Of a DNA stretch of 64,000 nucleotides, positions 1 through 64,000 are shown piece by piece. Each line of letters opens with the position of its first letter. Position 1 is the first letter of the stretch. The stretch comes from an uncultured delta proteobacterium (GTDB lineage: Bacteria; Myxococcota_A; Polyangia; Polyangiales; Polyangiaceae). The stretch lies in contig CAWJCS010000002.1 in NCBI GenBank assembly GCA_963841435.1, positions 480,001 to 544,000 on the forward strand. Reading direction: 5' to 3'. The translations under genes were made by a program, and so were the position numbers. The notes below the pieces were generated by a model. That model did no database searches. It was not told the origin of the DNA and saw nothing but the letters and a program-made list of their open reading frames with translations.

Positions 1-253
1 GAGGCCGGATCAGGAACGCGCGCATGTCTCCAACACTGTCGCCGCGCAGCCACTCTTGCGATCCTGTCTTGCGGCGCGGCGCTCCTGCTCTCGGGGATGA
101 GGCCGCTCCTGGGGCCCTCCTGGGGCCCATTGGAAAAAAACTGAGCCGGATCGAGAGCGCGGGGGGTGTCCATCCTGCGTGTTGTCCAGCACCCGCCTGC
201 CCGTTCTCCGCCGGTCCGATCGCCCGGCAGCTGCCAAGTAGAAGGTCCAACCC

Positions 254-2101
254 ATGCGGAATCCGTTCGCGCTCACGAGACTGCTCCCCGGCCGATCGGG
301 CGCGGTTCTACCGAGTTGCCTGCTTCTCGGAGCTCTGGCCGGTGCATGTACCGGAGAAATCGGGGGGACCGGCAGTTCGTCCGGGGCGACTCCGGTGGGG
401 GCGGGTGCAGCCCCGGACCCAGGCACCGGCGGAAACGCCGGCTCCGGCATGGCGAGTGGTCAGGGCGGCGCCATGGCGTCCGGCGGCACGGGTGGGACCG
501 GCACGGGCGGTTCGGGCGCAAGCGCGGGGCTCGGTGAAGACCCGTACGCCATCCCCGCGGCCCCTCCCGCCCCGGTCTTTGCGGCGTCACCCCGTGTCGC
601 CCGCCTCAGCCGCAAGCAGTGGTCGAACAGCGTGAAGCGCCTCCTCCAGATCGACGACTTCGCGGAAATCGACAGCGGCGTGTCGGGCGATGCGCTCATC
701 GGCTTCGATAACCAGGCGGACGCCCTGTTCGTGACCGAGCAGTTGCGGCAGCAGCTCGCCGATGCTTCGGAGAAGCTCGCCGACCTGGTGACCGGAGATG
801 ATGCCGCCCTGGCGCGGCTCGTCCCCGCGACGGCGCCTGCCGACCTCGCGGGTCGGGCGCGGGAGTTCGTCTCGTCGTTTGGGCGGCGTGCATTCCGGCG
901 GCCCCTCACCGATGCGGAGGTGACCACTCACCTTGGTCTCTTCGACCAGGGGCCCACGCTTTACCCTGGCGTCGACGCCTTCAAAGCGGGAGCCAGCCTC
1001 GTGATTCAGGCGATGCTCCAGTCCCCGTACTTCCTCTACCGGACCGAGCTCGGGGTGGCGGCTGCCGGAGAGACCAAGGTCGCGCTCGACGACTACGAAG
1101 TGTCCGCCAAGCTCGCGTTCGCCATCACCAATACGATGCCGGACGACGCTTTGCTCGACGCGGCGGCCGCTGGGCGGCTCCACGACGGTGCCGGCGTGGC
1201 GGCCGAAGCAGAGCGCTTGCTCGGTGGGCCAGAGGGCACGGAGGGCATCGGCAACTTCAACTTCCAAGTCTACCGCCTGGGCGCCTACGACGGCATCCAC
1301 CGGGATGCGGCCACCTACCCGGACTTCACTGCGGAGACTCCCGCCGCCATGCGGCAGGAAGTGCTCGAGTTCATCAAATGGGTCTTCAGTGACGGTCGCG
1401 GAGTCAGGGACTTTTACACGGCCCCGGTCGGCTTCGTGAACTCGGCGCTCGCCCCGCTCTACGGCGTCACGGGGACGTTCACGAGCGACGTTTTCACCAA
1501 GGTCGATCTCGACCCGACTCAGCGCTCGGGTCTGCTTACCCAGCCTGGGTTCCTTTCGTCGTACGCCACGGGAGACGATCCTGACATCATTCATCGCGGC
1601 GTTTTCATCGCGACGCGGCTCCTTTGCGTGGTGCTGCCGCCCCCTTCCCCGAGGGCCACTCCGCTCATCGACTTGCAGCCGAACATGACCAATCGGGAAC
1701 GGGTCGAGCTGACGACGGGCAAGGGCACGTGTGGCGAGGATTGCCATCTGCCTCTCCTGAATCCGCTCGGCAACGCCTTCGAAAACTACGACGTCATCGG
1801 CCGATACCGGACGATGGATCATGGCAAGCCCGTCAACGCCGCCGACAGCTACACGCTCGACCTCGAGCTTCGGCCCTTCGCGGACGGCGTCGAGCTCTCG
1901 CACCTTCTCGCGGACGCCAAGGAAACCCACGACTGCTACGTGGGCAACATGATGAGCTACCTGCACGGTCGGCTGCTCGCCCCGGAAGAGGACCCTGCCG
2001 TGGACTACTACGCGAGGTTGTCGCGGGCGGGCATGGTTTCGCTTCGTGACCTCGAGCTCGACATCGTGACGAGCGAACCGTTCCTCAATCGCCTTCCCTA
2101 A
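254..2101 (+). CDS. DUF1587/1595/1592/1588 (PSD/PSCyt) domain lipoprotein with Gly-rich linker
   Basis: Lipobox LAGAC, Gly-rich linker, motifs RLSRKQW, FGRRAFRRPL, LQSPYFLYR, RSGLLTQPGFL, IIHRG, FENYDVIGRYR; CGEDCH variant of the CxxCH site. Confidence 0.9.
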   Translation: MRNPFALTRLLPGRSGAVLPSCLLLGALAGACTGEIGGTGSSSGATPVGAGAAPDPGTGGNAGSGMASGQGGAMASGGTGGTGTGGSGASAGLGEDPYAIPAAPPAPVFAASPRVARLSRKQWSNSVKRLLQIDDFAEIDSGVSGDALIGFDNQADALFVTEQLRQQLADASEKLADLVTGDDAALARLVPATAPADLAGRAREFVSSFGRRAFRRPLTDAEVTTHLGLFDQGPTLYPGVDAFKAGASLVIQAMLQSPYFLYRTELGVAAAGETKVALDDYEVSAKLAFAITNTMPDDALLDAAAAGRLHDGAGVAAEAERLLGGPEGTEGIGNFNFQVYRLGAYDGIHRDAATYPDFTAETPAAMRQEVLEFIKWVFSDGRGVRDFYTAPVGFVNSALAPLYGVTGTFTSDVFTKVDLDPTQRSGLLTQPGFLSSYATGDDPDIIHRGVFIATRLLCVVLPPPSPRATPLIDLQPNMTNRERVELTTGKGTCGEDCHLPLLNPLGNAFENYDVIGRYRTMDHGKPVNAADSYTLDLELRPFADGVELSHLLADAKETHDCYVGNMMSYLHGRLLAPEEDPAVDYYARLSRAGMVSLRDLELDIVTSEPFLNRLP

Positions 2102-2112
2102 TGGTCACACCC

Positions 2113-3594
2113 ATGAAGAACCAATACGCAAACGCCCTCCGATGCAATCGCCGGATGGTCCTCCGCGGGGTCGGCGGCCTGATGCTGGGTCTGCCCGTTC
2201 TGGAAGGTTTCATGCCGCGAACTGCGGCGGCACAAGACGCCATGCGGACGCCTTTCGTGCTCTTCGTGGTGAGTGACAACGGCGTCGTCCAGGCCGGGGT
2301 GGATTTCGGGGGTGGCGGCGAGCCGGAGCGGTTCTGGCCGACAGCGACGGGGCCTTTGACGCAAGCCGGGATGCTCGCCGACAAGGCCACCCGGGCGACG
2401 GGAGAGCTGTCCGACTACGCCGAGAAGCTACTCATCTTGCGGGGCGTCAATCTGCCCTATAGCTCGAACGGTTGTTCTCACTCGGCCGCGGACGCTCAGA
2501 TCCTCACCGCGGCCAACATCACGCCCGGCAGCACCAATTGTCTTGCCAAGGGTCGTCCGCCGACACCGTGATCGCCAAGGCGGTGAACCCCCCCGGACGC
2601 GATCCACTCGTCCTCCACGCGGGGATGTTCGCGCCGGGGGGGACGGGCTTCGACATTCCTGGCTACGTGTCGTACGTCGCCGCCCAGCAACCGCGCGTCT
2701 ACATCGACTCCCCGTACAAGGCCTACCAGCAGATCATCGGCGTGGTCGGGGACGGCAGCGGAAGCTCGGGTGACGAGCAGGCACAGTTGCTACGTGCGGC
2801 GCGCAGCAAGAGCATCAATGACCTTCTGCGGCCGCAAATCCAGGAGCTTTTGGCGCATCCGCAGCTCAGCGCGGGTGACGTGAACCGGCTCGAGCAGCAC
2901 CTGGCGGCCATTCGCGACATCGAGGTGACCATGACCACCTCCGGGTTCACGGTGCCGGACGCCGACATCGAGACCATGCGCTCGATCGATCCGAAGCCAT
3001 ACGACCAGGCGTCGTACGACAAGGCAATCCGGCTCCATTTGCAATTGATGGCGTTCTCAGCTGCGTCCGACTACAGCCGGACCGCCGTCTTGAAGATCGG
3101 CGATCGCATCGACGATCACGTGTACACGATCAACGGCCAGACCTTCGAAATTCCACGACGCTTCACACCGCGTCGTGGCCAATGGCGTCGACCTCTGCCA
3201 CGCGATCGATCGCTTGATGATGGGGCACTACAAGTACCTCCTCGATCTCCTGTCCTCGTACATGACCGCCACCGGGCCGTTGCTCGATCAGGGCGTCGCG
3301 ATCTGGACCAACCAGTGCGCGACGGGAGCGCACTCGTTCAGCAACGTGCCCTGGATCCTGGCGGGCACCGCGAATGGGTTCTTCAAAAAGGGGCAGTACC
3401 TCGTGGTTGGCTCGGGCCAGATGCCCGGCGGTGGTCAAGACGGCAAGGGAGGCGATGGTTCCGTGTCGGGCGTCAACAAGATGCTCAACACGATCATCAC
3501 GGCCGCCGGGGTCACCAAGGCGGGCGGGGCTCCCACCGACGATTTCGGCGATCCCTCGTTGCCGAAGGGGATCTTCCCCGAGCTCCTCGCCTGA
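2113..3594 (+). pseudogene. DUF1552 (HXXSHH) Tat-exported protein, two frameshifts (~2551, ~3150)
   Basis: Tat-like NRRMVLRG..LGLPVLE; three ORF pieces join into one protein (RLEQHLAAIRDIE, FHDASHR, HSFSNVPWILAG); the indels may be sequencing errors. Confidence 0.85.
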
Positions 3595-3623
3595 CGGGGC
3601 CTTTGCCAAAGGCGGGGTGTCGA

Positions 3624-4577
3624 TCACCGCGAGAAGTTTTGCGCTGCCCACACCTTGCCGGTGGACGTCGTGAAAAAACCGCACGCCACCCTCGTGACGG
3701 AAGGGTCGGTCATGTTGATGAAGTGCCCGTGCTGCTCATAGCAAGTCCCCGAACAGGGGTTGGTCGGTGGTGGCCCTTCGTCCCACATCTGCTGCATGCA
3801 CAAACCGATGACCTGTTCGTTGGAGGAATATCCGGGGCATTCGTTCTGGGAGCCGCTCGGCTGGCAGATCTTGTCGATGGCTCCCGCGTGAGCGCTGTTG
3901 TTGTTCGCGTCGTACTCCGCCATTTGATCGGCGCACGCTTCTCCATCGGTTCGTCGTGTCAAAGCTGGTAGGCATGCGCACTGCGTGAGAAACTGATTGA
4001 TGCGATCAACGCAGTCCTGGTAGATGTCGCCAGTGCTGGGAGGGGGCGAGAGCTTGCACGCGAGGTTCTCCACGCAGCCGCCGGCTCCTCCAGCGCTCGT
4101 CGCGCCGGCACTGCCACCGTTCGCGGTCGAGCCGCCGGTCATCGCCCCACCAGTGCTGGTCACGCCCGCGGCGCCACCGTTCGGCATCCCGGCATTGGTG
4201 CCGCCAATGCCGGCGGCGCCCGCGGTCGGATTGCCGCCGTTCCCCGCGCCGCCACTACCGGGATCGGGCATGCCCCCGCTCGGCATGCCTCCGCTGAGAG
4301 CACCCGCGTTGCCGCCGCCAGCAGCACCGCCACCAGTGCTCCCACCCCCGGACTGGCCGACCCCAGCGCTGGCCCCGCTCGCCGGACTGCCTCCCGTGGT
4401 TGCCGTGCCCCCACCCGGCTGCGCTGCTGCGCCGCCGCTGCTCGTCGAGGAGCCGGCCGAGCCGGCGGCTCCTCCAACGAGAAGGGGCGGCTCGTCGTTG
4501 GCGCTCGCACAACCCAAGGTCAGGGCCAACGTCCAAACAAACCCGGTGCGCACCAACGCCAGTCTATGGCGACCCAT
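3624..4577 (-). CDS. Gly-rich-linker lipoprotein with C-terminal CAP/SCP-like domain
   Basis: Lipobox LTLGC, ~130 aa Gly-rich linker, DCVDRIN, QQMWDEG, GHFINM..VTRVACGF CAP-type motifs; start uncertain (4577 or upstream). Confidence 0.75.
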   Translation of the reverse strand: MGRHRLALVRTGFVWTLALTLGCASANDEPPLLVGGAAGSAGSSTSSGGAAAQPGGGTATTGGSPASGASAGVGQSGGGSTGGGAAGGGNAGALSGGMPSGGMPDPGSGGAGNGGNPTAGAAGIGGTNAGMPNGGAAGVTSTGGAMTGGSTANGGSAGATSAGGAGGCVENLACKLSPPPSTGDIYQDCVDRINQFLTQCACLPALTRRTDGEACADQMAEYDANNNSAHAGAIDKICQPSGSQNECPGYSSNEQVIGLCMQQMWDEGPPPTNPCSGTCYEQHGHFINMTDPSVTRVACGFFTTSTGKVWAAQNFSR

Positions 4578-4890
4578 GCAGTTGGCGAGCGAAATGAGCA
4601 CCTCTGTCGGGTTCGGCGCCAGCATTTGCAGCCAGCGCCTCATTTTGAATTATCCGCCTGTGCCCCCGAGGATCACGTTGGGAGAACAGGCTCGCGATGC
4701 TGGGGTTCGGCGAGTGAGGAGAGGTCCGTCAGCGCGCCGAACAAAGTGTTCGTGAAACCGAAAAATTTGCGGGATCCATAACAACAAGGCACGCCTTCCG
4801 ACAATTCTGAACCGGTTGCCAACCGTCACGAGCGTGGACGACGTTGGAGCACGGTGTGCGCGGGCACGCCCATCCTCGGAGAGCGTGTGG

Positions 4891-6732
4891 ATGATGAAGC
4901 TGTCCTGGCACGAGTACGGTGGCTCGAGAGACCTCCTGGCCTGCTGCGCCCTGGCTTTGGCGTGCGGGTGCACGGCCACGGTGGACGGAGGGACCACCCC
5001 GGGCTCCGGCGCCGCACCCGCCGCCAGCGGGGGCTCGACAGGCGCGGCGCCGGGGGCTGGAGGCTCGTCGGCCGGGACCGCGCCGCAGAGCGGCGGGACC
5101 GGCGCGACCGTGGGCTCCGGCGGGACCGGTGCCGCGGCGACCGGGGGATCGGCTGGAACCGGCGCGGGCGCCGCGGGCGGCACCCCACCCGTGTTCGAGG
5201 ATCCGCCTCCGTTCGAGCCCGCCCCGGGCATGCTTCGCCGTTTGACGAGAGCGCAGTTCAAGAACGCCATCCGCGACGTGTTTGGCGTCGAGGTCAATGT
5301 AGACGAGCTCGACCCGGACAGCTTCGACGGCAGTATGCCCGTCGTCGGGGCGTCCACGGTCGTCACCGCCGAGCGCGGAGTCGAGCAGTACCATACGGCC
5401 ATCGAAAGCGCCGTGGACGCCGTGTTCTCCGACGCCGCGAAGCGCGCTGCGTTCATCGGCTGCACGCCGACGGGCAACGCCAATGACGCGTGCGTGCGCG
5501 GCTTCGTCGAGAGCATGGGGCGCCGCGCGTGGCGACGCCCGCTCGACGCGACGGAGATCGCTCGCTTCGTGACGGTCGCCGAGACGGCGGCGACGGAGCT
5601 CGGCAGCCCGGAGGAAGGCGTGCGCTGGGCGACGGTGGCGCTGTTCAGCTCGCCGAATTTCCTCTACCGCCCCGAGCTCGGTGCACCGACGACAGGCGGC
5701 GCGCTCCGCTTCACGGACTTCGAGCTGGCGTCCCGGCTGGCGTTTCTCGTGTGGAACAGCATCGCCGACGACGCGCTGCTCGACGCCGCCGAGAGCGGAC
5801 AGCTTGCCACGGTGGAAGGAATTCGGGCCGCGGCGGAGCGTCTGCTCGCGACGCCCGCGGGGCGCGAGTCAGTGGGCAACTTCGCCGTCGAGTACTTGCG
5901 GCTCGATCGCGTCCTCAGCCAGGCGAAGGACCCGTCGCTCTTCCCCGAGTACTCCCCGGCGCTCCAGGCCGGCATGGTAGCGGACGTGCGCGGCACCTGG
6001 GAGGCGATCGCCCTCGACGACCGGGTCAGCGCGATGGAGCTGTTCTCGACGCCCAAGGTCGTCGTCAACTCCGACCTCGCAAAGGTCTATGGCATCGACG
6101 CCACGGGGCTCACCTCGACCACGTTCGAGCTGCGCTCGCTGCCGGCCGACGGCCCGCGCCTCGGACTGCTCAGCAAGGCGGGATTCCTTTCGGAGTTCGC
6201 GAACCAGAAGGCCGGCTCACCGACGCTCCGCGGCAAGTTCATGCAGGAGGAGCTGCTCTGCACGCCGATCGAGCCCCCGCCCGGCAACGTCAACCTCGCG
6301 ATCGACGATCTGCCGACCGATCAGCCGATGACGAAGCGCCAGAAGCTCGAGATGCACCGGTCCAATCCGACGTGCTCGGGCTGCCATTCGATGATGGATC
6401 CGCTGGGCCTGCCGCTCGAAACCTTCGACGCAATCGGGCGCTACCGCACGACGGAGCAGGGCCTGACGATCGACCCGAGCGGCGACTTCGACGAGCAACC
6501 CGTCGTGGACGCGGCCGACCTCGGGCGTGTCGTCGGAGCCGACCCGCGGGTCGCGCAGTGCCTCGTGCGGAAGTACTTCGCGTACGCCATGGGCCGCAGG
6601 GCGCGCAACGTCAACGGAAGCGTCATCAACGAGCTTGCCGCGTCCTTCGAGGCGTCGGGGTTCAAGCTCCGTGACCTCGTTCTCAACGTCGCGACGAGCG
6701 AAGCCTTCGCCTCCGTCGCACCAGAACTCTAG
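4891..6732 (+). CDS. DUF1587/1595/1592/1588/1585 domain lipoprotein with Gly-rich linker
   Basis: LACGC lipobox, LRRLTRAQF, GRRAWRRPL, SSPNFLYR, SPTLRG, CSGCH, ETFDAIGRYR. Confidence 0.9.
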   Translation: MMKLSWHEYGGSRDLLACCALALACGCTATVDGGTTPGSGAAPAASGGSTGAAPGAGGSSAGTAPQSGGTGATVGSGGTGAAATGGSAGTGAGAAGGTPPVFEDPPPFEPAPGMLRRLTRAQFKNAIRDVFGVEVNVDELDPDSFDGSMPVVGASTVVTAERGVEQYHTAIESAVDAVFSDAAKRAAFIGCTPTGNANDACVRGFVESMGRRAWRRPLDATEIARFVTVAETAATELGSPEEGVRWATVALFSSPNFLYRPELGAPTTGGALRFTDFELASRLAFLVWNSIADDALLDAAESGQLATVEGIRAAAERLLATPAGRESVGNFAVEYLRLDRVLSQAKDPSLFPEYSPALQAGMVADVRGTWEAIALDDRVSAMELFSTPKVVVNSDLAKVYGIDATGLTSTTFELRSLPADGPRLGLLSKAGFLSEFANQKAGSPTLRGKFMQEELLCTPIEPPPGNVNLAIDDLPTDQPMTKRQKLEMHRSNPTCSGCHSMMDPLGLPLETFDAIGRYRTTEQGLTIDPSGDFDEQPVVDAADLGRVVGADPRVAQCLVRKYFAYAMGRRARNVNGSVINELAASFEASGFKLRDLVLNVATSEAFASVAPEL

Positions 6733-6748
6733 GTCGCAAGAGAACGCC

Positions 6749-8128
6749 ATGACGATGAAACCCCTGAAGCGACGCAACGTTCTTCGAGGCATGCTGGCGA
6801 CGGGCGCGGCCGTTGCCATCCCGCTGCCGCTGCTCGAGTGCATGCTGAACGAAAACGGCAACGCGCTCGCCCAGTCGAACACCGCCCTCTCCCCGCTCTT
6901 CGTGCTGTGGTTCTTCGGCAATGGGTCGCTGCCCGGCCTCTGGAAACCGTCCGCCACGGGCTCCGGCACGGCATGGCAGCTGAGCTCGCAGCTCCAGCCG
7001 CTCGCAGACCACAAGTCGTACATGACGGTGATCTCAGGGCTCGAGGGCAAGCTCGTCACAGCCGCCGCCCCACATCCGAGCGGTTCGGCCGCCGCGACGA
7101 CGGGCGCGCCCCTGAACGGCAACGCCGTGCGCGCAGCCTCGCTCGACCAGATCGTCGCCGACCAGATTGCCGCGGGCGCGCCGTATCGCTCGATCGAGGT
7201 GGGGGTGACCCCGGCGACGCCGAACGGACCCGAGGACTCGCTCCAAACGGTTTCGCACGGGGGACCCAACGCGCGAAAAATGGCCGAATACGACCCGAAG
7301 GCGATTTTCACACGCCTGTTCGGCAGCACGCAGGCGCCTCCAACCACTGGCGAGGAGGACCCGGCGGTCAAGCTCGCGCGCGTGCGCACGAGCGTGCTCG
7401 ACGCGATCCTCGAGGACGGCAATGCGCTCGAGCAGCGCCTCGGTGCCACCGATAAGCAACGTGTGGAAGCCCATCTCGAAGCGATCCGAGCCATCGAAAT
7501 GCGCCTGGATACCATGCCGGCGACGGGCGGGACGCTACCGGCCGCCTGCGGCAGCGTGACCGCACCCACCGTCGGCAAGGACACCAAGAGTGAGGCGCCG
7601 CCCGAGGTCAACACCGCGATGGCAGAGCTCACGAACCTGGCGCTCGCCTGCGAGAAGACGCGCGTGGCCACGTTCATGTTCTCGCTTCCCGCGGCGCACG
7701 TTTACTACCGGCACCTCGCCTCCGACATGAATGACGATTTTCACGACACCATCTGCCACGGGGACGCCGGCACCGAGTCGGACCAGCCCCGCGTGGACAA
7801 GGGCGTGCTCTACGCCATGAAGTGCCTCGACGAGTTCCTGACCAACATGAAGAACCTGCCGCACGGCGCGGGGAACCTGCTCGACGCATCGCTCGTCTAC
7901 GTCACGTCCGACATTGCGTGGGGCAAGGTGCACACCAAGGAGGAATGGCCGGTGCTCATGGTCGGCAAGGCCGGCGGGCGCCTGCGCGGCGACGAGCACC
8001 ACAATTTCCAGAGCGAAAACCTCACCCGAGCGCTGCTCACGGCCGCCCAGATCATGGGCGCTCCGCAGACCGAGCTCGGCATCGACGGCGGCAAGGTCAC
8101 CGCCGCGCTGCCGGGCATCATCGTCTAG
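6749..8128 (+). CDS. DUF1552 Tat-exported protein
   Basis: KRRNVLRG..IPLPLLE, SLDQIVAD, DKQRVEAHLEAIRAIE, FHDTICH; directly follows the DUF1592 gene. Confidence 0.9.
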   Translation: MTMKPLKRRNVLRGMLATGAAVAIPLPLLECMLNENGNALAQSNTALSPLFVLWFFGNGSLPGLWKPSATGSGTAWQLSSQLQPLADHKSYMTVISGLEGKLVTAAAPHPSGSAAATTGAPLNGNAVRAASLDQIVADQIAAGAPYRSIEVGVTPATPNGPEDSLQTVSHGGPNARKMAEYDPKAIFTRLFGSTQAPPTTGEEDPAVKLARVRTSVLDAILEDGNALEQRLGATDKQRVEAHLEAIRAIEMRLDTMPATGGTLPAACGSVTAPTVGKDTKSEAPPEVNTAMAELTNLALACEKTRVATFMFSLPAAHVYYRHLASDMNDDFHDTICHGDAGTESDQPRVDKGVLYAMKCLDEFLTNMKNLPHGAGNLLDASLVYVTSDIAWGKVHTKEEWPVLMVGKAGGRLRGDEHHNFQSENLTRALLTAAQIMGAPQTELGIDGGKVTAALPGIIV

Positions 8129-8221
8129 CCTCCCGGCAGGGACTGGTTCCCGGCTGAACCGACGAGCCCCCCTGCGACCGGTTCCACTCATCGCAGAATC
8201 TTCGAGAAAACGGGGGTCTGA

Positions 8222-8249
8222 GTAACCTCTGGCGCGGGCGGTGCCACTA
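8222..8249 (+). promoter_or_regulatory. Putative ECF sigma promoter GTAACC-N17-CACTA
   Basis: Same bipartite motif and spacing recur at 12653-12680 before the second ECF gene; ATG lies 8 nt after the -10 element. Confidence 0.65.
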
Positions 8250-8257
8250 CAAGGTCC

Positions 8258-8893
8258 ATGGCCCTTTCGCCGGAGCGTTCGAACGTGCCCTTGAGGCTCG
8301 TCCGCCCGGCGGCCGAGGCCGAGCTCGTGGCGGACTGCGTGGCCCGGGAGCCGGCCGCTCTCCGGAGCCTATTCGAGCGCGAGCGGTCGCGGGTGCACGC
8401 GCTGCTCTACCGCGTGGTGGGGTCGAACGCACCCATGGACGACCTGCTCCAGGACACGTTCCTGGAGGTGTTTCGCTCGCTTCCTGGCTTTCGTGGTGAT
8501 TCCGCGCTCAGCACTTGGATCGACCGGTGCGCCGTGCGCGTGGCGTACGCGCACTTCGCGCGCAAGAAACGCCTGCCGTCGCTGCAGCCCGTGGAGGACG
8601 TCGAAGCAGGGAGCCCCAGCGTGGACGAGCACGCTTCGATGCGCGAGGCGGCCCGGCGCCTTTACGCCGCACTCGACCGCATCGAGCCGCGGCAACGCAT
8701 CGCATTCACGCTGTTCGTGATCGAAGGCCGCTCCCAGCTCGAGGTGGCAAGCGTGATGGGATCCTCTCTCGCGACGGTGAAGATCAGGGTGTGGCGGGCG
8801 CGGCGAGCCCTGGAACGGTTCGCGAGGCAGGACGCGCTGCTTTCGGATTTTTTGAGCGACGACGCTCGGGACGACAAGGACGAAAAGAAATGA
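8258..8893 (+). CDS. ECF RNA polymerase sigma-70 factor
   Basis: Region 2 DDLLQDTFLEVFRSLPGFRGDSALSTW; region 4 EVASVMGSSLATVKIRVWRAR. Confidence 0.93.
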   Translation: MALSPERSNVPLRLVRPAAEAELVADCVAREPAALRSLFERERSRVHALLYRVVGSNAPMDDLLQDTFLEVFRSLPGFRGDSALSTWIDRCAVRVAYAHFARKKRLPSLQPVEDVEAGSPSVDEHASMREAARRLYAALDRIEPRQRIAFTLFVIEGRSQLEVASVMGSSLATVKIRVWRARRALERFARQDALLSDFLSDDARDDKDEKK

Positions 8894-9942
8894 AGAAGCT
8901 CGCACGCATCGAAGTCGAGCCGCTCGGCGAGCAGCGCTGGTCGAAGCTCGAGCGCTCGCTGTTCTTGCGCCTCGAGCGCGAAGCGGATGTCGCTCTTCCG
9001 GCCCCCATTCGGCCGCAACGAGCGCGCCGGAGCGCCTGGCTCGTGGCGGCGGCTCTCGCGGGTGCGGTCGCCGTGCTTTCGTTCGTGACGCTTCGCTCAC
9101 CGTCGCAAGCCGTGCTGGAGCAGCCGTCGCACATCACCACGGGGCCGAGCCCGTCTCACCTCGCGCTGCCGGGCCTGTCGCTCGACGTCGAGCCCGAGTC
9201 TGCCGTCGTCATCGGCACCGAAACGACGGATGGCCTTCTGATCGTGGTCGATCGGGGCGGCATCGCGTGCAAGGTGGCGCCGCGCGCGAGTGACGCGCCG
9301 CTCATCGTGCAGGCCGGGGCCGTCAGGGTGCGCGTGGTCGGGACGCGCTTCCGCGTGACGCGCTCGGGCGGCGGAGCGCGCGTGAAGGTGGACGAAGGCG
9401 TGGTCGAGGTGAGCGCGCTCGGGCAAACGTCGCGCGTGCGGGCGGGCGAGCAATGGTCGATGCCGGAGACGACGCGGGCCGACCCGACGCCGCCGGCCGT
9501 GGCGCCGGGCGCGGCTCCCACGGAGCCGTCGAGCGTCGCCGGTGAAGGGGAGCCCGCTCCGACGGACGCGGCGCCCGGCGAGACGCCTGCGCTGGTCTCG
9601 AGGCCTCACGCCGCGCCCGAGCGCGGTACGCGTGAGGCGCACCCGGCAGACGCGGTGCGCGAGGAGCCCCCCTCGGCCGACACGCAGCCGTCGGCGCAGG
9701 CCATCTTCGAGCAAGCCGCCGCCCTCGAGCGCGGCGACCCGGGGCGCGCAGCACGGCTCTATGGCACGCTGGAGTCCGGCACCGATTCGTGGGCCCAAAA
9801 CGCGCTCTACGCGCACGGACGGCTGGAAGCCTCGCTCGGCAACCGTGCCGGCGCGCGCCGCTTGCTGGAGCGCTACCTCGCGCGCTTCCCCCGCGGCAGC
9901 AACGCGGAGGATGCGCGAGCGGTGCTCGAGCGGCTCAGGTAG
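8890..9942 (+). CDS. FecR-like transmembrane anti-sigma factor with C-terminal TPR-like helices
   Basis: ATGA overlap with sigma; one TM helix; VRVVGTRFRV..V.EGVVEV FecR motif; Pro-rich linker; YLARFPRGS TPR-type end. Confidence 0.85.
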   Translation: MKKLARIEVEPLGEQRWSKLERSLFLRLEREADVALPAPIRPQRARRSAWLVAAALAGAVAVLSFVTLRSPSQAVLEQPSHITTGPSPSHLALPGLSLDVEPESAVVIGTETTDGLLIVVDRGGIACKVAPRASDAPLIVQAGAVRVRVVGTRFRVTRSGGGARVKVDEGVVEVSALGQTSRVRAGEQWSMPETTRADPTPPAVAPGAAPTEPSSVAGEGEPAPTDAAPGETPALVSRPHAAPERGTREAHPADAVREEPPSADTQPSAQAIFEQAAALERGDPGRAARLYGTLESGTDSWAQNALYAHGRLEASLGNRAGARRLLERYLARFPRGSNAEDARAVLERLR

Positions 9943-9954
9943 TCTCGCGGGCGC

Positions 9955-10947
9955 GTGCGGAAGTGGGCTCTGCGGCTGCTCCTGGCTCTTGCTGCGCTGT
10001 CGGTCGCAACGAGCGCGCGGGCCACTCCGCGCCGCATCGCGGTACTCCAGCCTGACGGCGAGCTCATCCGCGCGCTGGTTCTGGCGCTCTCGCCCTGGGG
10101 CGTTACGCCCATCCGGAGCGAGGCACCGCCCCCTCAGGGCTCGGCGCCGGAAGCCCTCCGTACGGCTTCGGACGTGGCGCACGAGCTCTTGGTCGAAGCA
10201 GTCGTCTGGGTCTCGACCTCGGAGCAAGGTGCTTTGCTCTGGGTTTTCGATGCGCACACGGGCGAGATCACCACGCGGCTTCTCACCCAGAAGCCGCCGT
10301 TCGACAGCGCCACCGCGGCCGCCGTGGCGCTCAGCGTGAAGACGGTGCTGCGCTCCAGCCAGATCGCCCCGCCCGAAGAACGCCTGGCCGTGCCGCCGCC
10401 GCCGCCGCCGCCGCCGGAGCCGAGGGTCGATCCCACGCTCGCGCTCCAGCTCGGCGGTGGCGTGCAGCTGGTGCGTCCGGGTCGGCTCGCGCTCCGGGGG
10501 GAGCTCGCCGCGCTCGTGTGGATTGCGGCGGCGCGACGCCTCGGCGTCGGGGTGTACGGGGCGACGGGGCCGGAGCTGCGCCTCGAGGAGCCGAGCTTTC
10601 GCGGCCGCTACCGCGAGGACGAGCTCGGCGGCACGGTGCGCCTGCGGGTTCTGCGTACGCCACGGACTTCGATGACGCTGGCACTCGGCGGCGCCGCACA
10701 TTTCAGCACGCTGCGCGGCACACTCCTTCGCGACGCGTGGCCGCGCACCGTGCGTCGCCTCAACGGGTCGCTCGATGCGGAAGCGTCGGCGAGCTTCGAA
10801 GTGGTCGGTGGCGTCTACCTGGGTGCAGCGCTCGGGGGCGCCTATTTCCCGAGATACCGGCGCTACCTCGTCGAGGGCACACCGATTTTCTCGCCCTGGC
10901 CCGTGGCGACCAGCTTGAAAGGCATCCTGGGTGTCGCGCTCTTCTGA
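9955..10947 (+). CDS. Putative outer-membrane protein (periplasmic domain, poly-Pro hinge, beta-barrel-like C-terminus)
   Basis: Signal peptide, PPPPPPPP linker, amphipathic beta-strand pattern, terminal Phe. Confidence 0.65.
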   Translation: MRKWALRLLLALAALSVATSARATPRRIAVLQPDGELIRALVLALSPWGVTPIRSEAPPPQGSAPEALRTASDVAHELLVEAVVWVSTSEQGALLWVFDAHTGEITTRLLTQKPPFDSATAAAVALSVKTVLRSSQIAPPEERLAVPPPPPPPPEPRVDPTLALQLGGGVQLVRPGRLALRGELAALVWIAAARRLGVGVYGATGPELRLEEPSFRGRYREDELGGTVRLRVLRTPRTSMTLALGGAAHFSTLRGTLLRDAWPRTVRRLNGSLDAEASASFEVVGGVYLGAALGGAYFPRYRRYLVEGTPIFSPWPVATSLKGILGVALF

Positions 10948-12649
10948 GAACGCTCGGCGCTCGAGGCGACGGCTGCTCGCGAGCGCGGCTTTGCCGCTGC
11001 TCGGGGTATGCCTGGTCGCGTGCGGTCGCGAGGATATCGAGCTCGCGCGCCCGACGAGCCTTGCGCCCGCCGTGAGCGATTGCAGCGCGGCCGTCCCGGA
11101 AGGGCTCATCGCTGCGCGTCCCCCCATGGGCTGGAACGGCTGGAACGCGTTCGGCTGCTCCCCGACGCTGGACGAGGCGCTCCTCAAGGCCAACGTCAAC
11201 GCGCTCGTGGACAGTGGGATGCAGAGCGCCGGCTACCAGTACGTCAACCTGGACGCCTGTTGGGAAACCGAGCGCGGCGCCGACGGCCAGCGCCAGATCG
11301 ACGCCACGCGTCTGCCGGGCGGAATCGAAGCGTTCGCGGAGTACGTCCACACCCGGGGGCTCTCGCTCGGTATCTACGCGCCGATCGAGACCTGCTCCGC
11401 CGGGCAGGGCATCGAGGGACATGAAGCCGACGACGCGGCCACCTACGCCGCCTGGGGGGTCGACTACGTGAAGCTCTCGCGCTGCGACGGCGGCGCCCAG
11501 GTGAGCGAGGATGCCGGAACGGGCCTCGCCACGGCGATCGACGAAACGGGGCGACCGATGCTGCTGAGCCTGGCGAGCCCCCCTTTCCAGGAGTGGATGC
11601 CGGAGCGGGCGCAGGCCTTTCGGTGCGCGGGCAACATCGAGCCGACCTGGAGCTCGCTGCTGCGCTCGATCGACTCGACCCTGCCGCTGGCGGCGTACGC
11701 GCGCCCCGGGGCCTTCAACGATCCGGACATGCTCGAGATCGGCAACGGAGCGCTCACTCCGGGCGAGCAGCGCGTCCAGCTCGCGGTGTGGTCGATCCTC
11801 TCGGCGCCGCTCCTCGCCGGCAACGACCTCTCGGTGATGACGGAGGAAACGCGCGCCCTGCTCACCAACACCCGCGTCATCGCGCTAAACCAGGATCCGC
11901 TGGGCCTGCAGGCGGCGCTCGTCCGTAGCGAAGGCGACGTCGAGCTGCTCGCCAAGCCGCTCTCCGGCTGCGGCGCCCGCGCGGCCGTGCTCTACAACCG
12001 CGGCGACACGAGCGCCGACATCGCCGTCGCGTGGAACGACCTCTGGCTCGAAGCGGCCGGCGGCGCCGTCCAAAACCTCTGGACCGACTCGCCGGTCGCC
12101 TCGGACACGTCTGGCTTCCGCGTGACGGTGCTGCCGCACGACGCTGTCGCTCTGCGCGTGACGGGCGTCGAGCCCCCGCTGCCGGGCGGTCGTAGCTACC
12201 TCAGTGACCTCCGCCCGAGCTACGCGACGAACGGCTTCGGCCCGTTTGAGCTCGATCAGACCAACGGTGAGGACAGCGCCCTGGATGGCGCACCGATCCG
12301 CCTCAGGGGCGCGGCGTACGACAAGGGCCTCGGGGTTCACGCCCCTTCGCTCCTCCGCTACCGCCTCGGGCGAGCGTGCACGAGGTTCGAAGCCGACGTG
12401 GGGATCGACGACGATCAGCAGGGGCAGGGCTCGGTCGAATTCGAGGTGTGGGCCGACGGCGAGCGCCTGTTCCGCAGCGGTGTGCTCACCGGCTCGAGCC
12501 CGGTGCGCACCGTGAACCTCGACCTGACCGGCCGTCGGGACCTCCGGCTCTTCGTCGGGACCGGGGGCGACACGAACGGCAAGGACCACGGCGTCTGGGC
12601 CGGAGCACGCCTCGACTGCGACCCCGCCGGCACGCCGGCTGGGCCCTGA
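10931..12649 (+). CDS. GH27 (alpha-galactosidase-like) + NPCBM/CBM51 lipoprotein, probably catalytically inactive
   Basis: LVAC lipobox; PPMGWNGWN, FNDPDMLEIGNG, APLLAGND, VIALNQDPLG; NPCBM YDKGLGVHAPS, VGIDD; both catalytic Asp positions substituted. Confidence 0.9.
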   Translation: MSRSSENARRSRRRLLASAALPLLGVCLVACGREDIELARPTSLAPAVSDCSAAVPEGLIAARPPMGWNGWNAFGCSPTLDEALLKANVNALVDSGMQSAGYQYVNLDACWETERGADGQRQIDATRLPGGIEAFAEYVHTRGLSLGIYAPIETCSAGQGIEGHEADDAATYAAWGVDYVKLSRCDGGAQVSEDAGTGLATAIDETGRPMLLSLASPPFQEWMPERAQAFRCAGNIEPTWSSLLRSIDSTLPLAAYARPGAFNDPDMLEIGNGALTPGEQRVQLAVWSILSAPLLAGNDLSVMTEETRALLTNTRVIALNQDPLGLQAALVRSEGDVELLAKPLSGCGARAAVLYNRGDTSADIAVAWNDLWLEAAGGAVQNLWTDSPVASDTSGFRVTVLPHDAVALRVTGVEPPLPGGRSYLSDLRPSYATNGFGPFELDQTNGEDSALDGAPIRLRGAAYDKGLGVHAPSLLRYRLGRACTRFEADVGIDDDQQGQGSVEFEVWADGERLFRSGVLTGSSPVRTVNLDLTGRRDLRLFVGTGGDTNGKDHGVWAGARLDCDPAGTPAGP

Positions 12650-12652
12650 CCC

Positions 12653-12680
12653 GTAACCTTTCACCGCCCCCATTCCACTA
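12653..12680 (+). promoter_or_regulatory. Putative ECF sigma promoter GTAACC-N17-CACTA
   Basis: Identical hexamer, pentamer and 17-nt spacer to 8222-8249; ATG at 12688. Confidence 0.65.
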
Positions 12681-12687
12681 GGTGGGA

Positions 12688-13227
12688 ATGCCGCTCCACG
12701 CGCTTCCGAGCTTGCCGCCGGAGCGGAACATTCCGGATCCAGGAGCGGCCCCCGTGCCCTACGAAGAGCTGGCCACCTACGTGCGAAAGCTGGCGCGGCG
12801 GAGCCTCGGCGCGGGCGCGGACGCGGACGACGTCGTCCAGCAGGTGCTCTTCAGCGTCCTCCGCCACGGCTCCGAGCTTCGCGACCGGGGAGCGCTGCGC
12901 GGGTGGGTGCGCGCCATCACCTTCAGTGTCGTCGCCGATGTCATCCGGCGGCGCCGGACGTGGCGGGTGGTCGAGCTCGATGCCGCCCGACAGCGAAGCG
13001 GCGACCTCGTACGCACCGTCGAGATGCGCGAGCTCCTCGCACGCCTGCAGTCGATGATCGAGCGCCTCCCACCCGCCGAGCAGTCGGCCTTCGTGATGCG
13101 CTACGTCGAAGGTCGCAAGGTCAACGAAGTCGCCCGCAGCGAGGGCTACTCGCGCGCGACCGCGCGGCGGCGCCTGGTCAGGGCGGAGCGGATCCTGAAG
13201 ACGCTGGCGACGCAGATGGCGTCATAG
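12688..13227 (+). CDS. ECF sigma-70 factor (no adjacent anti-sigma)
   Basis: DADDVVQQVL..LRGWV region 2; IERLPPAEQSAFVMRYVEG..EVA region 4. Confidence 0.85.
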   Translation: MPLHALPSLPPERNIPDPGAAPVPYEELATYVRKLARRSLGAGADADDVVQQVLFSVLRHGSELRDRGALRGWVRAITFSVVADVIRRRRTWRVVELDAARQRSGDLVRTVEMRELLARLQSMIERLPPAEQSAFVMRYVEGRKVNEVARSEGYSRATARRRLVRAERILKTLATQMAS

Positions 13228-13282
13228 CGTTGGGAGAGCTTCACGTTTCAGCCCGAAACTCGGGTCAGAAGGACACGCGCGG

Positions 13283-13834
13283 TCAGCCGCGGCAGACGCT
13301 GGGTGCCGCGCACGTGCGCTGCCCGCTCGGCAACGCGGCGCAGCAGCCCCGGCGGCAATCGCCGTCAACGTCGCAGCGCTCCGCGCAGTAGGCGATGCCC
13401 CCTGACACGTCGCGCGGGTCCGAGATGCAAACCCAACCGCTCGAGCAGTCGCTGTCCGAGTCGCAAGGGCCCTCGGGGGTGCGGCAGTAGCGGTCTCCGG
13501 CGGTCCCCGTCACACACGATGCAGCGCCGCAGTCCGAGTCCGTCTCGCAGGCAAACTTGGCAGACGGGCAGTAGAGCGTGCCGCGGTGATCGACGGCGCA
13601 CACGCCGCTCTCGGGGCAACCCTCGGACGATGCGCACATCCCGACGACGCACGTCGGGTGGCCGCTCTGGTCGAGGTCAACGCAGATGGCGTCCGTCGGC
13701 ATGGGATCGCTGCAATCCGCATCCGACTTGCACGGCGGAACCTCGCCGCCGAGCACCGAATCGCCGTCGACGCTGCACCCTGCCGCCAGCCACGCGACCA
13801 CGCCCGCAAGCACCGTGCCGAGTCCTCTGCCCAT
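13283..13834 (-). CDS. Cys-rich repeat lipoprotein
   Basis: LAAGC lipobox; repeated CxxDxDC modules. Confidence 0.75.
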   Translation of the reverse strand: MGRGLGTVLAGVVAWLAAGCSVDGDSVLGGEVPPCKSDADCSDPMPTDAICVDLDQSGHPTCVVGMCASSEGCPESGVCAVDHRGTLYCPSAKFACETDSDCGAASCVTGTAGDRYCRTPEGPCDSDSDCSSGWVCISDPRDVSGGIAYCAERCDVDGDCRRGCCAALPSGQRTCAAPSVCRG

Positions 13835-13997
13835 GGCGCCCAAGCTCTCGCCGGTCGTAGCCGGCGTCAACGACGCCGCGCTCGGCAACGCCTCCGACCC
13901 GTCATCGACGGTGAGAGCTACCGGGCCCGCCCCGGGACCTTCGTCGGGAAGCGTGCAGGTAGTCGAGCTTCTGCGTGAAGCCGGCGAGCGGCGGCCG

Positions 13998-15119
13998 TCA
14001 CGCGGTGCGCTTCTTGTAGCTCCACATCGCGAGGGCGTTGAACACCACGGCGAAGCCGCCCAGCTTGAGCAGCACGGGCGCGAGGTCCCTGAGGGTGCTG
14101 CCCTTGATGTAGACCGCGCGCACGACCGTGATGAGATACGACGGCGGGTTGAAGGCGGCGATATCCTGCGCCCAGCCCGGCATGCTCTCGATCGGCGTGT
14201 ACAGGCCACTCAGCAAGATGAAGATCATCATGATGAAGAACGAGAGCAGCGTGGCCTGCTGCTGGCTCTCGGTGATGGTGCTGATGAACAGCCCGATGCC
14301 CAAAACACCCACCAAGTAGAGAGCCGAGAAGACGTAGAGCGTGAAGAGCGAGCCAAGTGGCCAGAGCCCGAACACGACGAGCGCGACCACGATGCCGATC
14401 GAGATGGACACCATGCCGAGCACCCAGAAGGGGATGAGCTTGCCCAAAATGAACTCGACCTTGCGGATCGGCGTCACGTTGATCTGCTCGATGGTTCCGG
14501 CTTCTTTCTCTTGGACGATGTTGAGCGAGGACAGGAACGCCCCCACCATCGTCACCAGAATCGGCAGCAGGCCAGGAACCATGAACGCCGCGTAGTTGAC
14601 GTGAGGGTTGTACCAGCTGGCGGTCGTGACCTCGATCGTCGGCGCCTGAGGACTCGGCGAGGCAGGCATGGACTCGGCTCCGAGCTCGCCCTGAAACTGC
14701 CGGACCATCGACAGCGCGTAGCTGGTCCCCAGGCCCGCACGCACGCCATTGACCGCGTCGGCAACCAGCTGCAGCGAGGCGTGCCCGGTCGTCGTCAGAT
14801 CGCGCTCGAAATCGTGCGGAATGGTCAGCACGATGTCGGCGCGGCCGTCCTCCATGAGCTGGGTCCCCGTGCGGTAGTCGGGTGGGGCCGCCACGATGCG
14901 GAAGTAGTTGGAGGCCCCGACCTTCTGGATCAGCCGCTGGGAGTCGCTCGAGTGATCCTGGTCCACGATAGCGATCGAGATGTGCTTGACCTCGTAGTCC
15001 GCGGCCAGCGGAATGAGCACGAGCTGCACCACCGGCATGATGAAGATCAGCCGCAAGATGGCTCTGTCACGGAAGATGAGCAAAAACTCCTTCTGCAAGA
15101 GGAAGTAGAGATTGCGCAT
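13998..15119 (-). CDS. ABC-2 type permease (YbhR-like)
   Basis: KEFLLIFRD, WYNP, EKEAGTIEQINVTP, LSGLYTPIESMP. Confidence 0.92.
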   Translation of the reverse strand: MRNLYFLLQKEFLLIFRDRAILRLIFIMPVVQLVLIPLAADYEVKHISIAIVDQDHSSDSQRLIQKVGASNYFRIVAAPPDYRTGTQLMEDGRADIVLTIPHDFERDLTTTGHASLQLVADAVNGVRAGLGTSYALSMVRQFQGELGAESMPASPSPQAPTIEVTTASWYNPHVNYAAFMVPGLLPILVTMVGAFLSSLNIVQEKEAGTIEQINVTPIRKVEFILGKLIPFWVLGMVSISIGIVVALVVFGLWPLGSLFTLYVFSALYLVGVLGIGLFISTITESQQQATLLSFFIMMIFILLSGLYTPIESMPGWAQDIAAFNPPSYLITVVRAVYIKGSTLRDLAPVLLKLGGFAVVFNALAMWSYKKRTA

Positions 15120-15122
15120 GCG

Positions 15123-16271
15123 CTAAAGCCTCTGCTTGAAGGTCCGCCAGGCGATGGCCATCAGCGCCAGCGTCATGCCGGCGAGGACCAGCGTCGGCTC
15201 GATGATGGCCGAAAAACCGAGGTGCTTGATCATCACGCTGCTCGCGATCAGATAGAACCACCTCGTGGGGATGACGTGGCTGATCACCCGCAAGGCGAGG
15301 GGCATGTTCTCGATGGGGAACATGAACCCGCTGAACACCAATGCCGGCATCAATAGGCCCACCAGCGAGACGAACATGGCCGTCTGCTGCTGCTCGACCA
15401 CGTTCGATATCACGAGGCCGAGCGAGAGCGTCGTCACGATGAACAGCAGGCTCTCCGCGACGAGCAGCGGGATATTGGCGCCACGCGGCATGTCCATCAG
15501 GCCATAGGACAAGAGCAGGATGATCAGCACGTCGATCAGGCAGAGCACCAGGTAGGGCACGGCCTTGCCGATGATCAGGCTGAGCGGATGCATGGGTGAG
15601 ACGAGCAGCACCTCCATGGTGCCGCGCTCCTTCTCGCGCACGATCGAGACGGACGTCATCATGGCGCCCAGCAGCATCACGATCAGCGTCATGACGCCCG
15701 GGACGAACATGTAGCTGCTCTTGAGCTGGGGGTTGTAAAGCATGCGAGTTTCGACGTTGATGGCTCCTGCCCGGACCGGAGCCTTCGTCAGGTCCGCCTG
15801 GTACTGACCGACGATGGCCGCCGCGTAGTTGGTGACGGTGCTGGCGGTGTTCGGATCGGAGGCGTCCGCGACCAGACGGATTTGGGCGTGACCGAGGTGC
15901 CTGAGGTCATGGTCGAATTCTGGGAGGAACACCACGGCAAGGCGTGCGTCGCCGCGCCGGAAGCGCTCGCCGACCTCGGCCTCGCTCTTTACATGGCCCG
16001 AGAAGGTGAAATATTTGCTCTCGGCGATGCGGTCGATGAGCCCAATCGTCAACGCGTCGGGCACGCGGTCCAGGACGACGAAGTTGCTGTTCTTGACCTC
16101 GTTCGACAGAGCAAAGCCGAAGAGCGTCATCATGACGACCGGCAGGCCCAGGAGAATGAGCAGGCTCCTCCGGTCGCGCACGACGTGCTTGGCTTCCTTG
16201 AGCACGAAAGCGACGAACATCCGGATCGCGCTGACCCGGTGCTCCGGGCCCTCGGTCGCTTCAGTCGCCAT
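15123..16271 (-). CDS. ABC-2 type permease (YbhS-like)
   Basis: KEAKHVVRDRR, YNPQLKSS..VPG, REKERGTME, SGFMFPIENMP. Confidence 0.92.
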   Translation of the reverse strand: MATEATEGPEHRVSAIRMFVAFVLKEAKHVVRDRRSLLILLGLPVVMMTLFGFALSNEVKNSNFVVLDRVPDALTIGLIDRIAESKYFTFSGHVKSEAEVGERFRRGDARLAVVFLPEFDHDLRHLGHAQIRLVADASDPNTASTVTNYAAAIVGQYQADLTKAPVRAGAINVETRMLYNPQLKSSYMFVPGVMTLIVMLLGAMMTSVSIVREKERGTMEVLLVSPMHPLSLIIGKAVPYLVLCLIDVLIILLLSYGLMDMPRGANIPLLVAESLLFIVTTLSLGLVISNVVEQQQTAMFVSLVGLLMPALVFSGFMFPIENMPLALRVISHVIPTRWFYLIASSVMIKHLGFSAIIEPTLVLAGMTLALMAIAWRTFKQRL

Positions 16272-17004
16272 GGCGCTTCGCCTTTCGTGCCAGCGCGACG
16301 AACACCTCTTCGACCGAGGCCACCCCGTACTCCGCGCACAGCTCGGCGGGCTTTCCCATCGCGGCGATCGCTCCGTCAACCATGATCGACACGCGATCGC
16401 AGTACTCGGCCTCGTCCATGTAGTGAGTCGTCACGAACACGGTTACCCCGCGCGACGACGCCTCGAAGATCATGTCCCAAAACTGTCGCCGCACGATGGG
16501 ATCGACGCCGCCCGTGGGCTCGTCCAAAAAGACCACCTTCGGCTGGTGCACCGTGGCGACCGCGAAGCTGATGCGCTGCTTCCAGCCGAGCGGCAGATCG
16601 TCCACCCGCGTATCGGCGGCCGAGGTCAGCCGCAGCCGCTCGAGGATCTCACTCGTCTTGTCTTTGACCTCCTGGAGCGGCAGCCCGTAGATGCCGGCAA
16701 AGAAGCGGATGTTCTGGCGCACGCTGAGCCTGCCGTAGAGCGAGAACTTCTGGCTCATGTAGCCAATCCGCTTCTTGATCTGCTCGGACTGGGTCATGGC
16801 GTCGAAGCCCGCGACCGTCGCGCGTCCCGAGGTCGGCTCGAGCAGCCCGCAGAAGATCCGCATCGCCGTGGTCTTGCCCGCGCCGTTGGCGCCGAGAAAA
16901 CCGAAGATCTCGCCCGCGGCCACCTGGAGATTGATGGCGTCGACCGCCGTGAACGAGCCGAAGCGGCGCGTCAGGTTCTCGGCCTCGATGACCCACTCAG
17001 TCAT
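16261..17004 (-). CDS. ABC transporter ATP-binding protein
   Basis: Walker A GANGAGKTT, LPLGWKQR, FLDEPTGGVDP. Confidence 0.95.
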   Translation of the reverse strand: MTEWVIEAENLTRRFGSFTAVDAINLQVAAGEIFGFLGANGAGKTTAMRIFCGLLEPTSGRATVAGFDAMTQSEQIKKRIGYMSQKFSLYGRLSVRQNIRFFAGIYGLPLQEVKDKTSEILERLRLTSAADTRVDDLPLGWKQRISFAVATVHQPKVVFLDEPTGGVDPIVRRQFWDMIFEASSRGVTVFVTTHYMDEAEYCDRVSIMVDGAIAAMGKPAELCAEYGVASVEEVFVALARKAKRHGD

Positions 17005-17923
17005 GGGCCTCTCCGTGGATGAGATCGATGAAGACATCTTCCACGTTCGGCTCGATCGCGCGCACCGACGCCGCCTGGTGCCCGAGCCCACGCAGGTAGG
17101 CGAGCACGGCTTCGGGACCTCCGGCGTCGGCCTGGAGCACCAGGTGGTGCTCTCGTCCGAACGCGAAGCAGTAGCGGGTCCCGGGGTAGGCCCGGAGATC
17201 CTTGAGAATCGGAAAGAGTCGATCGCCGCTCACGGCGTAGGTCTCGGTGGCATGGCGCTCGAGCAGCGCGGCCAGCGTGTCGAGCGCGATGATCTTGCCC
17301 TTCTGTACGAGCGCGATCCGGTCGCAGCGCGCCGCCTCGTCCATGTACGGTGTCGAGACGACGATGGTGATGCCGCCTTCGCGCAAGCGTCCGAGCATGC
17401 TCCAGAAGTCCTTGCGCGAGACGGGATCGACGCCGGTGGTCGGCTCGTCCAAAAACAGCACCTTGGGCGCATGAATGAGCGCGCAGCAGAGGGCCAGCTT
17501 CTGCTTCATGCCGCCCGACAGCTTGCCCGCCAGGCGCGTCTTGAACGGCTCGAGCTGCGTGTAGATGTCGGAGACGAGGTGGTAATTGGCCTCGACCGTC
17601 GTGCCGAACACCGTGGCAAAGAACGCCAAATTCTCGGCCACGGACAGATCCTGATAGAGCGAGAAGCGCCCCGGCATGTAGCCGACCAGCGCGCGGATGG
17701 CGCGGAAGTCCTGCACCACGTCGTGCCCGAGCACGCTGGCCCGGCCGCGATCGGCCAAAAGGAGCGTGGTCAGGATGCGGATTAGCGTGGTCTTGCCCGC
17801 ACCGTCCGGGCCGATGAGGCCGAAGATCTCGCCCGGCGCGACCTCGAACGACAGGTCGTCCAACGCCGGCGCGTCGGCGCGCGGGTAGCGCTTGCAGAGA
17901 CGATCGACGACCACGGCCGGCAT
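16997..17923 (-). CDS. ABC transporter ATP-binding protein
   Basis: GPDGAGKTT, LSGGMKQK, FLDEPTTGVDP. Confidence 0.95.
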   Translation of the reverse strand: MPAVVVDRLCKRYPRADAPALDDLSFEVAPGEIFGLIGPDGAGKTTLIRILTTLLLADRGRASVLGHDVVQDFRAIRALVGYMPGRFSLYQDLSVAENLAFFATVFGTTVEANYHLVSDIYTQLEPFKTRLAGKLSGGMKQKLALCCALIHAPKVLFLDEPTTGVDPVSRKDFWSMLGRLREGGITIVVSTPYMDEAARCDRIALVQKGKIIALDTLAALLERHATETYAVSGDRLFPILKDLRAYPGTRYCFAFGREHHLVLQADAGGPEAVLAYLRGLGHQAASVRAIEPNVEDVFIDLIHGEAHD

Positions 17924-17939
17924 CAGTGCACCGCCCTCG

Positions 17940-18929
17940 TCACCGGAACGAGACCTCGGCGTACATGCCGAGCTTGAGCGTCCCGTCGTTCTGGACGCGG
18001 ATCTTGATGGCGTACACGAGGTTGGAGCGCTCGCTCTTGGTTTGAATCGTCTTGGGCGTGAACTCCGCCTTGTCGGACACCCAGGTGAGCGTGCCCGGTA
18101 GTTCGCGGTACGCCTTTTCGCCCGCGTCGATGAACACGCGCACCTTCTGGTTGAGCTTCACCTGGGCGAGCTGATCGCCGGTGATGTACGCGCGGAGCTC
18201 GATGTGGCTGAGATCCGCGATGCGGTAGAGCGGCTTACCGGGGGTAGCGAATTCGTACTGCTCCGCGTACTTGGTGAGCACGGTGCCGGCGATGGGATTG
18301 ATCACCTTGCATTTCTTGATCTGGTCATCGATCGCGGCGATGCGTGCTTGAGTGGGCGAGCGTTCGCTCTCGGTGGCTCGGTTCTGCAGAGCCACCTGAT
18401 CCTTGTACGACGCGGCTCGTTGATGGGTGATCGCAATCTGGCTCTTGGTCGAGGCCATCTGTCGCTTGAGGACGGCGATCTGGCCTTCGATGTCCGTCAG
18501 CTGCTTGGCGGGCGCGGCCTTCGCCTCCACGAGCGTGGTGAAGCGCCGGCGCTCGCGCTCGAGCACGTCGAGCTGCTCGGCCTGCACGGCCAGCTGCGAC
18601 TCGGTCGTCTTGGCCTCTTCCCGCAAGATCTGGAGCTGAGGCTTGGCCTCGGTCGTGCGGTCGCCGATGGCGAGCTCGGACGCCCGAACCTGGTTTCGCT
18701 GCAAGACGAGCTGCTGGCAATCGATCTCGGCCGCGAGGGCATCGGCCGCCAGCGTTTGGCCCTCCAGGATGGGCATGGCGATGATTTGCCCGGCGACTTC
18801 GGCCGCGATGATGGTGTCGCGAGCCTCGAAGACGCCGCTGGCGTCGTGCTCGTCCTTCCGGGTGGAGCAGCCCGCGGCGAGGACGAGCAGTGCGGCAAGA
18901 AGCGTGCGTGGGAGTTGTCCGTGGTTCAT
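17940..18929 (-). CDS. HlyD-family periplasmic adaptor (YbhG-like) lipoprotein
   Basis: LAAGC, SGVFEA, coiled coil, AEFTPKTIQT..R..LVYAIK. Confidence 0.92.
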   Translation of the reverse strand: MNHGQLPRTLLAALLVLAAGCSTRKDEHDASGVFEARDTIIAAEVAGQIIAMPILEGQTLAADALAAEIDCQQLVLQRNQVRASELAIGDRTTEAKPQLQILREEAKTTESQLAVQAEQLDVLERERRRFTTLVEAKAAPAKQLTDIEGQIAVLKRQMASTKSQIAITHQRAASYKDQVALQNRATESERSPTQARIAAIDDQIKKCKVINPIAGTVLTKYAEQYEFATPGKPLYRIADLSHIELRAYITGDQLAQVKLNQKVRVFIDAGEKAYRELPGTLTWVSDKAEFTPKTIQTKSERSNLVYAIKIRVQNDGTLKLGMYAEVSFR

Positions 18930-20233
18930 GAGGCACCCTTGATCAAGGCAAGCTGGTGGCAGGCAAGGTTTCGTTGGGCTCGATGCACCGCGCGCCGGGT
19001 TCGTGCCTGGTCTTCCTGAGTCAGATCGTTGATCAGGTCGGTCATGCTCGCGGTGCCGAGCTCGAGCTGGAGCTCCGTTTGCTTGCGTGCGCGCTCTCGC
19101 ACGTCGAGCAGCCCGTCATCCAGCCGGATGACGGCGTCGAGTCGGTGGAGCTCGGTGGTCTGCGTGTCGAGCTCCAGGTTCACCTGCTTGACGACGGTGT
19201 CCCGCTGCCGCGCGACCAGCGCGCGCTGCACTGCCAGCTGCTCACTCCCGTTCCGGTGGGTGCCCGCGTACAGATAGGTCAGCGGCACCGTGAGCTGAAT
19301 GCCGCCAATGAAGTAGAACTCGAAGCTGTCGTTCAGGAAGTTGAGGCCGGGGCGGCCGTAACCGCCGGTCGCGAAGGCCCCGAGCCGCGGGTAGTCAACA
19401 TCCCGACTCAGCTGCTCCTGCGCGTCGAGCGTCTGGGCCTGGGCGTCCAGCAGGCTGAGCTCCGGTCAACGCAGGGAGCTCGGGGCCGGGTGCGTCCCGG
19501 GCTCCGCGCAGGTCGTCGCTTCCGGTGCGAGCACGGCGCTCGGCGACAGCGCGGCGCCGGTCAGATCCTGGAGGCTCTGCCTGACTCCGGTGAGCTGAGC
19601 GCTCGCCTCCGCCATGGCTTGGCCCGCCTCGAGCTGTCTTGCCTGAGCGAGCAGCAGGTCCCGCTCGGTGGATAGCCCGTTCTTTAGCGCCACCTGCGCC
19701 TTGTCGACGACCGTCCCGAGGTAGCGCTGCAGGGCCTCGTCCTGCGCTTCGAGCTCTTGCTGGACCACCCCGGCAAAGTACAGCTGCAAGATGCGGTCCT
19801 GCACCTGGTGCCACTCGACGTTGACCTTCTCGTGCTCGACGCGAGCCTGCGTTTCCGCCAGGTGCTTCTGATCCGCGGTGACGCCGCCGTCCCAGATGCT
19901 CTGCTTGAGATCCAGCGTGGCCTTGTACTGATCCTTCGACGGGGGCGAGATGTTCAGGCCGGGGATCGGGATGGCGATGCTGGTGACCTCGGATTGCCAG
20001 GTCGCCTGCGCGCCCAGGGACAGCTGCGGCCAGTACGCGCGATTGAGCTTCGCGCGCGTGAGCTCGAGCGATTGGGCGAGAAGCGGCTGCTTGGCCAGCG
20101 TCGGATGATGGCGCCGAGCGGCGTCGAGGAGCGAGGCCAAGGACACGGTCGACTCGCCGTCGGCGTGCGCCGGAGCGGGCGCGAGCGAGAGACCCACGAG
20201 CGCGACGCCCGCCAAGGCCGATGATATTCGCAT
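18926..20233 (-). pseudogene. TolC-family outer-membrane efflux protein with in-frame TGA at 19466-19468
   Basis: The two ORF-track pieces share one frame; reads SLR*PELSLL, where RPEL is the usual TolC-family motif; continues GYGRPGLNFL to a stop overlapping the HlyD start. Confidence 0.85.
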
Positions 20234-20234
20234 G

Positions 20235-20855
20235 CTAGGTAACCTTTCTTCGGCGACGAACCGGGGTTAAGAGCAGCACGATGTAGCGCTTTATCTCCTT
20301 GGCGCGCGCTGCCAGAAACGCGCGGTACTCGCGCTCGTCGAGCCCGAGGAAGCCTTTGATCAGGTTTTTCCCGACGAACGGCATCACGCACATGCCGAGC
20401 AGTGAGACGACGAACTGCCGCGCATCGTGCGCCCGTATCTGCTTGGCGCGCACCGCGGCCTCGAACGCGCGCACGAGTTGCTTGGGAAGCGCGACGTTGA
20501 CCTGCTTGAGCAGTTCGGTGTGGTTCGTGGAGACCTGCAAGAGATAAGAGGGGAGGAACGGATTTTCGATCAGGTACGCGAGGTACAGCTCGACGAACTG
20601 GCAGGCAAAGCGGATGAAGTCGGGCTGCTCGCGCAGACTCGCCTCCACCTGCGGGAAGAGCTGCTTGGCCTTCTCCTTGAAGATCTGCGCGAACAGCTCG
20701 TCCTTGCTGCGAAAGTGATAGTGCAGCATCGCCTTGTTGATCTGGGCCTGATCGGCGATGGCCTGCATGCGCGAGCGGTCGTAGCCCCGGGCCAGAAATT
20801 CGGCTTCCGCGGCGGCCAGGATCCGCGCTTTGGCGTCGCTTTCACGCTCGGTCAT
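20235..20855 (-). CDS. TetR/AcrR family regulator
   Basis: RILAAAEAEF..G....MQAIADQAQINKAMLHYHFRSKDELF HTH. Confidence 0.95.
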   Translation of the reverse strand: MTERESDAKARILAAAEAEFLARGYDRSRMQAIADQAQINKAMLHYHFRSKDELFAQIFKEKAKQLFPQVEASLREQPDFIRFACQFVELYLAYLIENPFLPSYLLQVSTNHTELLKQVNVALPKQLVRAFEAAVRAKQIRAHDARQFVVSLLGMCVMPFVGKNLIKGFLGLDEREYRAFLAARAKEIKRYIVLLLTPVRRRRKVT

Positions 20856-20863
20856 GCAAAACT

Positions 20864-20915
20864 AACCACACGGTTGAACCGTACGGTTAATGCCGCGACG
20901 TGAGCGATCTGTCAA
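20864..20915 (-). promoter_or_regulatory. Tandem TetR-type operator AACC-N4-GGTT x2 with sigma70 -35 TTGACA
   Basis: AACCACACGGTT (20864-20875) and perfect palindrome AACCGTACGGTT (20877-20888) just upstream of tetR; TTGACA on minus strand at 20910-20915. Confidence 0.7.
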
Positions 20916-21019
20916 GTCCCTCGGCTTTTCTGCGCAGTGACGGCGCTACGGACGGTACTGCTGTGGTCGCTAAAAAATGCTGACGCCGCCGTCACGAAAG
21001 TCCGCGCGCTCTACCTGTC

Positions 21020-21082
21020 ATGCACGCCGGGGAGATCGCAGTGCTCGAGTGGTGCGATGTGGACCTCGAGCGACGCATCATG
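21020..21082 (+). pseudogene. Tyrosine recombinase box I shard
   Basis: MHAGEIAVLEWCDVDLERRIM resembles GxRxGExxxLxWxDVDL. Confidence 0.6.
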
Positions 21083-21199
21083 GAAAGGGCAGCCTAGCTT
21101 CGCCGGCGGCACCGCGTTTCGGTGTGATTCGTTGAACCAAAAACGACGGCGCGTGGCCTGGCTTGCCAGGGTGGAAGAATGGGAGTAGCCCTTGATTTC

Positions 21200-22606
21200 A
21201 TGAGAGTATTGCGCGCGGCGGTGGTGCTCGGGGTCTCGACGCCGCTGGTCGTGGCATGCGGCGGCACCTCGAAGCAGGGGAGCACGGCGGACGACGGTGG
21301 GAGCTCGTCCGCGGGTACCTCGGGCCAGGCGGGGAGCTCGGGCGTTGGCGGCGGAGCGACGGGTGGCTCGTCGGGCGCTGGCGGCGGAGCGACGGGTGGC
21401 TCGTCGGGCGTTGGCGGCGGAGCGACGGGTGGCTCGTCGGGCGTTGGCGGCGGAGCGACGGGTGGCTCGTCGGGTGCTGGCGGCAAAGCGATGGGTGGCT
21501 CGTCGGGTGCTGGCGGCGGAGCGACGGGTGGCTCGTCGGGCGCGGCTGGCTCGCCCGTGGACCCTCCGACGTTCCAGGCACCCGTCCCGGTCGCGCCGGG
21601 CCAAGGCATTCCGTCGGACGTGGCGCTCGTGGATTGGGACGACAAGCCGGGGCTCGACGTGATTTTCGCCAGCCGCACCGAGCTCCGCTACTTCTCCAAT
21701 GACGGCTTGGGAGGCTTCCCGACTTCGGTGTCGCTCGGTGCGGGAGCGACTGCCTTGGGCATGGGGCGGTTCGACGCGGGAGACTCGTTCGATCTGCTGC
21801 TCGGTCGCGACGATGAGTACGATACGACGGTGGCGTTCGGCGATGGCGCGGGAGCGGTGGATAGCTCCGAAAAGGAGACATTCGGTTCCGAGGGGTATCT
21901 GCAAAACTTCTTCGTCGCCGATGTCGACGGGAGCGGCGATACCGACGACTTCGTGAGCACCTGTGACGGTACCCTGAGCGTCGTCGTGACGACGGGCATG
22001 ACCGGGCCTGCCCTGCTCGATGCTCGGGGTCTCGCGGGCGCGGGGCCGCGAGACGGCGTCCTGGCCAAGCTCGGCACCGGGCAGTGGCTCGTCTCTTCGA
22101 CTGACGAGGGCATCGACCGGAGCCTCGTCACCTACTCGACCGGGCCTTCGGCCGTCGAAATCGGTATGCCGCTCAACACGCCCATCGCGGATCTGCCGGG
22201 GCAGCTCGACGTAGGTGACTTCAACCGAGACGGCTTCGACGATGTCGCGATGACGTTCAGGGCGAAGGGTGCTGTCGGCGTCTTGCTCGGCGACGGCAAC
22301 GGCACCGGAGGCTTTCTGCCCCTCGTGACGTACGACGTGGGCGACAGCGCAGACGACGTGAAGATGGGTGAGTTCAACGGTGATGGCAAGCCCGACATCG
22401 TCGTGAGCCTTCCCGCTTCGGACGCCGTCGCCGTTCTTGTCGGCGACGGCGAGGGCGGCTTCTCCGAGCCCACGCGGGTCAGTACGGGCGCCGGCTCCCA
22501 TCCCACGCGCCTGGCGGTGGGTGATCTCGATGGCAGCGAAAGAGACGACCTGGCCGTGGTCGGCGCGATGAGCCACCAAGTGATCGTGCTGTTGTCGAAG
22601 AACTGA
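21200..22606 (+). CDS. FG-GAP/VCBS repeat lipoprotein with Gly-rich linker
   Basis: LVVAC lipobox; GDFNRDGFDDVA, GEFNGDGKPDIVV, GDLDG..DDLAV repeats. Confidence 0.88.
   Translation: MRVLRAAVVLGVSTPLVVACGGTSKQGSTADDGGSSSAGTSGQAGSSGVGGGATGGSSGAGGGATGGSSGVGGGATGGSSGVGGGATGGSSGAGGKAMGGSSGAGGGATGGSSGAAGSPVDPPTFQAPVPVAPGQGIPSDVALVDWDDKPGLDVIFASRTELRYFSNDGLGGFPTSVSLGAGATALGMGRFDAGDSFDLLLGRDDEYDTTVAFGDGAGAVDSSEKETFGSEGYLQNFFVADVDGSGDTDDFVSTCDGTLSVVVTTGMTGPALLDARGLAGAGPRDGVLAKLGTGQWLVSSTDEGIDRSLVTYSTGPSAVEIGMPLNTPIADLPGQLDVGDFNRDGFDDVAMTFRAKGAVGVLLGDGNGTGGFLPLVTYDVGDSADDVKMGEFNGDGKPDIVVSLPASDAVAVLVGDGEGGFSEPTRVSTGAGSHPTRLAVGDLDGSERDDLAVVGAMSHQVIVLLSKN
21341..21538 (+). repeat. 33-bp tandem repeat x6 encoding G(V/A)GGGATGGSS
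   Basis: Unit ggcgttggcggcggagcgacgggtggctcgtcg with few variants. Confidence 0.92.
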
Positions 22607-22652
22607 AAGGGGCGCTGACGGCTCGCTCACGGCGGTCTACGCTGAGGGTCGT

Positions 22653-23189
22653 ATGAGCGAGCGCGAAGCCATCATTCACCTCCTCGACGACGCCTTCTCG
22701 GAGGAGCTTTGCCGGCGCGCCATCGAGACCGTGGCGCAAAAACGCTGGTACTTCGGCAACGCCTCGGTGGGGGCGGGGGAGCCCGGCTTCTGGAAAATGG
22801 ACCTGGATGGAGACGCCACGGCGGACGCTCTGTGGTCGGCCCTGCGCGATCGCTGTGAAGCGCTGACGAGAGGACCGCTCAGCGTGCTGCGGCAATACGC
22901 CAACGGCCACACCTACGGCCTGGGAGGGCGCAGCCACGTCGATGATCCGCGTCCGGGTCACTACACGCTTCTCTACTACCCGATGCCGGCGTGGGACCCC
23001 GCCTGGGGTGGTGAAACGGTGTTCCACAAGAGCAACGGAGAAATCGCGCTTTCGCTCCTGCCGAAGCCCAATCGGGCCGTCTTGTTCGACGCGCGCATTC
23101 CGCACGAGGGCCGCGCGCCGAGCCGTGACTACGGCGGGCTACGCGTTACCCTGGCCTTCAAGCTCGGACCCGCGGGAGCCCGACCATGA
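22653..23189 (+). CDS. 2OG-Fe(II) oxygenase
   Basis: HVD, WGGET.F, PNRAVLFDARIPH, R.TLAFK. Confidence 0.85.
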   Translation: MSEREAIIHLLDDAFSEELCRRAIETVAQKRWYFGNASVGAGEPGFWKMDLDGDATADALWSALRDRCEALTRGPLSVLRQYANGHTYGLGGRSHVDDPRPGHYTLLYYPMPAWDPAWGGETVFHKSNGEIALSLLPKPNRAVLFDARIPHEGRAPSRDYGGLRVTLAFKLGPAGARP

Positions 23190-23860
23190 TCGTCAGCCTA
23201 CCTGATTTGCTCGACGCGCCGACTCTCGACTCCCTGCGCCACGCACTCGCGGGCGCGAGCTGGCAAGACGGGCGGGCTAGCGCCGAAGGCACGGCGCGCG
23301 AGGTCAAACACAATCTGGTCGTGCCCCACGAGCATCCTGCTTCGCAGGCCGCCGGGCGCATCCTGCTCGAGCGCTTGTCGCAGCACGCCGGTTTCAAGGC
23401 CGCGGCCCTGCCCAAGCTGATCCTGCCGCTCCAGCTCTGTCGCTACGACGCCGGAATGGGCTACGGAGACCACCTCGACTTGCCGTTGATGGGCACCGCG
23501 ACCGGCGCGATCCGCACCGACATTTCGATGACCGTCTTTCTGTCCGATGGCTCGGACTACGAGGGCGGTGAGCTCGTCTTCGCCACCGATTACGGCACCC
23601 ACCGCGTGCGCGGCGAGGCCGGCGAGGCCGTGCTCTATCCCTCCTCCACGCTCCACCGCGTGGAGCCGGTCGTACGCGGCTCGCGCCGGGTGGCGATCAC
23701 CTGGATTCAGAGCCTGGTGCGCGACGCCGCCAAAAGAAAAATCGTCTTCGACCTGGCGCAGGTGGCAACCAAGCTCGATGCTACCGGGGCGAGCGAGGAG
23801 CACGTCCGCGCCCTCCGCCAAGCCCAATTCAACCTGCTCAGGCTCTGGGCGGAGCCGTGA
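23186..23860 (+). CDS. PKHD-type Fe(II)/2OG hydroxylase (PiuC/YbiX-like)
   Basis: WQDGRASA, YGDHLD, RTDISMTVFLSD..YEGGEL, YPSSTLHRVEPV.RG.R, WIQSLVRD. Confidence 0.92.
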   Translation: MIVSLPDLLDAPTLDSLRHALAGASWQDGRASAEGTAREVKHNLVVPHEHPASQAAGRILLERLSQHAGFKAAALPKLILPLQLCRYDAGMGYGDHLDLPLMGTATGAIRTDISMTVFLSDGSDYEGGELVFATDYGTHRVRGEAGEAVLYPSSTLHRVEPVVRGSRRVAITWIQSLVRDAAKRKIVFDLAQVATKLDATGASEEHVRALRQAQFNLLRLWAEP

Positions 23861-24048
23861 GTCTCGGAGACGCCCAGACCCAGAACGCGAGCGTGTGCGC
23901 ACCGTCCCTCTGTGGGTGTGCGCGCCGCGCCCTTTGCGGAAACCCGCGCCCTCACGCGGCTCTAGGGCCGACTTGGCGGCCGGATGAGCCGGTGCCCGAC
24001 CCGGCGCCTTGAATCCGACTGGGCCGCTGCTCGTCCGACGGGGATAGG

Positions 24049-25201
24049 ATGAAGTCCATGAACGACCACGCACCGATCGCGATTCGCCGTGCCCTCTTGC
24101 AGGACCGCATGCCCGCGGCTCGCCGTCGGTGGTCGCTCGCGCTCGCGGCGACCTCCATCCTCGTCCTGGCGTCGGGCTGCCAGGCTCACCTGCAAGCGCA
24201 GGCGGGGAGCGCGTCGTCTGCCGACGCGAACGGCACGGCTGAAGGCAGCGGTGCCGCCACGGACGACGGCGGCGCCGAGGCCACCACGACCCAGGGCACA
24301 GCCGACGGCGACGCCGGCAACACGAGCAGCAAGGGTACCGGAGGCGTCCATGCCACCTGGCGCGGGCACGCCCAGGTGTTCGACCAAGTTCAGCGCCCCG
24401 ATGAGCGACAAGGTTGGCGCTTCGGCTCGGGGCCGAGCGTTCGTCGGCGTCCGCGGGCAGGGGCGCGGACACGCAGAGGGGGACGCCCACGCCGACGCCG
24501 CAGGCCACGCCAAGGACAAGGACGGGGACGAGGACAAGGGCACAAAAAAGGGCAAGGGCCACGCCGACGGCAAGGGCCACACCGACGGCAAGGGCCGCGC
24601 AGTAGGCGCCGCTCACGCATCCGACCAGGCGCGCGAGCGCGGGAGCGCGCGCGCCGCCCTCCACGGCAAGGTTCCCACCCAGGAAGAGCTCCAGCATCCG
24701 ATCGACGCGCCGAAGGAGCCGCCCGAGAACGTCTTCGGTTACGAAAAGCCAGTGAAGGGCTGCTTCGAAGGCACGGTGTTCTTCCTGGAGCCGAAGACCA
24801 AGAGCTTGCCGAGCGGCTACGACGCGCTCGATGCCGCCACCGTGCTTTATGCCTGCGAGTGGGACATCCCGGCGCGCGACTGGAAGCAGGGGTTCCCCGG
24901 GATCCCCGAGCGCTTCGAGTGGTTCGCCATCCGCTACGCGGGAAGCTTCGCCGTCAAGGACGCCGGCAAGTACGGCTTTCGCCTGGCGAGCGACGACGGC
25001 TCGAAGCTCACGATCGACGGCAAGCTCGTCATCGACAACGACGGCGAGCATCCGCCCAAGACCAAGACGACAACGGTGGAGCTCACGGCCGGCGACCACG
25101 ACATGGTGCTCGAATACTTCCAGGGCCCCCGGTTCCTCATCAACCTGCAGCTTTACGTCACGCCGCCCAAGGGCAGCGAGGGGCTCTTCTCGGTGCGCTG
25201 A
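24049..25201 (+). pseudogene. PA14-domain lipoprotein, +1 frameshift near 24379
   Basis: LASGC lipobox in one frame; GFPGIPERFEWFAIRY, FRLASDDGSKL.IDG..VIDNDG.H in the next; extra T in gtg-t-tcg (possible sequencing error). Confidence 0.8.
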
Positions 25202-25296
25202 GCGCGCCCACGAACAACCCGGCGGCAATCAGAAGCCCCGCGCGGATGTCGATGGCGCCGTGAACGTGATGAGCCACTTCACTGCAAGCCTTCGGG

Positions 25297-25920
25297 TCAT
25301 CGCTCCACGCCCGCGTCGCGGACGCGAGTTGCCGACTGCGGGGTGTCCTCGGTGCATAGCCTGACGTCCTTCAACGACCACTCTATCCCGTAGCGTTCCA
25401 GCCATCCGGCCCGCACGAGCTTGCCGACAGCGATGACGGATGCGCCGAACGCCGGCAGGTCGCAACACACTCGGGACTCGTCACCTATACACCGCACGTC
25501 GTCCAGCTTGATGCCGCGAGCCACGGAGCCCGCCACGGGGGAAGCTCCGGTCACGAGGACCGTGGCGCTCGAAATCCGACAGCAAGCTTGACCGTCGCGG
25601 ACGTAGCGACAGGCCTTGGGGGTGGAAGAAGAACTCAGCGTCAGTGCCAGGGAGCCGCGCACGGCGAGCGGCTCGCCCAAGGGCCCCGGCGGTACCCCCG
25701 TGATCGTGCTCGCATCGATCGCCGAGAGCCCCGGGGCGCAAGGGGGGAGCCGTTTGAAGGGCGCGCAGGCTCGATGGATACGGCACTCCGGCGCCCAATG
25801 TTGCCCGGGCCGATAGTCGAGGTGCGCCGAGCGCCCGGAGCGCTCAGCGAGCAACAGCGGCTCGCTCGCCTGTCTCGGCGTCGGCGGCCCCGGCGATCCC
25901 ACCGACGGCAGCGACGCAGA
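25297..25920 (-). pseudogene. Cys-rich secreted-type hypothetical protein lacking its 5' end
   Basis: Coding-like Cys pattern (CIGDESRVCC..FG..V.AVGKL); the upstream part runs into an opposite-strand RCC1 shard and has no signal peptide. Confidence 0.5.
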
Positions 25921-25929
25921 GGGAATCAT

Positions 25930-26215
25930 GTGGGGCCAGGCCATTCCGCCCGCGGGTGCATTCGTCGCGGTCGCGGCCGGCACGGTTCACTCGTGCGCCG
26001 TGCGAGTGAACGGCGACGTCGCGTGTCGGGGGGCTGGGAAGACGAACGGCGACTGCTCGGCGAGCCTGGACGCGTGCGGCATGTCCGTCGCCCCGGCGGG
26101 CCCGTTCGTCGAGGTCGCGGTGGGGTACACGAACTCCTGCGGGATGCTGACGGACGGCAGCGTCGCGTGTTGGGGTTCGAATTCGAACGATCGCTCGACG
26201 CCGCCCGCCGGGCCG
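25930..26215 (+). pseudogene. RCC1-like repeat protein 3' fragment
   Basis: FVAVAAGTVHSCAVRVNGDVAC, FVEVAVGYTNSCGMLTDGSVACWGSN. Confidence 0.75.
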
Positions 26216-26273
26216 ATTCTGACGAGCGCGCGAAGCGCCACCTCAACGCTGGACAGCGCCACCAGGCCGCTCG

Positions 26274-26341
26274 TGACGCCGACCCGAGCGGACGTTGAGG
26301 ACACTGCGCGCCGCACAGCAGCCGGTATCGAGAAACTCCTC
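26274..26341 (+). mobile_element. 68-bp probable IS91-family transposase shard, copy 1
   Basis: TPTRADVEDTARRTAAGIEKLL; 60/68 nt identical to 63258-63325. Confidence 0.6.
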
Positions 26342-26519
26342 AGCGCAACTGACCAGGGGCCAGACGGCCCCGCCGTCGCGCTTGATACCCGTCGCGCACC
26401 CTGCGCTCGGTTTCGGAGAGGACGTGCGCTCCAGGCCGATCGTTACGCGCGCCCACGATTTTTTTCGAAGACGTGCCGCGGGGCTACGGCGCGCTCGCGC
26501 GGAGCTCCGCGACCTTGCC

Positions 26520-26588
26520 CGGCGCAAAGTGCTCGATGAGGAGCGCGGCCACCTGGTCGGGCGCGTCGTGATGAACCCAATGGGATCC
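26520..26588 (-). pseudogene. Alpha/beta hydrolase C-terminal shard
   Basis: GSHWVHHDAPDQVAALLIEHF, epoxide-hydrolase-type catalytic His segment. Confidence 0.6.
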
Positions 26589-26725
26589 CCTCCGGGACGT
26601 GCACGACACGGACAACTGTTGGAAGCAACGCACAGGCCCTTGGCCATCGGGGCTCGGCGGCCCTTCGAAACACGGCTTTGGAGCGAGGCGGCGCTCCGTG
26701 GCATGCTGATGGCGGAACGGTGGTC

Positions 26726-27535
26726 ATGAGGAAGTGGGTGTGCGTGGTCCTGGCGTCGGGCTCGATGAGCCTGGGTTGCACCGGCAAGTCGGTCGTCGAA
26801 AGAGCCGACACCGATCAGGACGCCGGCGGCACGAGCGGCACGAGCGGCACGAGCGGCACGAGCGGCACGAGCGGCACGAGCGGCACGAGCGGCACGAGCG
26901 GCAGCGACGTGGGCGCGGGTGGCACGGTCAGCGGCGCGAGCGGCGGAACGGCCGGCGTCGCCGGCACGGCACCCGCGTCCTGCGACGAGGTAGTGTCGTG
27001 CGGGGGCGACGTGATCGGAGTATGGAGCGTGGTGAGCTCGTGCCTCACGGTGAGCGGCGAGATCGATGTGACGGCGTTGGGGCTTGGCTGCGCGACAGCG
27101 TCCGTCCATGGATCGCTCGAGGTTAGCGGGAGCTGGGGCGCCCACCCGGTTCCCCTGGTCGTAGACGAGACCACGACGGTCGGGACCGAGCACATTTCGC
27201 TGGCGCCCGCTTGCCTTTCGGTGGCGGGGACCGTCGTCCGCTGCGAGCAGCTAGGGCGCATTTTCATGGTCATGGGTTATACCGACGCCCAGTGCGCCGA
27301 CGCGGGGGACGGCTGCGTGTGCGACGCAATCGTGGAGCAAGCCGGCGGTATGGCGTCGGTTTCCGCGTCTCCAACGAGCCAGGGGGCGTTCTCGACGGCG
27401 GGTGATGTGCTCACGGTCTCCGACGGTATCAACGAGACCGACTACACCTACTGCGTGGCGGGCAGCGCGCTGACCATGTCGTTGAAGACCAAGGGGCTCG
27501 GCACCGTGACGGGAACGATCGCACTCGCAAGGTAA
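26726..27535 (+). CDS. Cys-containing lipoprotein with GTS-repeat linker
   Basis: SLGC lipobox; SCGGDVIGVW.VVSSC; YTYCVAGSALT. Confidence 0.75.
   Translation: MRKWVCVVLASGSMSLGCTGKSVVERADTDQDAGGTSGTSGTSGTSGTSGTSGTSGTSGSDVGAGGTVSGASGGTAGVAGTAPASCDEVVSCGGDVIGVWSVVSSCLTVSGEIDVTALGLGCATASVHGSLEVSGSWGAHPVPLVVDETTTVGTEHISLAPACLSVAGTVVRCEQLGRIFMVMGYTDAQCADAGDGCVCDAIVEQAGGMASVSASPTSQGAFSTAGDVLTVSDGINETDYTYCVAGSALTMSLKTKGLGTVTGTIALAR
26828..26899 (+). repeat. Perfect 9-bp tandem repeat (GGCACGAGC)x8
   Basis: Directly visible; encodes (GTS)8. Confidence 0.97.
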
Positions 27536-27703
27536 ACGCCAGCCCTGAGGCGCGGGAGCTCGTCGCGGGGGATCTTCGACCTGGAGGCGGACGGGCGTCG
27601 CGGCCCGCGAGCGGACAGGCGGTTTCGAACCCCGACACGTCACGAATCGTTGGCGAGGGCGCTTGTTGTTGACAAGTCCGGGGTTGCACGGACAGATCGA
27701 TTC

Positions 27704-28966
27704 ATGAAGTGTGCCCAGCGCCGCTACGGAACGTTGGCTGCCCTCGCGATCTCGTCGCTCTTTGCCACGGCCTGCGGCACGGAGAGCCCGAGTGGCCAAA
27801 CGGGTGAAGGGTCGTCAGGCGCCGGAACCGGCGGGGCGCCGTCGGCGGGCAGCGGGTCCGGGGGCACCACCACCGCGGGAACGGGCGGCGGCACGCAAAG
27901 CGGCGGCATGGGCGGGACGAGCGCAGGGACCAGCGGAGTCGCCGGGTCGGGCGGCACGAGCGGAACCGGCGGCGCGTCCGCCGGTGCGAGCGGGAGCGGA
28001 GGCACTGTGAATGCGGGGGGCAGCAGTGGCGCGAGTGGCACGGGCGCGGCGGGCAGCGGCGGCGTAGCGGGCAGCGGTGGCGTAGCGGGCAGCGGTGGCG
28101 CAGCGGGCAGCGGTGGCGCAGCGGGCAGCGGCGGCGCAGCGGGCGGCAGCGGCGCGGCGGGCGGCAGCGGCGCGGCGGGTGATGCGGGTAGCGGAGGCGC
28201 CGGTGGAGCGGCGATGTCGTCCGGCTGCGGCAAGACGCCGACGCTCAAGAACAGCCCAACCGCTACCGCCAACCAGAACACCCTCTCCGTTTCCGGAGCG
28301 AACCGAGAGTTCTTGATCCGCTGGCCATCGAGCTACGACAACATGCACCCCTACCGCTTGGTGCTCGGTTTCCACGGAGCCGGAGGCCAAGACACCGAGG
28401 TCGCACCGTCGTATTTCGGCGTGTTCGATCTGGCGAACGACACCACGATCTTCGCTGCCCCCTCGGCCGCAGGCGGGACCTGGAACGCGACCACCGACAC
28501 CACCTTCGTCGACGAAATCCTGAAGACCGTGGAAGCCGACCTTTGCATCGATACGTCACGCGTCATGCTGGAAGGCTTCAGTCAGGGCGCGGCCATGGTG
28601 GCGACCTTGGCTTGCGCGCGACCCGGAGTCTTCCGCGCCGCCGTAGGTCACTCCCGGGGCGGCTTGACTGCACCCTCGAGCTGCGAGCCCATTCCCTATC
28701 TCGGGTCGCTCGGGTTGAACGACGTCGGTACCAATTCGCAAGCGACGCAGACCGATCCCTTCGCCAAGTGGGACGGCTGCAGCATAGAAACGTTGCCCAC
28801 CGCCCCGAGCGGCGGCCACGTCTGCACCCCCTACAAGGACTGCATGGCGGGCGCCCCCGTCGTCTGGTGCTCCTTCGACGGCCCCCACACGCCCTCCCCT
28901 ACCGATGCGGGCCAGTCAAAAACCTGGATGCCCGCCACCGTCTGGCCGTTCTTGAGCCAGTTCTGA
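27704..28966 (+). CDS. Serine esterase (LpqP / CE1 feruloyl esterase-like) lipoprotein with Gly-rich linker
   Basis: ATAC lipobox, SSGCGK hinge, LCIDTSRV..GFSQGA, WCSFDGPH. Confidence 0.85.
   Translation: MKCAQRRYGTLAALAISSLFATACGTESPSGQTGEGSSGAGTGGAPSAGSGSGGTTTAGTGGGTQSGGMGGTSAGTSGVAGSGGTSGTGGASAGASGSGGTVNAGGSSGASGTGAAGSGGVAGSGGVAGSGGAAGSGGAAGSGGAAGGSGAAGGSGAAGDAGSGGAGGAAMSSGCGKTPTLKNSPTATANQNTLSVSGANREFLIRWPSSYDNMHPYRLVLGFHGAGGQDTEVAPSYFGVFDLANDTTIFAAPSAAGGTWNATTDTTFVDEILKTVEADLCIDTSRVMLEGFSQGAAMVATLACARPGVFRAAVGHSRGGLTAPSSCEPIPYLGSLGLNDVGTNSQATQTDPFAKWDGCSIETLPTAPSGGHVCTPYKDCMAGAPVVWCSFDGPHTPSPTDAGQSKTWMPATVWPFLSQF
28049..28177 (+). repeat. 18-bp tandem repeat (~7 units) encoding AGSGG(V/A)
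   Basis: gcgggcagcggtggcgca-like units. Confidence 0.85.
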
Positions 28967-29089
28967 GCGGCCGCCGCCAGACTGCGTGGGTCTCCTTATC
29001 CAACTCGATACCTGCGAAGTAGGTGTGTCGTCGAGCGACAAGGCGGCGACCAGCGTGGGGGCTGCTACCGAAGCTCGCGCTGGCGTGCA

Positions 29090-29104
29090 TGGCACGGTGC
29101 TCGC
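29090..29104 (+). promoter_or_regulatory. Putative sigma54 -24/-12 promoter
   Basis: TGGCACGGTGCTCGC (GG-N10-GC), ~140 nt before the 29245 gene. Confidence 0.45.
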
Positions 29105-29200
29105 CTCAGGATCGGGGAAAGCCCACGGCGGAGGCAGGGCGGAGTTGTCGTCAAAGATCCCACAGACGAGCGCCTCTCGTTTCGGTACTGGAAGTGGCTC

Positions 29201-29252
29201 GGGCGCTTGCGGAGTCGCCTCGATGAAACAGGGAGCTTGCGACGATGAATAC
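29201..29252 (+). repeat. 52-bp leader+start segment duplicated at 48914-48965
   Basis: 50/52 identity. Confidence 0.9.
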
Positions 29253-29916
29253 GACACTAGGTTCGTTTGGCTCGGCCTGTCTGGTCGGCGTTTCCATCAT
29301 GGGCTGCGGCGGGGGTACGGACGACTGGGAACCGACCGCGGGTCTCGAGGAGCCCATCAACATCATCTCCTGCTCCACCGCCCCACGGGACGTGGTCCTA
29401 AACTCCACCGTCAGTCAGTGGACTGGCGTCAGCTCCCCCTCGAGCTACGACAATCCCGGGTGCAACGAGGGCTTCGTCGTCGAATTCGACGGGACCGTCG
29501 GCGGTGTACACTACGGCTATCGGCTCAACAATCCTCCGCCCCTGAGCAGCCAGGGCATTCGGGTCGATTTCACGACGCCTGGCCCCAAGCAGCTCGCGAC
29601 GTGCGAAGGCAGTCTCAAGGGAGGAGCCTACCTCTACGAGAAGACGACCAGCGGGAACTGGCAGCTGCTCTCATCGATCTTCGTGAATCCAACGCAGCTC
29701 GTCAATCACGGAATCACCACGGGGTGCCCGCTCGAGGGCATCGTCTTCAACCAGGTGAAGAAGGGGAGCGCTCAGACGCCACACATCTATCGCGTGGCCG
29801 CCACCATGGACGTGCTCGATCCGTCTCAGTTCATAGGAAGCTACCCCGACGGGCAAGGCTATGGGCCGATCTTCGTCCATGCTTGCGACGCGAACAACTG
29901 TCTCAACGGCGGGTGA
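29245..29916 (+). CDS. Hypothetical lipoprotein
   Basis: GGGAG RBS, IMGC lipobox, natural composition, six further Cys. Confidence 0.7.
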   Translation: MNTTLGSFGSACLVGVSIMGCGGGTDDWEPTAGLEEPINIISCSTAPRDVVLNSTVSQWTGVSSPSSYDNPGCNEGFVVEFDGTVGGVHYGYRLNNPPPLSSQGIRVDFTTPGPKQLATCEGSLKGGAYLYEKTTSGNWQLLSSIFVNPTQLVNHGITTGCPLEGIVFNQVKKGSAQTPHIYRVAATMDVLDPSQFIGSYPDGQGYGPIFVHACDANNCLNGG

Positions 29917-30523
29917 CGTGATCGCCACCGAGACCGACGTGGAGGCGGACGAAGCAGGTCGGACTGCCGAGCAGCTCGCGTACTAGCCTCGCGCGGATCA
30001 TGCCGTAGGTCGCCTGGGCGCTCGCGGACGCGAGCTCGCACCGTCGCCGCGTTCCTTGGCGAGCGCCCGATCCCGGCGCAGCGCCGCGCGCGGGACAGAT
30101 CGCCACGCGAGGCAGGACCGCCTCGACCTAGCGAGCGATCCAACACCGCGGACGCCCAGAAACGGCAGTTCTGCGCACGCCAAACGCTCTGCCCGGGCTT
30201 GCGCGTCGGATGGCTCGTCGCGCCGGTTTCCCGAGCCCGAGGGTGCCCAGGAGCGCGCTCCGGCGGCCGTGCCCCCGCAGGCAGAGCGATTGCGTTTTTG
30301 GTCGTCGGTACCCCCTCGCCGTCGAGCCCACTGGGCTCGCCGATAGCGAGAGCCTCGGGCGCGACACAACGGTCCCACCGAGGCTCGACGACACACTCTT
30401 CTGCGGAAGAGCACCAAATGTCCGCGCGGAACACCAGCACTGTAAACGACGCCGCGTAGGCACGAACCTTGAATGAGTCGATGCCGTGAGGCTCACGAGC
30501 CTTTCACAAGGAAGGAACAAGTC

Positions 30524-30997
30524 ATGAAACAGAAGATCGCGACACTCGCTCTGCTCGGAACTTCCGCATTCTGTTCGGTCAACCTACTCGCGTGCTCAGC
30601 GGACGTTCACGACAACACATTGGATGTTCACGACAACACTGCCAACATCGACGACGCGAAGGTCGAGTTCGAGACCGCCGACGACGTTTCGGCGCTGGCC
30701 CCGGGCCAGGCCGTTCCAGTCACGATCCAGGCGGAAAATGTCTACCTGATCGACCCTTCCGAGACACCTCCACCGGACCGCGTCATGGTGGCCGGTCACT
30801 TCCAGTTCTATCTCGACGACCTGTCAACGACTCCCATCCTGATCACCGCGGAAGAGTCGGTCAACGTCACTATCCCGGCGTCGGCCCCTCCCGGCGATCA
30901 TAAACTCCTGTGTCGCGTGCACAAGCACGATGGTACGCCAACCGACGCGACCTTCGAGATGGACATAACGGTCCAGGCGAGCGCCTCCACGGGCTAA
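30524..30997 (+). CDS. Hypothetical lipoprotein (His-containing beta-sandwich, DUF4399/DUF6130-like)
   Basis: AAGGAAGG RBS, LLAC lipobox, GHFQFYLDD, PGDHKL.CRVHKHDGTP. Confidence 0.7.
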   Translation: MKQKIATLALLGTSAFCSVNLLACSADVHDNTLDVHDNTANIDDAKVEFETADDVSALAPGQAVPVTIQAENVYLIDPSETPPPDRVMVAGHFQFYLDDLSTTPILITAEESVNVTIPASAPPGDHKLLCRVHKHDGTPTDATFEMDITVQASASTG

Positions 30998-31595
30998 CAG
31001 TGGTGGGGGCGCGCCGAAAGGTGCGCCCCCACTGCTCTGGGCGAACCGCCGGGTTGCACCGCGTCTGCCGACGCGAATGACTCCCGGCGGCTCCGCAGAT
31101 TAGGAGGTACGCGTGAAATCGTCAGCCTGCGGGAGCAAGAGCTTCGTGCAGAGCGAAAGCGAGGGAGCGGGCGACGGGCGGCTCCGGCGGAACGGCGGGT
31201 ACGGGGACGGGCGGCCGCGCTGGCGAAGCCGCGGGCGGCACCGGTGGCTCGGTGTCGATCCGAAGGATTGCGCCCCGTAGTCCCCACGAGGGACTCGCGA
31301 CGAGCTCTCGCCCGACGGCGCCACGCTCCTTGCCCCCGAGGTGGCGTTCGACACCGCCGACTGGTCGCCGCTCACGAGTGTCGAACCGCCCGCGACCGAC
31401 GCGCGATAGCGAACGAAGTTCGCATCGTTCACGACGCCAACAGAAATTCGGCGGCACGGCCGCACTGAAACGGGGGTGGGACGAAAATGAGCCAGCGCGT
31501 GACGGGCGCCCCGTGGCCGCGCGGAGGACGCTCCTGACCCAGTGGAAATCAAGCCGATCGGCGAATGGCTTGGAACTTGCACCTCTCGCTCGGTC

Positions 31596-33125
31596 ATGTC
31601 GGTGTTCATGGCATTCGATCTCCCGCCAGCACCGGTCGCAGAGACCGGTTACGCGCGCGGCCAGGTCCTCGCCGATCGATACGAGCTGACGCGAATCCTC
31701 GGTCAAGGTGGAACCGCCGTCGTATGGGTCGCGCGCGATTCCGTGCTCGATGTCAACGTAGCCGCCAAGATCGTGTTGCGCAGCGGAAACGAGCTCTCGA
31801 GCGAGGCGCGCGAGCGCGCCATCCAGGAAGCACGTCTCACCGCGCAGCTGACGGACCCGGCAATCTGCCGAGTGCTCGATTTCGGCTTCACCGAGCACGG
31901 AGATCCCTTCGTCGTCTCCGAGCTCCTCGTGGGTGAGACGCTGGAGGGCCACCTGACGCGCGTTGGTTGCCTTTTACCGGTCCAGGCCGTGCGGCTCCTC
32001 CTGCCCATCCTGGACGGACTGGCGGCGGCCCACAGGAAAGGCATCGTTCATCGGGACGTGAAGCCGGGGAACGTGTTCCTCGCGAGCTCGGAGGGGCGCC
32101 TTCAGCCCAAGCTCCTCGACTTCGGCATCGCGTGCTCACGCGACGGGCGAGGCCGCGTGACGGCCGCCGGGACGATTTGCGGAACCCCCTGCTACATGTC
32201 ACCGGAGCAGGCGTGTGCGAGCGGTGACATCGACCAGAGGAGCGACCTCTGGTCCTTCTGCGTCATGTTGTACGAGACGGTCAGCGGAACCGTACCCTTC
32301 ATGGACGACGACTGCAACGTGACCCTGTTCGCCATCGCGAACCAAACCGCTCCGTCTCTGGCGTCGCTGGGTTGCAACGTCGCGCTCTCCCGGATCGTCG
32401 AGCGTGGCATGGCGAAGGAGCGCTCCGAACGCTGGCCCTCGGCGACGGAGCTCGCCGATGCGCTGGCGCGCTGGTTGGTGGATCTCGGGTGCGAAGCCGA
32501 CTCCTGCGGGATTTCTCTTCGGCGCCGCTTCATCGAGGAGAGAGCGAACGCGGTTCCCGCCCTGCTTGGAGGCGTCGAGGCGGCGTCGAATGCGCCAGGC
32601 ATCACGGCAGTTCCCAGGGCCCGCAAGTCGAGGGCCGGGACGATCGCGCTCGTGAGCTCGTTCGCCGCAATCGGGGTGTTCGTCGGCGCGCTGGGTTGGG
32701 TGCGATGGAGTGCCCGCTCCGGCGCGCTCCGAGCCTGGCCCCACGCAGCAGCTCCGGCAACCAGCTCGCCCGTCGAACCGGCTCTCCCGGTGCCGGAAGG
32801 GGAGCAACCGAGCCACGCGGAGCCTCTCGCCGGGGGAGCCCTGCCCGATGGAGCAACCGACGCAACGCTCACGTCCAAACGCGCGGACACTCCGCACCGG
32901 CACTCCGCGAGCGAGCGACCCGAGCCCGGAGTCAACTCCTCCGAGGAGTCGGGCAAGCCGTCGGAGCCGCTGTCGCTACCTCCGCCTTCCCCCTTCGCGC
33001 CCTCGGCACCCAGCCGGGTCAACCGGGGACGCGAGGCGACGCCGCCGGCGACACGACCGGCGAAGGTCCGCGGTAGCTCGCGTTCCGACGGCGCTCGGCC
33101 TCCGGTGCGCGACTACGGGATCTGA
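31596..33125 (+). CDS. Hanks-type Ser/Thr protein kinase with TM helix
   Basis: LGQGGTAVV, VAAK, HRDVKPGN, DFG, GTPCYMSPEQ, DLWS. Confidence 0.93.
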   Translation: MSVFMAFDLPPAPVAETGYARGQVLADRYELTRILGQGGTAVVWVARDSVLDVNVAAKIVLRSGNELSSEARERAIQEARLTAQLTDPAICRVLDFGFTEHGDPFVVSELLVGETLEGHLTRVGCLLPVQAVRLLLPILDGLAAAHRKGIVHRDVKPGNVFLASSEGRLQPKLLDFGIACSRDGRGRVTAAGTICGTPCYMSPEQACASGDIDQRSDLWSFCVMLYETVSGTVPFMDDDCNVTLFAIANQTAPSLASLGCNVALSRIVERGMAKERSERWPSATELADALARWLVDLGCEADSCGISLRRRFIEERANAVPALLGGVEAASNAPGITAVPRARKSRAGTIALVSSFAAIGVFVGALGWVRWSARSGALRAWPHAAAPATSSPVEPALPVPEGEQPSHAEPLAGGALPDGATDATLTSKRADTPHRHSASERPEPGVNSSEESGKPSEPLSLPPPSPFAPSAPSRVNRGREATPPATRPAKVRGSSRSDGARPPVRDYGI

Positions 33126-33149
33126 GGCCCACCGAGAGTGATCCGGGGC

Positions 33150-33296
33150 TCAGCGAAGGAGCAGCAGGACCAGCAGGACCACGGCGACGACGCCGAGCCC
33201 GCCGGTCGGGTAGTAGCCCCAGCCTTGGCTGTAGGGCCAGCTCGGCAGGGCGAGGAGCATGAGAACGACCAGCAGAACGAGGATCCAGATCAACAT
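33150..33296 (-). CDS. DUF3309 family small membrane protein (absent from ORF track)
   Basis: MLIWILVLLVVLMLLALPSWPYSQGWGYYPTGGLGVVAVVLLVLLLLR*; AAGGAG RBS. Confidence 0.88.
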   Translation of the reverse strand: MLIWILVLLVVLMLLALPSWPYSQGWGYYPTGGLGVVAVVLLVLLLLR

Positions 33297-33311
33297 GACG
33301 TTTCTCCTTGG

Positions 33312-33641
33312 TCAGGGGACGACTTCGATGCAGTCGTCCGTACAAGGGAAGACCGCCTCGGAGCAGGCGCGGTCATCGATGCACGCCGCACACATGTCTA
33401 CCTTACGCTGATAGTTGCGGTCCTTGCCTGCGGCGTCGCGACATCGAGCACTGCAACCGTCTACGTCGTAACCGTCGTCGAAGCAGTCGCGATATCGGCC
33501 GCAGATGGAGTGGCAGTCCACGGCGTTGTCGACGGCATCATCCGCTCCGCAACCAGGCACCATCGAAATCAGCACGCCAAACACCGAAAGCGCGAGCGGG
33601 CGGGCAATCCTTCGGGGGAACGGCTTACCTTGATTGAACAT
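33312..33641 (-). CDS. Small Cys-rich lipoprotein
   Basis: VPGC lipobox; DCHSICGRYRDCFD..C..RC; AAGGAG RBS. Confidence 0.75.
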   Translation of the reverse strand: MFNQGKPFPRRIARPLALSVFGVLISMVPGCGADDAVDNAVDCHSICGRYRDCFDDGYDVDGCSARCRDAAGKDRNYQRKVDMCAACIDDRACSEAVFPCTDDCIEVVP

Positions 33642-33708
33642 CTTCGAGCTCCTTCGTTCGAGCCGACGAGCGGGCGTTTGGTGAGGCGCAGATGTCGAGC
33701 GAGACCGT

Positions 33709-34197
33709 TCAGTCCACTTTGTCGACGGCCTTCTTGAGCTCGTCGATGGCATTGTCCACGCGTGCCTTCGTGGCGTCCCACGTCGTAGCCGCCGAAGCTT
33801 CGACGCTCGAGTACGCGGCCGCCACGCTTTCTCGCAACGACCGAATGGTAGGCAAGGCCTGTTCGATTTCCGCTTTTTTCTCGGCGCCTGCAGTCTGGGT
33901 CTTGGCCTCCAAATCGGCGATGTCCTTGTCGATGCTCGCGAGCTCTTCGGTGACCTTGTGTCGGTAGTCGTCGCGCATCTTGACGAAGTTGGCTTGGGCG
34001 TCAGCCACCTTTTCGTCCGCTTTGGCTTCCGCCTCGTTGATCTTGTCGGTCGCCTCGCGCCTGGCTTCGTCAACTTCGCGCTCGGCTTGCGCGCGAGCCT
34101 CGTCCGCCTTCTTCTGTTCATCGGCAGCCCGGTTACAGCCAATGGCAAGCACCCCCGAGAGAGCCAGCATCATACCAACCGCGTTGAAGCGAATCAT
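33709..34197 (-). CDS. Coiled-coil lipoprotein
   Basis: AIGC lipobox; A/E/K-rich helices; GGAGG RBS. Confidence 0.8.
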   Translation of the reverse strand: MIRFNAVGMMLALSGVLAIGCNRAADEQKKADEARAQAEREVDEARREATDKINEAEAKADEKVADAQANFVKMRDDYRHKVTEELASIDKDIADLEAKTQTAGAEKKAEIEQALPTIRSLRESVAAAYSSVEASAATTWDATKARVDNAIDELKKAVDKVD

Positions 34198-34249
34198 CTT
34201 TGCCTCCAGTTCGAGTTCAATCGGAACTACCAGCGCGTACGCATCGCGC

Positions 34250-35155
34250 TCATCTGGTGGTGGACGGTTGGCTCGCCGACTTCGCCGCCTTCTTGCCGAT
34301 CACGATCTCGACCCGGCGATTGTTGGCGCGCCCCTCGGCGGTGTCGTTCGTCGCCACCGGATCGGATTCGCCTTTACCGACCGCCGTGATCCGGTCCGCG
34401 GGAACGCCCTTTTGCACGAGATACGAGCGAACGGACTGTGCTCGCTGTTCGGACAGCTTCCGGTTGTTGTCCTCCGACCCGCGCGAATCCGTGTAGCCTT
34501 CGACCGTGATTGACTGCTCGTCTTCGATGTCGTTGAGCGCCTTCGCCACGTCGTCGAGCTTCCGCTTGGCGAGCGGCAAGAGCTCGGACTTGCCCGTCAG
34601 GAACAAGACGGAGCCGTCGAGCGTGATCACCGTTCCACGCTGATCCTCCTTGACCTGCGCGAGCTCCTTCAGACTCGCCACGGCGGCTTCCGCGCGCTTC
34701 TCGGCGTCGGTCCTGGCGGCGCGCTCGGAGGCCAGATCGTTCTTCTGCGTTGCGATCTGCTCGCGCGCGGACTCGAGTTGCTCGCCGCGCTCGGCTGCCC
34801 GCGCCTCGGCCGCGCGACGCTGCCGGTCCTGCTCGGCAACGTAAGCCTTCTGCGCGCTCTCTTCGCTGTTCTTCGCGTACGCGAACTCCCCGTAGGACTC
34901 CGCGATCTCGGCTTCGCGGCGCGCCACGTACGAAAGGCGCTTTTCTTCGAACGAGCCGGGGTCGTCGTCATGAGCGGCCTCGGCCCGGTCGAGGGCCTGC
35001 TTGGCCGTCAGGACCCGATTGGGACCGAGCTCCGAAGCGTGCGAGGCGCGTGCTTCTTCGTACGCGTGCCGCGCGTCCACGAGCTCCTGGGAAGGGCCGG
35101 TGCTGGCGCAGGCCGCGACGCTGATCACGAGGGGAACCAGAATGAGCTGTCTCAT
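34250..35155 (-). CDS. OmpA-family lipoprotein with DUF4398 N-terminus
   Basis: VAAC; RGTVITL..VLF, VEGYTDSRG..N..LSEQRA, GRANNRRVEI. Confidence 0.93.
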   Translation of the reverse strand: MRQLILVPLVISVAACASTGPSQELVDARHAYEEARASHASELGPNRVLTAKQALDRAEAAHDDDPGSFEEKRLSYVARREAEIAESYGEFAYAKNSEESAQKAYVAEQDRQRRAAEARAAERGEQLESAREQIATQKNDLASERAARTDAEKRAEAAVASLKELAQVKEDQRGTVITLDGSVLFLTGKSELLPLAKRKLDDVAKALNDIEDEQSITVEGYTDSRGSEDNNRKLSEQRAQSVRSYLVQKGVPADRITAVGKGESDPVATNDTAEGRANNRRVEIVIGKKAAKSASQPSTTR

Positions 35156-35550
35156 GGTGTAGCTTCCTTTCCTTGCGAGCGCGGTTGCGCGCTGTCCGCG
35201 CGAGCCTGAAGCTCACGTACTTCCTTTTGCGCCTGCTCGGCGTTCGCCTTGGCCTGCGATTCGCGCGTCAGCATGAGCGCCAGGTTCGCGTCGGCCTCGG
35301 CGCCATCCAGGACGAGCCTGGCCTCGTCCTCATCGCCGTTCTCGATCATGTTCTTGGCCCGAGCCAGCTGATCGCGCGCCATTTTCAGGTGCAGCGCGGC
35401 TTGTGGCTGGTTCTCGGCGCCGACGGCGTCGGCGGCGCTGACGGCCGATTCGGCCTCCGTCACCTTGGGCGGCGGCAGCGAAGCGCCGCCGCAGGCGAGG
35501 CACGCTACGAACGGGGCCGTTCCGAGGAGATGCAGAGTCGTCACTCGCAT
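35152..35550 (-). CDS. DUF4398 lipoprotein
   Basis: LAC; VGA..PQAALHLKMARDQL..A, AEADANLA; ATGA overlap with the OmpA gene. Confidence 0.85.
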   Translation of the reverse strand: MRVTTLHLLGTAPFVACLACGGASLPPPKVTEAESAVSAADAVGAENQPQAALHLKMARDQLARAKNMIENGDEDEARLVLDGAEADANLALMLTRESQAKANAEQAQKEVRELQARADSAQPRSQGKEATP

Positions 35551-35593
35551 GATGGTTTCCTTTCTCGTGTTTCCTTCCTCGGCGGGCGTCGGA

Positions 35594-35608
35594 GCAAGAG
35601 CTGCGCCA
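35594..35608 (-). promoter_or_regulatory. Putative sigma54 promoter of the DUF4398-OmpA operon
   Basis: TGGCGCAGCTCTTGC on the minus strand. Confidence 0.6.
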
Positions 35609-35803
35609 GCTCGTTCCGCGCCGGGAAACCTAGCGTTCGAGCAGCGAGCGTGTCACGAGCGCTCGCACGAGAGCGGGCCTTGCACGGTCACGTTTGCCCC
35701 AGCCGGGCATCTCGCCTCATGCACCTGTCCGCATCGGGCGCGCCGTCGCGATGCTGAGCTTCGAGGCTGTCGGAGTAGAGCGAGTTCGGCGAGCTCTCGG
35801 CGT

Positions 35804-36151
35804 TCAATCCACGAGGGCGTGCCGGGGCACGTTGCTTGCGCCGCCTGCCCCGCCGCCGGTTCCGGCGGCGCCCCCGCCTGCCCCGCCGCTGCCGCCGCTC
35901 TCCCTGTTGGGGGCGGGCAGGACCGGACGCGCGTAGCCATCGGGGGGCGCGTCGGGCCGCGCCGCGACCGGCGGCGCGTCAGCGCGCCCCGTCGCGTCTC
36001 CGACGCTCGGCGGGGGAGGCTCCACGATCGGATCGGCGGGACTGGTCGGGGTGTCGGTCGGCGGCGGAGGCGGCTCCACCGGGCGATCCGTCCCGCGACA
36101 AGCCGGCCTGCCGAGACAAGACAGCACGAGCACGAAAGGCGTCGTACGCAT
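35804..36151 (-). CDS. Pro/Gly-rich small secreted-type protein (possibly degenerate)
   Basis: Hydrophobic N-terminus with Cys; sigma54-like TGGCACGGTGGATGC at 36166-36180. Confidence 0.4.
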   Translation of the reverse strand: MRTTPFVLVLSCLGRPACRGTDRPVEPPPPPTDTPTSPADPIVEPPPPSVGDATGRADAPPVAARPDAPPDGYARPVLPAPNRESGGSGGAGGGAAGTGGGAGGASNVPRHALVD

Positions 36152-36433
36152 GGGTGGTGGCTCGTGCATCCACCGTGCCACGTTTGCGCCTCTGCCTTCG
36201 CCAAGCGCGCTGCTTCGCAACGCCGGCCGACCCTGCACGCAGTGTCCATGCCAGGGCGAGGCGCGGATGTCGGCGAGCTCGTGCCTCAGTCGGCGTATCG
36301 CTCTGCACGCCGTCGCTGTCTTTTCGACCCTACTGACACACCGTGACGAGATGCCCGAGTCAACGTTGAGGACTCTGCTGCACTCGGCGCCTCGTCGTCG
36401 GTCTGGAGGCGATGCTGGCGAGCCGCACCCAGT

Positions 36434-36448
36434 CGGCACGCACGTTGC
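36434..36448 (+). promoter_or_regulatory. Putative sigma54 promoter
   Basis: CGGCACGCACGTTGC before the 36465 gene. Confidence 0.5.
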
Positions 36449-36464
36449 ACCCCCCCCGGTCTCG

Positions 36465-36857
36465 ATGTCTTCGAGTCTCGTATTGCGTGCGCACGCGCTC
36501 GTCGCCGGGGCGATTCTCGCGACGATGTCCGGCTGCTATGCGGAGGCGACCACGAGCGGTGGGTTTGACGTCGAGTACGTCGCCCCACCGGTGGTCGAGG
36601 TCGAAGCGTACCCACACGTCTACTACGCGGGGCACGTCGTCTATTTGATCCATGATCACTGGTACTACCGGAATGGGCCGCGCTGGGTCTACTACCGCAC
36701 CGAGCCGCGCGTCCTCCGTGAGCGCAGACGCGTCATTCGGCGTCATGCGCCCGCGGTGCACGAACGCGCCCGCGTGCGCCACGCGCCGCCGGCTCACCCT
36801 AGCTCGCGCCACCACCGCCATCGCCATCACCGCGACGACGATCATCGCGACCGGTGA
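36465..36857 (+). CDS. Lipoprotein with Tyr/Trp-rich core and His/Arg-rich tail
   Basis: MSGC lipobox; YPHVYY.G..VY....WYY....WVYYR.EP. Confidence 0.7.
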   Translation: MSSSLVLRAHALVAGAILATMSGCYAEATTSGGFDVEYVAPPVVEVEAYPHVYYAGHVVYLIHDHWYYRNGPRWVYYRTEPRVLRERRRVIRRHAPAVHERARVRHAPPAHPSSRHHRHRHHRDDDHRDR

Positions 36858-36868
36858 CTGGAGAGCAC

Positions 36869-37270
36869 ATGAAGCTTCGAAACGCAGTCGGTCTTTGCGG
36901 CACGCTTCTCGCGAGCGGCTGCGGCTCGGATCCGGCGCCGCCGGTCGTGGTGGCTGGGGACGGGTTGCTCACCGTCGATTGGACCATCGACCGCGCCAAA
37001 GATCCCTACGCCTGTCGCGACGAGGCCGCGGACAGTATCGACGTCTACGTGAGCACTCCCGGCGGGACGCCGGTCGGCGACTTCAACGAGTATTGCGAGT
37101 CGTTTGCGATGAGCATCAGTCTCGCTCCCGGGACGTACTTCGCCGATGCAACGCTTCTCGACGCGGGAGGCGCGGAGATCACGACGCCCGTCGACCTGGG
37201 GCGTTTCACCCTCTACGGCGATGACGAGCTCGTCGTGCCCATCGATTTCCCGTACGACTCGTTTTATTGA
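36869..37270 (+). CDS. Hypothetical lipoprotein
   Basis: GGAG RBS, LASGC, G.LTVDWTI..C..C, IDFP.DSFY. Confidence 0.75.
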   Translation: MKLRNAVGLCGTLLASGCGSDPAPPVVVAGDGLLTVDWTIDRAKDPYACRDEAADSIDVYVSTPGGTPVGDFNEYCESFAMSISLAPGTYFADATLLDAGGAEITTPVDLGRFTLYGDDELVVPIDFPYDSFY

Positions 37271-37534
37271 ATCATCCCCCTCCCGCCGAGCGCGCGGGCC
37301 GGTTGGAGCGCGCGGCGCCGCATCGCGCGCAGAACAGGCCGTGGCAATGCGCCGCGCGACATCGAGATCCCTCCTCGCGCTTGCCACGCAATCACCGCAT
37401 TGCCTCGTGGCACCATGACCGCGCGCGCGGGTGCCCGTGCAGCGGCGCCACGCTGAAAAGCGTCGCGCTGACGTGAGCGGCGCCGTGCGGCTTCTGGAGG
37501 GGGAGCGCGCTGGCACGTCGGCAATTCGATCGGA

Positions 37535-37549
37535 TGGCCCGCGCCTTGC
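37535..37549 (+). promoter_or_regulatory. Putative sigma54 promoter
   Basis: TGGCCCGCGCCTTGC ~80 nt upstream of the spondin gene. Confidence 0.55.
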
Positions 37550-37626
37550 ACGAGGCGGCCAACTGCGTCGCATGCCTCTGCTGTTCGCTGAGGCGAATCG
37601 GCGCACCAAGTTCAGGAGGACAATCG

Positions 37627-39858
37627 ATGCGACTTCACTCTTTGTTCGGCATGGCCTTGACCGTTCCCCTCATGATGGCCGCGTGCGGCGGTGACGACGG
37701 CGACGGAGGCGGCAACCACGCAGGCACCGGCGGCCGCGGCGGTTCTGGGACGAGCGCGACCGGTGGCAGCGGTGGCTCGGTGACCACCGGGGGCAGTGGC
37801 GGCTCGATGAGCACCGGCGGAAGTGGTGGCGGCCGCGGCGGCTCCGGCGGCACGACAGCGGGACTCGGAGGCTCGAGCGGCGAGGCGGGCATGCCGGGCG
37901 GGGCGGGAGAACCCGGTGAGGCGGGCATGGCGGGAATGTCCGGCGAAGCAGGCGGAAACGGCATGACGACGTTCCGCGTTCGCATCGAGAACCATTCCGA
38001 CGAGACCTCGACGCCGACGCCGTTCTCGCCCGGCGTGTGGACCGTCGCAGCGGGCTCGGACACGCTCTTCACCGAAGGAACGGCGGATTGGGGCGACGGG
38101 CTCGAGGAGCTCGCGGAGGAGGGCGCGCCAGAGACGCTCGCCGGCTCGCTGTCGTCCGACGACGCGCTGTACGGGTCGGGCGTCTTCGACGAGCTTTCTG
38201 GCTCCGCGACCACGGGCAAGGCGTTGCCCGGTGAAGCCTTCGAGTTCGACGTGACGGCCTCGCCGGACGCGCCGAATCTCGCGTTTGCGTCGATGTTCGG
38301 TCAATCGAACAACGTCTTCATCGGACCCGACGGCGACGGCATTCCGCTCTTCGACGAACAGGGCGATCCGCTGCCCGAGCGCGACGTGACCGATCTCGTC
38401 AAGCTGTGGGACGCGGGGACCGAGCGCAACCAGGCTCCGCTGATGGGTCCGGACCAAGCGCCGCGCGAGGCATCGAGCGGCGTCGGACCCGAGGAGGCGA
38501 CGATTGCGCCCTTCAGTGACACGACGCGAGCGCTCCCCACCGCGGACGCCATCGTGGACGTGTCGGTCAGCGAGGCATCGGGCACCTACACGTTCGTCGT
38601 CGAGAACGTCTCCGGCGACCGCCATGCCCTCGTCACGCCCATCTCGCCGGTGTTCTTCGCGACGCACGACGACACCTGGCAGCTGTTCGAGGACGGGGTC
38701 GCCGCCCCGGCCGCCCTCGAGAGCCTCGCCGAGGACGGCTCGCCCACGGCGCTCGTGGCGGCGAACTCGGGCGCATCCGGCGTCGGAACGGCCGACGCGG
38801 TGACGATCCGCGACGGTGGGACGAGCGCCGGCCCGGCGCCGACCGGCGGCTCGTTCACGTTCTCCGTCATGCCAGACACCGGCCACCCCCGCGTGAGCTT
38901 TGCCACGATGGTCGGCACGACGAACGACGCGTTCTTGGCGCTCCCGCCGGCTGGCGTCGCGTTGCTCGACGATAACGGTGATCCGCGACCGGCGGCCGAC
39001 GTGGAGGCAGACGTTCGGGCCAGTCTGCAAGTCTGGGACGCAGGCACCGAGGCGAACGAGGTGCCGGGCATCGGCAAAAATCAGGCGCCGCGCCAGAGCG
39101 CAACCGACACGGGGCCGGTCGATCCGAACCCCGTCGTACGCCCGTACGGCGACGACACGAACGATCTCGCCGGAGCCGGTCTGGGTGGCTTTGCGGCGGT
39201 CACCGTCGTCAACGGCAGCGCAGAAAACGAGTTCCAGGTGACCGTGAGCGACACCGCCGATACGACGGCGTTCCCGGGCAAGGTGTCACCCTTGGTCTGG
39301 GCGGTGCACGACGACACCGCCACGCTGTTCCACTCGGGTGGCAAGGCATCCGCCGGGCTCGAGCATCTGGCGGAGGACGGCGATCCATCGACTTTCGTCA
39401 ACGAGCTCGGCGCTATGAGCGGGGTCGGCAGCTCCGGCGCCGTCGACACGGCGGTCGGCGCGAGCTACCCGGGGCCCATCGCGCCCGGCCAGAGCTTCAG
39501 CTTCACGGTGACGGCCGATGCGACTCATCGCTTCCTGAGCCTCGCGGCCATGGTGGCGCCTTCGAACGACACGTTCATGGCCTTCGATCCTGGTGGCATC
39601 GAGCTCATCGACAGCATCGGCGATGCGCGCTCCGACAGCGATCTGGCTTACGAGATCACTCAAGCGCTGCGCGCTTGGGACGCGGGCACCGAGGCGAACC
39701 AGGCAGGTGCCGCTGGGCCTGACCAGATCGGCGCGCAGGCCGCGCCGAACACCGGTGCCGCCGAGGGCAACGGGCACGTGCGCGTGCTCGCGGATCCGGT
39801 GTGGACGTACCCGTCGGGTCCGAGACTGTTCAATGTGACCGTGAAGCCGATGCAGTGA
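37627..39858 (+). CDS. Lipoprotein with Gly-rich linker and three tandem Spondin_N domains
   Basis: AGGAGG RBS, MAAC; three copies of SP..,LE.LAE(E/D)G, M...(S/T)N(N/D).F, WDAGTE.N. Confidence 0.88.
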   Translation: MRLHSLFGMALTVPLMMAACGGDDGDGGGNHAGTGGRGGSGTSATGGSGGSVTTGGSGGSMSTGGSGGGRGGSGGTTAGLGGSSGEAGMPGGAGEPGEAGMAGMSGEAGGNGMTTFRVRIENHSDETSTPTPFSPGVWTVAAGSDTLFTEGTADWGDGLEELAEEGAPETLAGSLSSDDALYGSGVFDELSGSATTGKALPGEAFEFDVTASPDAPNLAFASMFGQSNNVFIGPDGDGIPLFDEQGDPLPERDVTDLVKLWDAGTERNQAPLMGPDQAPREASSGVGPEEATIAPFSDTTRALPTADAIVDVSVSEASGTYTFVVENVSGDRHALVTPISPVFFATHDDTWQLFEDGVAAPAALESLAEDGSPTALVAANSGASGVGTADAVTIRDGGTSAGPAPTGGSFTFSVMPDTGHPRVSFATMVGTTNDAFLALPPAGVALLDDNGDPRPAADVEADVRASLQVWDAGTEANEVPGIGKNQAPRQSATDTGPVDPNPVVRPYGDDTNDLAGAGLGGFAAVTVVNGSAENEFQVTVSDTADTTAFPGKVSPLVWAVHDDTATLFHSGGKASAGLEHLAEDGDPSTFVNELGAMSGVGSSGAVDTAVGASYPGPIAPGQSFSFTVTADATHRFLSLAAMVAPSNDTFMAFDPGGIELIDSIGDARSDSDLAYEITQALRAWDAGTEANQAGAAGPDQIGAQAAPNTGAAEGNGHVRVLADPVWTYPSGPRLFNVTVKPMQ

Positions 39859-39999
39859 GTCCGGATGGAGCCCTTGCCAGCGGAACCTGTCGCAGCCACG
39901 CGCGCGCGTTTCCACGCGGCGACCTGGGCCGGGCACTCGTTGCGTCCGGGTCCGCGGCTGCTCGGCCCGCGTGATCGACCACCACCAGAAAGGAACACG

Positions 40000-40536
40000 A
40001 TGCCACAACGAACCACCAAGGAGCGCGCCGCGCGCGACAAGCGGCAGGGAAAAGCCGCGAGCACTCAGGCCGGCGAATTCGTTCGCGAGGAGATACATCA
40101 CGTTCGCGAGGGCAAGCATGGCGCTCGCAGCCCCCAGCAAGCGATCGCCATCGGCCTCTCCAAAGCACGGCGCGCCGGCGTCAAATTGCCTGCTCCCAAG
40201 CGGGGCAGCCGCTCGGCCAAGCGGCGCGCCGAGCGCGAGCTCCAGACCTCTCGTCGGCATCAGTCCTCGCGGCGGCGCTCACGCGCCGTTCGCCGAGCGC
40301 TCGAGCGCGAACCGAGCGAGACGGCGTCCAGCCGTAGGCTGTCGCGTCAGGCGAAGGCCGCCGCCGCTCGGCGCAGCCCGAGCAATCGCTCCCGTGCAGC
40401 GACTCGCGGCGCTCGGACCAAGGGGCCGGCGGGGCGTCGTCAAGCCGCCAGGAAGGCGGCGCGAACCAAGGGGGCATCCGGTCGGCGGCAGGCGGCGCGG
40501 AAGGCAGCGAGGACCCGCAAGCGGACCGCCAAGTAG
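40000..40536 (+). CDS. DUF6496-like basic, putative DNA-binding protein
   Basis: GEFVREEIHHVREGKHGARSPQQAIAIGLSKARRAGV; AARKAART repeats. Confidence 0.8.
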   Translation: MPQRTTKERAARDKRQGKAASTQAGEFVREEIHHVREGKHGARSPQQAIAIGLSKARRAGVKLPAPKRGSRSAKRRAERELQTSRRHQSSRRRSRAVRRALEREPSETASSRRLSRQAKAAAARRSPSNRSRAATRGARTKGPAGRRQAARKAARTKGASGRRQAARKAARTRKRTAK

Positions 40537-41059
40537 TCGCGCGAGGCGGCGGGCAGCGGCTTATGCTCCGCCGCCGGCCGCGGCTTCCGACCAGGAGCGC
40601 GTCGCGCTCAGCGAGCATGACCCGCATGGTCTTCGTGAAGAGCTCGACGCACCTGGCCCGCTAGCATGAATCCCCCGCGCGCACCCCCAGACCAATCCCG
40701 CCAGTCTCGACTGCGGCGGCATTGACCTGAGCAAGGGAACGAGCTGGATCTCCCTCACTTGCACGGGGGCCGCGCTCTTCGTCTGCGAATCGCCGTAACG
40801 AGAGCGCGCCTGCGCGTCGATGCCTTGGCCTGCTGCAGGCCGGGAAAGTCCTCCGAGCAACTGGCCGCACCTTCGGGCCGGAGGCGGACGACGCTCCGCG
40901 GCCCCGGGGCGATTCACGGTGCCGCCGACGAAAAGGCCAGTCGAGCGGATGGCCGTGAGGCCGAGCTCGTCGCTGGTCGCTCGTGGGGTCGCGGCAAAGC
41001 GGTCGTTGACGGAGATGACCTCGGTGTGAGCCCGCGTCGAGCAGCGAGCAGGTCCAGTG

Positions 41060-41668
41060 CTAACCGTCCGCGCAGGTGCAACCGCCAGTGAGGTAACCGC
41101 TCAGGTAACCCGCGTTGATGCAGCAGACGGCGCAGGCATTGAGCGAGGTCGGGGCGCTGCCGGATGCGCACACACTGGCGTTCGATCGGTGCAGGCAGGT
41201 ACACGAAGCGGCTACGTTGGGGTTGAAGCGGCCTCCCGAGTAGCTCGCCGCGTTGCAACAGGCAAAGCAGTCGTCGGCCGAGGTGCCCGAGGCGCACACG
41301 CTCGCCCCGCTGCCGTCCACCGGCATGCCGCAAGCGCACTTGCCGTCGAAGAACGCGTCGTTCTCGAAGTCGAGCGTTGCGCAGCAAGTGAAACAGTCAC
41401 CCTGCATCTCGTCCGTGCCGTCGTCGAGCACGCTCGCGCACACGTCGAGGTCGACCGTCGGCGGCGGATTGACGACGAGGTTGCCGGCGAAGGCGCCCGC
41501 GCCCGCGGCGCCGGCGAGCACCACGGTGCCCCCGGCACCCCCCACGCCCGCCGACCCGGAAGCGCCACCGCTCAGGGAGCCGCCGCGGTTGTCCGGCTTC
41601 GAGTCGCTGCAGGCAGCGAGCAGCACGGCGCCTGCGACGACCAGCCCGCGAGCGTGCCTTCGTCCCAT
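41060..41668 (-). CDS. Cys-rich lipoprotein with Gly-rich linker
   Basis: LAAC; three C..CC...C.C modules. Confidence 0.75.
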   Translation of the reverse strand: MGRRHARGLVVAGAVLLAACSDSKPDNRGGSLSGGASGSAGVGGAGGTVVLAGAAGAGAFAGNLVVNPPPTVDLDVCASVLDDGTDEMQGDCFTCCATLDFENDAFFDGKCACGMPVDGSGASVCASGTSADDCFACCNAASYSGGRFNPNVAASCTCLHRSNASVCASGSAPTSLNACAVCCINAGYLSGYLTGGCTCADG

Positions 41669-41674
41669 CGGGCG

Positions 41675-41935
41675 ATGGTACCCGACCGGGCCGCCCGGCG
41701 CCAAAGTTCGCCCGCAGCGCTGCTCGTCGAGCTGATCGGGAACTCCACGGCACTCGCTGCTTGGAGGGACATCACGCCCTTGGCGCGCAACGAGTTCATC
41801 TGCTGGGTCGAGGATGCGAAGCAAGAGATGACGCGAAGGCGCCGCATTCGCAGGACCCAGGAGGAGCTGGAAGAAGGCCAGCGCCGGCCCTGCTGCTGGC
41901 CTGGGTGCAAGCACCGCGAGCGCACGGGTGGGTGA
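41675..41935 (+). pseudogene. YdeI/OmpD-associated family protein, 5' end likely replaced
   Basis: AWRDITPLARNEFICWVEDAKQ..TR.RRI....EEL..G.RRPCCWPGC; back-to-back with the 41668 start, leaving no promoter space. Confidence 0.7.
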
Positions 41936-42103
41936 GTTCGGGGTTTATGGTCGCGCGGGGGCGATTCGCACGCGACCAGAGTGGGCCGCAGCATTGGCCG
42001 GGGTCGTGCCAAGAGGTCGCCTTCACCGGTGTGCGAGCCGCGGAGTGGGCGCGTACACACGGGGGAAGTCGGCGGAGGGGAGCGGCGTAGTATCCTGTCG
42101 CGC

Positions 42104-43495
42104 ATGAAACTCCAACACTGGTGGGCTCCCTGGGTTTGCGTCGCCTCGTGGGGCCTCGTTGCCTGCGGGGCGAGCTCCAAAGGGTCGGCGTCCGGACAGG
42201 GCGGTGCCGGCGGCAGCTCCAACGCGGGCGCAGGGGCGGGCGGTGTGACCGCAACGGGCGGCAGCGCCGGGTCGAGCGGCGGGGCGGGACGCGGAGGATC
42301 TGGCGGGACAGCCGGCATCGAGATCGGCGTGGGTGGAAGCTCAGGGAGCTCCGGAGTGAGCGACTGCTTCGAGCCGAGCGGCGCGCCAGGAACGCTCGAT
42401 GCGACCTTCGGCGACGGCGGAACTTCGAGGGTCCAGAACCCCGACAGCCAAGACGGGCAGATCCTCCAAGACCTCGCCGCCGACGGCGAGGGGAGGCTCT
42501 TGGTGCTCGGGCTGGACCACGCGGAGATGGTCCTCTACCGGCTCGACGCCGACGGCTCGCTCGATACGAGCTTCGGCACCGACGGATTCGTGATTGCGGC
42601 CACGGACACTGGCAACGTGCTCGCTCTCGACGCTGACGGCAACGTGCTCGCGGGCGGCTCGGACGGCTCCGACGCGTGGGTCCAGCGCTTCACGCGCGAC
42701 GGCACCCCGGACCCGACGTTCGGCGATGCCGGTCGCGTGACGCTCGATTTCGGCACCGGCAACGACCGCATGCTGGCCGTGCTCGTGCAAAGCAACGGTT
42801 CGATCGTCGCTGCCGGTTCGAGCGACACGAATGGCCCGGAGACCGCCACGTTCGTCGTGTCCCTGGCTCCGGACGGTACCCCGCTCACCGATTCGGGTTC
42901 CGTGGGGCCGCTACGGCCGTCGGACCGCCGCTATTACCCCGTGGCGCTCGCGGAGCTACCGGATCACGCGCTGCTCGTGCTCGGCTCCTCGTCTCCTTCG
43001 AGCGGCGGCGCCGGCTACCCGTTTTTGGCGAAGCTCGGTGCCGACGGGGCTTTGGCGACAGACTTCGGCGATGGCGGCATCCTCGAGCTCGGCGACACGG
43101 TCGGCCCCGTCGTTGGGATCGGGCGCGGAGCGGACGGCTCGGTTCTGAGCTTTCAGTTCGGGCCAAAGCTCGCTCTGTTCGCCTACGACGATTCGGGAGA
43201 AAAGACTCCGTTCTCCGCAGTAAGCCCCGTGTCCCCCCTCGGTGTGACGCTCGACTGCGCCGGCAACGTCTTGGTCGCCGGCACCCTCACGAACAACGAC
43301 CTCAACGCCGGTGGCCTCGAGCGCTTCAGCCCATCCGGCACGACCGACCTCACGTTCGGCGACAACGGGATCGCCAGGTACGAAGTGGACGGAGCGCACG
43401 CCGCGCTCGAACGCGTGGTCGTGCTTCCGAGCGGCGCCATCGTCGCCGGCGGCTCCACGCAGGGCAGCTTCGTCGTTCAGCGCTACTTGCCCTGA
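42104..43495 (+). CDS. Delta-60 repeat (DUF5122) beta-propeller lipoprotein
   Basis: LVAC, Gly linker; repeats RLDADGSLDTSFGTDG, RFTRDGTPDPTFGDAG. Confidence 0.88.
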   Translation: MKLQHWWAPWVCVASWGLVACGASSKGSASGQGGAGGSSNAGAGAGGVTATGGSAGSSGGAGRGGSGGTAGIEIGVGGSSGSSGVSDCFEPSGAPGTLDATFGDGGTSRVQNPDSQDGQILQDLAADGEGRLLVLGLDHAEMVLYRLDADGSLDTSFGTDGFVIAATDTGNVLALDADGNVLAGGSDGSDAWVQRFTRDGTPDPTFGDAGRVTLDFGTGNDRMLAVLVQSNGSIVAAGSSDTNGPETATFVVSLAPDGTPLTDSGSVGPLRPSDRRYYPVALAELPDHALLVLGSSSPSSGGAGYPFLAKLGADGALATDFGDGGILELGDTVGPVVGIGRGADGSVLSFQFGPKLALFAYDDSGEKTPFSAVSPVSPLGVTLDCAGNVLVAGTLTNNDLNAGGLERFSPSGTTDLTFGDNGIARYEVDGAHAALERVVVLPSGAIVAGGSTQGSFVVQRYLP

Positions 43496-43544
43496 GGCCT
43501 TCGCCCCGCTCCCTCACCAGGGTAGTCGGGTGGACTCCGCAAAT

Positions 43545-43566
43545 CTGCCACACCCGGGTGTGGCAG
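43545..43566. repeat. Perfect 22-bp palindrome
   Basis: CTGCCACACCCGGGTGTGGCAG, intergenic. Confidence 0.9.
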
Positions 43567-43658
43567 GTTGGCACCGGTCAATCGCGGTGCCGAGACAGGA
43601 CGAGAAGTGCGCGCGAGCTAGTGTAGGCTCTCCGCTGGGCGACGGATAGGTCACCAGG

Positions 43659-46571
43659 ATGCCGACAGCTTTCATCGCAAACCGGGCGGGAGGCGGCGGT
43701 GACCAGACCGTTCGAGCGCGCGCATCGTGGCGCGGCTTGGCGCTGACGCTCGGCTCGCTTCTGATCATCACGGCGCTCAAGCTCTTTTTCTACGACTACA
43801 TTGGCGAGGCAACCCCCTTTCTCCTCTACTTTGCCTCGATCCTGGTCGCCGCATGGTACGGCGGCATGCCGGGGGGCTTGGCGACGACCGCGCTCACGGC
43901 GCTGCTCGGCGCCTACTTCTTCCTCCCTCCGCTCAGCAGCGTCGGTGTTCCAGATGTCCCGACGACCATCCGGCTGCTCGTCTTCTTCGCCGAGGGCGCG
44001 GTCATCAGCGCCATCACCACCCGGTTGCGCGCCACGCAGCATCATGCGGCTGCGGCGCAAGCGAGCGCCGAGAGCACCCTCGCGAAGCTCGAGGGCATTC
44101 TCAAGGGCGTGGACGAGGGGATCACCGTGCAGGACGAAGCGGGGCGACTCATCTACGCGAACCGCGCGGCAGCCGCGCTGACTGGGTTTGCCTCGGCGGA
44201 AGAGCTGCTCTCGGCTCCCGTTCTCGACATCATGCAGCGCTTCGAGATGCTGACACCCGGCGGTGATCCGTTTCCCGTGGCCGAGCTTCCGGGGCGGCGA
44301 ACGCTCGCTGGCTTGCCTTCGGAGGAGCGAGTGGTTCGGTTCCGCATTTGCGCGACCGGCCAGGAAAGCTGGGCGCTCGTGCGTGCCAACGCTCTCGATA
44401 TCCCCGGCAGCGATCTGCGCCACGCCGTCAACGTGTTTCAGGACGTGACCGAAGCTCGCCGGCAAGAAGCGCAGCTCAGGGTCAGCGAGCAATGGCTGAC
44501 GACGACGCTGCAGAGCATCGGCGACGCCGTGATCGCAACCGACGAGCAGAGCGCGGTGACCTTCCTCAACCGGGTAGCAGAAGAGCTGACGGGTTGGGAT
44601 GCCGACTCGGCGCGGGGCAAACCGCTCGCCGAGGTTTTTCGCATCGTCAACGAGGGGACGCGGCTCCCGGTGGAAAGCCCCGTCGAACGGGTCCTGCGCG
44701 AGGGCACGGTCGTGGGACTGGCGAATCACACCGTGCTCATCTCGCGCAAGGGCACCGAATGTTCGATCGATGATAGCGCTGCTCCGATTCGCACGCCTCA
44801 GGGGCGAACCGTGGGGACGGTGTTGGTGTTTCGCGACGTATCGCAGAGGCGCATCGAGGAGCGCCGCCGTCTTTTCATTGCTCGCGCCGCGGCCGAGCTC
44901 GCGTCGTCGCTCGATTACGAAAAGACGCTCGCGACCGTGGCGCGGATGGCCGTACCGGCCGTCGGCGACTGGTGCGCGGTCGATATGGTCGAAGGGGGCG
45001 CGTTGCGACGGCTCGCCGTGGCGCACGTCGATCCCGAGAAGATCGCGCTCGTCTACGAGCTCGAGCGGCGCTATCCACAGGATCCGTCGAGCGCCGGGGG
45101 AGTCTACGAAGTTCTGCGCACTGGAAAGCCGGTCTTCGCTCCGGAGATCCCGGAAGCCGCGTTGGCGTCCGCCGCTCGAGACGCCGAGCATCTGCGCTTG
45201 ATCCGCGCGCTCGAGCTCCGCTCCTTCATCGCCGTGCCGCTCGTCACGGACGCGCGGACCTTCGGAGTGCTGACGCTCGCAATGGCCGAGTCGGGGCGAG
45301 CCCATGCACAGGAGGATCTGGACTTCGCAACGGCGCTGGCGGACCGCGCGGCGCTGGCGGTCAACCACGCCAAGCTCTACGCCGCAGCCACCGAGGCGCG
45401 GCATGAAGCGGAGCACGCCAGCCGAGTGAAGGACGAGTTCTTGGCGATGCTGAGCCACGAGCTCAGAAATCCGCTCGCCCCGATCCTCACGACCCTCGGG
45501 CTCATGAAGCTTCGGGCGCCCGAGACGTTCGCCGAGGAGCGCGCGCTGCTGGAGCGACAGGTCAAGCATCTCGTCACGCTCGTGGACGACCTGCTCGACG
45601 TGGCCCGCATCACGCAGCAAAAAATGGAGCTGACACGCGAGAGCGTCGACCTGGGAGACACGCTCGAGAAGGCGCTCGAGTTGGCGGGCCCTCTCATCGA
45701 GGAACGTCGCCACGAGGTCGTGACCGAGCTCGCGCGAGGACTGCTCGTTTGGGGCGACGCGCTGAGGCTCGCGCAGGTCTTCACGAACCTCCTGACCAAC
45801 GCCGCCAAGTACACCCGGCCCGGCGGGCGCATCGAGGTCCGCGGCAAGCGCGAGGGTGAACAGATCGTCATCCGCGTGCGCGACAACGGTGACGGGATCG
45901 CGAAAGCGATTCTGCCGCGGGTCTTCGACCTGTTCATGCAGAGCGACCAGTCTCTGGACCGCGCCATGGGTGGGCTCGGCCTCGGTCTGACGCTGGTCCG
46001 CACCGTGGTCGAGCTGCACGGTGGTCGCGTGACCGCGGAAAGCGCGGGACCGGGGCTAGGTAGCGAATTTGCCGTAGTGCTGCCGGCTCTGCCCGCATCA
46101 CTAGAGGTCGCGGCACCGTCGCCATCGGCCCCGAGAGCCGCGCGCCTCGACCCCGATGGGGTCGGCGTGCTCGTCGTCAACGACAACGAGGACGCGCTCG
46201 AGGTTCTTTGCACGGCACTCGAGCTCCTGGGGTTTCGCTCCTACGCCGCTTCGGACGCTGCCGAGGCACTCGGCTTGGTCGAAGCCGTCAAACCGTCCTT
46301 TGCGCTCGTCAACATCGGCCTTCCGGTGATGGACGGCTATGAGCTGGCGGGAAAGTTGCGCCGGACGGACGGGCTCGAGCGGCTCAAGCTCGTCGCGGTT
46401 ACCGGCTACGGGCAGCAGGCCGACAAGGAGCGTGCGCGCGCCGCCGGCTTCGACGAACACCTAGTCAAGCCGATCTCGCTCGAGGAGGTCGAGAGCGTGC
46501 TCGCGCGCCTGGGATCGGCGGCTGGCTCGTCGGATCGGCGCGGCGCTCCGGCTCGGGAGCACGAGAAGTGA
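43659..46571 (+). CDS. Hybrid sensor histidine kinase (DUF4118-PAS-PAS-GAF-HisKA-HATPase-REC)
   Basis: TM bundle, SIGDAVIATD PAS, DWCAVD GAF, LSHELRNPL, NLLTNAAKYT, DNGDG, GLGLGL, receiver ending KP. Confidence 0.95.
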   Translation: MPTAFIANRAGGGGDQTVRARASWRGLALTLGSLLIITALKLFFYDYIGEATPFLLYFASILVAAWYGGMPGGLATTALTALLGAYFFLPPLSSVGVPDVPTTIRLLVFFAEGAVISAITTRLRATQHHAAAAQASAESTLAKLEGILKGVDEGITVQDEAGRLIYANRAAAALTGFASAEELLSAPVLDIMQRFEMLTPGGDPFPVAELPGRRTLAGLPSEERVVRFRICATGQESWALVRANALDIPGSDLRHAVNVFQDVTEARRQEAQLRVSEQWLTTTLQSIGDAVIATDEQSAVTFLNRVAEELTGWDADSARGKPLAEVFRIVNEGTRLPVESPVERVLREGTVVGLANHTVLISRKGTECSIDDSAAPIRTPQGRTVGTVLVFRDVSQRRIEERRRLFIARAAAELASSLDYEKTLATVARMAVPAVGDWCAVDMVEGGALRRLAVAHVDPEKIALVYELERRYPQDPSSAGGVYEVLRTGKPVFAPEIPEAALASAARDAEHLRLIRALELRSFIAVPLVTDARTFGVLTLAMAESGRAHAQEDLDFATALADRAALAVNHAKLYAAATEARHEAEHASRVKDEFLAMLSHELRNPLAPILTTLGLMKLRAPETFAEERALLERQVKHLVTLVDDLLDVARITQQKMELTRESVDLGDTLEKALELAGPLIEERRHEVVTELARGLLVWGDALRLAQVFTNLLTNAAKYTRPGGRIEVRGKREGEQIVIRVRDNGDGIAKAILPRVFDLFMQSDQSLDRAMGGLGLGLTLVRTVVELHGGRVTAESAGPGLGSEFAVVLPALPASLEVAAPSPSAPRAARLDPDGVGVLVVNDNEDALEVLCTALELLGFRSYAASDAAEALGLVEAVKPSFALVNIGLPVMDGYELAGKLRRTDGLERLKLVAVTGYGQQADKERARAAGFDEHLVKPISLEEVESVLARLGSAAGSSDRRGAPAREHEK

Positions 46572-46646
46572 CGCCATGAGCTCGGCGCTCATCCACCGCC
46601 GATAGCGACCTCTTCGCACGATGGGGTTCTCGCAGGCTTGCAGGGA

Positions 46647-46739
46647 CTCGAACAGTGTCAGGCGGAGCTGCTGTTGGATCGGCTGAGCACCCCCAACGTC
46701 TACGTCTTCGACAACGACGGCGCCGCCGGGTGCCCTTGA
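46647..46739 (+). pseudogene. C-terminal shard resembling the end of a receptor-L-domain lipoprotein
   Basis: LEQCQAELLLDRL..DNDGAAGCP* parallels LPQCEVDAIDAR..GNDDTAACP* of the 49572 gene. Confidence 0.45.
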
Positions 46740-46919
46740 CTCGTAGCCGTACTTTTCCTGCCCGGTAGCATCGACGGGTGCCGCGCTTCACGCTCGAGCG
46801 AATTCGCCAGCCCAAGCGGAAATGAGGCAGCGATTCGCTGCTTGCGCGAAGGTGACTGCCGAGGCAGGTATCAGGTTACCTTATACGTGTTGTTGCCTAG
46901 CTCAATTGGAGGTACGCCC

Positions 46920-48140
46920 ATGACGGCGAGAAATCTCGCAGGCTGGTGCTCGTCGATCATCGCGGTCGCTTGGTCGCTCGCCGCCTGTGGAGGCACCGAG
47001 CCGACGGCCGATCCAGTTGGGACCGGCGGGGGCGCCACCGGCGGCGCATCGCAGGGCGGGTCCGCCGGCGCGGGCGCGGGCGGTGTGTCCGGCACCGGCG
47101 GCGCCGGCGGCAGCAGCGCAGGGACGGGCGGCGTCGGCACCGGCGGCGCGGGCGCAGCGTCCGGCGCCGGCGGCTCGTCAGCGGCGACAGGGGGATCGTC
47201 CTCCGGCACGGCGGGAAGCGGCGCGGGTGCCGGCGCCGGCGCCGGTGCCGGTGCGCCCGCTGGCGGCTCCGCGAACGGAGGCAGCCAGGGCGGCGGCCGC
47301 GGAGGTCAGGACGGAGGGAGCGCTGGAGCGGCTGCAATGAGCGGCGCCGGCACGGGACCCGGAGGTTCGGCAGGCGGCGGCGCCGGCGGCTCGGGTGGCG
47401 CTGTGCCCGGGATGGGCTGCGGGGCGTCACCCCTGGCGAGTGGTCGCGCGTCGATCAACGTCTCCGGCACCATGCGCGAGTACGTGCTGAAGGTTCCGGA
47501 CGGGTACGACTCGAGCAAGCCCTACAAGCTGATCTTCGCGTGGCACTGGCGCGGCGGTCAGGCGAACGACGTAGTGAGCGGCGGCATCATCGGCGGGCCG
47601 TACTACGGGCTCGAGCAACGCTCCCAGGGCTCGGCCATCTTCGTTGCCCCCGAGGGTATCGACATGGGCTGGGCCAACACGAGCGGGCGCGACATCGCCT
47701 TCCTGAAGGCCATGCTCGACCTGTTCAACTCCAAGCTCTGTATCGACCAGCAGCGCATCTTTTCCACCGGGTTCAGCTACGGCGGCATGATGTCGGATAC
47801 GATCGGCTGCGAGATGGCCGATGTCTTCCGAGCCATCGCGCCCAATTCCGGCGCCCTCTACAGTGGATGCAAGGAGCCGAACGACCACCCGATCGCGGTC
47901 CTGCTGATGCACGGCAACAACGACACGGTCGTGCCGCTCGCCGATGGCCAGGCGGCCCTCGACAAGTTCCTCGGGCGAGATCAATGCGGCTCGACGACGC
48001 ATCCCGTCGACCCGAGCCCCTGTGTCGAATACGAGGGCTGCACGGACGGCTATCCCGTCGTGTACTGCGAATTCTCCGGCGGTCACATGCCATGGAGCTC
48101 TGCGCCGGATACCGTCTGGAAATTCTTCGACCAGTTCTAG
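46920..48140 (+). CDS. Serine esterase (LpqP / CE1 feruloyl esterase-like) lipoprotein with Gly-rich linker
   Basis: GGAGG RBS, LAAC, GMGCG, LCIDQQRIFSTGFSYGG, HGNND, YCEFSGGH. Confidence 0.9.
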   Translation: MTARNLAGWCSSIIAVAWSLAACGGTEPTADPVGTGGGATGGASQGGSAGAGAGGVSGTGGAGGSSAGTGGVGTGGAGAASGAGGSSAATGGSSSGTAGSGAGAGAGAGAGAPAGGSANGGSQGGGRGGQDGGSAGAAAMSGAGTGPGGSAGGGAGGSGGAVPGMGCGASPLASGRASINVSGTMREYVLKVPDGYDSSKPYKLIFAWHWRGGQANDVVSGGIIGGPYYGLEQRSQGSAIFVAPEGIDMGWANTSGRDIAFLKAMLDLFNSKLCIDQQRIFSTGFSYGGMMSDTIGCEMADVFRAIAPNSGALYSGCKEPNDHPIAVLLMHGNNDTVVPLADGQAALDKFLGRDQCGSTTHPVDPSPCVEYEGCTDGYPVVYCEFSGGHMPWSSAPDTVWKFFDQF

Positions 48141-48202
48141 GCGCCATTGGCTCTCATCACGTCGCCACCGGCACTTGAACGCCTAACCTCGCCGCAGCCC
48201 GC

Positions 48203-48736
48203 GTGAAGCTTCGTTGGCCTCCAGTCGCTCGCAGCGGCGGGCGCGAGCTTCCGCGGGCCATCGGCGCCGGAACCGCACTGCGGCGTCTGGCGCCGATTGC
48301 CATCGCCGTGCCCCTGCTCCTCGGCTGCGGCAAAGACGACGAGCCGGGTGTCCTCGGGTCACGGAGCGACGTGAAGACGACGCCTGGCGTCTACGACGGC
48401 TACGAGATCATCGACGAGTGCCAGCTCCCGTCCAACACGTACGGCATCTTGGGCACCGGTTCGAACTGGTACTCCGATGTCGCCCCGGAGGGCGAGGGTA
48501 GGGCCGACGCGGTCGCCGAATTCGCGACGGTCCTGGTGCGGCCGGCGCTGGCGGACGTGAAGTCCGTGGGTGGGGTCGGTCTCGGTAGCTCGTGCACGTT
48601 GAACGCCGGGGCGACTGCGATCATGAACGACTGGCGCGACGTGGACCGAGCGTTCGCTCGGGCCGGCCGGCTCTTGCTCGAGCACCACCTGCGAGAAGAG
48701 ATCACGCTGCGCGTCACCTCCGCCCAAGCCGACTGA
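48203..48736 (+). CDS. Hypothetical lipoprotein
   Basis: LLGC lipobox; natural composition; start uncertain. Confidence 0.6.
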   Translation: MKLRWPPVARSGGRELPRAIGAGTALRRLAPIAIAVPLLLGCGKDDEPGVLGSRSDVKTTPGVYDGYEIIDECQLPSNTYGILGTGSNWYSDVAPEGEGRADAVAEFATVLVRPALADVKSVGGVGLGSSCTLNAGATAIMNDWRDVDRAFARAGRLLLEHHLREEITLRVTSAQAD

Positions 48737-48913
48737 GGCGACCATTCCACGCCCGCCCTCTTCCCAGTTCATTTTTCCCCTGGCGTTCGCGCCAAGGGGT
48801 TTCGCGGTCACGGGGCGGTGCAGGTGTGGCAACTGCTGTCGCCGACGCAGCCGTCGCACGAGCCGGCATCGCAGGCACCCTGATCGCACTCGAAAACGCC
48901 GCGGCGCCCGCGA

Positions 48914-48965
48914 GGGCGTTTGCGGAGTCGCCTCGATGAACCAGGGAGCTTGCGACGATGAATAC
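48914..48965 (+). repeat. Orphan copy of the 29201-29252 leader
   Basis: 50/52 identity; homology stops 8 nt into the ORF start. Confidence 0.9.
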
Positions 48966-49261
48966 CTTCCCGGTTCATCGACCTCAGAGCGCCGGTTTCG
49001 CGAGGCCTCTCTCCTTCTCGACGTTGAGGACCGCCTTGAGCGTGTCGCGCGGCCACCACAGAGCCGCCCTGTCGGGATCCTTCAGAAAGAACTTGTTGAC
49101 CTGAAGCCTTTTCCACGCCTTGGTCGGCATTGGCTTGTACCCGGCGACCAGCGACAGGTAGGCCATCTGCGACGGTGTCAGAGGCGTCGTCGCGTCCGGG
49201 CAGCGTCAACTCATCTGGGAGGCGCCGACTGAGAGCACCATCGGTACCTTCAAAGTACCCG

Positions 49262-49431
49262 CGCGCGGCAAAGCGCCCCGTGCCCATCCCGAACTCGAAC
49301 ACGTGTCGCGCCGACTCGAAGCCTGCATGCGCCACGAGGTCGGCGAGCGCCGCGTCTTCGCAGAACGATTGTGTGCCCTGCCGAGCGCCGAACGAATCGT
49401 AGAAGGATCTGGCGGCGTCGCGCGTCAACAT
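49262..49431 (-). pseudogene. Class I SAM methyltransferase 5' fragment
   Basis: MLTRDAARSFYDSFG...VFEFGMGTGRFAA (motif I), then the sequence switches. Confidence 0.7.
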
Positions 49432-49571
49432 CGTCGATTCCCTTCATGCCGCGGGTTGTCCCACCCGTTGCTGCGGCGACGAAGCATGCCGCCGAGCTCG
49501 AGAGCGCAACGTAGCAGGCTTCGACCCAGCCGCGGGTCTCAGTCGCCAATCGCGCGCAGGTCTCTTGGGAC

Positions 49572-50945
49572 CTACGGACAGGCGGCCGTGTCGTCGTTGC
49601 CTTCGCAGGGATCGCAGGCGTTGGCGCGCGCGTCGATGGCGTCGACCTCGCACTGAGGAAGCTTCGGGTTTTGCGCGATGATCAGGGTCGTCACGTCAAC
49701 CAACGACGAGAGCGTACCGATCGAGGTGAGCGCGTCGTTGCCCGTGATGACGAGCTCGGGAAGGGACTCGAGTGCTTCGAGATCCACCGTGGCGAGACTC
49801 GAGTGGCTGGCGATGAGAAGCTCGTCCTGCATACGTTCGAGAGCCGGAAGGCTGATCGAGGTGATGGTGGTGCTGGCGATGATGCTGGAGGGGCCAACCA
49901 TGGTCTTCAACGCGGGCAGCGAGACGGACGGCAGCGGGTCGTTGCCCGAAATGAGCAGGCCTTCGCTCAGCTCTTGCAACTGGTCCAGACCGTCCAGGCT
50001 GGTGAGCGCCGGGTTGCTGGCAATGGTCAGGGCGATGCCCGAGGTCCAACCGCGCAGCCCCGCGAAGCTCTCTAGCTTCGCGTTGTAGGTGACGGAAACG
50101 GCCGTCGACCCGAACACGGCATTTTGCAGTTCGGCGAAGTTGCGGAGCGCGTCGCAGTGCGTGACTCTGAAGTTGCCGTCAATCTTCCTCAGATCCTCCA
50201 AGCCGGCCAGCGACTCGAGCCCGGCTGGCCCCACCAAGCTCAGCCCGCCCCCGACGTAGCTCAGAGAGTCGAAGCCCTTGAAGCTTTTCAGGGCCTCGGT
50301 GTCGTCGATCCCGAGCGAGCCTTTGATGACGCGGATCTTCTCGAGGCCGGCAAGGCTCGTGAGCTCGGGTCCGGAGAGGAGCACGCTGCCCTCGATGACT
50401 TCGCACCCCAAGGTGGTGAGCGCGTAAACGTCGGAATCGTTGGCGAGCACCAGCGGGTCGTCCAGATCGCACACTCGGAGGCACCGGCTCGGCTCGATGT
50501 CCGCAAAGCATTCTTCGTTCGTGCCGCAATCGTCCGGCTGACACGTCGCGCCGCCTGCCATGCCGGCGCTACCCGCCATGCCGGCGCTCTCCTGCGTGCC
50601 AGCGCTACCCCCCGCGCCGCCCCCATTGCCAGCGCCACCCCCCATCCCAGCGCCAACGGCACCGCCCGCGTTCTCGGCGCCGGCGTCGCCGCCCGCGCTC
50701 GTATTGCCACCGCTACCACCGCGCCCTGCCGTGGCGCCGTTCCCTGCGGCGGCAGTCGCCCCGCTCCCTCCGGCAGCGCTCTTGCCGCTCCCTCCGCCGG
50801 TGCTCGACGTGCCGCCTGAGCCACCGCCATCGCCCCCGGAGCCCGATCCCGAACCGGCCTCGCTCGACCGGGTGGAGTGCCCAGCGCAGCCCACGCTGGA
50901 AAGCGAAGCCGTGACCAGCAGGCCCACCCAATTGCGACCCTTCAT
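49572..50945 (-). CDS. Receptor-L-domain / leucine-rich repeat lipoprotein with Gly-rich linker
   Basis: SVGC; C.VIEGS, repeats L.SL.GLE.L..I.G.L.I..N..L. Confidence 0.85.
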   Translation of the reverse strand: MKGRNWVGLLVTASLSSVGCAGHSTRSSEAGSGSGSGGDGGGSGGTSSTGGGSGKSAAGGSGATAAAGNGATAGRGGSGGNTSAGGDAGAENAGGAVGAGMGGGAGNGGGAGGSAGTQESAGMAGSAGMAGGATCQPDDCGTNEECFADIEPSRCLRVCDLDDPLVLANDSDVYALTTLGCEVIEGSVLLSGPELTSLAGLEKIRVIKGSLGIDDTEALKSFKGFDSLSYVGGGLSLVGPAGLESLAGLEDLRKIDGNFRVTHCDALRNFAELQNAVFGSTAVSVTYNAKLESFAGLRGWTSGIALTIASNPALTSLDGLDQLQELSEGLLISGNDPLPSVSLPALKTMVGPSSIIASTTITSISLPALERMQDELLIASHSSLATVDLEALESLPELVITGNDALTSIGTLSSLVDVTTLIIAQNPKLPQCEVDAIDARANACDPCEGNDDTAACP

Positions 50946-51059
50946 CAAAGCTCTCCCAACCGCAACTTTGGCACGTGAGTTGGCGTTGATCAATTGCCAC
51001 CGCCGAAAGGGTTTCGGGACGCCGTGGTGAGGTGATACACATCTCCGTGGAGGTTTCGC

Positions 51060-52344
51060 GTGGGCTTCAACTGGACCAGGGTGCTCGTTGCGGCCGTCGT
51101 CGCCTCGGCGCCGCTCGGTGCATGCGGTGAGTCGGAGCGACACGAGCAAGCGGGGACGGGCAACCGTTCGGGTCGGGCGGGCGCTTCGCAGGCAGGTGCG
51201 GGCGCGGCAAGCGGCGGACAGAGTGGCGCGGCTCGCGGAGGCACCGCCGGCTCTGGGACGGGCGGTAGTGGGGCTCGCGGCGGCGCGCACCAAGCGGGCG
51301 AGGCCGGCCGTGGGACGGCAGGCGAGGACGGGACCCCCGGCTCGGGCGGCGCGCAAGGCGGCGAGGGATTGGGTGGGGCGGGGCACGCGGGCGAGGGTGG
51401 CGGCAGCGCGGTCGCGTGCCACGCGGATCCGGCTATCCCGGCAGTCAGCACGGCGCCGACGACACTCGACCCGGATGACGTCGCTCGGGCAGCGGTGGTC
51501 TGGGGCTCCTGCGTTGCCGACGACGGTGTCGCCTGGAACGCCCGGGGGCTGTGGATCTCGTACCTTGCTGCGCCGCGCGTGTACTACCGCTTGGACGCGC
51601 AGCTCGCGTGCCTCGCGCACGCCGATTGCGGATGCGCTGCAGTCGACCATTGTGTCGGCTTGACCCTCGAGCAGGACGAGTCCTGTCTGTCGGGTTGCAC
51701 CGGCAGCACATACACGCTTTGCCTGGCCGGCTCCACGGCCACGTTCGCCTGGCGAGTGAACTGCGCGCGCCTCGGGCTCACGTGCGACGATGCGGCCGGC
51801 TGCGTCTCCGGCAGCGTGAGCCCGTGTTCGGCCGGCTTCCCCGATGCGACGAGCTGCACGGCCGGCGGCGCCATCAGCTCGTGCCAGGACGATTTCACAC
51901 GCGAGACGCCGTCGTGCAGTAGCGCCGGGCTCTCCTGTTCCGATGGTCGCTGCTCCGCGGCTGGGCCCGCGTGTGACGACAGCCTCTTCCTTCCCGATCC
52001 GGAGGTCATCTCGTACGCCGCCACGGGTTGCAGCGGCGACCGCCTCGAGATCTGCGCCGACGGCAAGAGCGGGTCGGTTGACTGCACCACCCAGGGCCCC
52101 GGCTTCAGCTGTCAGGGCGCTGGAGGCGGCTTCTTCTGCGGGCTCGCGTCGGAGTGCGTTCCTCCGGAGACGTTCATGGCGAGCTCGACCCGGTCGAGCT
52201 GCGACGGGACGGTCCTCACCTTCTGCAACGCCGGACGTTCTCGAGCACGTCGACTGCACGACGCTAGGCTTCACCGGCTGCGACATCGACTCGTCCGTGG
52301 GCCACTACGGCTGCGTTCCGCCGCTGAACGAACCGGGGCTCTAG
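51060..52344 (+). pseudogene. Cys-rich lipoprotein with Gly-rich linker, +1 frameshift near 52240
   Basis: GGAGG RBS, LGAC; FCNAGR/LEHVDCTTLGFTGC is restored by removing one T (possible sequencing error). Confidence 0.7.
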
Positions 52345-53058
52345 GCGCGCGCTCGCGTCGGCCTCTGAGCCCGCGCTCGCCGGCCAGCCTTGCGGTTGCA
52401 CGTGAGAGTCCTTCCAGTGAACGTCAGAATGGCTCCGGCTGCGCCGACCCATCCAGGTTCAACCAAGCGTCCCGGCACGCGACACGGTTCCCCGTTGACT
52501 CCGTCGAAACGTCCTTCGTCACGAGCGGCTGCAGCGCGATGCTGTCCACCAGAATCTCCCCGGTGTCCGCTTTGACCGTAAGCGTCGGTCGATCATCGGC
52601 GGTCAGCATGTCGGAAGTCCGTGGCGAGTAGCTGATCTTGGCGAACAAGCGAAGTGTCGTCGGAACGACCACCGTGCTCGACGAAAAGGCCCGACTACCA
52701 GGAGGCACGTTCGGCAGGTGGGTGCACGTGGTGACGGCCAGGTGCCCCGATAACCTCGCGTGAAGGTCACCATCGACAAGCTCGACGAGCGCCTCGCCGC
52801 GCACGCTCCTTTGCTCCCGAGCTCGCTCGATGTGCCGAGCTTCCTCGAAGGCCCCATCACCGAGCGCCGCATGAACCTGCGTGATCTCGCGCAACAGCAA
52901 CAGCAGTAGGCGCCCGCGCCGAGAGCCGGCACGGTCGTCGAAGGCGGAGCGAGCGGCGGCGTGGCTCGCTCCGGTGGCTGAAAAGCGCACCACCACCGGC
53001 GGGGAGCTCCCGCGCCCGTTGACCTTGGGCGGCGGAGCCTCTATCGTGGTGTGTCACG

Positions 53059-54615
53059 GTGAGGCTCAATCTGCGCCGGCGCTTGGCGTTCCGACTCCTG
53101 CTCGGGTGCTCGGCGTGCATCGCCGCCGCCGCTTGCGGGAGTTCCGGAGGAGGCGATGGGCGTAACGCAGCGGGCCGCGGGGGTGCGGGCGGAGCGGGCG
53201 GCTCCGGCGCCACGAGCTCCGGCAGCGGAGGGTCTAGCGCTGCCGGGTCGTCCACCGGTGGCTCTGCCGGTGCCGGTACGGGCGGCTCGGGCATGGGCGG
53301 TTCGAGCGCGGGCGGCTCCGGAGCGGGTGGCAGGAGCGGCTCCGGTAACGGGGGCTCCGGCAATGGCGGCTCCAGCGGCAGCTCGAGCGGCGGCGTGGCG
53401 GGCGACGCGGGGGCGGGCGCCGAGGCGGGCGCGTCAGGCAGCGGGGGTGTCGTCGATCTGTGTGAAGGTCTGGTGCAGGACCTCGACGATCACGTCCAGA
53501 CGGACCTCGCCAAGCCCGCGGTCGGCGAGGTGGTCGTGGACGCCGAGTTCGGGACGAACATTCGCCGCATCACCGAAGCGCCCGCGTCCGGAGGCGGAGA
53601 CTCGGCGATCCGGCCGCCGTATTCGACGGTTTCTGCCTGGAACGCCGACGAATCGCGGCTGATGCTCTACCAGGTCGGCAGCAACGGCGGCCACAAGCTC
53701 TACGACGGCCAGAGCTACGCCTTCATTCGTGCGCTCGACGTCAATCCGCCGGATCTCGAGCAGGTGTACTGGGACACCTCCGACCCGGACATTCTCTATT
53801 ACGTCGACGACCAAGACTTCATTCGCTACCACGTCGAGGAAGACCGGAAAGAGACGCTGACGAGCTTCTCGAGCCTGTGCGGCAACGACTCGGTCAGCGG
53901 CGGCTCCGATCCGATGTTCACGTCCTGGGACTCCCGGCGCGTGGGCCTCTACTGCGGCGACCAGATGTTCATCTACGACATCCGGGACGACCAAGTGCTC
54001 GGACCCGTGCCCGCGCGCGGCACGCCGCCGGCCCAGGTTGCGCCGAGCGGCACGCTCGCGTACCTGGAAGCCGGCACGGGCGAGGTGCTGGACGCGGATC
54101 TGCAGCACGTCCGCTCACTGAATCTCCAGGAACCGTACAACCACGCGTCGCTCGGCATGCTCGCGAACGGCCACGACACGTGGAACGGCGCGGTCTACGA
54201 CGATGACAACGACGACGTGGGGATCCTGGTGACCTGGGATTTGACCGACCTTTCCGGCGGCGTGGTGATCGGGCCGAAAACCGGCTTTCCCTACCCGCCG
54301 GACGGCCACGTTTCGGCGCTCGCGTACCGGCAGCCGGGTTGGGTCGTCGTCTCGACGGTCAGCGACAACACCTCCGGCCCCCAGGGTCTTTTAGATCAAG
54401 AGATCCTCGTCGCCGACACCAACACGGGCACCGTGTGTCGCGTCGGCCGCCATCGGAGCTGGGGCAAGAACAACACGAAGATGGACGAGCCGTACTGGGC
54501 CGAGCCTCACGCCGTGCCGAGCCCGAGCGGCACGCGCATCCTCTTCGCGAGCGATTGGGGAAACGGCGCGACGGTGGACAGCTACGTGGTGGAGCTTCCG
54601 AGTTACACGCCCTGA
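53059..54615 (+). CDS. Gly-rich-linker lipoprotein with probable beta-propeller domain
   Basis: AAAC; FGTNIRRIT, YST..AWNADES, EPH..PSPSGTRILFASDW. Confidence 0.75.
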   Translation: MRLNLRRRLAFRLLLGCSACIAAAACGSSGGGDGRNAAGRGGAGGAGGSGATSSGSGGSSAAGSSTGGSAGAGTGGSGMGGSSAGGSGAGGRSGSGNGGSGNGGSSGSSSGGVAGDAGAGAEAGASGSGGVVDLCEGLVQDLDDHVQTDLAKPAVGEVVVDAEFGTNIRRITEAPASGGGDSAIRPPYSTVSAWNADESRLMLYQVGSNGGHKLYDGQSYAFIRALDVNPPDLEQVYWDTSDPDILYYVDDQDFIRYHVEEDRKETLTSFSSLCGNDSVSGGSDPMFTSWDSRRVGLYCGDQMFIYDIRDDQVLGPVPARGTPPAQVAPSGTLAYLEAGTGEVLDADLQHVRSLNLQEPYNHASLGMLANGHDTWNGAVYDDDNDDVGILVTWDLTDLSGGVVIGPKTGFPYPPDGHVSALAYRQPGWVVVSTVSDNTSGPQGLLDQEILVADTNTGTVCRVGRHRSWGKNNTKMDEPYWAEPHAVPSPSGTRILFASDWGNGATVDSYVVELPSYTP

Positions 54616-54815
54616 GCCGTGCTGCGCATGGGTGCGCCCAGGGCCTCGTCGGCTGTGCGAACGTATGGAGCCAACCTGTCGCTGGAGCTCGCGTGACTGG
54701 ATGGCACCTTGCGCGACCGACCCGCGCTGATCCGTCGCAGCTTGGCGTTTGGAAACGTGGCTCTCGTCGACCTCAACAGCCTGCGACGACGGCGCGGTAC
54801 CCGGGCATAACGTTG

Positions 54816-55314
54816 ATGGACGAAACACGCTGCGATGAGGGTTTCAGTCCTACTGCTGGGCAATCGCGGCGCTCGCGAGCGGTTGTGGCAGCACGGACGA
54901 CGGCTCGATGGCTCTTGCACTGGCCCCCGATCGTCGCCGCCTCTTGGCTCGTCGCATGCGCAGCGACTCCTCGGCCGCCCGCGCCGACAGCTGCTGAACC
55001 CAAACCTGCCGCGGCTGGGCCCACGTGTCCGTCAGCGACCGCTGCCGTGGCGCCGCATGTTGCGTACGTGCCGCGTCCGCTAGCCACTGCGTCGGTGACG
55101 CTGCCGTCCCTTCCGCGTTTGCCGGAGCGACCGATCCGCGTCCACGGCGAGTATACGGTCTGGGGCGCAAGCTACTTCTTGCGAAACCGATTCGAGAAAC
55201 CGAGCGTCGCCTCGCGTTCGATCGATGTCCTGGGTTTCATCGTAGCGACCAATCTCGATCACGCCCCGCGCTGCGCCGTGCACGCTCGGGGATCGCGGAT
55301 CCGCCCGGCTGCAC
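54816..55314 (+). pseudogene. Lipoprotein 5' fragment truncated by an integrase shard
   Basis: LVAC lipobox; YTVWGASY.LR..G.IV.TNL..AP.CAVH, then frameshift and abrupt switch. Confidence 0.55.
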
Positions 55315-55485
55315 CGCGACACCTTCTGCTCCCACCTGGCCATGCGGGGCGCGGCGCCGAAGGCCATCCAGGAGCTGGTCGGTCACAGCACGCTCACCAT
55401 GACGCTGAGGTACATGCACCTGGCGCCGAGCGCGCTGCGAGAAGCGATCGGACTTCTCGATCTTGGGCAACAGATGGGCAACGCG
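55315..55485 (+). mobile_element. Tyrosine integrase C-terminal (box II) shard
   Basis: RDTFCSHLAMRGAAPKAIQELVGHSTLTMTLRYMHLAP with catalytic His and Tyr. Confidence 0.85.
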
Positions 55486-55752
55486 GCGAGCGTGTGCGCT
55501 GCCGCCAGTCGGAGCGTTGGCTCGGCGGGGTTCATCTCCGCTCGGGTCGGCCTCGAGGCTCCAACTCGAACGTGACGCGAAGCGACGTTGCTCCCTTGCA
55601 TGCCGGCCACGCCTGCTCCAGGGGCTCTCTACTGTCCTCCGTGGCGAACGGGCTCGAGGGGCAGGCGAGCCGAAACACGACAGGCCCTTTACCGCACCGA
55701 GCGCGCGTGCTGCAGTCCCTCGCTTCCTCAGCCGGCAGAACGGAGACCTCCC

Positions 55753-56061
55753 ATGCCAAGCCAGCTCTCAAAGTCCAAGCTCATCGACGCCGTTTCCAAG
55801 ATCGTTGGAGGCGAGCTCAGCAAGCGCGACGTGAAGGCAGTCCTCGAGGCTCTCGCGAAGGTCGGCCATAGAGAGCTGAAGAAAGGCGGCGTCTTCGTCG
55901 CGCCCGGGCTCGCGAAGTTCGTGGTCGTGAAGAAGCCCGCCACGAAGGAGCGGCAAGGGATCAATCCCTTCACCAAGGAGCCGACTGTCTTCAAGGCGAA
56001 GCCCGCGCGCAAGGTGGTGAAAGCCCGTCCCGTCAAGGCCGTGAAGGACGCTGTCCTCTAG
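55753..56061 (+). CDS. HU/IHF family DNA-binding protein
   Basis: SKSKLI, PGLAKF.VVKKPA..ER.GINPFT.E....AKPA. Confidence 0.92.
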   Translation: MPSQLSKSKLIDAVSKIVGGELSKRDVKAVLEALAKVGHRELKKGGVFVAPGLAKFVVVKKPATKERQGINPFTKEPTVFKAKPARKVVKARPVKAVKDAVL

Positions 56062-56227
56062 AGCCTGCCCGTCCAACTCAGGTTCCGTCACCCTCGGCTG
56101 ACTGGACGGCCGCGCCCGGCGCCGGTTTGACGGCGGGTTGGGGTTCCCCAATCACCCGAGGGAAACGTCCGGGCCGCCTACAGCTTCCTCGGCGCCAGCG
56201 GCCGTTCGTTCAACTTCAACGCGACCT

Positions 56228-56942
56228 TGTCGGTAGCGGCGGCGCGGGGACCGCGGCCGCAGGAGGTCGCGGCGCCCCCTCGACCGCTGGTTCCGAGGCT
56301 TCCGGGGGGGAAGCGGCAGGAACACCGAAACTCAGGCCGGTGCCCCGTCCTCCGGCGACGCGCCTTGCACCGGACCCGAGCTTTGCAACGGCCAGGACGA
56401 CGATTGCGATCCCGCGACAGCCGACGGCTCCGCGGAGCCCACGCTCGGAGAGCCCTGCGACGGCCCAGACCGGGACTTCTGCAAAGAGGGCACGATCGTT
56501 TGTGCCAACGGAGCGCTCTCCTGCACGGACGACAGCTCGTCGACGCCGGAAGTGTGTGGCGCTCAGGGCGTCGACGAGGACTGCGACGGGCTCGTCAACG
56601 TCAACGCGGGCGACACGGATCCGGTCTGTGCCAGCGAAGCGCAAGACCTTGGCTCCGTCTCGGGAGACACCGGCGCCGAGCACAGAGTCAGGACCGGGAT
56701 GGAGGAGGCCTTCTACCTCGCCACCGTCACGGAGAACCGTAATCCACAGCCTGGACGGGCACTCCGACCAGGTGGGAGTCACCTACAGCCCGAACGACCC
56801 CATGGTCCAGGAGGATCAGGACGTTATGCTGTACGTGGTGCTGCACCAGTCCACCCAATGTGCGGCCTGGACGTTGACGGCCGATGGAAACCTCAACCTG
56901 TCGAGCGTCAACGCGGTCTACGCGATCCCGACCTGGCCGTAA
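56228..56942 (+). pseudogene. MopE-like metal-binding-repeat secreted protein remnant
   Basis: Gly linker, ELCNGQDDDCD, EVC...VDEDCDG; no start or signal peptide; frame changes near 56330 and 56740. Confidence 0.65.
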
Positions 56943-57340
56943 CGGTGGACCGAGTGCGCACGCCCAGTCGATGAATGCCTTGCTTTGATGGGTGCTTCTG
57001 GCCCCCGGATCGCCTTCGACTGGATGGACTTTCGCAAACGCCTACCCCGCCGATCGCGCCTCGGCCCTCGGCGAGCTGCGCGCGACGTGGCGCGAGCATC
57101 CCCGCACTTCAGATACTCCTCGAACTAACCTCTGCCCGAGGTCCGTGGTCGCGTTTCTTGGGGAAACGCACGCAGGGGCCTTGGTCGCGGCCAACGGTTG
57201 TCGCGTGGGCTACGACGAGGTCGGCGTGATCGGACACGCCGCCGCAGCGGGCGACAATTCGAGCGCGGGCGGCGCCGCCGGCCCCACCCTTCACGCCAAG
57301 GTCCCTTCCTCGACCTTCCTTCAATCCGCAGTGCGATCGG

Positions 57341-57820
57341 TCACTCGAACGGATGGCACTCGTAGGTGATGGTCTGGCCGGCCAGGCAGGGAAAGCGTTG
57401 ATCGGCGAAGGAATCGAGCCACTGCTGCTTTTCGTCGTCTCGGATCCTCGTGTTGTCCACGATACGCCCATCGTCGTCGATCACGATGGCGCCCCGCCGC
57501 CACCCGGGTAGAGGGTCGGACGTCGGGGTCACTTCATGGCATGACAATAGCGCTGGCGTCTCGATGGCTCTCATGAGCGCGTTCACACCACAGGTGCCGG
57601 CGTCGCCGCCGACGCCGCTTTCGGAGCCGCCCGTTGCTCCGCCGCCCACTTCGATCAGGGCGGCGAATCCACCCTGGGCGGCAGCCGCGCCCGTCGCGCC
57701 GCCGGTCTCTTGGGCCCCGCCGCCTCCGGAGCCCGGACCGGCGCCGGCCAGGCCTCCACCAGCGCCTGCTCCCGACCCGCCGGCCCCTGCCGGGCGTAGG
57801 GGATCTCCGGCGCCCACACG
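57341..57820 (-). pseudogene. Gly-rich-linker secreted protein lacking an intact 5' end
   Basis: Gly linker then GAIVIDDDGRIVDNT..W...RFPCLAGQTITYEC. Confidence 0.5.
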
Positions 57821-57907
57821 ATGAGGTCGAACCGCGCCGCGGTCATGAAGGTGGACACGCCATTGTGCAGGAGGTTCGCGAAATCGGTGGCGCTGATCAG
57901 GGCTCGC

Positions 57908-58267
57908 CGGCCTGTGGCTTCTGGAAAACGTGACGCCTCCCGTTCTCGCTAGGATGAAGCGGAACTGGGACAAGACGTTGCGTCCCGCCAACGCTGAGAT
58001 GAAATTTGCACCAAGCGACGGGCTCGGGTTCTTTGAAGCGCATGGCTGGATGCCGTCCGTCGAGAAATCGCTCCTCGACGAGGCCGAGCGCTTGGGTCGG
58101 GAGATGCGGCTGGTGACTGCGCTCCGGTCGTTGTCGCGCTTCATCCCTCCGCTCAGCGCCGCCTATGCCCGCCGCCAGGAGAGGTTCCGCGACGCGGTCG
58201 TGTACGCCCTCTTGGAGCGCGCGGAAGGTCGTGGCGGACCGCCGAGCTGACCCTCCTCGAATCGTCG
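57908..58267 (+). repeat. 360-bp direct repeat, copy 1 (3' end of the methyltransferase gene plus 17 nt)
   Basis: Appears identical to 59352-59711 (offset 1444). Confidence 0.97.
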
Positions 58268-58492
58268 GAATATCGTCGGCACCCGCTCCCAACGAGCCCC
58301 AACGCCGCCGTTGACACGCTTGCTGGATCCTCTACGGTAGCGCTCGGGCTCTCCCCGAGCCCGGGATCTCGCGGGTCTTTCCCGGCACGACCAGAGCGAG
58401 GGCGAAGAGGGCTCAGCCCTTCGGGTTCGCGGTTGTCGTTCTCCTTCGATTTCGAGCCCTGCGCCGGGGCGGGGTCATCATCGAGGAGAGTC

Positions 58493-58798
58493 ATGGCGAA
58501 CCGGCACAGTCACAAGAAGCTCCGGGCGGAGATCCGCGCAAGAATGGCCTCGACGGGCGAGGGCTATCAGGCGGCGCACCGCCGAATCCTCGCCCAGCGA
58601 AGCACCGCCCGTCGAATCGAACGCGCGGGCGTCCCCGAGCTGATCGCGACGACCTACTTCGGCGTGCCGATCACCGTCGCCGCCTACGAGATCCTGTCCC
58701 ACGTTCGCCTCATTCTCGTGTCCGGCTCTGGTGGACCCATGGGTCTGCCTTGGAGCAGCGCATCGCCCCTCCTCGTTCACTCGGACGGCGTGCAATGA
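58493..58798 (+). CDS. Small hypothetical protein with N-terminal RARMxxTGExYxxA motif
   Basis: GAGGAG RBS; ATGA overlap with the methyltransferase. Confidence 0.65.
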   Translation: MANRHSHKKLRAEIRARMASTGEGYQAAHRRILAQRSTARRIERAGVPELIATTYFGVPITVAAYEILSHVRLILVSGSGGPMGLPWSSASPLLVHSDGVQ

Positions 58799-59694
58799 GC
58801 GCCGTGCCGGTTGACGATGTGTCCGACACCGCTCGCTGGGTGGCGTACTTTCGGGCCTTGGAATCCGAACGCTCCGACGCACTGTTCCATGATCACCACG
58901 CCCGTCAACTGGCAGGAGATCGCGGGCGAGCGATCGCCGAGGGGCTTCCAAAAGGACCCCTGTCCTGGTCGATCGCCATCAGGACGAAGGTCTTCGACGA
59001 GTTGATCATGGAAGCCGTTCAGGCACGCGAGGTTCGCACCGTCGTCAACCTCGCGGCGGGTCTCGACGCCCGGCCCTATCGCCTTCCGCTTCCGGCGGAC
59101 CTTCGGTGGATCGAGACCGATCTCCCGGGGCTGATCCATTGGAAGGACCAACTGCTCGAAGCCGAGCATCCGGCCTGTTCCGTCGAGCGGATCCCGCTCG
59201 ACCTCGCTGACGCCCGCGAGCGCAGGGCGTTGCTCACCCGACTCCGCTCCGATGGGTCGCGCGTGCTGGTGGTGACCGAGGGACTCTTGGTGTACCTGGA
59301 CGAGGCGACCGTAGCTTCGCTCGCCGACGATCTCGGAGCGTCGTTCCCGCTCGGCCTGTGGCTTCTGGAAAACGTGACGCCTCCCGTTCTCGCTAGGATG
59401 AAGCGGAACTGGGACAAGACGTTGCGTCCCGCCAACGCTGAGATGAAATTTGCACCAAGCGACGGGCTCGGGTTCTTTGAAGCGCATGGCTGGATGCCGT
59501 CCGTCGAGAAATCGCTCCTCGACGAGGCCGAGCGCTTGGGTCGGGAGATGCGGCTGGTGACTGCGCTCCGGTCGTTGTCGCGCTTCATCCCTCCGCTCAG
59601 CGCCGCCTATGCCCGCCGCCAGGAGAGGTTCCGCGACGCGGTCGTGTACGCCCTCTTGGAGCGCGCGGAAGGTCGTGGCGGACCGCCGAGCTGA
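58795..59694 (+). CDS. LCM / TIGR00027-type SAM-dependent methyltransferase
   Basis: VSDTARWVA.FRA.ESER.DALF.D, VVNLAAGLDARPYRL, TEGLLVYL. Confidence 0.92.
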   Translation: MSAVPVDDVSDTARWVAYFRALESERSDALFHDHHARQLAGDRGRAIAEGLPKGPLSWSIAIRTKVFDELIMEAVQAREVRTVVNLAAGLDARPYRLPLPADLRWIETDLPGLIHWKDQLLEAEHPACSVERIPLDLADARERRALLTRLRSDGSRVLVVTEGLLVYLDEATVASLADDLGASFPLGLWLLENVTPPVLARMKRNWDKTLRPANAEMKFAPSDGLGFFEAHGWMPSVEKSLLDEAERLGREMRLVTALRSLSRFIPPLSAAYARRQERFRDAVVYALLERAEGRGGPPS

Positions 59695-59711
59695 CCCTCC
59701 TCGAATCGTCG
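59352..59711 (+). repeat. 360-bp direct repeat, copy 2
   Basis: Matches 57908-58267. Confidence 0.97.
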
Positions 59712-59778
59712 CCAAACTGGAACCCCGAAGACGGAGTCTGAGCACCCCCCCAAGCGCTCGAAGCCGCTCGGCCAAGGT

Positions 59779-59806
59779 GTGTGGGTTCGACTCCCTCCTC
59801 GTGCAC
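59779..59806 (+). other. tRNA 3'-end fragment (att-like remnant)
   Basis: GTGGG-TTCGACT-CCCTC T-arm followed by CTCGTGCA; no matching 5' acceptor strand upstream. Confidence 0.55.
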
Positions 59807-60018
59807 TCGCGCGGGCAGCTCGAGCTGCCGCTCGTTCGGTGAGTCGGCCAGCGCAGCGGCCTCGGCGGGCGTATGCGCTGCGTTCGGCAACCAGCCCGCA
59901 GAGGCGGGGTTCACCGACGATGCGTCCCCGCCGTTTTCCCAGTTCGATTTCCCTTTGGCGCCTGGCGCCGCAGCTTCCGTCGTGATCACGCCCAAGTAGT
60001 CGCGACCGTCGGGTGCAA

Positions 60019-61344
60019 TCATTGGAACTGGGTGAAAAACTTCCACACCTCGCCTTTGGTCCAGGTCTTGGCGCCGTCGTCGCCGCCGCCGTCGACGTTG
60101 CCGGGCGTGTGACCGCCGTCGAAGGCGCACCATTCGACGGGATAGCCGGCCCTGCAGCCTTGATAGCTGGTGCAGACGTGCATCCCGCTGCCGGCGCTCG
60201 GCTCCGGCGGGTTCATGGCGGTGCAGCCGTCGTTCATCACGAACTTGTCGCGCATCGAGCGCCCGCCGGAGATGTTGAGCGTGCCGTCGCTGATACCGTG
60301 AATGCCGATGTAGGCGATGGGCTGAGTGCCGCCATCGCACCCGCTGATCACCCCGCCCGAGTAGACCGCGACTCCGCGGAAGACAGTGGCTCGCGCGCAC
60401 GCGATTGCGTAGCTCATGGAGCCGCCGTAGCTGAAGCCCATGGCGAAGAGCCGCGTCGTGTCCACGCACAGATCGCCTTCGATCAGCGCTATCATGTCAT
60501 CGGTGAACTTCACGTCTGCGCCGCCGGAATTGCCCCAGCCGTTGCTGATACCCTGCGGAGCGACGAAGATGGTGCTGTCGCCCGCCTGGGCCCTCATCCC
60601 GTAATACGACCAGGCGGCTCCAGTGCTGCCGCCGCCGTCGACGTCCTGCATCGTGCCGCCCACCCAGTGGTAAGCGAAGATCAAGCGATGGGGTAGATTG
60701 TTGTCGTAGTTATCGGGGATGCGAAGGATGTAGCTGCGGCTCTGCCCGCCGGTCTGAATGGTTTTGCTTCCGCTCGTGAGGGTCGCAGCCTTGCCGCATC
60801 CAGGACTCCGCATCGCCATGCCCGAGCCGGCGCTGCCCGCCGCGCCGCCCGCGCCACTGGCACCCGCGCGCCCTCCCATTCCACCGGCTCCCGGCCCGCC
60901 GCTGCTTCCCGAAACGGCGCCGCTCCCGCCGTTTCCGCCTTGCCCCGCTTGGGCGCCCGCGCTTCCGCCGACGCCCGAAGTGCCCCCCTTGCCGGCCGCA
61001 CCGCCCGTTCCCGCCGCACCGGCAGAGCCACCCGTTGCGCCTGAGCCCGCTGTTCCACCTGAGCCCGCTGTTCCACCTGAGCCCGCTGTTCCACCTGAGC
61101 CCGCTGTTCCACCTGAGCCGCCGGCAGCCGTCGTCCCGCCCGAGCCGGCGGCTGTGCCGCCTGAGCCGTCTTGCCCGCTTGTGCCGCCGGATCCCGCGGG
61201 GCCGCCTGCCCCACCTGGGGTGCCCCCGGGACCACCCGCAGCGCTAGAACCGCCAGCACCCATGATACCGGTCGGGTCGTTTGACGAGCAGGCGCCTGCG
61301 ACGAAGGCAAGCGCCGCAACCGATGATCGCAAGCAACTTCTCAT
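60019..61344 (-). CDS. Serine esterase (LpqP / CE1 feruloyl esterase-like) lipoprotein with Gly-rich linker
   Basis: AGAC, SPGCGK, LCVDTTRLFAMGFSYGG, HGISD, WCAFDGGH. Confidence 0.9.
   Translation of the reverse strand: MRSCLRSSVAALAFVAGACSSNDPTGIMGAGGSSAAGGPGGTPGGAGGPAGSGGTSGQDGSGGTAAGSGGTTAAGGSGGTAGSGGTAGSGGTAGSGGTAGSGATGGSAGAAGTGGAAGKGGTSGVGGSAGAQAGQGGNGGSGAVSGSSGGPGAGGMGGRAGASGAGGAAGSAGSGMAMRSPGCGKAATLTSGSKTIQTGGQSRSYILRIPDNYDNNLPHRLIFAYHWVGGTMQDVDGGGSTGAAWSYYGMRAQAGDSTIFVAPQGISNGWGNSGGADVKFTDDMIALIEGDLCVDTTRLFAMGFSYGGSMSYAIACARATVFRGVAVYSGGVISGCDGGTQPIAYIGIHGISDGTLNISGGRSMRDKFVMNDGCTAMNPPEPSAGSGMHVCTSYQGCRAGYPVEWCAFDGGHTPGNVDGGGDDGAKTWTKGEVWKFFTQFQ
61040..61119 (-). repeat. Perfect 18-bp tandem repeat x4+ encoding SGGTAG
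   Basis: cctgagcccgctgttcca units on the + strand. Confidence 0.95.
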
Positions 61345-61764
61345 CGGGAACTCACGTGAGAGCTACACGCTGATCTCCGAAAAAACGGGTCAGAATGTTG
61401 CAGATTTTCGAGGCCGATCCCTGCAACACGAGGTCCGGGCAACGACTCGTCCGTTCCCGCGCGAAAGTTTGCAATATGCTGCACGATCTACGGACGCCGT
61501 CCGAAGCCGAGGTACGCGGTCGTCTCGAGCTCGGTGGGCCCCTGGATGTGTTCCGAGAGGAAGGTGTCGGGCTCCTGTACTTTGGCGGCGTGCACGCCGG
61601 CCGCGTTCGGGACGCGCACCCAAATCCCAGACCGATGCCTGTCCGCGTCGGGTTCGCGGCCGTGCTCTTCGCAGCAGGCGTCGCGGGTTCGGGCGAATGG
61701 GCGGCGTTGCTACGCTCTCAGGGTGTCCGCCTTGCGCGATTTGGCGCCTCTCTGACGGAACCGC

Positions 61765-62643
61765 TCACTTTTGAAACGCCCGCATCTTCTCGAGGAATTC
61801 GTCCTTGGAGACCACCGGGGACATGTGACCGCCGGGCAATTCGACGACGCTGACGTTCGCGAGCGCCGCAGCAAGCGCGTCGATGATCGCGGCATTGTAG
61901 TGATCGGTGCCCGTGCCTTTGACGAGCATGACCGGCATCGAAAGGCGGCGCAGTCGCGAAACGTCGTCACGATGTCGGAAAATGGCGATCGAGGCGCGCA
62001 ACGCGTCGCGGTGCTGGTTCCAGACCGACCAGCGAGGATGCTGCCGGGGTGGCTGATCCGGTCCGAGCAAATCCGTCATGAAGGCGGCAAGCTCGTCCTC
62101 GGTCACACCGTCGGCCCATCGCAACGCAGACTCTTCGGTCTTGCGAACCTCGGGGTCGGCTCGCCCGTAGTCGGGCAGTAGCCAAGCAGCATCGGGCTCC
62201 ACCAGCAACAGCGACCGAATTCGTTCAGGATGGTCGAGGGCGAAATCCAGCGCGATGAGGCCACCATAAGACCAGCCCACGACGTTGACGGGCTCCCTCC
62301 ACCCGAGGTCGGTCAGCGCCGCGGCGAGCGCGCGGCTTTCCAGTTTCACCGAATAGTCAACCGGTAGCGAAGCGTGCGCCAGGCCGAGCTCGACGCCGAG
62401 TGGTTGCGCCAGCGCTACCTGGCGTTCGGACGCCAGCTCATTCGCGTGTGGGACCCACGAAAGAACGCCGGTCAAACCTTGGCCCACGATGACGAGCGGT
62501 CGCCCCTGGCCGAGCACGCGCATTTGCATCTTGACCACTGACGCCTCCTTCGCTGCGGCGGCTGAGCTCGTGCGTCCGTTGTGAGCAGCGCAGGCAATCG
62601 GCGCCACGCTCACGAGCCAAAGCCAGGTCCTTGCGGTCCCCAT
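61765..62643 (-). CDS. Alpha/beta hydrolase, probably a lipoprotein
   Basis: PIAC, VGWSYGG, HPERIRSLLLVEP, LPGGHM. Confidence 0.88.
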   Translation of the reverse strand: MGTARTWLWLVSVAPIACAAHNGRTSSAAAAKEASVVKMQMRVLGQGRPLVIVGQGLTGVLSWVPHANELASERQVALAQPLGVELGLAHASLPVDYSVKLESRALAAALTDLGWREPVNVVGWSYGGLIALDFALDHPERIRSLLLVEPDAAWLLPDYGRADPEVRKTEESALRWADGVTEDELAAFMTDLLGPDQPPRQHPRWSVWNQHRDALRASIAIFRHRDDVSRLRRLSMPVMLVKGTGTDHYNAAIIDALAAALANVSVVELPGGHMSPVVSKDEFLEKMRAFQK

Positions 62644-62761
62644 TCTTCGTAAATAAGACTACTTCATTGCCGGCGGGGATTCGAGGAGTCGTTGCTGCTT
62701 CAAGCACCCGCCGAGTCCGGGGTCGGCGTCGAGAGCGCCTGAAAAACGAAGTGCCAGCCAG

Positions 62762-62885
62762 GTCGTCAACGGCCGTGACCGGCGACAGCTCGAGCGGTTG
62801 TGCCGCTACATCACACGGCCTCCCGTTGCTCAGGATCGCCTCCAGCGAGCCCGACGACCTGATGGTCCGGCTCGTCGCCAGCCGT
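62762..62885 (+). mobile_element. IS91-family (Y2 HUH) transposase shard
   Basis: GRDRRQLERLCRYITRPPVAQDRL, then PDDLMVRLV after an apparent internal deletion. Confidence 0.8.
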
Positions 62886-63257
62886 TTTCCCGGTTCGTTC
62901 TTCCTTGCCGCCCAGGTTGGGGTGCCGGAGCCGACCGGGTTTCACCCGACGCGGCCCATGAGACCGAGCGCTCGGGTATCGGCACACAGAAAGCCGAGTG
63001 TCCGTACTCTGTCCTTGGTGCCTCACTGAGCGATGCACGCGTCCTGCATCGCGCGCCAGAATCGTCTGCGCGATGGCCTCCGCTCCCGCAGCGCTCGGAA
63101 GGATGCCGCTCGCATCCGTGAACGCCGAGAGGTGGTCGGCGCAGGTGGGGCGAAGATCGACGAGATGGCAAGGAACCGGGCTCCGCGCCGACGAAGACGT
63201 CGGCTCCCCCGACGCGCGGGGTAGCTGCAACCGGTCGCGCCCGCTAGCGTGCGCTCT

Positions 63258-63325
63258 TGACGCCGACCCGAGCGGGCGTCGAGGACGTGGCGCGCCGCAC
63301 GGCAGCCGGTATCGAGAAGATCCTC
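63258..63325 (+). mobile_element. 68-bp probable IS91-family transposase shard, copy 2
   Basis: TPTRAGVEDVARRTAAGIEKIL; matches 26274-26341. Confidence 0.6.
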
Positions 63326-63471
63326 CGACCACGCAACCGTGCTCCACATCGCTCCTGTGTTCGGAGCCGCGACACCCGCCCACCTGCAGTCCCCTCCAAT
63401 CCTGCCCCCGGGCTTCCTCTCGGTTTTCGCGGTTCGATTTTCTTATGCGCACCGTATTCTGTGCGTTGGCC

Positions 63472-64000
63472 TCAACCTATCTCCTCCAGGAGATCGACCA
63501 GTGACGGCGTCCAATGGCTCCCGCCAACGAGAACCTTCGCAGAAAGCTTTTCCGAGCACTTCTCGTGCGGAGCCAGCATGCGGGTTGCACAGAACTGGTA
63601 CTCCCAATTGGCGGTCACCGGGTGCATGCACGCAGCGAGCACCTCGAACTGCTCGGCTGAGTAGTACCGACTACAGGCATCGTTGATCGACGCGCGAGTC
63701 TTCTGAAAGTCAACGCGCGGCGGATCGATCGCGCGCCGTACATTCTTGCACTCGATCCTAAACGGTTAACGCTTGTATGAGATCTGAAAATCAGGTGGAC
63801 CATCCTGGTCAAGGGCCTGTACGTCCTCAATCCCGGACAGTGCGGACAGGTGCTTGGCGAGGTGGTGCTCCGCAACGCGCCCGCGAACCGCGACGACTAG
63901 CCTCCCCGTTCCGGCCAAGACATCAAGTAGCTCTCGCGCGGATAGGCCCAGCTCCCGCTCGAGGCCATGGGTAGCGTTGGGCTCCGGAGCGCCAAGCTCG
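63472..64000 (-). pseudogene. PD-(D/E)XK nuclease (restriction-endonuclease-like), 5' part beyond the window, in-frame TAA at 63766-63768
   Basis: Manual translation: ..VRGRVAEHHL..DQDGPPDFQISYKR*PFRIECKNVRR..VDFQKTRAS..SRYY...FEVLAACMHP..; not in the ORF track. Confidence 0.75.

Follow-up and report, generated by a model that had tools for sequence, protein, structure and literature searches.

Why should an uncultured member of the Polyangiaceae place a lipoprotein with a glycoside hydrolase family 27 (GH27) domain, stripped of its catalytic nucleophile, behind the genes for an ECF sigma factor and an anti-sigma factor? The question arises at positions 8222-13227 of the window, the 64,000-nucleotide stretch of DNA analysed here. 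Gene calls and Pfam searches over this region confirmed the packed gene set, followed by a second ECF gene, that a first-pass annotation had described: genes for an ECF sigma factor (ECF1), a FecR-type anti-sigma factor, an uncharacterised outer membrane (OM) protein and a GH27-NPCBM lipoprotein, then the additional ECF sigma factor (ECF2). All five lie on the plus strand, and an ECF-type promoter precedes them (Table 1). The ECF1 stop codon and the anti-sigma start codon overlap (ATGA), and the OM protein and GH27 genes share 17 nt. The start coordinate of the annotation, 8222, turned out to be exactly where a conserved ECF-type -35 element begins.

Table 1. Features of the region and of the gene pair upstream of it (positions in the window).
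Feature	Position	Strand	Basis
DUF1592-family (PSD/PSCyt, CxxCH) and DUF1552 (HXXSHH) gene pair, directly upstream	4816..8128	+	Pfam
Promoter P1, ECF-type, GTAACC-17 nt-CACTA	8222..8249	+	Conservation before ECF1 orthologues
ECF1, ECF sigma factor, 211 aa	8258..8893	+	Pfam Sigma70_r2 E 2.7e-14, Sigma70_r4_2 E 4.4e-12
Anti-sigma factor, 350 aa	8890..9942	+	Pfam FecR E 1.3e-7; AF2 model
OM protein, 330 aa	9955..10947	+	AF2 model, structural matches
Nucleophile-less GH27 + beta-sandwich + NPCBM/CBM51 lipoprotein, 572 aa	10931..12649	+	Pfam, PDB alignments, clade tally, tree, dN/dS
Lipidated Cys31 and module-specific motif G-R-E-D-I-E-L	11021..11044	+	Conservation in 39 aligned homologues
Ala109 replacing second DD Asp	11255-11257	+	PDB alignments, clade tally
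Ser183 replacing GH27 catalytic nucleophile Asp	11477..11479	+	PDB alignments, clade tally
Asn235 replacing acid/base Asp	11633-11635	+	PDB alignments, clade tally
NPCBM/CBM51 module, residues 421-561	12191..12613	+	Pfam E 6.2e-47
Promoter P2, second copy of P1 type, directly before ECF2	12653..12680	+	Motif search
ECF2, second ECF sigma factor	12682..13227	+	Pfam r2 and r4_2

Besides the NPCBM match, the lipoprotein was assigned to Melibiase_2 (E 4.7e-51) and Melibiase_C (E 1.6e-9). Alignment to solved GH27 enzymes with phmmer (6f4c, E 4.6e-73; 1uas, E 1.1e-71) placed DYVKLSRC under DYLKYDNC, FRCAGNI under WRTTGDI and NLDACW under NIDDCW, in agreement with the three catalytic substitutions annotated earlier. 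The CEW motif of plant enzymes reads ASP. The frame is open over 572 codons without a frameshift and the NPCBM module is intact, both as previously noted. Judged by these alignments, the domain cannot work as a retaining alpha-galactosidase. Of the polar residues in the canonical galactose pocket, four are absent from the window copy, and positions 93 and 231 are highly variable across the nucleophile-less clade, which weakens the case for alpha-galactoside binding at the old active site. The NPCBM module matches the CBM51 structures 2vmg/2vmh (E about 7e-20) and has many invariant columns among 39 homologues. The lipoprotein may bind alpha-galactosides and may act as a sensor. The same genome also has GH27 paralogues with intact motifs. 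One of them, on contig C5, is a GH27-NPCBM lipoprotein with the same three domains, a lipoprotein signal and 44% identity to the window's protein; it keeps NIDDCW, DYVKYDNC and WRTTTDI, whereas nucleophile, acid/base and second DD Asp are all missing from the window's protein. Unlike the window's gene, this paralogue has no ECF neighbourhood.

The flanks retrieved from relatives contained ECF, FecR or OM protein matches near all 8 nucleophile-less GH27 loci and near none of the 23 other GH27 loci. Three of the eight have the operon order of the window; in five, the GH27 gene is divergent from ECF, FecR/TPR and OM-protein-like genes. ECF1 orthologues in syntenic loci are 58-69% identical, and ECF1 and FecR adjoin the OM protein gene in 13 of 13 genome-contig loci. 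The gene after the OM protein, visible in 10 of these 13, encodes a GH27 protein in six cases, a Cys-rich lipoprotein in two and an RCC1 lipoprotein in one, with none in the remaining case; L047 is a complete locus with the three core genes and no adjacent lipoprotein. A scripted scan of 25 metagenome loci found GH27-type lipoproteins in 6 and lipoproteins with a GEDVDF/GPEDIEL motif in 5, four of them visibly Cys-rich (the contig of L075 ends before the head); L077 has one further motif lipoprotein. This comparison of gene order indicates that the conserved core is the sigma factor, the anti-sigma factor and the OM protein, and that GH27-NPCBM is one of several interchangeable lipoprotein heads. 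The initial reading as a glycan-sensing system therefore stands in part: a dead, conserved GH27 is indeed tied to ECF, FecR and OM genes, but the core is the triad and the GH27-NPCBM head can be exchanged. That no TonB-dependent receptor lies at the locus was upheld, since no Plug domain was found on its contig (C2) and the 12 Plug-domain genes of the genome are all on other contigs. A search for fused anti-sigma/OM protein or OM protein/lipoprotein genes found none, which carries little weight.

The heads have their N-terminus in common. The lipobox, LVAC, ends in Cys31 (11021-11023), and in an alignment of 39 homologues the positions C31, E34, D35 and L38 each reach a conservation of 90% or more. 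The pattern C-G-x-E-D-[IV]-[ED]-[LF] is common to the GH27 and Cys-rich lipoproteins of other loci, and the RCC1 head is preceded by a related motif, DETVQL. The linker behind the motif varies greatly in length while the motif itself is conserved, and in a lipobox context the motif occurs once in the genome. The alignments thus point to this post-lipobox motif, and not the glycan module, as the feature conserved across heads.

Because the ECF1 ATG lies 8 nt downstream of P1, the P1 transcript is probably leaderless; the ATG of ECF2 at 12688 lies 7 nt past the P2 -10 element (179 aa from this codon, 181 aa from GTG). ECF2 is 30% identical to ECF1, and no anti-sigma gene was found next to it. 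Of 14 other loci inspected, 12 have the promoter motif ahead of their ECF1 orthologue; within the window the motif matches 3 times, where 0.02 matches would be expected. When a spacer of 16-18 nt is allowed, the entire 7.78-Mb genome contains GTAACC/CACTA just twice, once before each sigma gene. L045 and L047 have ECF2-like genes downstream of a promoter of this type, and in L046, L048 and L051 a second GTAACC-N17-CACTA copy precedes an orthologous DUF1592/DUF1552 pair, a probable regulon member in these other genomes on the strength of that motif; upstream of 4891 in the window, the motif had no match. In the divergent clade, the GH27 gene has its own ECF-like promoter with a palindromic -35 element shared with the sigma gene.

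Its place in the ECF1-driven operon and its own promoter in the divergent clade make the GH27 gene a candidate output, a role as open to the lipoprotein as that of a sensor. In that case another envelope or external cue would be sensed by the anti-sigma factor, alone or together with the OM protein. The OM protein and the lipoprotein would be ECF1 targets, the lipoprotein being a lectin or adhesin anchored at the surface or in the OM that binds prey or plant glycans, and its acidic motif would serve as a sorting or surface-export signal or as an anchor to the OM protein. Co-transcription behind an autoregulated promoter fits this, as do the lipoprotein-free locus L047 and the secreted proteins or lipoproteins driven by the same promoter type in other genomes (DUF1592/DUF1552 pairs, Cys-rich lipoproteins). 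In composition, the acidic motif may also resemble the export signal of Bacteroidota lipoproteins. The NigD lipoproteins of Bacteroides are described as outputs of Dma1/Das1, the adjacent NigD2 being a regulon member (PMC10927553). However, a motif conserved across unrelated heads suits a common partner as well as a sorting signal, and with the strict promoter present only twice, ECF1 would have almost no output beyond its own module and ECF2. Moreover, fecA is both receptor and target of its own Fec system; since a receptor can be its own system's target, operon membership leaves the choice between input and output undecided. We consider the output reading possible but rather unlikely.

The AF2 model of the anti-sigma factor (pLDDT 77 overall, >90 in both folded domains) predicts a cytoplasmic helix (14-34), a TM helix (about 45-68), a FecR/PupR-like beta domain (77-194), a disordered linker of 68 residues (196-263) and a five-helix TPR-like tip (269-349). 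The beta domain matches the PupR CCSSD (Z 17.6, rmsd 1.9, 117 residues). The tip matches TPR proteins at Z about 12, within the generic range for helical repeats, and TPR families match the sequence, but below their Pfam cut-offs. The OM protein had no match in the Pfam search. Its model (pLDDT 89) comprises a signal peptide (1-23), a periplasmic alpha/beta domain (26-133) followed by a Pro-rich linker, and an 8-strand-type beta-barrel (162-328) with the C-terminus ...GVALF. The barrel resembles OprF-N (Z 17.4) and NspA (Z 17.2), and the N-domain resembles the N-terminal domain of TolB (Z 8.5, rmsd 3.7, 106 residues). At 90% identity the family falls into 111 clusters; at 50% identity it has 913 representatives (E<=0.001).

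A small barrel of OmpA/OprF type would also suit a monitor of envelope integrity following RcsF/OmpA logic, in which the lipoprotein tether, threaded on or docked to the barrel, reports defects in OM or lipoprotein assembly and not a glycan, so that the former specificity of the head would be irrelevant. The tether motif, conserved in front of unrelated heads and linkers of very variable length, agrees with this, as does the precedent of an ECF operon that encodes an OM porin (SigX-CfrX-CmpX-OprF, ECF102; PMC7826278). Yet the heads are large and strongly conserved, with invariant NPCBM columns and low dN/dS over the whole protein, which would be unexpected of a functionless head. We regard such a monitor as improbable.

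Among the best 120 homologue clusters, the window's own protein included, the nucleophile position holds V in 98, A in 10, T in 7, R in 4 and S in 1, and D in none. The window copy is an outlier within its clade (Ser at the nucleophile, 1/120; Leu169, 2/120; Phe226, 1/120). D92, K168, R227, C142, C172, D264 and D266 are invariant, including the C142-C172 pair, and the acid/base Asp is kept in 57 clusters. With these residues the protein could still be an enzyme that works by a different mechanism or on a different substrate, for instance with an exogenous or substrate-borne nucleophile, or as a transglycosylase or phosphorylase. This is nevertheless very improbable: the nucleophile position is mostly Val, the acid/base Asp is lost in 63 clusters including the window copy, the aligned motif offers no other obvious carboxylate, and the literature collection searched yielded no paper pairing GH27 with pseudoenzyme and, among the papers listed, no nucleophile-less active GH27.

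In a quick tree of 45 rows, the 22 nucleophile-less rows all grouped to the same side of a branch supported at SH-aLRT 98, which indicates a single clade with one origin. Pairwise dN/dS among 8 orthologues was 0.11-0.32 in 28 of 28 pairs, with the window branch slightly faster (0.20-0.32 vs 0.11-0.29 among the others). The loss is thus old and shared by the whole clade, and purifying selection acts on the gene, so that decay does not account for it. A decaying, functionless alpha-galactosidase copy, for which the lost catalytic and pocket residues and the faster branch might speak, is ruled out as far as sequence analysis can do so by the tally (119 other clusters with the same loss), the tree and dN/dS well below 1, and also by the open frame, the strong scores of all three domains and the conserved synteny, lipobox and motif; we give it next to no credence.

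Among known systems, FecI/FecR/FecA-type regulators (e.g. PupI/PupR/PupB) share the ECF sigma factor, the single-pass anti-sigma factor with a FecR/PupR beta fold, the OM partner gene in the operon and, probably, autoregulation. They differ in having a TonB-dependent transducer, in place of which the locus encodes a lipoprotein and an 8-strand barrel that bears a TolB-N-like domain. In PupR, a receptor-binding subdomain lies behind the beta domain, whereas the model here places the disordered linker and the TPR tip there. Structurally, the barrel of the locus is closest to the N-terminal barrel of OprF, whose periplasmic domain is C-terminal and peptidoglycan-binding. As far as described in PMC7826278, the Pseudomonas SigX-CfrX-CmpX-OprF operon likewise includes an OmpA/OprF-type protein thought to be regulatory, but with another anti-sigma type and a mechanosensitive channel in place of the lipoprotein. 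RsgI/SigI of Clostridium thermocellum also uses carbohydrate-binding or glycoside-hydrolase-like modules with anti-sigma factors, reporting extracellular polysaccharide (PMC6852018, PMC10328401); it is Gram-positive, with the sensor fused to the anti-sigma factor, SigI instead of an ECF factor, and neither OM protein nor lipoprotein. The closest organisational analogue is Bacteroides Dma1/Das1, a dual-membrane-spanning anti-sigma system that, according to PMC10927553, is restricted to Bacteroidota and combines an ECF sigma factor, an anti-sigma factor whose periplasmic region is long and disordered, an OM barrel of 8 strands and an adjacent lipoprotein, with no TonB-dependent receptor. There, anti-sigma factor and barrel form one polypeptide and no FecR domain is described, whereas here two genes encode FecR+TPR and TolB-N-like+barrel proteins; the NigD lipoproteins are unrelated to those found here.

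We tentatively favour reading the region as an envelope signalling module that is autoregulated, works without a TonB receptor and senses a ligand through the lipoprotein head, and we infer the protein contacts, the ligand and the input-side role of the lipoprotein. The single-pass anti-sigma factor would hold ECF1 at the inner membrane, and its beta domain, linker and TPR tip would, by the model, span enough to reach the outer membrane. There, the OM lipoprotein would dock by its N-terminal motif C-G-R-E-D-I-E-L and flexible Pro/Ala linker, bearing an interchangeable head. Binding of a ligand, probably a galactose-type glycan and mainly through the NPCBM module, would alter the contact between lipoprotein, OM protein and TPR tip and release ECF1, which would then use the two identical, leaderless promoters to transcribe its own operon and ECF2. 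The GH27-NPCBM head, whose nucleophile was already lost in the common ancestor of its large clade, has since been kept as a non-catalytic, lectin-like protein.

In the window, positions 8222-13227 carry five closely spaced genes, all on the + strand according to gene calls and Pfam (see table). This gene set, and the substitutions in the GH27 domain proposed in the first-pass annotation, were recovered, and alignment to solved GH27 enzymes pinpointed the same codons. The G+C content is about 71%, and metagenome-assembled genomes (MAGs) of uncultured Polyangiaceae and Polyangiales make up the named relatives. ECF1 consists of sigma2 and sigma4 domains only, its gene overlaps the anti-sigma gene, and a conserved ECF-type promoter lies upstream, as is characteristic for ECF sigma factors. 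PMC7826278 describes group ECF267 with FecR-like anti-sigma factors bearing TPRs, and this group is a candidate for ECF1, which we offer as a lead. The database protein for the GH27 gene (P0112, 552 aa) starts at a TTG codon at 10991, 20 residues downstream of a GTG at 10931. The TTG start cuts off most of the signal peptide, and the GTG start restores a normal lipoprotein signal like that of the orthologues. With this start the reading frame is intact, in agreement with the earlier claim that the gene has no frameshifts.

Genes and promoter-type sites of the module and a third promoter-pattern match in the window
Feature	Position	Strand	Remarks
P1	8222-8249	+	promoter before ECF1
ECF1	8258-8893	+	sigma-70 regions 2 and 4
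anti-sigma, 350 aa	8890-9942	+	FecR domain; start sits on ECF1 stop codon
OM protein, 330 aa	9955-10947	+	no Pfam match
GH27 lipoprotein, 572 aa	10931-12649	+	Melibiase_2, Melibiase_C and NPCBM domains
P2	12653-12680	+	promoter before ECF2; ATG 12688 lies seven nt past the -10
ECF2, second ECF sigma	12682-13227	+	
third match	16421-16446	-	GTAACC, 15 nt, CACTA; spacer shorter than in conserved sites

The lipoprotein has the GH27 fold, with a (beta/alpha)8 Melibiase_2 domain (PF16499, E 4.7e-51) and a C-terminal beta-sandwich (PF17801, E 1.6e-9), and matches the solved GH27 enzymes 6f4c (E 4.6e-73) and 1uas (E 1.1e-71). The catalytic nucleophile of GH27 is the Asp of the K-[YF]-D motif. In alignments with the PDB sequences, Ser183 stood under this Asp (of DYLKYDNC), and Asn235, within FRCAGNI, replaced the acid/base Asp of W-R-x-x-x-D-I, so that both losses read from the DNA in the first-pass annotation hold against the catalytic Asps of 6f4c and 1uas. 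In the same alignments, Ala109 took the place of the second Asp in the DD motif, and the CEW motif of the plant enzyme reads ASP in the window's copy.

The loss of the nucleophile is not peculiar to this copy. Of 8,000 candidates that were scored, 7,613 were hits, and we counted residues in the 120 homologue clusters with the highest scores, a set that includes the window's protein. Among these best 120, the nucleophile position was occupied by Val in 98, Ala in 10, Thr in 7, Arg in 4 and Ser in 1, and never by Asp. The acid/base position was more mixed (Asp 57, Asn 35, other residues 28), and the DD motif kept its second Asp in just 28. Residues D92, K168, R227, C142, C172, D264 and D266, in the numbering of the human enzyme, were invariant across the same 120 clusters. 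Within this clade the window's copy is the most derived, with the sole Ser at the nucleophile position and the rare residues Leu169 and Phe226. Further GH27 genes of the same genome have intact motifs, among them a GH27-NPCBM lipoprotein paralogue on another contig (C5) with NIDDCW, DYVKYDNC and WRTTTDI.

When 45 GH27 domains were placed in a quick maximum-likelihood tree, all 22 nucleophile-less rows fell on one side of a branch with SH-aLRT 98; six rows with an unreadable motif were left unlabelled. Pairwise dN/dS (NG86) among eight orthologues was between 0.11 and 0.32 in all 28 pairs, values that are rough because dS (0.8-2.9) is near saturation. Homologues thus share the nucleophile loss under purifying selection, a check that the first-pass annotation had named, and tree, tally and substitution rates indicate that the dead GH27 domain is conserved, not decaying. 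Our literature search returned no paper combining "GH27" and "pseudoenzyme". We also note a separate long-branch GH27-NPCBM clade of about 43% identity in two relatives (loci L023, L024 and L032 in genomes G018 and G004), which has no recognizable K-x-D, reads FRNRGGITDTW in the acid/base region of two members and has an in-frame TAG in 2 of 3 matches. It may be a second, independent degenerate GH27 lineage with no ECF neighbour.

The C-terminal module has the CBM51/NPCBM fold (PF08305, E 6.2e-47, residues 421-561; 2vmg/2vmh, E about 7e-20). Binding of alpha-galactosides at the old active site of the window's copy is doubtful, and any contact with glycans is more likely to involve the NPCBM module. 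A search of sequencing runs listed none of RNA and a single one of soil DNA, whose share of words was 0.05.

The genomic neighbourhood of the dead GH27 genes was surveyed in 41 genomes, made up of G000, 24 others of its genus and 16 from other families of the order; 15 of the 41 gave a match to GH27 at E<=1e-60. All eight nucleophile-less GH27 loci in relatives had an ECF, FecR or OM protein match in their flanks, as against 0 of 23 other GH27 loci, with flanks of only about 1.5 kb. Judged by neighbourhood, nucleophile-less GH27 genes are specifically linked to ECF genes. The window's order (ECF1, anti-sigma, OM protein, GH27) recurs in three loci, and in five loci of a more distant clade (44-50% identity) the genes for GH27 and an ECF sigma are divergently oriented. 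In one of these, L040, the divergent ECF sigma gene is followed by a gene for a FecR/TPR protein and then by one for a 340-aa protein laid out like the OM protein, to which it is weakly similar in the N-domain (BLASTP E 1e-4).

A scan with the OM protein alignment, restricted to one genome per species, yielded 13 loci, some of them in Polyangiales and Haliangium MAGs. ECF1- and FecR-type genes adjoined the OM protein gene in every one of them, and on this gene-order evidence sigma, anti-sigma and OM protein are the conserved core of the module. The OM protein family comprises 111 clusters at 90% identity, all annotated "hypothetical" and devoid of Pfam domains; at 50% identity there are 913 representatives at E<=0.001 and 284 at E<=1e-30, and the best 150 of the 913 are 139-441 aa long. 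In the AF2 model (pLDDT 89), a signal peptide is followed by an alpha/beta domain (26-133), a proline-rich linker and a barrel. The predicted barrel is of the small 8-strand outer membrane type, matching OprF-N (Z 17.4, rmsd 1.8, 133 residues), NspA (Z 17.2) and, with Z about 16-17, OmpA and OmpW; Foldseek returned OmpA at E 2.6e-8. The C-terminus, ...GVALF, ends in an aromatic residue. The N-domain (model residues 23-135) resembled the TolB N-terminal domain with a middling Z of 8.5 (rmsd 3.7, 106 residues). No longer or fused homologues of the OM protein were found, which is weak evidence.

The GH27 protein has the signal of a lipoprotein, ...LLGVCLVA-C31, with a predicted lipobox Cys. Cys31 is conserved in at least 90% of 39 aligned homologues, and so are E34, D35 and L38, and a lipobox preceded the GH27 domain in all 13 GH27 loci examined for it. 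In all GH27 orthologues, the lipobox is followed by a tether motif, C-G-R-E-D-I-E-L, then by a linker rich in Pro and Ala, about 10 to 90 residues long, and the GH27 domain; the distant divergent clade has another motif, CGDRHLTAI. In the window's genome, the strict tether motif in a hydrophobic lipobox context occurs once, in the GH27 lipoprotein gene. Export by the Tat system was considered and rejected: the RRSRRRLL of the window's protein is Tat-like, but the twin-arginine is not kept in orthologue N-termini.

The next gene after the triad of sigma, anti-sigma and OM protein varied between loci. Three of the 13 loci from the OM protein scan end ahead of it; in the 10 readable ones it encoded a GH27 lipoprotein in six, a Cys-rich lipoprotein in two (L052, start ...C-TEDVEL; L053, start ...C-GEDVDF) and an RCC1-repeat lipoprotein in one (L054, a Haliangium MAG, start ...C-DETVQL). 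The tenth, L047, had no lipoprotein, and an ECF2-like gene directly followed the OM protein gene. A metagenome scan added 25 loci, mostly short, of which those beyond the scored ones had too little downstream sequence. GH27-type lipoproteins with GRED[IV]EL were present in six of the 25, and lipoproteins with GPEDIEL or GEDVDF in five, four of them visibly Cys-rich and one (L075) on a contig that ends ahead of the head. L077 had one additional tether-motif lipoprotein. In L074 a simple script recovered a Cys-rich frame that lacked its N-terminus, and in L069, L071 and L076 it found nothing credible downstream. By these N-termini and downstream domains, the lipoprotein is modular, with a shared tether and interchangeable heads, and the Cys-rich lipoproteins are alternative heads of the module in other genomes. 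The window itself also encodes a Cys-rich lipoprotein (13283-13807, - strand, signal ...AWLAAGC), convergent with ECF2, which has no Pfam match and no tether motif.

The anti-sigma model comprises a short cytoplasmic helix, a single TM helix, a periplasmic beta domain, a disordered stretch (196-263) and a TPR-like tip (269-349), and is of the FecR type by both Pfam and model. The beta domain matched the PupR cell-surface signalling domain (Z 17.6, rmsd 1.9, 117 residues) and BDI_1681 (Z 16.5). The tip is a confident five-helix domain that matched periplasmic TPR proteins with Z about 12, a range generic for helical repeats. In PupR, a receptor-binding subdomain lies behind the beta domain. This C-terminal subdomain is not present in the anti-sigma model, where the disordered linker and the five TPR-like helices take its place. 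No TonB-dependent transducer is encoded near the module. The first-pass description of the system as TonB-receptor-free is true for this locus, because the genome's 12 Plug-domain genes and its single STN domain are all on other contigs.

A promoter of the form GTAAC[CT]-N17-CACTA, or a near variant ending in CACAG, preceded the ECF1 orthologue in 12 of 14 other loci; none was seen there in L052 and L054. The window contains three matches to the pattern, with 0.02 expected. The third lies inside an ABC-transporter cluster (13998-18929, - strand) of ABC-2 permeases, ATPases and an HlyD-like gene. P1 and P2 are the only matches with a 16-18 nt spacer in the 7.78-Mb genome, and a weight-matrix scan gave two matches above 18 bits; this regulon size is based on the strict pattern and on a matrix that included both window sites. 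No sigma-70 promoter-like sites were found within 8000-13500, and terminator-like sites were at chance level.

In 12 sites, comprising those of the window's two sigma genes, of the eight closest ECF1 orthologues and the second copies of L046 and L051, the start codon lies 7-11 nt past the CACTA -10 (7-9 nt in 10 of the 12). Because of this short distance, the module transcripts are probably leaderless, and the same spacing favours ATG 12688 over GTG 12682 as the ECF2 start. Second promoter copies were found before ECF2-like genes (L045, L047), before DUF1592/DUF1552 pairs (L046, L051; divergently in L048), before the Cys-rich lipoprotein gene of L053, and divergently in L056. A DUF1592/DUF1552 pair also lies directly upstream of the module in the window (4816-8128), with no ECF promoter copy found before the DUF1592 gene. 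The DUF1592-family protein combines PSD/PSCyt domains with a haem-type motif, CSGCH, and a signal resembling that of lipoproteins, and the DUF1552 protein has an HXXSHH motif and a Tat-like signal; in L046, L048 and L051 such a pair adjoins the module behind its promoter type. In the divergent clade (L039-L042), about 70 nt separate GH27 and ECF genes, and contain a palindromic -35-like TTGGTCCAA with -10-like elements on both sides. TTGGTCCAA could be a shared -35 for two divergent ECF-type promoters. Given the promoters in both the operon and the divergent arrangement, the lipoprotein gene is very probably transcribed by its cognate ECF.

We tentatively favour an input role for the lipoprotein, to which we give slightly less than an even chance. 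Three points favour it: the docking motif is conserved while the ligand-binding heads vary, as in a family of receptors; the anti-sigma has a tether with a protein-binding tip suited to reach an OM partner; and hardly any other output of the system can be seen in this genome. In a more far-reaching and less probable version of this reading, outer membrane lipoprotein receptors would use an N-terminal C-G-x-E-D-[IV]-[ED]-[LF] tether to dock to an OM protein of their own, which has a TolB-N-like domain and an 8-strand barrel. Their heads would include the nucleophile-less GH27-NPCBM pseudoenzyme, knottin-like Cys-rich repeats and an RCC1 propeller, and the periplasmic domain of the OM protein would talk to the TPR tip of the FecR-type anti-sigma. 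The pseudo-GH27 would represent an enzyme-to-sensor transition fixed across the whole clade. A complex prediction with anti-sigma 69-350, OM protein 24-330 and GH27 31-415 gave neither support nor counter-evidence for contact.

The main rival, a possible but less probable reading, is that OM protein and lipoprotein are outputs, forming a regulated surface lectin. It has a precedent in the NigD lipoproteins of Bacteroides, outputs of Dma1/Das1 according to PMC10927553, and membership in the operon fits input and output alike. That the lipoprotein serves as an RcsF-like envelope monitor is improbable. Residual catalysis, with a nucleophile position that lacks Asp throughout the tallied clade, is very improbable, and simple decay, at odds with the dN/dS values, is hardly credible.

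In its working the module would resemble cell-surface signalling, yet it has neither the transducer nor the receptor-binding subdomain of the Fec and Pup systems. Proteins of the Dma family are single polypeptides that join an anti-sigma domain, a TM segment, a disordered region and an 8-strand barrel; here these parts are divided between two genes, and the module differs further by its FecR domain. The literature searched contained no description of this module. It is conceivable, though we consider it rather unlikely, that Polyangia have an undescribed TonB-independent form of surface signalling with interchangeable lipoprotein receptors, including a pseudo-GH27 glycan receptor derived from a degradative enzyme.

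The analysis defines three uncharacterized and testable families: the OM protein family, for which there is no Pfam model, the GH27-NPCBM clade and the tether motif. Pipelines currently annotate the nucleophile-less GH27-NPCBM clade as alpha-galactosidase, and because the clade is included, carbohydrate-enzyme counts of soil myxobacterial genomes overstate their alpha-galactosidase capacity. If the model holds, the clade would be a clean natural case of a glycoside hydrolase that has become a non-catalytic binding protein and has long been retained, and the module would give Gram-negative bacteria a third means of linking their surface with an ECF sigma factor, next to TonB-dependent transducers and the Dma fusion proteins of Bacteroidota.

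What the first reader, a model, noticed from the sequence alone, without database searches (positions are those of the whole stretch)
13834..64000. Gene-shard patchwork: most intergenic gaps contain 40-700 bp fragments of unrelated genes
Seen by manual translation: integrase box I (21020) and box II (55315), RCC1 (25930), IS91-like (26274, 62762, 63258), hydrolase C-terminus (26520), YdeI (41675), receptor-L-like tail (46647), Cys-rich tail (48808), methyltransferase N-terminus (49262), lipoprotein N-termini (31128, 54816), MopE-like (56228), a probable methyltransferase-like tail (61488), SGNH-like tail (63050-63180) and a tRNA 3' end (59779). Junctions are abrupt and both strands are used. 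Intact genes between them are mostly stand-alone secreted lipoproteins. Inference: a high-turnover zone where single surface-protein genes arrive with pieces of their former neighbours, or are trimmed by repeated deletion. I saw no shared attC-like site, so it is not a classical integron; rolling-circle (IS91) capture or microhomology joining are candidates.
Basis: partly seen in the sequence, partly recalled or inferred. Interest (0 to 1): 0.72.

Follow-up and report, generated by a model that had tools for sequence, protein, structure and literature searches.

The report
Decaying mobile-DNA island with gene scraps
This stretch of an uncultured soil myxobacterium's chromosome is a worn-down dumping ground for mobile DNA, where lipoprotein genes sit among broken scraps of transposase, integrase, tRNA and other genes; it is a fairly ordinary kind of genomic island and one of several in this genome.

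Summary
These are RCC1, three IS91 scraps, integrase box II, YdeI/OmdA, the SGNH/DUF459 tail and the tRNA 3' end. Six found no support. I found about ten further pieces.

The patchwork starts at about 20.9 kb, not 13.8 kb, and runs past the window to two tRNA-Ser genes at about +77 kb.

Enrichment is moderate.
- The 50-kb chunk has 18 short repeats of at least 80% identity, against a genome median of 4. That ranks 3rd of 159.
- In a protein-level control it ties for 5th of 39.
- About a dozen similar islands exist in this genome.

Best reading (0.6): an eroded accretion zone of mobile DNA. It holds remnants of IS91-family elements, tyrosine integrases and a tRNA-Leu att scrap. It was cut down by deletions that leave 1-4 nt of microhomology. 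The loci that look like donors are mostly other such islands.

It is not an integron. One-ended IS91 capture is not supported: five left ends have five different flanks.

No reads could be obtained, so the junctions remain unconfirmed.

The parts
20984..21094 (+). Integrase box-I-like scrap. It is a 37-aa open piece, and the catalytic Arg position reads His.
   Evidence: BLASTP E 3e-5 to residues 282-302 of an integrase of this genome. No Pfam hit. Weak.
25943..26230 (+). RCC1-repeat fragment with no start codon context.
   Evidence: PF13540 E 4.1e-10. 38% identity to the RCC1 protein at C4:111651-112928.
26268..26350 (+). IS91-family transposase scrap, aa 230-256.
   Evidence: tblastn 78%, E 8e-7. 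88% nt to 63252-63325.
31125..31257 (-). Piece of an ORF like C5:827523-828800, with a 131-bp internal deletion at 31171|31172.
   Evidence: 96% and 86% nt. Positions in the donor. The junction lies in a Gly-rich repeat.
40841..40906 (+). IS91-family transposase scrap, aa 251-270.
   Evidence: tblastn 80%, E 7e-5. blastn 83-85%.
41711..41878 (+). YdeI/OmdA C-terminal domain inside a doubtful 292-aa ORF.
   Evidence: PF13376 E 4.7e-13. The codon signal is coding-like only at 41681-41800.
48760..48815 (+). Degenerate IS91 end motif, then GTTC, then a partial inverted copy of the motif. It lies 24 bp after the stop of lipoprotein gene 48203-48736.
   Evidence: Motif scan. Sequence read directly.
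48914..48965 (+). Copy of the 5' leader and first three codons of gene 29245-29916. Similarity stops right after ATGAATAC.
   Evidence: 96% over 52 nt. Sequence context.
52427..52669 (-). C-terminal 81 codons like those of a 233-aa protein at C3:1013484-1014185.
   Evidence: blastp 58%, E 2e-21. The donor has no Pfam domain.
52667..52755 (+). Internal 30-codon piece (aa 396-425) of a 669-aa protein that has copies in two other IS91-rich islands.
   Evidence: 85-87% nt and 90-96% aa to C5:355263-357272 and C6:193994-196000.
52756..52905 (+). Last ~48 codons plus the stop of a transglutaminase-like gene. It abuts the previous piece with at most 2 nt of overlap.
   Evidence: 86% nt and 91% aa to C5:1325051-1326025. 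The donor has Transglut_core. Junction shown.
55065..55295 (+). Internal piece like aa 169-246 of a 374-aa protein at C6:482454-483578.
   Evidence: blastp 42%, E 3e-15.
55315..55461 (+). Tyrosine-integrase C-terminus (box II region).
   Evidence: PF00589 E 3.5e-7. BLASTP E 2e-9.
55485..55562 (+). Scrap like the stretch between the transposase stop and the right end of an IS91 copy at C5:843.7 kb.
   Evidence: 82% nt to C5:843751-843828. Position relative to that copy.
56360..56671 (+). MopE-like Cys-rich repeat fragment in an open frame with no upstream start codon.
   Evidence: E 5.7e-8 to repeats of large proteins in 10 of 30 genus genomes. PF11617 E 0.008.
57908..58267 (+). Exact 360-bp copy of 59352-59711. 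That is the 3' third of the LCM methyltransferase gene plus 17 bp.
   Evidence: 100% identity. Boundaries shown.
58241..58312 (+). Stretch like C3:1145188-1145259, the far edge of a ~7-kb island at tRNA-Leu on contig 3.
   Evidence: 90% nt.
59773..59807 (+). 3' end of a tRNA-Leu(TAG)-like gene, an att-type scrap.
   Evidence: 91% to C3:1152213-1152247 and 95% to C3:1145072-1145109. tRNA list. No whole tRNA in the window.
59808..59961 (+). IS91 right-end remnant: the last codons of the transposase, the 3' region and the 26-bp end motif.
   Evidence: 82-83% to three copies on contig 5. End motif.
59962..60309 (.). 3' end of the intact esterase gene 60019-61344(-). Its 99% twin at C2:48907-49254 is a truncated scrap.
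62753..62911 (+). IS91 deletion derivative: transposase aa 335-366, then aa 390-401, then the end motif. The junctions show about 1-4 nt of microhomology.
63022..63183 (-). C-terminal tail of a DUF459/SGNH-type hydrolase.
   Evidence: 77% nt and 66% aa to C5:934555-935730. The donor has DUF459.
63188..63450 (+). 263-bp unit running from a terminal palindrome to an IS91 end motif, with transposase aa 230-254 inside. A second copy lies 7.2 kb downstream, beyond the window.
   Evidence: 99% to C2:550421-550682, with different flanks on both sides.

Best explanation
Window 20.9-64 kb belongs to a roughly 56-kb accessory island. It lies between a conserved efflux operon and two tRNA-Ser genes followed by IMPDH, about 13 kb past the window's end.

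The island is an accretion and decay zone. Integrative elements and a distant subfamily of IS91/ISCR-type rolling-circle insertion sequences inserted there repeatedly, bringing accessory genes that are mostly lipoprotein genes. Illegitimate deletions then trimmed them. These deletions used 1-4 nt of microhomology, by replication slippage or Ku-dependent end joining.

What remains is intact lipoprotein genes separated by 35-360-bp remnants of transposase, integrase, att-tRNA and cargo genes. The same mobile families sit in about a dozen other islands of this genome. The remnants therefore still match those islands at 77-100% identity, and the matching loci look like donors.

Shown: the fragments, the island's edges, the IS91 ends, the small junction overlaps and the island-to-island matching. 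Inferred: the order of events, and that deletion rather than copying made most of the shards.
For: ISLAND LIMITS
- Codon-typical coding density is 0.69, 0.68, 0.68, 0.49, 0.68 and 0.55 in the six 10-kb bins from 20 to 80 kb, against 0.85-0.92 in the bins on either side.
- tRNA-Ser genes lie at C2:557088-557377. IMPDH follows them.
- The operon at 13998-20861 is syntenic with G004:C1:203236-210015, and nothing else nearby is.

MOBILE REMNANTS
- The transposase gives 49 tblastn HSPs genome-wide, and only two are full length.
- A full element at C5:365456-367372 is bounded by a 26-bp inverted motif.
- The window holds three clear end motifs and one degenerate one.
- It also holds two integrase scraps and a tRNA-Leu 3' scrap.

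DECAY
- Fragments carry internal deletions relative to their intact relatives, at 31171|31172, about 62846 and 62885|62886. The overlaps are about 1-4 nt.
- Beyond the window there is a GH2 gene broken into three frame pieces and a DNA methylase matching only profile positions 58-322 of 324, so truncated at its N-terminus.
- The PA14 gene appears to need a frameshift.

LINK TO IS91
- 20-kb bins holding an IS91 fragment have density 0.667 (n = 21), against 0.846 for the rest. Mann-Whitney p = 1.7e-11.
- 21 of 71 strictly defined gene-derived intergenic shards lie within 10 kb of an IS91 fragment. Only 11.8% of intergenic bases do.

ISLAND-TO-ISLAND MATCHING
- 7 of 13 nucleotide-level partner loci lie in the lowest 6% of local coding density, and 10 of 13 in the lowest 15%.
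- Among 457 repeat pairs of at least 90% identity and at most 400 bp, both partners lie in the low-density tenth of the genome in 172.

OTHER
- Repeat lengths at 95% identity or more run continuously from 30 bp to 5 kb. That fits erosion of larger duplicates.
- Ku is encoded in the genome.
Against: - No reads could be laid, so no junction is independently confirmed.
- No flanking direct repeat of the tRNA-Ser 3' end was found in the island.
- No intact integrase gene was found among the 61 window ORFs scanned; only scraps are present.
- G+C is not atypical: 0.64-0.70 against 0.687 for the genome.
- Some partner loci are ordinary, dense chromosome. The transglutaminase gene is at the 86th percentile of local density. 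A 72-bp piece of the intact, syntenic TetR gene sits at C2:846787-846858 at 94% identity. Pure erosion would need a lost second copy in each case.
- Three pieces abut within 480 bp at 52427-52905, and four at C2:48821-49365. Copying could explain that as well as several deletions could.
- The protein-level control shows only modest enrichment: 5 gaps with a hit, against a control median of 2.
- My gene map is a home-made codon model, not a standard gene caller.
Confidence: 0.6

Rival explanations
1. Active capture by IS91-family rolling-circle elements, as Helitrons do. Mis-termination or template switching during rolling-circle transposition would copy short pieces of whatever lies nearby and spread them as small mosaic units.
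For: - IS91 scraps and ends sit at or next to several junctions (59961|59962, 62885|62886, 63450).
- A 263-bp unit runs from a terminal palindrome to an exact end motif. It exists in two 99% copies with different flanks on both sides.
- By my hand tally of about 40 loci merged from the 49 HSPs, 11 transposase fragments reach the C-terminus (the side of the right end) and only 2-3 reach the N-terminus. Premature termination of a rolling circle that starts at the right end would give that bias.
- IS91 members mis-terminate in 1-14% of events (PMC13181058, passages).
Against: - 0 of 5 left-end copies share an outer flank.
- No flank next to an end motif shows a consistent GTTC/CTTG target.
- Most shards are not next to an IS91 end.
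- The C-terminal bias could be a detection bias, because I used a single query.
- The microhomology at IS91-internal junctions looks like ordinary deletion.
Confidence: 0.17
2. Filler DNA from break repair. Double-strand breaks in these islands would be sealed by Ku/LigD end joining, or by annealing of stray single strands at replication forks (SPDIR-like). Either route would insert short templated copies of other loci.
For: - Ku is present.
- Junction overlaps are 1-4 nt.
- Short pieces from unrelated loci abut directly at 52427-52905 and at C2:48821-49365.
- A 72-bp copy of an intact core TetR gene sits in a distant island.
- SPDIR is described in Acinetobacter baylyi (10.1101/2023.11.22.568220, start of the abstract in the search listing).
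Against: - Many pieces are 150-360 bp. From recall, that is much longer than reported SPDIR patches.
- Pieces carry their own internal deletions.
- Partner loci are mostly other islands, not random genome.
- Two of the four pieces at C2:48821-49365 come from one locus with a 280-bp gap between them, which is a simple deletion.
Confidence: 0.13
3. Assembly artefact. The genome looks like a metagenome-assembled genome, and the junctions would be chimeric joins.
For: - The genome has 6 contigs, 95% completeness and 2.7% contamination, and its relatives are nearly all MAGs.
- There is an exact 360-bp direct repeat 1.4 kb apart.
- No reads were available.
Against: - Shards are 77-97% identical to their partners, not 100% identical. 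They are diverged copies, not mis-joined reads.
- The same kind of patchwork occurs in about a dozen regions and tracks IS91 remnants.
- Contigs are megabase-sized.
- Truncated Y2_Tnp matches also occur in independently assembled relatives.
Confidence: 0.05

Closest known systems
tRNA-linked genomic islands and decayed mobile-element accretion zones
   Same: The region lies next to tRNA genes and is not syntenic in the relatives searched. It holds integrase and IS remnants, an att-type tRNA 3' scrap, truncated cargo genes, pseudogenes and low coding density.
   Different: It has no intact integrase among the ORFs scanned, no flanking repeat of the adjacent tRNA-Ser, and no G+C deviation. The remnants are unusually small (35-360 bp) and several abut one another. 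The intact genes are mostly lipoproteins.
IS91 / ISCR (ISVsa3-type) rolling-circle insertion sequences and the complex regions they build by one-ended transposition
   Same: The transposase has the Y2_Tnp and Zn_Tnp_IS91 domains. Its nearest annotated plasmid relative is an 'IS91-like element ISVsa3 family transposase'. Fragments of unrelated genes are found close to the element's remains.
   Different: Identity to ISVsa3-type transposases is only 34%. The full copy has a 26-bp terminal inverted motif, whereas IS91 members are described as having two distinct ends and no terminal inverted repeats (PMC13181058, passages). No consistent tetranucleotide target was seen. No copies share a captured flank.
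Helitron gene-fragment capture in eukaryotes
   Same: Helitrons use a related HUH rolling-circle transposase and create patchworks of short fragments of unrelated genes on both strands (PMC4778049, start of the abstract in the search listing).
   Different: Here the fragments are not shown to lie inside bounded, multi-copy elements. Only one small unit (263 bp, two copies) behaves like a mobile mosaic.
Integron cassette arrays
   Same: Both are runs of single, stand-alone genes.
   Different: There is no intI and no attI. No attC-like shared repeat lies between the genes. Genes are on both strands and the gaps are large.

Membership tests
IS91 family insertion sequence (the element whose scraps litter the window) | HUH/Y2-type transposase with an N-terminal zinc-binding domain. 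| tested here: met
   The full copy at C5:365568-367160 has PF04986 (E 4.5e-22) and PF14319 (E 2.1e-16). It is 34% identical over 89% of its length to ISVsa3-type transposases.
IS91 family insertion sequence (the element whose scraps litter the window) | HUH motif and catalytic tyrosine(s). | tested here: inconclusive
   The protein printed contains an H-L-H triplet and one R-Y-I-T-R stretch. I made no alignment to characterised members. Which residues are catalytic rests on recall.
IS91 family insertion sequence (the element whose scraps litter the window) | Two functionally distinct ends (oriIS, terIS) instead of terminal inverted repeats, and a tetranucleotide target next to oriIS. | tested here: not met
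   Both ends of the full copy carry the same 26-bp motif in inverted orientation. The flanks outside about 20 end motifs show no common GTTC/CTTG. The feature itself is as stated in PMC13181058 (passages).
ISCR-type complex region / one-ended capture | Captured DNA lies contiguous with the terIS side and is co-mobilised, so copies share the IS plus its flank. | tested here: not met
   Five left-end copies have five different outer flanks. No clear left end lies in the window.
tRNA-linked genomic island | Lies next to the 3' end of a tRNA gene. | tested here: met
   Two tRNA-Ser genes lie on the minus strand at C2:557088-557377, with their 3' ends facing the island.
tRNA-linked genomic island | Flanking direct repeat of the tRNA 3' end, and an integrase gene. 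| tested here: not met
   No copy of 16 nt or more of either tRNA-Ser lies in C2:500-557 kb. Only two integrase scraps are present. A tRNA-Leu scrap is present instead.
tRNA-linked genomic island | Absent or variable in related genomes. | tested here: met
   With window 20001-40000 as query, only scattered single-gene matches on different contigs were found in 20 relatives. In G004 the flanking operon is syntenic and the island is not. All relatives are different species, so this is a weak test.
tRNA-linked genomic island | Atypical base composition. | tested here: not met
   G+C is 0.64-0.70 across the region, against 0.687 for the genome.
Integron | An intI integrase, attI, and attC sites between cassettes. 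| tested here: not met
   No shared inverted or direct repeat family lies between the genes. All large families are Gly/Ser-rich coding repeats. There is no intact tyrosine recombinase.

The most novel reading that the evidence does not exclude
In these Polyangiaceae, an IS91/ISCR-like rolling-circle transposon family with inverted ends would act as a bacterial counterpart of Helitrons. Rolling circles that start at the right end would often stop early or switch template. They would shed copies truncated but still anchored at the right end, together with small mosaic units such as the 263-bp hairpin-to-end unit. These would carry 40-350-bp pieces of unrelated genes. On this reading the shard patchwork is actively written by copying and is not only a residue of deletion.
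Probability: 0.12. Interest if true: 0.7.

Novelty: new member of a known kind. Interest (0 to 1): 0.3.

Why it matters
The region gives a worked example of how the accessory parts of a large myxobacterial genome turn over. Lipoprotein genes survive while the vehicles that brought them are shredded to pieces of tens to hundreds of bases.

Two practical points follow. First, about a third of this stretch is non-genic debris, and it can be mis-called as small genes or chimeric ORFs. Examples are the 207-aa ORF at 48808-49431 and the 190-aa ORF at 52424-52996. Second, the genome holds a distant IS91/ISCR-like subfamily with inverted ends that is worth describing.

If the copying model were right, it would extend Helitron-style capture of gene fragments to bacteria.

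Tried and rejected
- READS. The look-up of sequencing runs listed no run for window 52501-62500, so read laying was not used and the junctions stay unconfirmed.
- CLOSE STRAINS. A scan of metagenome contigs with the LCM methyltransferase found only relatives at 27-33% identity. No ancestral state of any junction could be seen.
- SYNTENY. Relatives in the genus share at most about 77% nt identity. Only the efflux operon was syntenic in the 80 kb of G004 that I compared, so the island's edges rest on coding density and the tRNA/IMPDH landmark.
- RNA. Rfam gave 0 matches at gathering score. ARAGORN found no whole tRNA in the window or at C3:1144500-1146000.
- PROTEIN FAMILIES. NCBIfam added nothing for 25 pieces and ORFs, apart from an sll1863-family hit for gene 33709-34197.
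- FAILED OR MISAIMED CALLS. It was replaced by blastp against this genome's own ORFs. One search used the wrong frame for box I and was repeated correctly.
- STEP DROPPED. I dropped a relaxed-threshold local search of the six unsupported shards. Their status rests on the family and genome searches listed above.
- INTEGRON READING. Rejected.
- ONE-ENDED IS91 CAPTURE. Rejected as the main source of shards.
- LITERATURE. Searches for IS91 plus myxobacteria (6 papers hold both terms, 5 listed; none of the titles and abstract starts listed concerns this) and for IS91 with Helitron gene capture turned up no description of such a patchwork in myxobacteria. That is only as good as those two searches.
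- EARLIER NOTES. Earlier notes of this scan held nothing on this place or topic.

Full report
CONTEXT

The window is G000:C2:480001-544000 of a 7.78-Mb genome in 6 contigs with 68.7% G+C. The nearest IMPDH genes, at 80-85% aa identity, come from MAGs labelled Polyangiaceae. The organism is therefore an uncultured myxobacterium of that family. Earlier notes of this scan also called it a myxobacterium.

No gene caller was available. I trained a codon log-odds model on this genome's long ORFs, plotted the best frame along the window, and annotated the candidates with Pfam.

GENE MAP

Positions 13998-20855 hold an ordinary minus-strand operon: two ABC-2 permeases, two ABC ATPases, HlyD, an outer-membrane factor and TetR. 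It is syntenic with G004:C1:203236-210015 at 68-84% aa identity. The finding's start at 13834 is therefore too early.

From 21.2 kb onward there are single genes on both strands:
- an FG-GAP protein and two 2OG-Fe(II) oxygenases;
- a PA14 protein;
- three paralogous S9/PHB-depolymerase-like esterases;
- a Ser/Thr kinase;
- OmpA and DUF4398 proteins;
- a Spondin_N protein and a DUF5122 propeller;
- a hybrid histidine kinase;
- a Recep_L protein, HU, an LCM methyltransferase and an alpha/beta hydrolase.

17 of the 30 ORFs listed begin with a signal peptide and a lipobox cysteine, read by eye.

ARE THE SHARDS THERE?

I compared the window with the whole genome at nucleotide level. I compared six-frame pieces of 22 hand-defined gaps with this genome's own ORFs. 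I scanned 229 gap pieces of at least 40 aa, plus a few extra ORFs, against Pfam, and scanned the partner genes as well.

11 of the 17 named shards are supported.
- Firmly (8): RCC1, three IS91 scraps, integrase box II, YdeI/OmdA, the SGNH/DUF459 tail and the 3' end of a tRNA-Leu(TAG).
- Weakly (3): integrase box I, the MopE-like repeats and the piece at 31125-31257.
- Not supported (6): no library or genome search gave a match.

- a fourth transposase scrap at 40841-40906;
- three abutting pieces at 52427-52905, which are the C-terminus of a 233-aa protein on the minus strand, 30 internal codons of a 669-aa protein, and the last ~48 codons of a transglutaminase-like gene;
- an exact 360-bp copy of the 3' end of the methyltransferase gene;
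- a copied 5' leader;
- four IS91 end motifs.

IS IT MORE THAN CHANCE, AND IS IT SPECIAL?

I cut the genome into 159 chunks of 50 kb and counted short non-self repeats (35-400 bp, at least 80% identity) that lie outside long repeats. The median is 4, the 90th percentile is 10 and the maximum is 20. The chunk covering window 20-70 kb has 18, third of 159, and has no long repeat at all.

Codon-typical coding density is 0.49-0.69 per 10 kb from 20 to 80 kb, against 0.85-0.92 on both sides.

A protein-level control is more sober. I ran the same automatic pipeline on 38 other chunks.
- The target has 5 of 32 gaps with a match elsewhere in the genome. The control median is 2, the mean 2.9 and the maximum 15.
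- The target ties for 5th of 39.
- It has 17,650 bp of gap, second of 39. From the table I work out a control median of about 8,100 bp.

The patchwork is therefore real and enriched, but it is one of roughly a dozen such regions and not a singular object.

WHAT THE REGION IS

The patchwork continues past the window to about +70.7 kb. The low-density zone ends at two tRNA-Ser genes (C2:557088-557377, minus strand, 3' ends facing the zone) followed by IMPDH.

Between 64 and 77 kb lie an N-terminally truncated C5-DNA methylase, a glycosylase, a GH2 gene in three frame pieces and more IS91 remains.

Relatives in the genus are at most about 77% identical in nucleotides. They show only scattered single-gene matches on different contigs.

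THE IS91 ELEMENTS

The IS91-type transposase gives 49 tblastn HSPs across the genome, and only two are full length. The full copy has the Y2_Tnp and Zn_Tnp_IS91 domains. It is 34% identical to ISVsa3-type (ISCR-like) transposases on plasmids.

That copy, C5:365456-367372, is bounded by the same 26-bp motif in inverted orientation. About 46 copies of the motif with at most 7 mismatches occur genome-wide. This differs from the description of IS91 members as having two distinct ends without terminal inverted repeats (PMC13181058, passages read with 'find').

In the window, end motifs lie at 48760-48784 (degenerate), 59935-59961, 62886-62911 and 63425-63450. All are on the plus strand, and each is followed by an abrupt change of sequence.

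MECHANISM

Where a fragment can be compared with an intact relative, it shows internal deletions with small overlaps.
- 31171|31172: a 131-bp deletion in a Gly-rich repeat.
- About 62846: transposase aa 367-389 are lost, with about 1-4 nt of overlap.
- 62885|62886: transposase aa 401 is joined to the end motif through CGCC.
- 52755|52756: the junction overlaps by at most 2 nt.

At C2:48821-49365, four pieces of 45, 45, 348 and 112 bp abut with 1-3 nt of overlap. Two of them come from one locus and are separated there by 280 bp, which is a plain deletion. The 348-bp piece is a truncated twin of the window's esterase 3' end, cut off by an IS91 scrap. The genome encodes Ku.

Two genome-wide associations point the same way.
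- 20-kb bins with an IS91 fragment have coding density 0.667 (21 bins), against 0.846 for the rest. Mann-Whitney p = 1.7e-11.
- 21 of 71 strictly defined shards lie within 10 kb of an IS91 fragment, where 11.8% would be expected.

The partner loci are mostly other islands.
- 7 of 13 lie in the lowest 6% of local density, and 10 of 13 in the lowest 15%.
- In 172 of 457 short repeat pairs of at least 90% identity, both partners lie in the low-density tenth of the genome.

I therefore read most shards as the shared leftovers of related mobile DNA that has been deleted differently at each site.

AGAINST THE RIVALS

One-ended IS91 transposition mobilises DNA beyond the left (terIS) end (PMC13181058, passages). 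The five left-end copies have five different outer flanks, and the window has no clear left end. I found no support for that route.

Three things keep a copying model alive.
- A 263-bp unit runs from a terminal palindrome to an exact end motif. It is present twice at 99% identity with different flanks on both sides.
- By my hand tally of about 40 loci merged, 11 transposase fragments reach the C-terminus and 2-3 reach the N-terminus.
- Pieces of apparently single-copy core genes turn up elsewhere. A 72-bp piece of TetR lies at C2:846787 at 94% identity, and a transglutaminase tail lies in the window.

An integron is excluded, because there is no attC-like repeat family and no intI.

An assembly artefact is unlikely. 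The shards are diverged copies at 77-97% identity, not exact ones, and truncated Y2_Tnp matches also occur in independently assembled relatives. I could not check reads.

LIMITS
- The gene map and the 'coding density' come from a home-made codon model. Foreign codon usage would also lower that density.
- The gap tallies (11 of 15 gaps of at least 300 bp with a supported fragment) and the tally of transposase fragments are hand counts.
- The relatives are different species, so lack of synteny is weak evidence.
- Of the papers cited, I read passages of PMC13181058. For PMC4778049 and 10.1101/2023.11.22.568220 I saw only the start of the abstract in the search listings. Statements about ISCR complex regions and SPDIR patch sizes are recalled.

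VERDICT

The object is a decayed mobile-DNA island rich in lipoprotein genes, which is a known kind of thing. A distant IS91/ISCR-like element family is the most interesting component.

Noticed in passing
window 19466-19468 (within 18926-20233, minus strand): The outer-membrane factor gene of the otherwise intact, syntenic efflux operon has one in-frame stop, after '...APSSLR'. It splits the gene into pieces of 255 and 180 codons. This is either a pseudogene or a sequencing error.
   Followed up: partly
window 24049-25263: The PA14 lipoprotein gene seems to need a frameshift near 24400-24520. The signal peptide and lipobox are in the frame of ORF 24049-25263, while the PA14 domain and the codon signal after 24520 are in the frame of ORF 24089-25201.
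   Followed up: partly
G000, e.g. C1:162178-162380 and at least 14 other loci; none in the window: A ~205-bp element with ~18-bp terminal inverted repeats occurs in at least 15 copies at 95% identity or more. It looks like a MITE unrelated to IS91.
   Followed up: no
L025 6906-9513 (window +70.9 to +73.5 kb): A GH2 beta-galactosidase-like gene is split into three ORFs in different frames. It is a pseudogene inside the same island.
   Followed up: no
C2:556757-557087 (window +76.8 to +77.1 kb): An IS91 left-end motif lies about 300 bp from the tRNA-Ser genes. Between them is a degenerate stretch that starts like a tRNA-Ser 5' end and later holds a T-arm-like GGTTCGAATCC.
   Followed up: no
G000 genome-wide: IS91 transposase fragments are biased toward the C-terminal side, next to the right end. 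By hand tally, 11 reach the C-terminus and 2-3 reach the N-terminus. The short stretch aa 230-270 recurs alone at six loci.
   Followed up: partly
window 27650-28966, 46842-48140, 60019-61344: Three paralogous lipoprotein esterases (S9/PHB-depolymerase-like) carry long Gly/Ser/Thr-rich linkers after the lipobox. These linkers cause many low-identity repeat hits that are not shards.
   Followed up: no
C2:48821-49365: A second small mosaic lies 450 kb away. Four abutting pieces of 45, 45, 348 and 112 bp, each 89-99% identical to a different locus, overlap by 1-3 nt.
   Followed up: partly
window 39865-40536: A 223-aa ORF has a DUF6496 match (E 9.6e-6) only at residues ~75-110. The real gene is probably a small Lys-rich protein, and the long upstream part of the ORF is spurious.
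   Followed up: no
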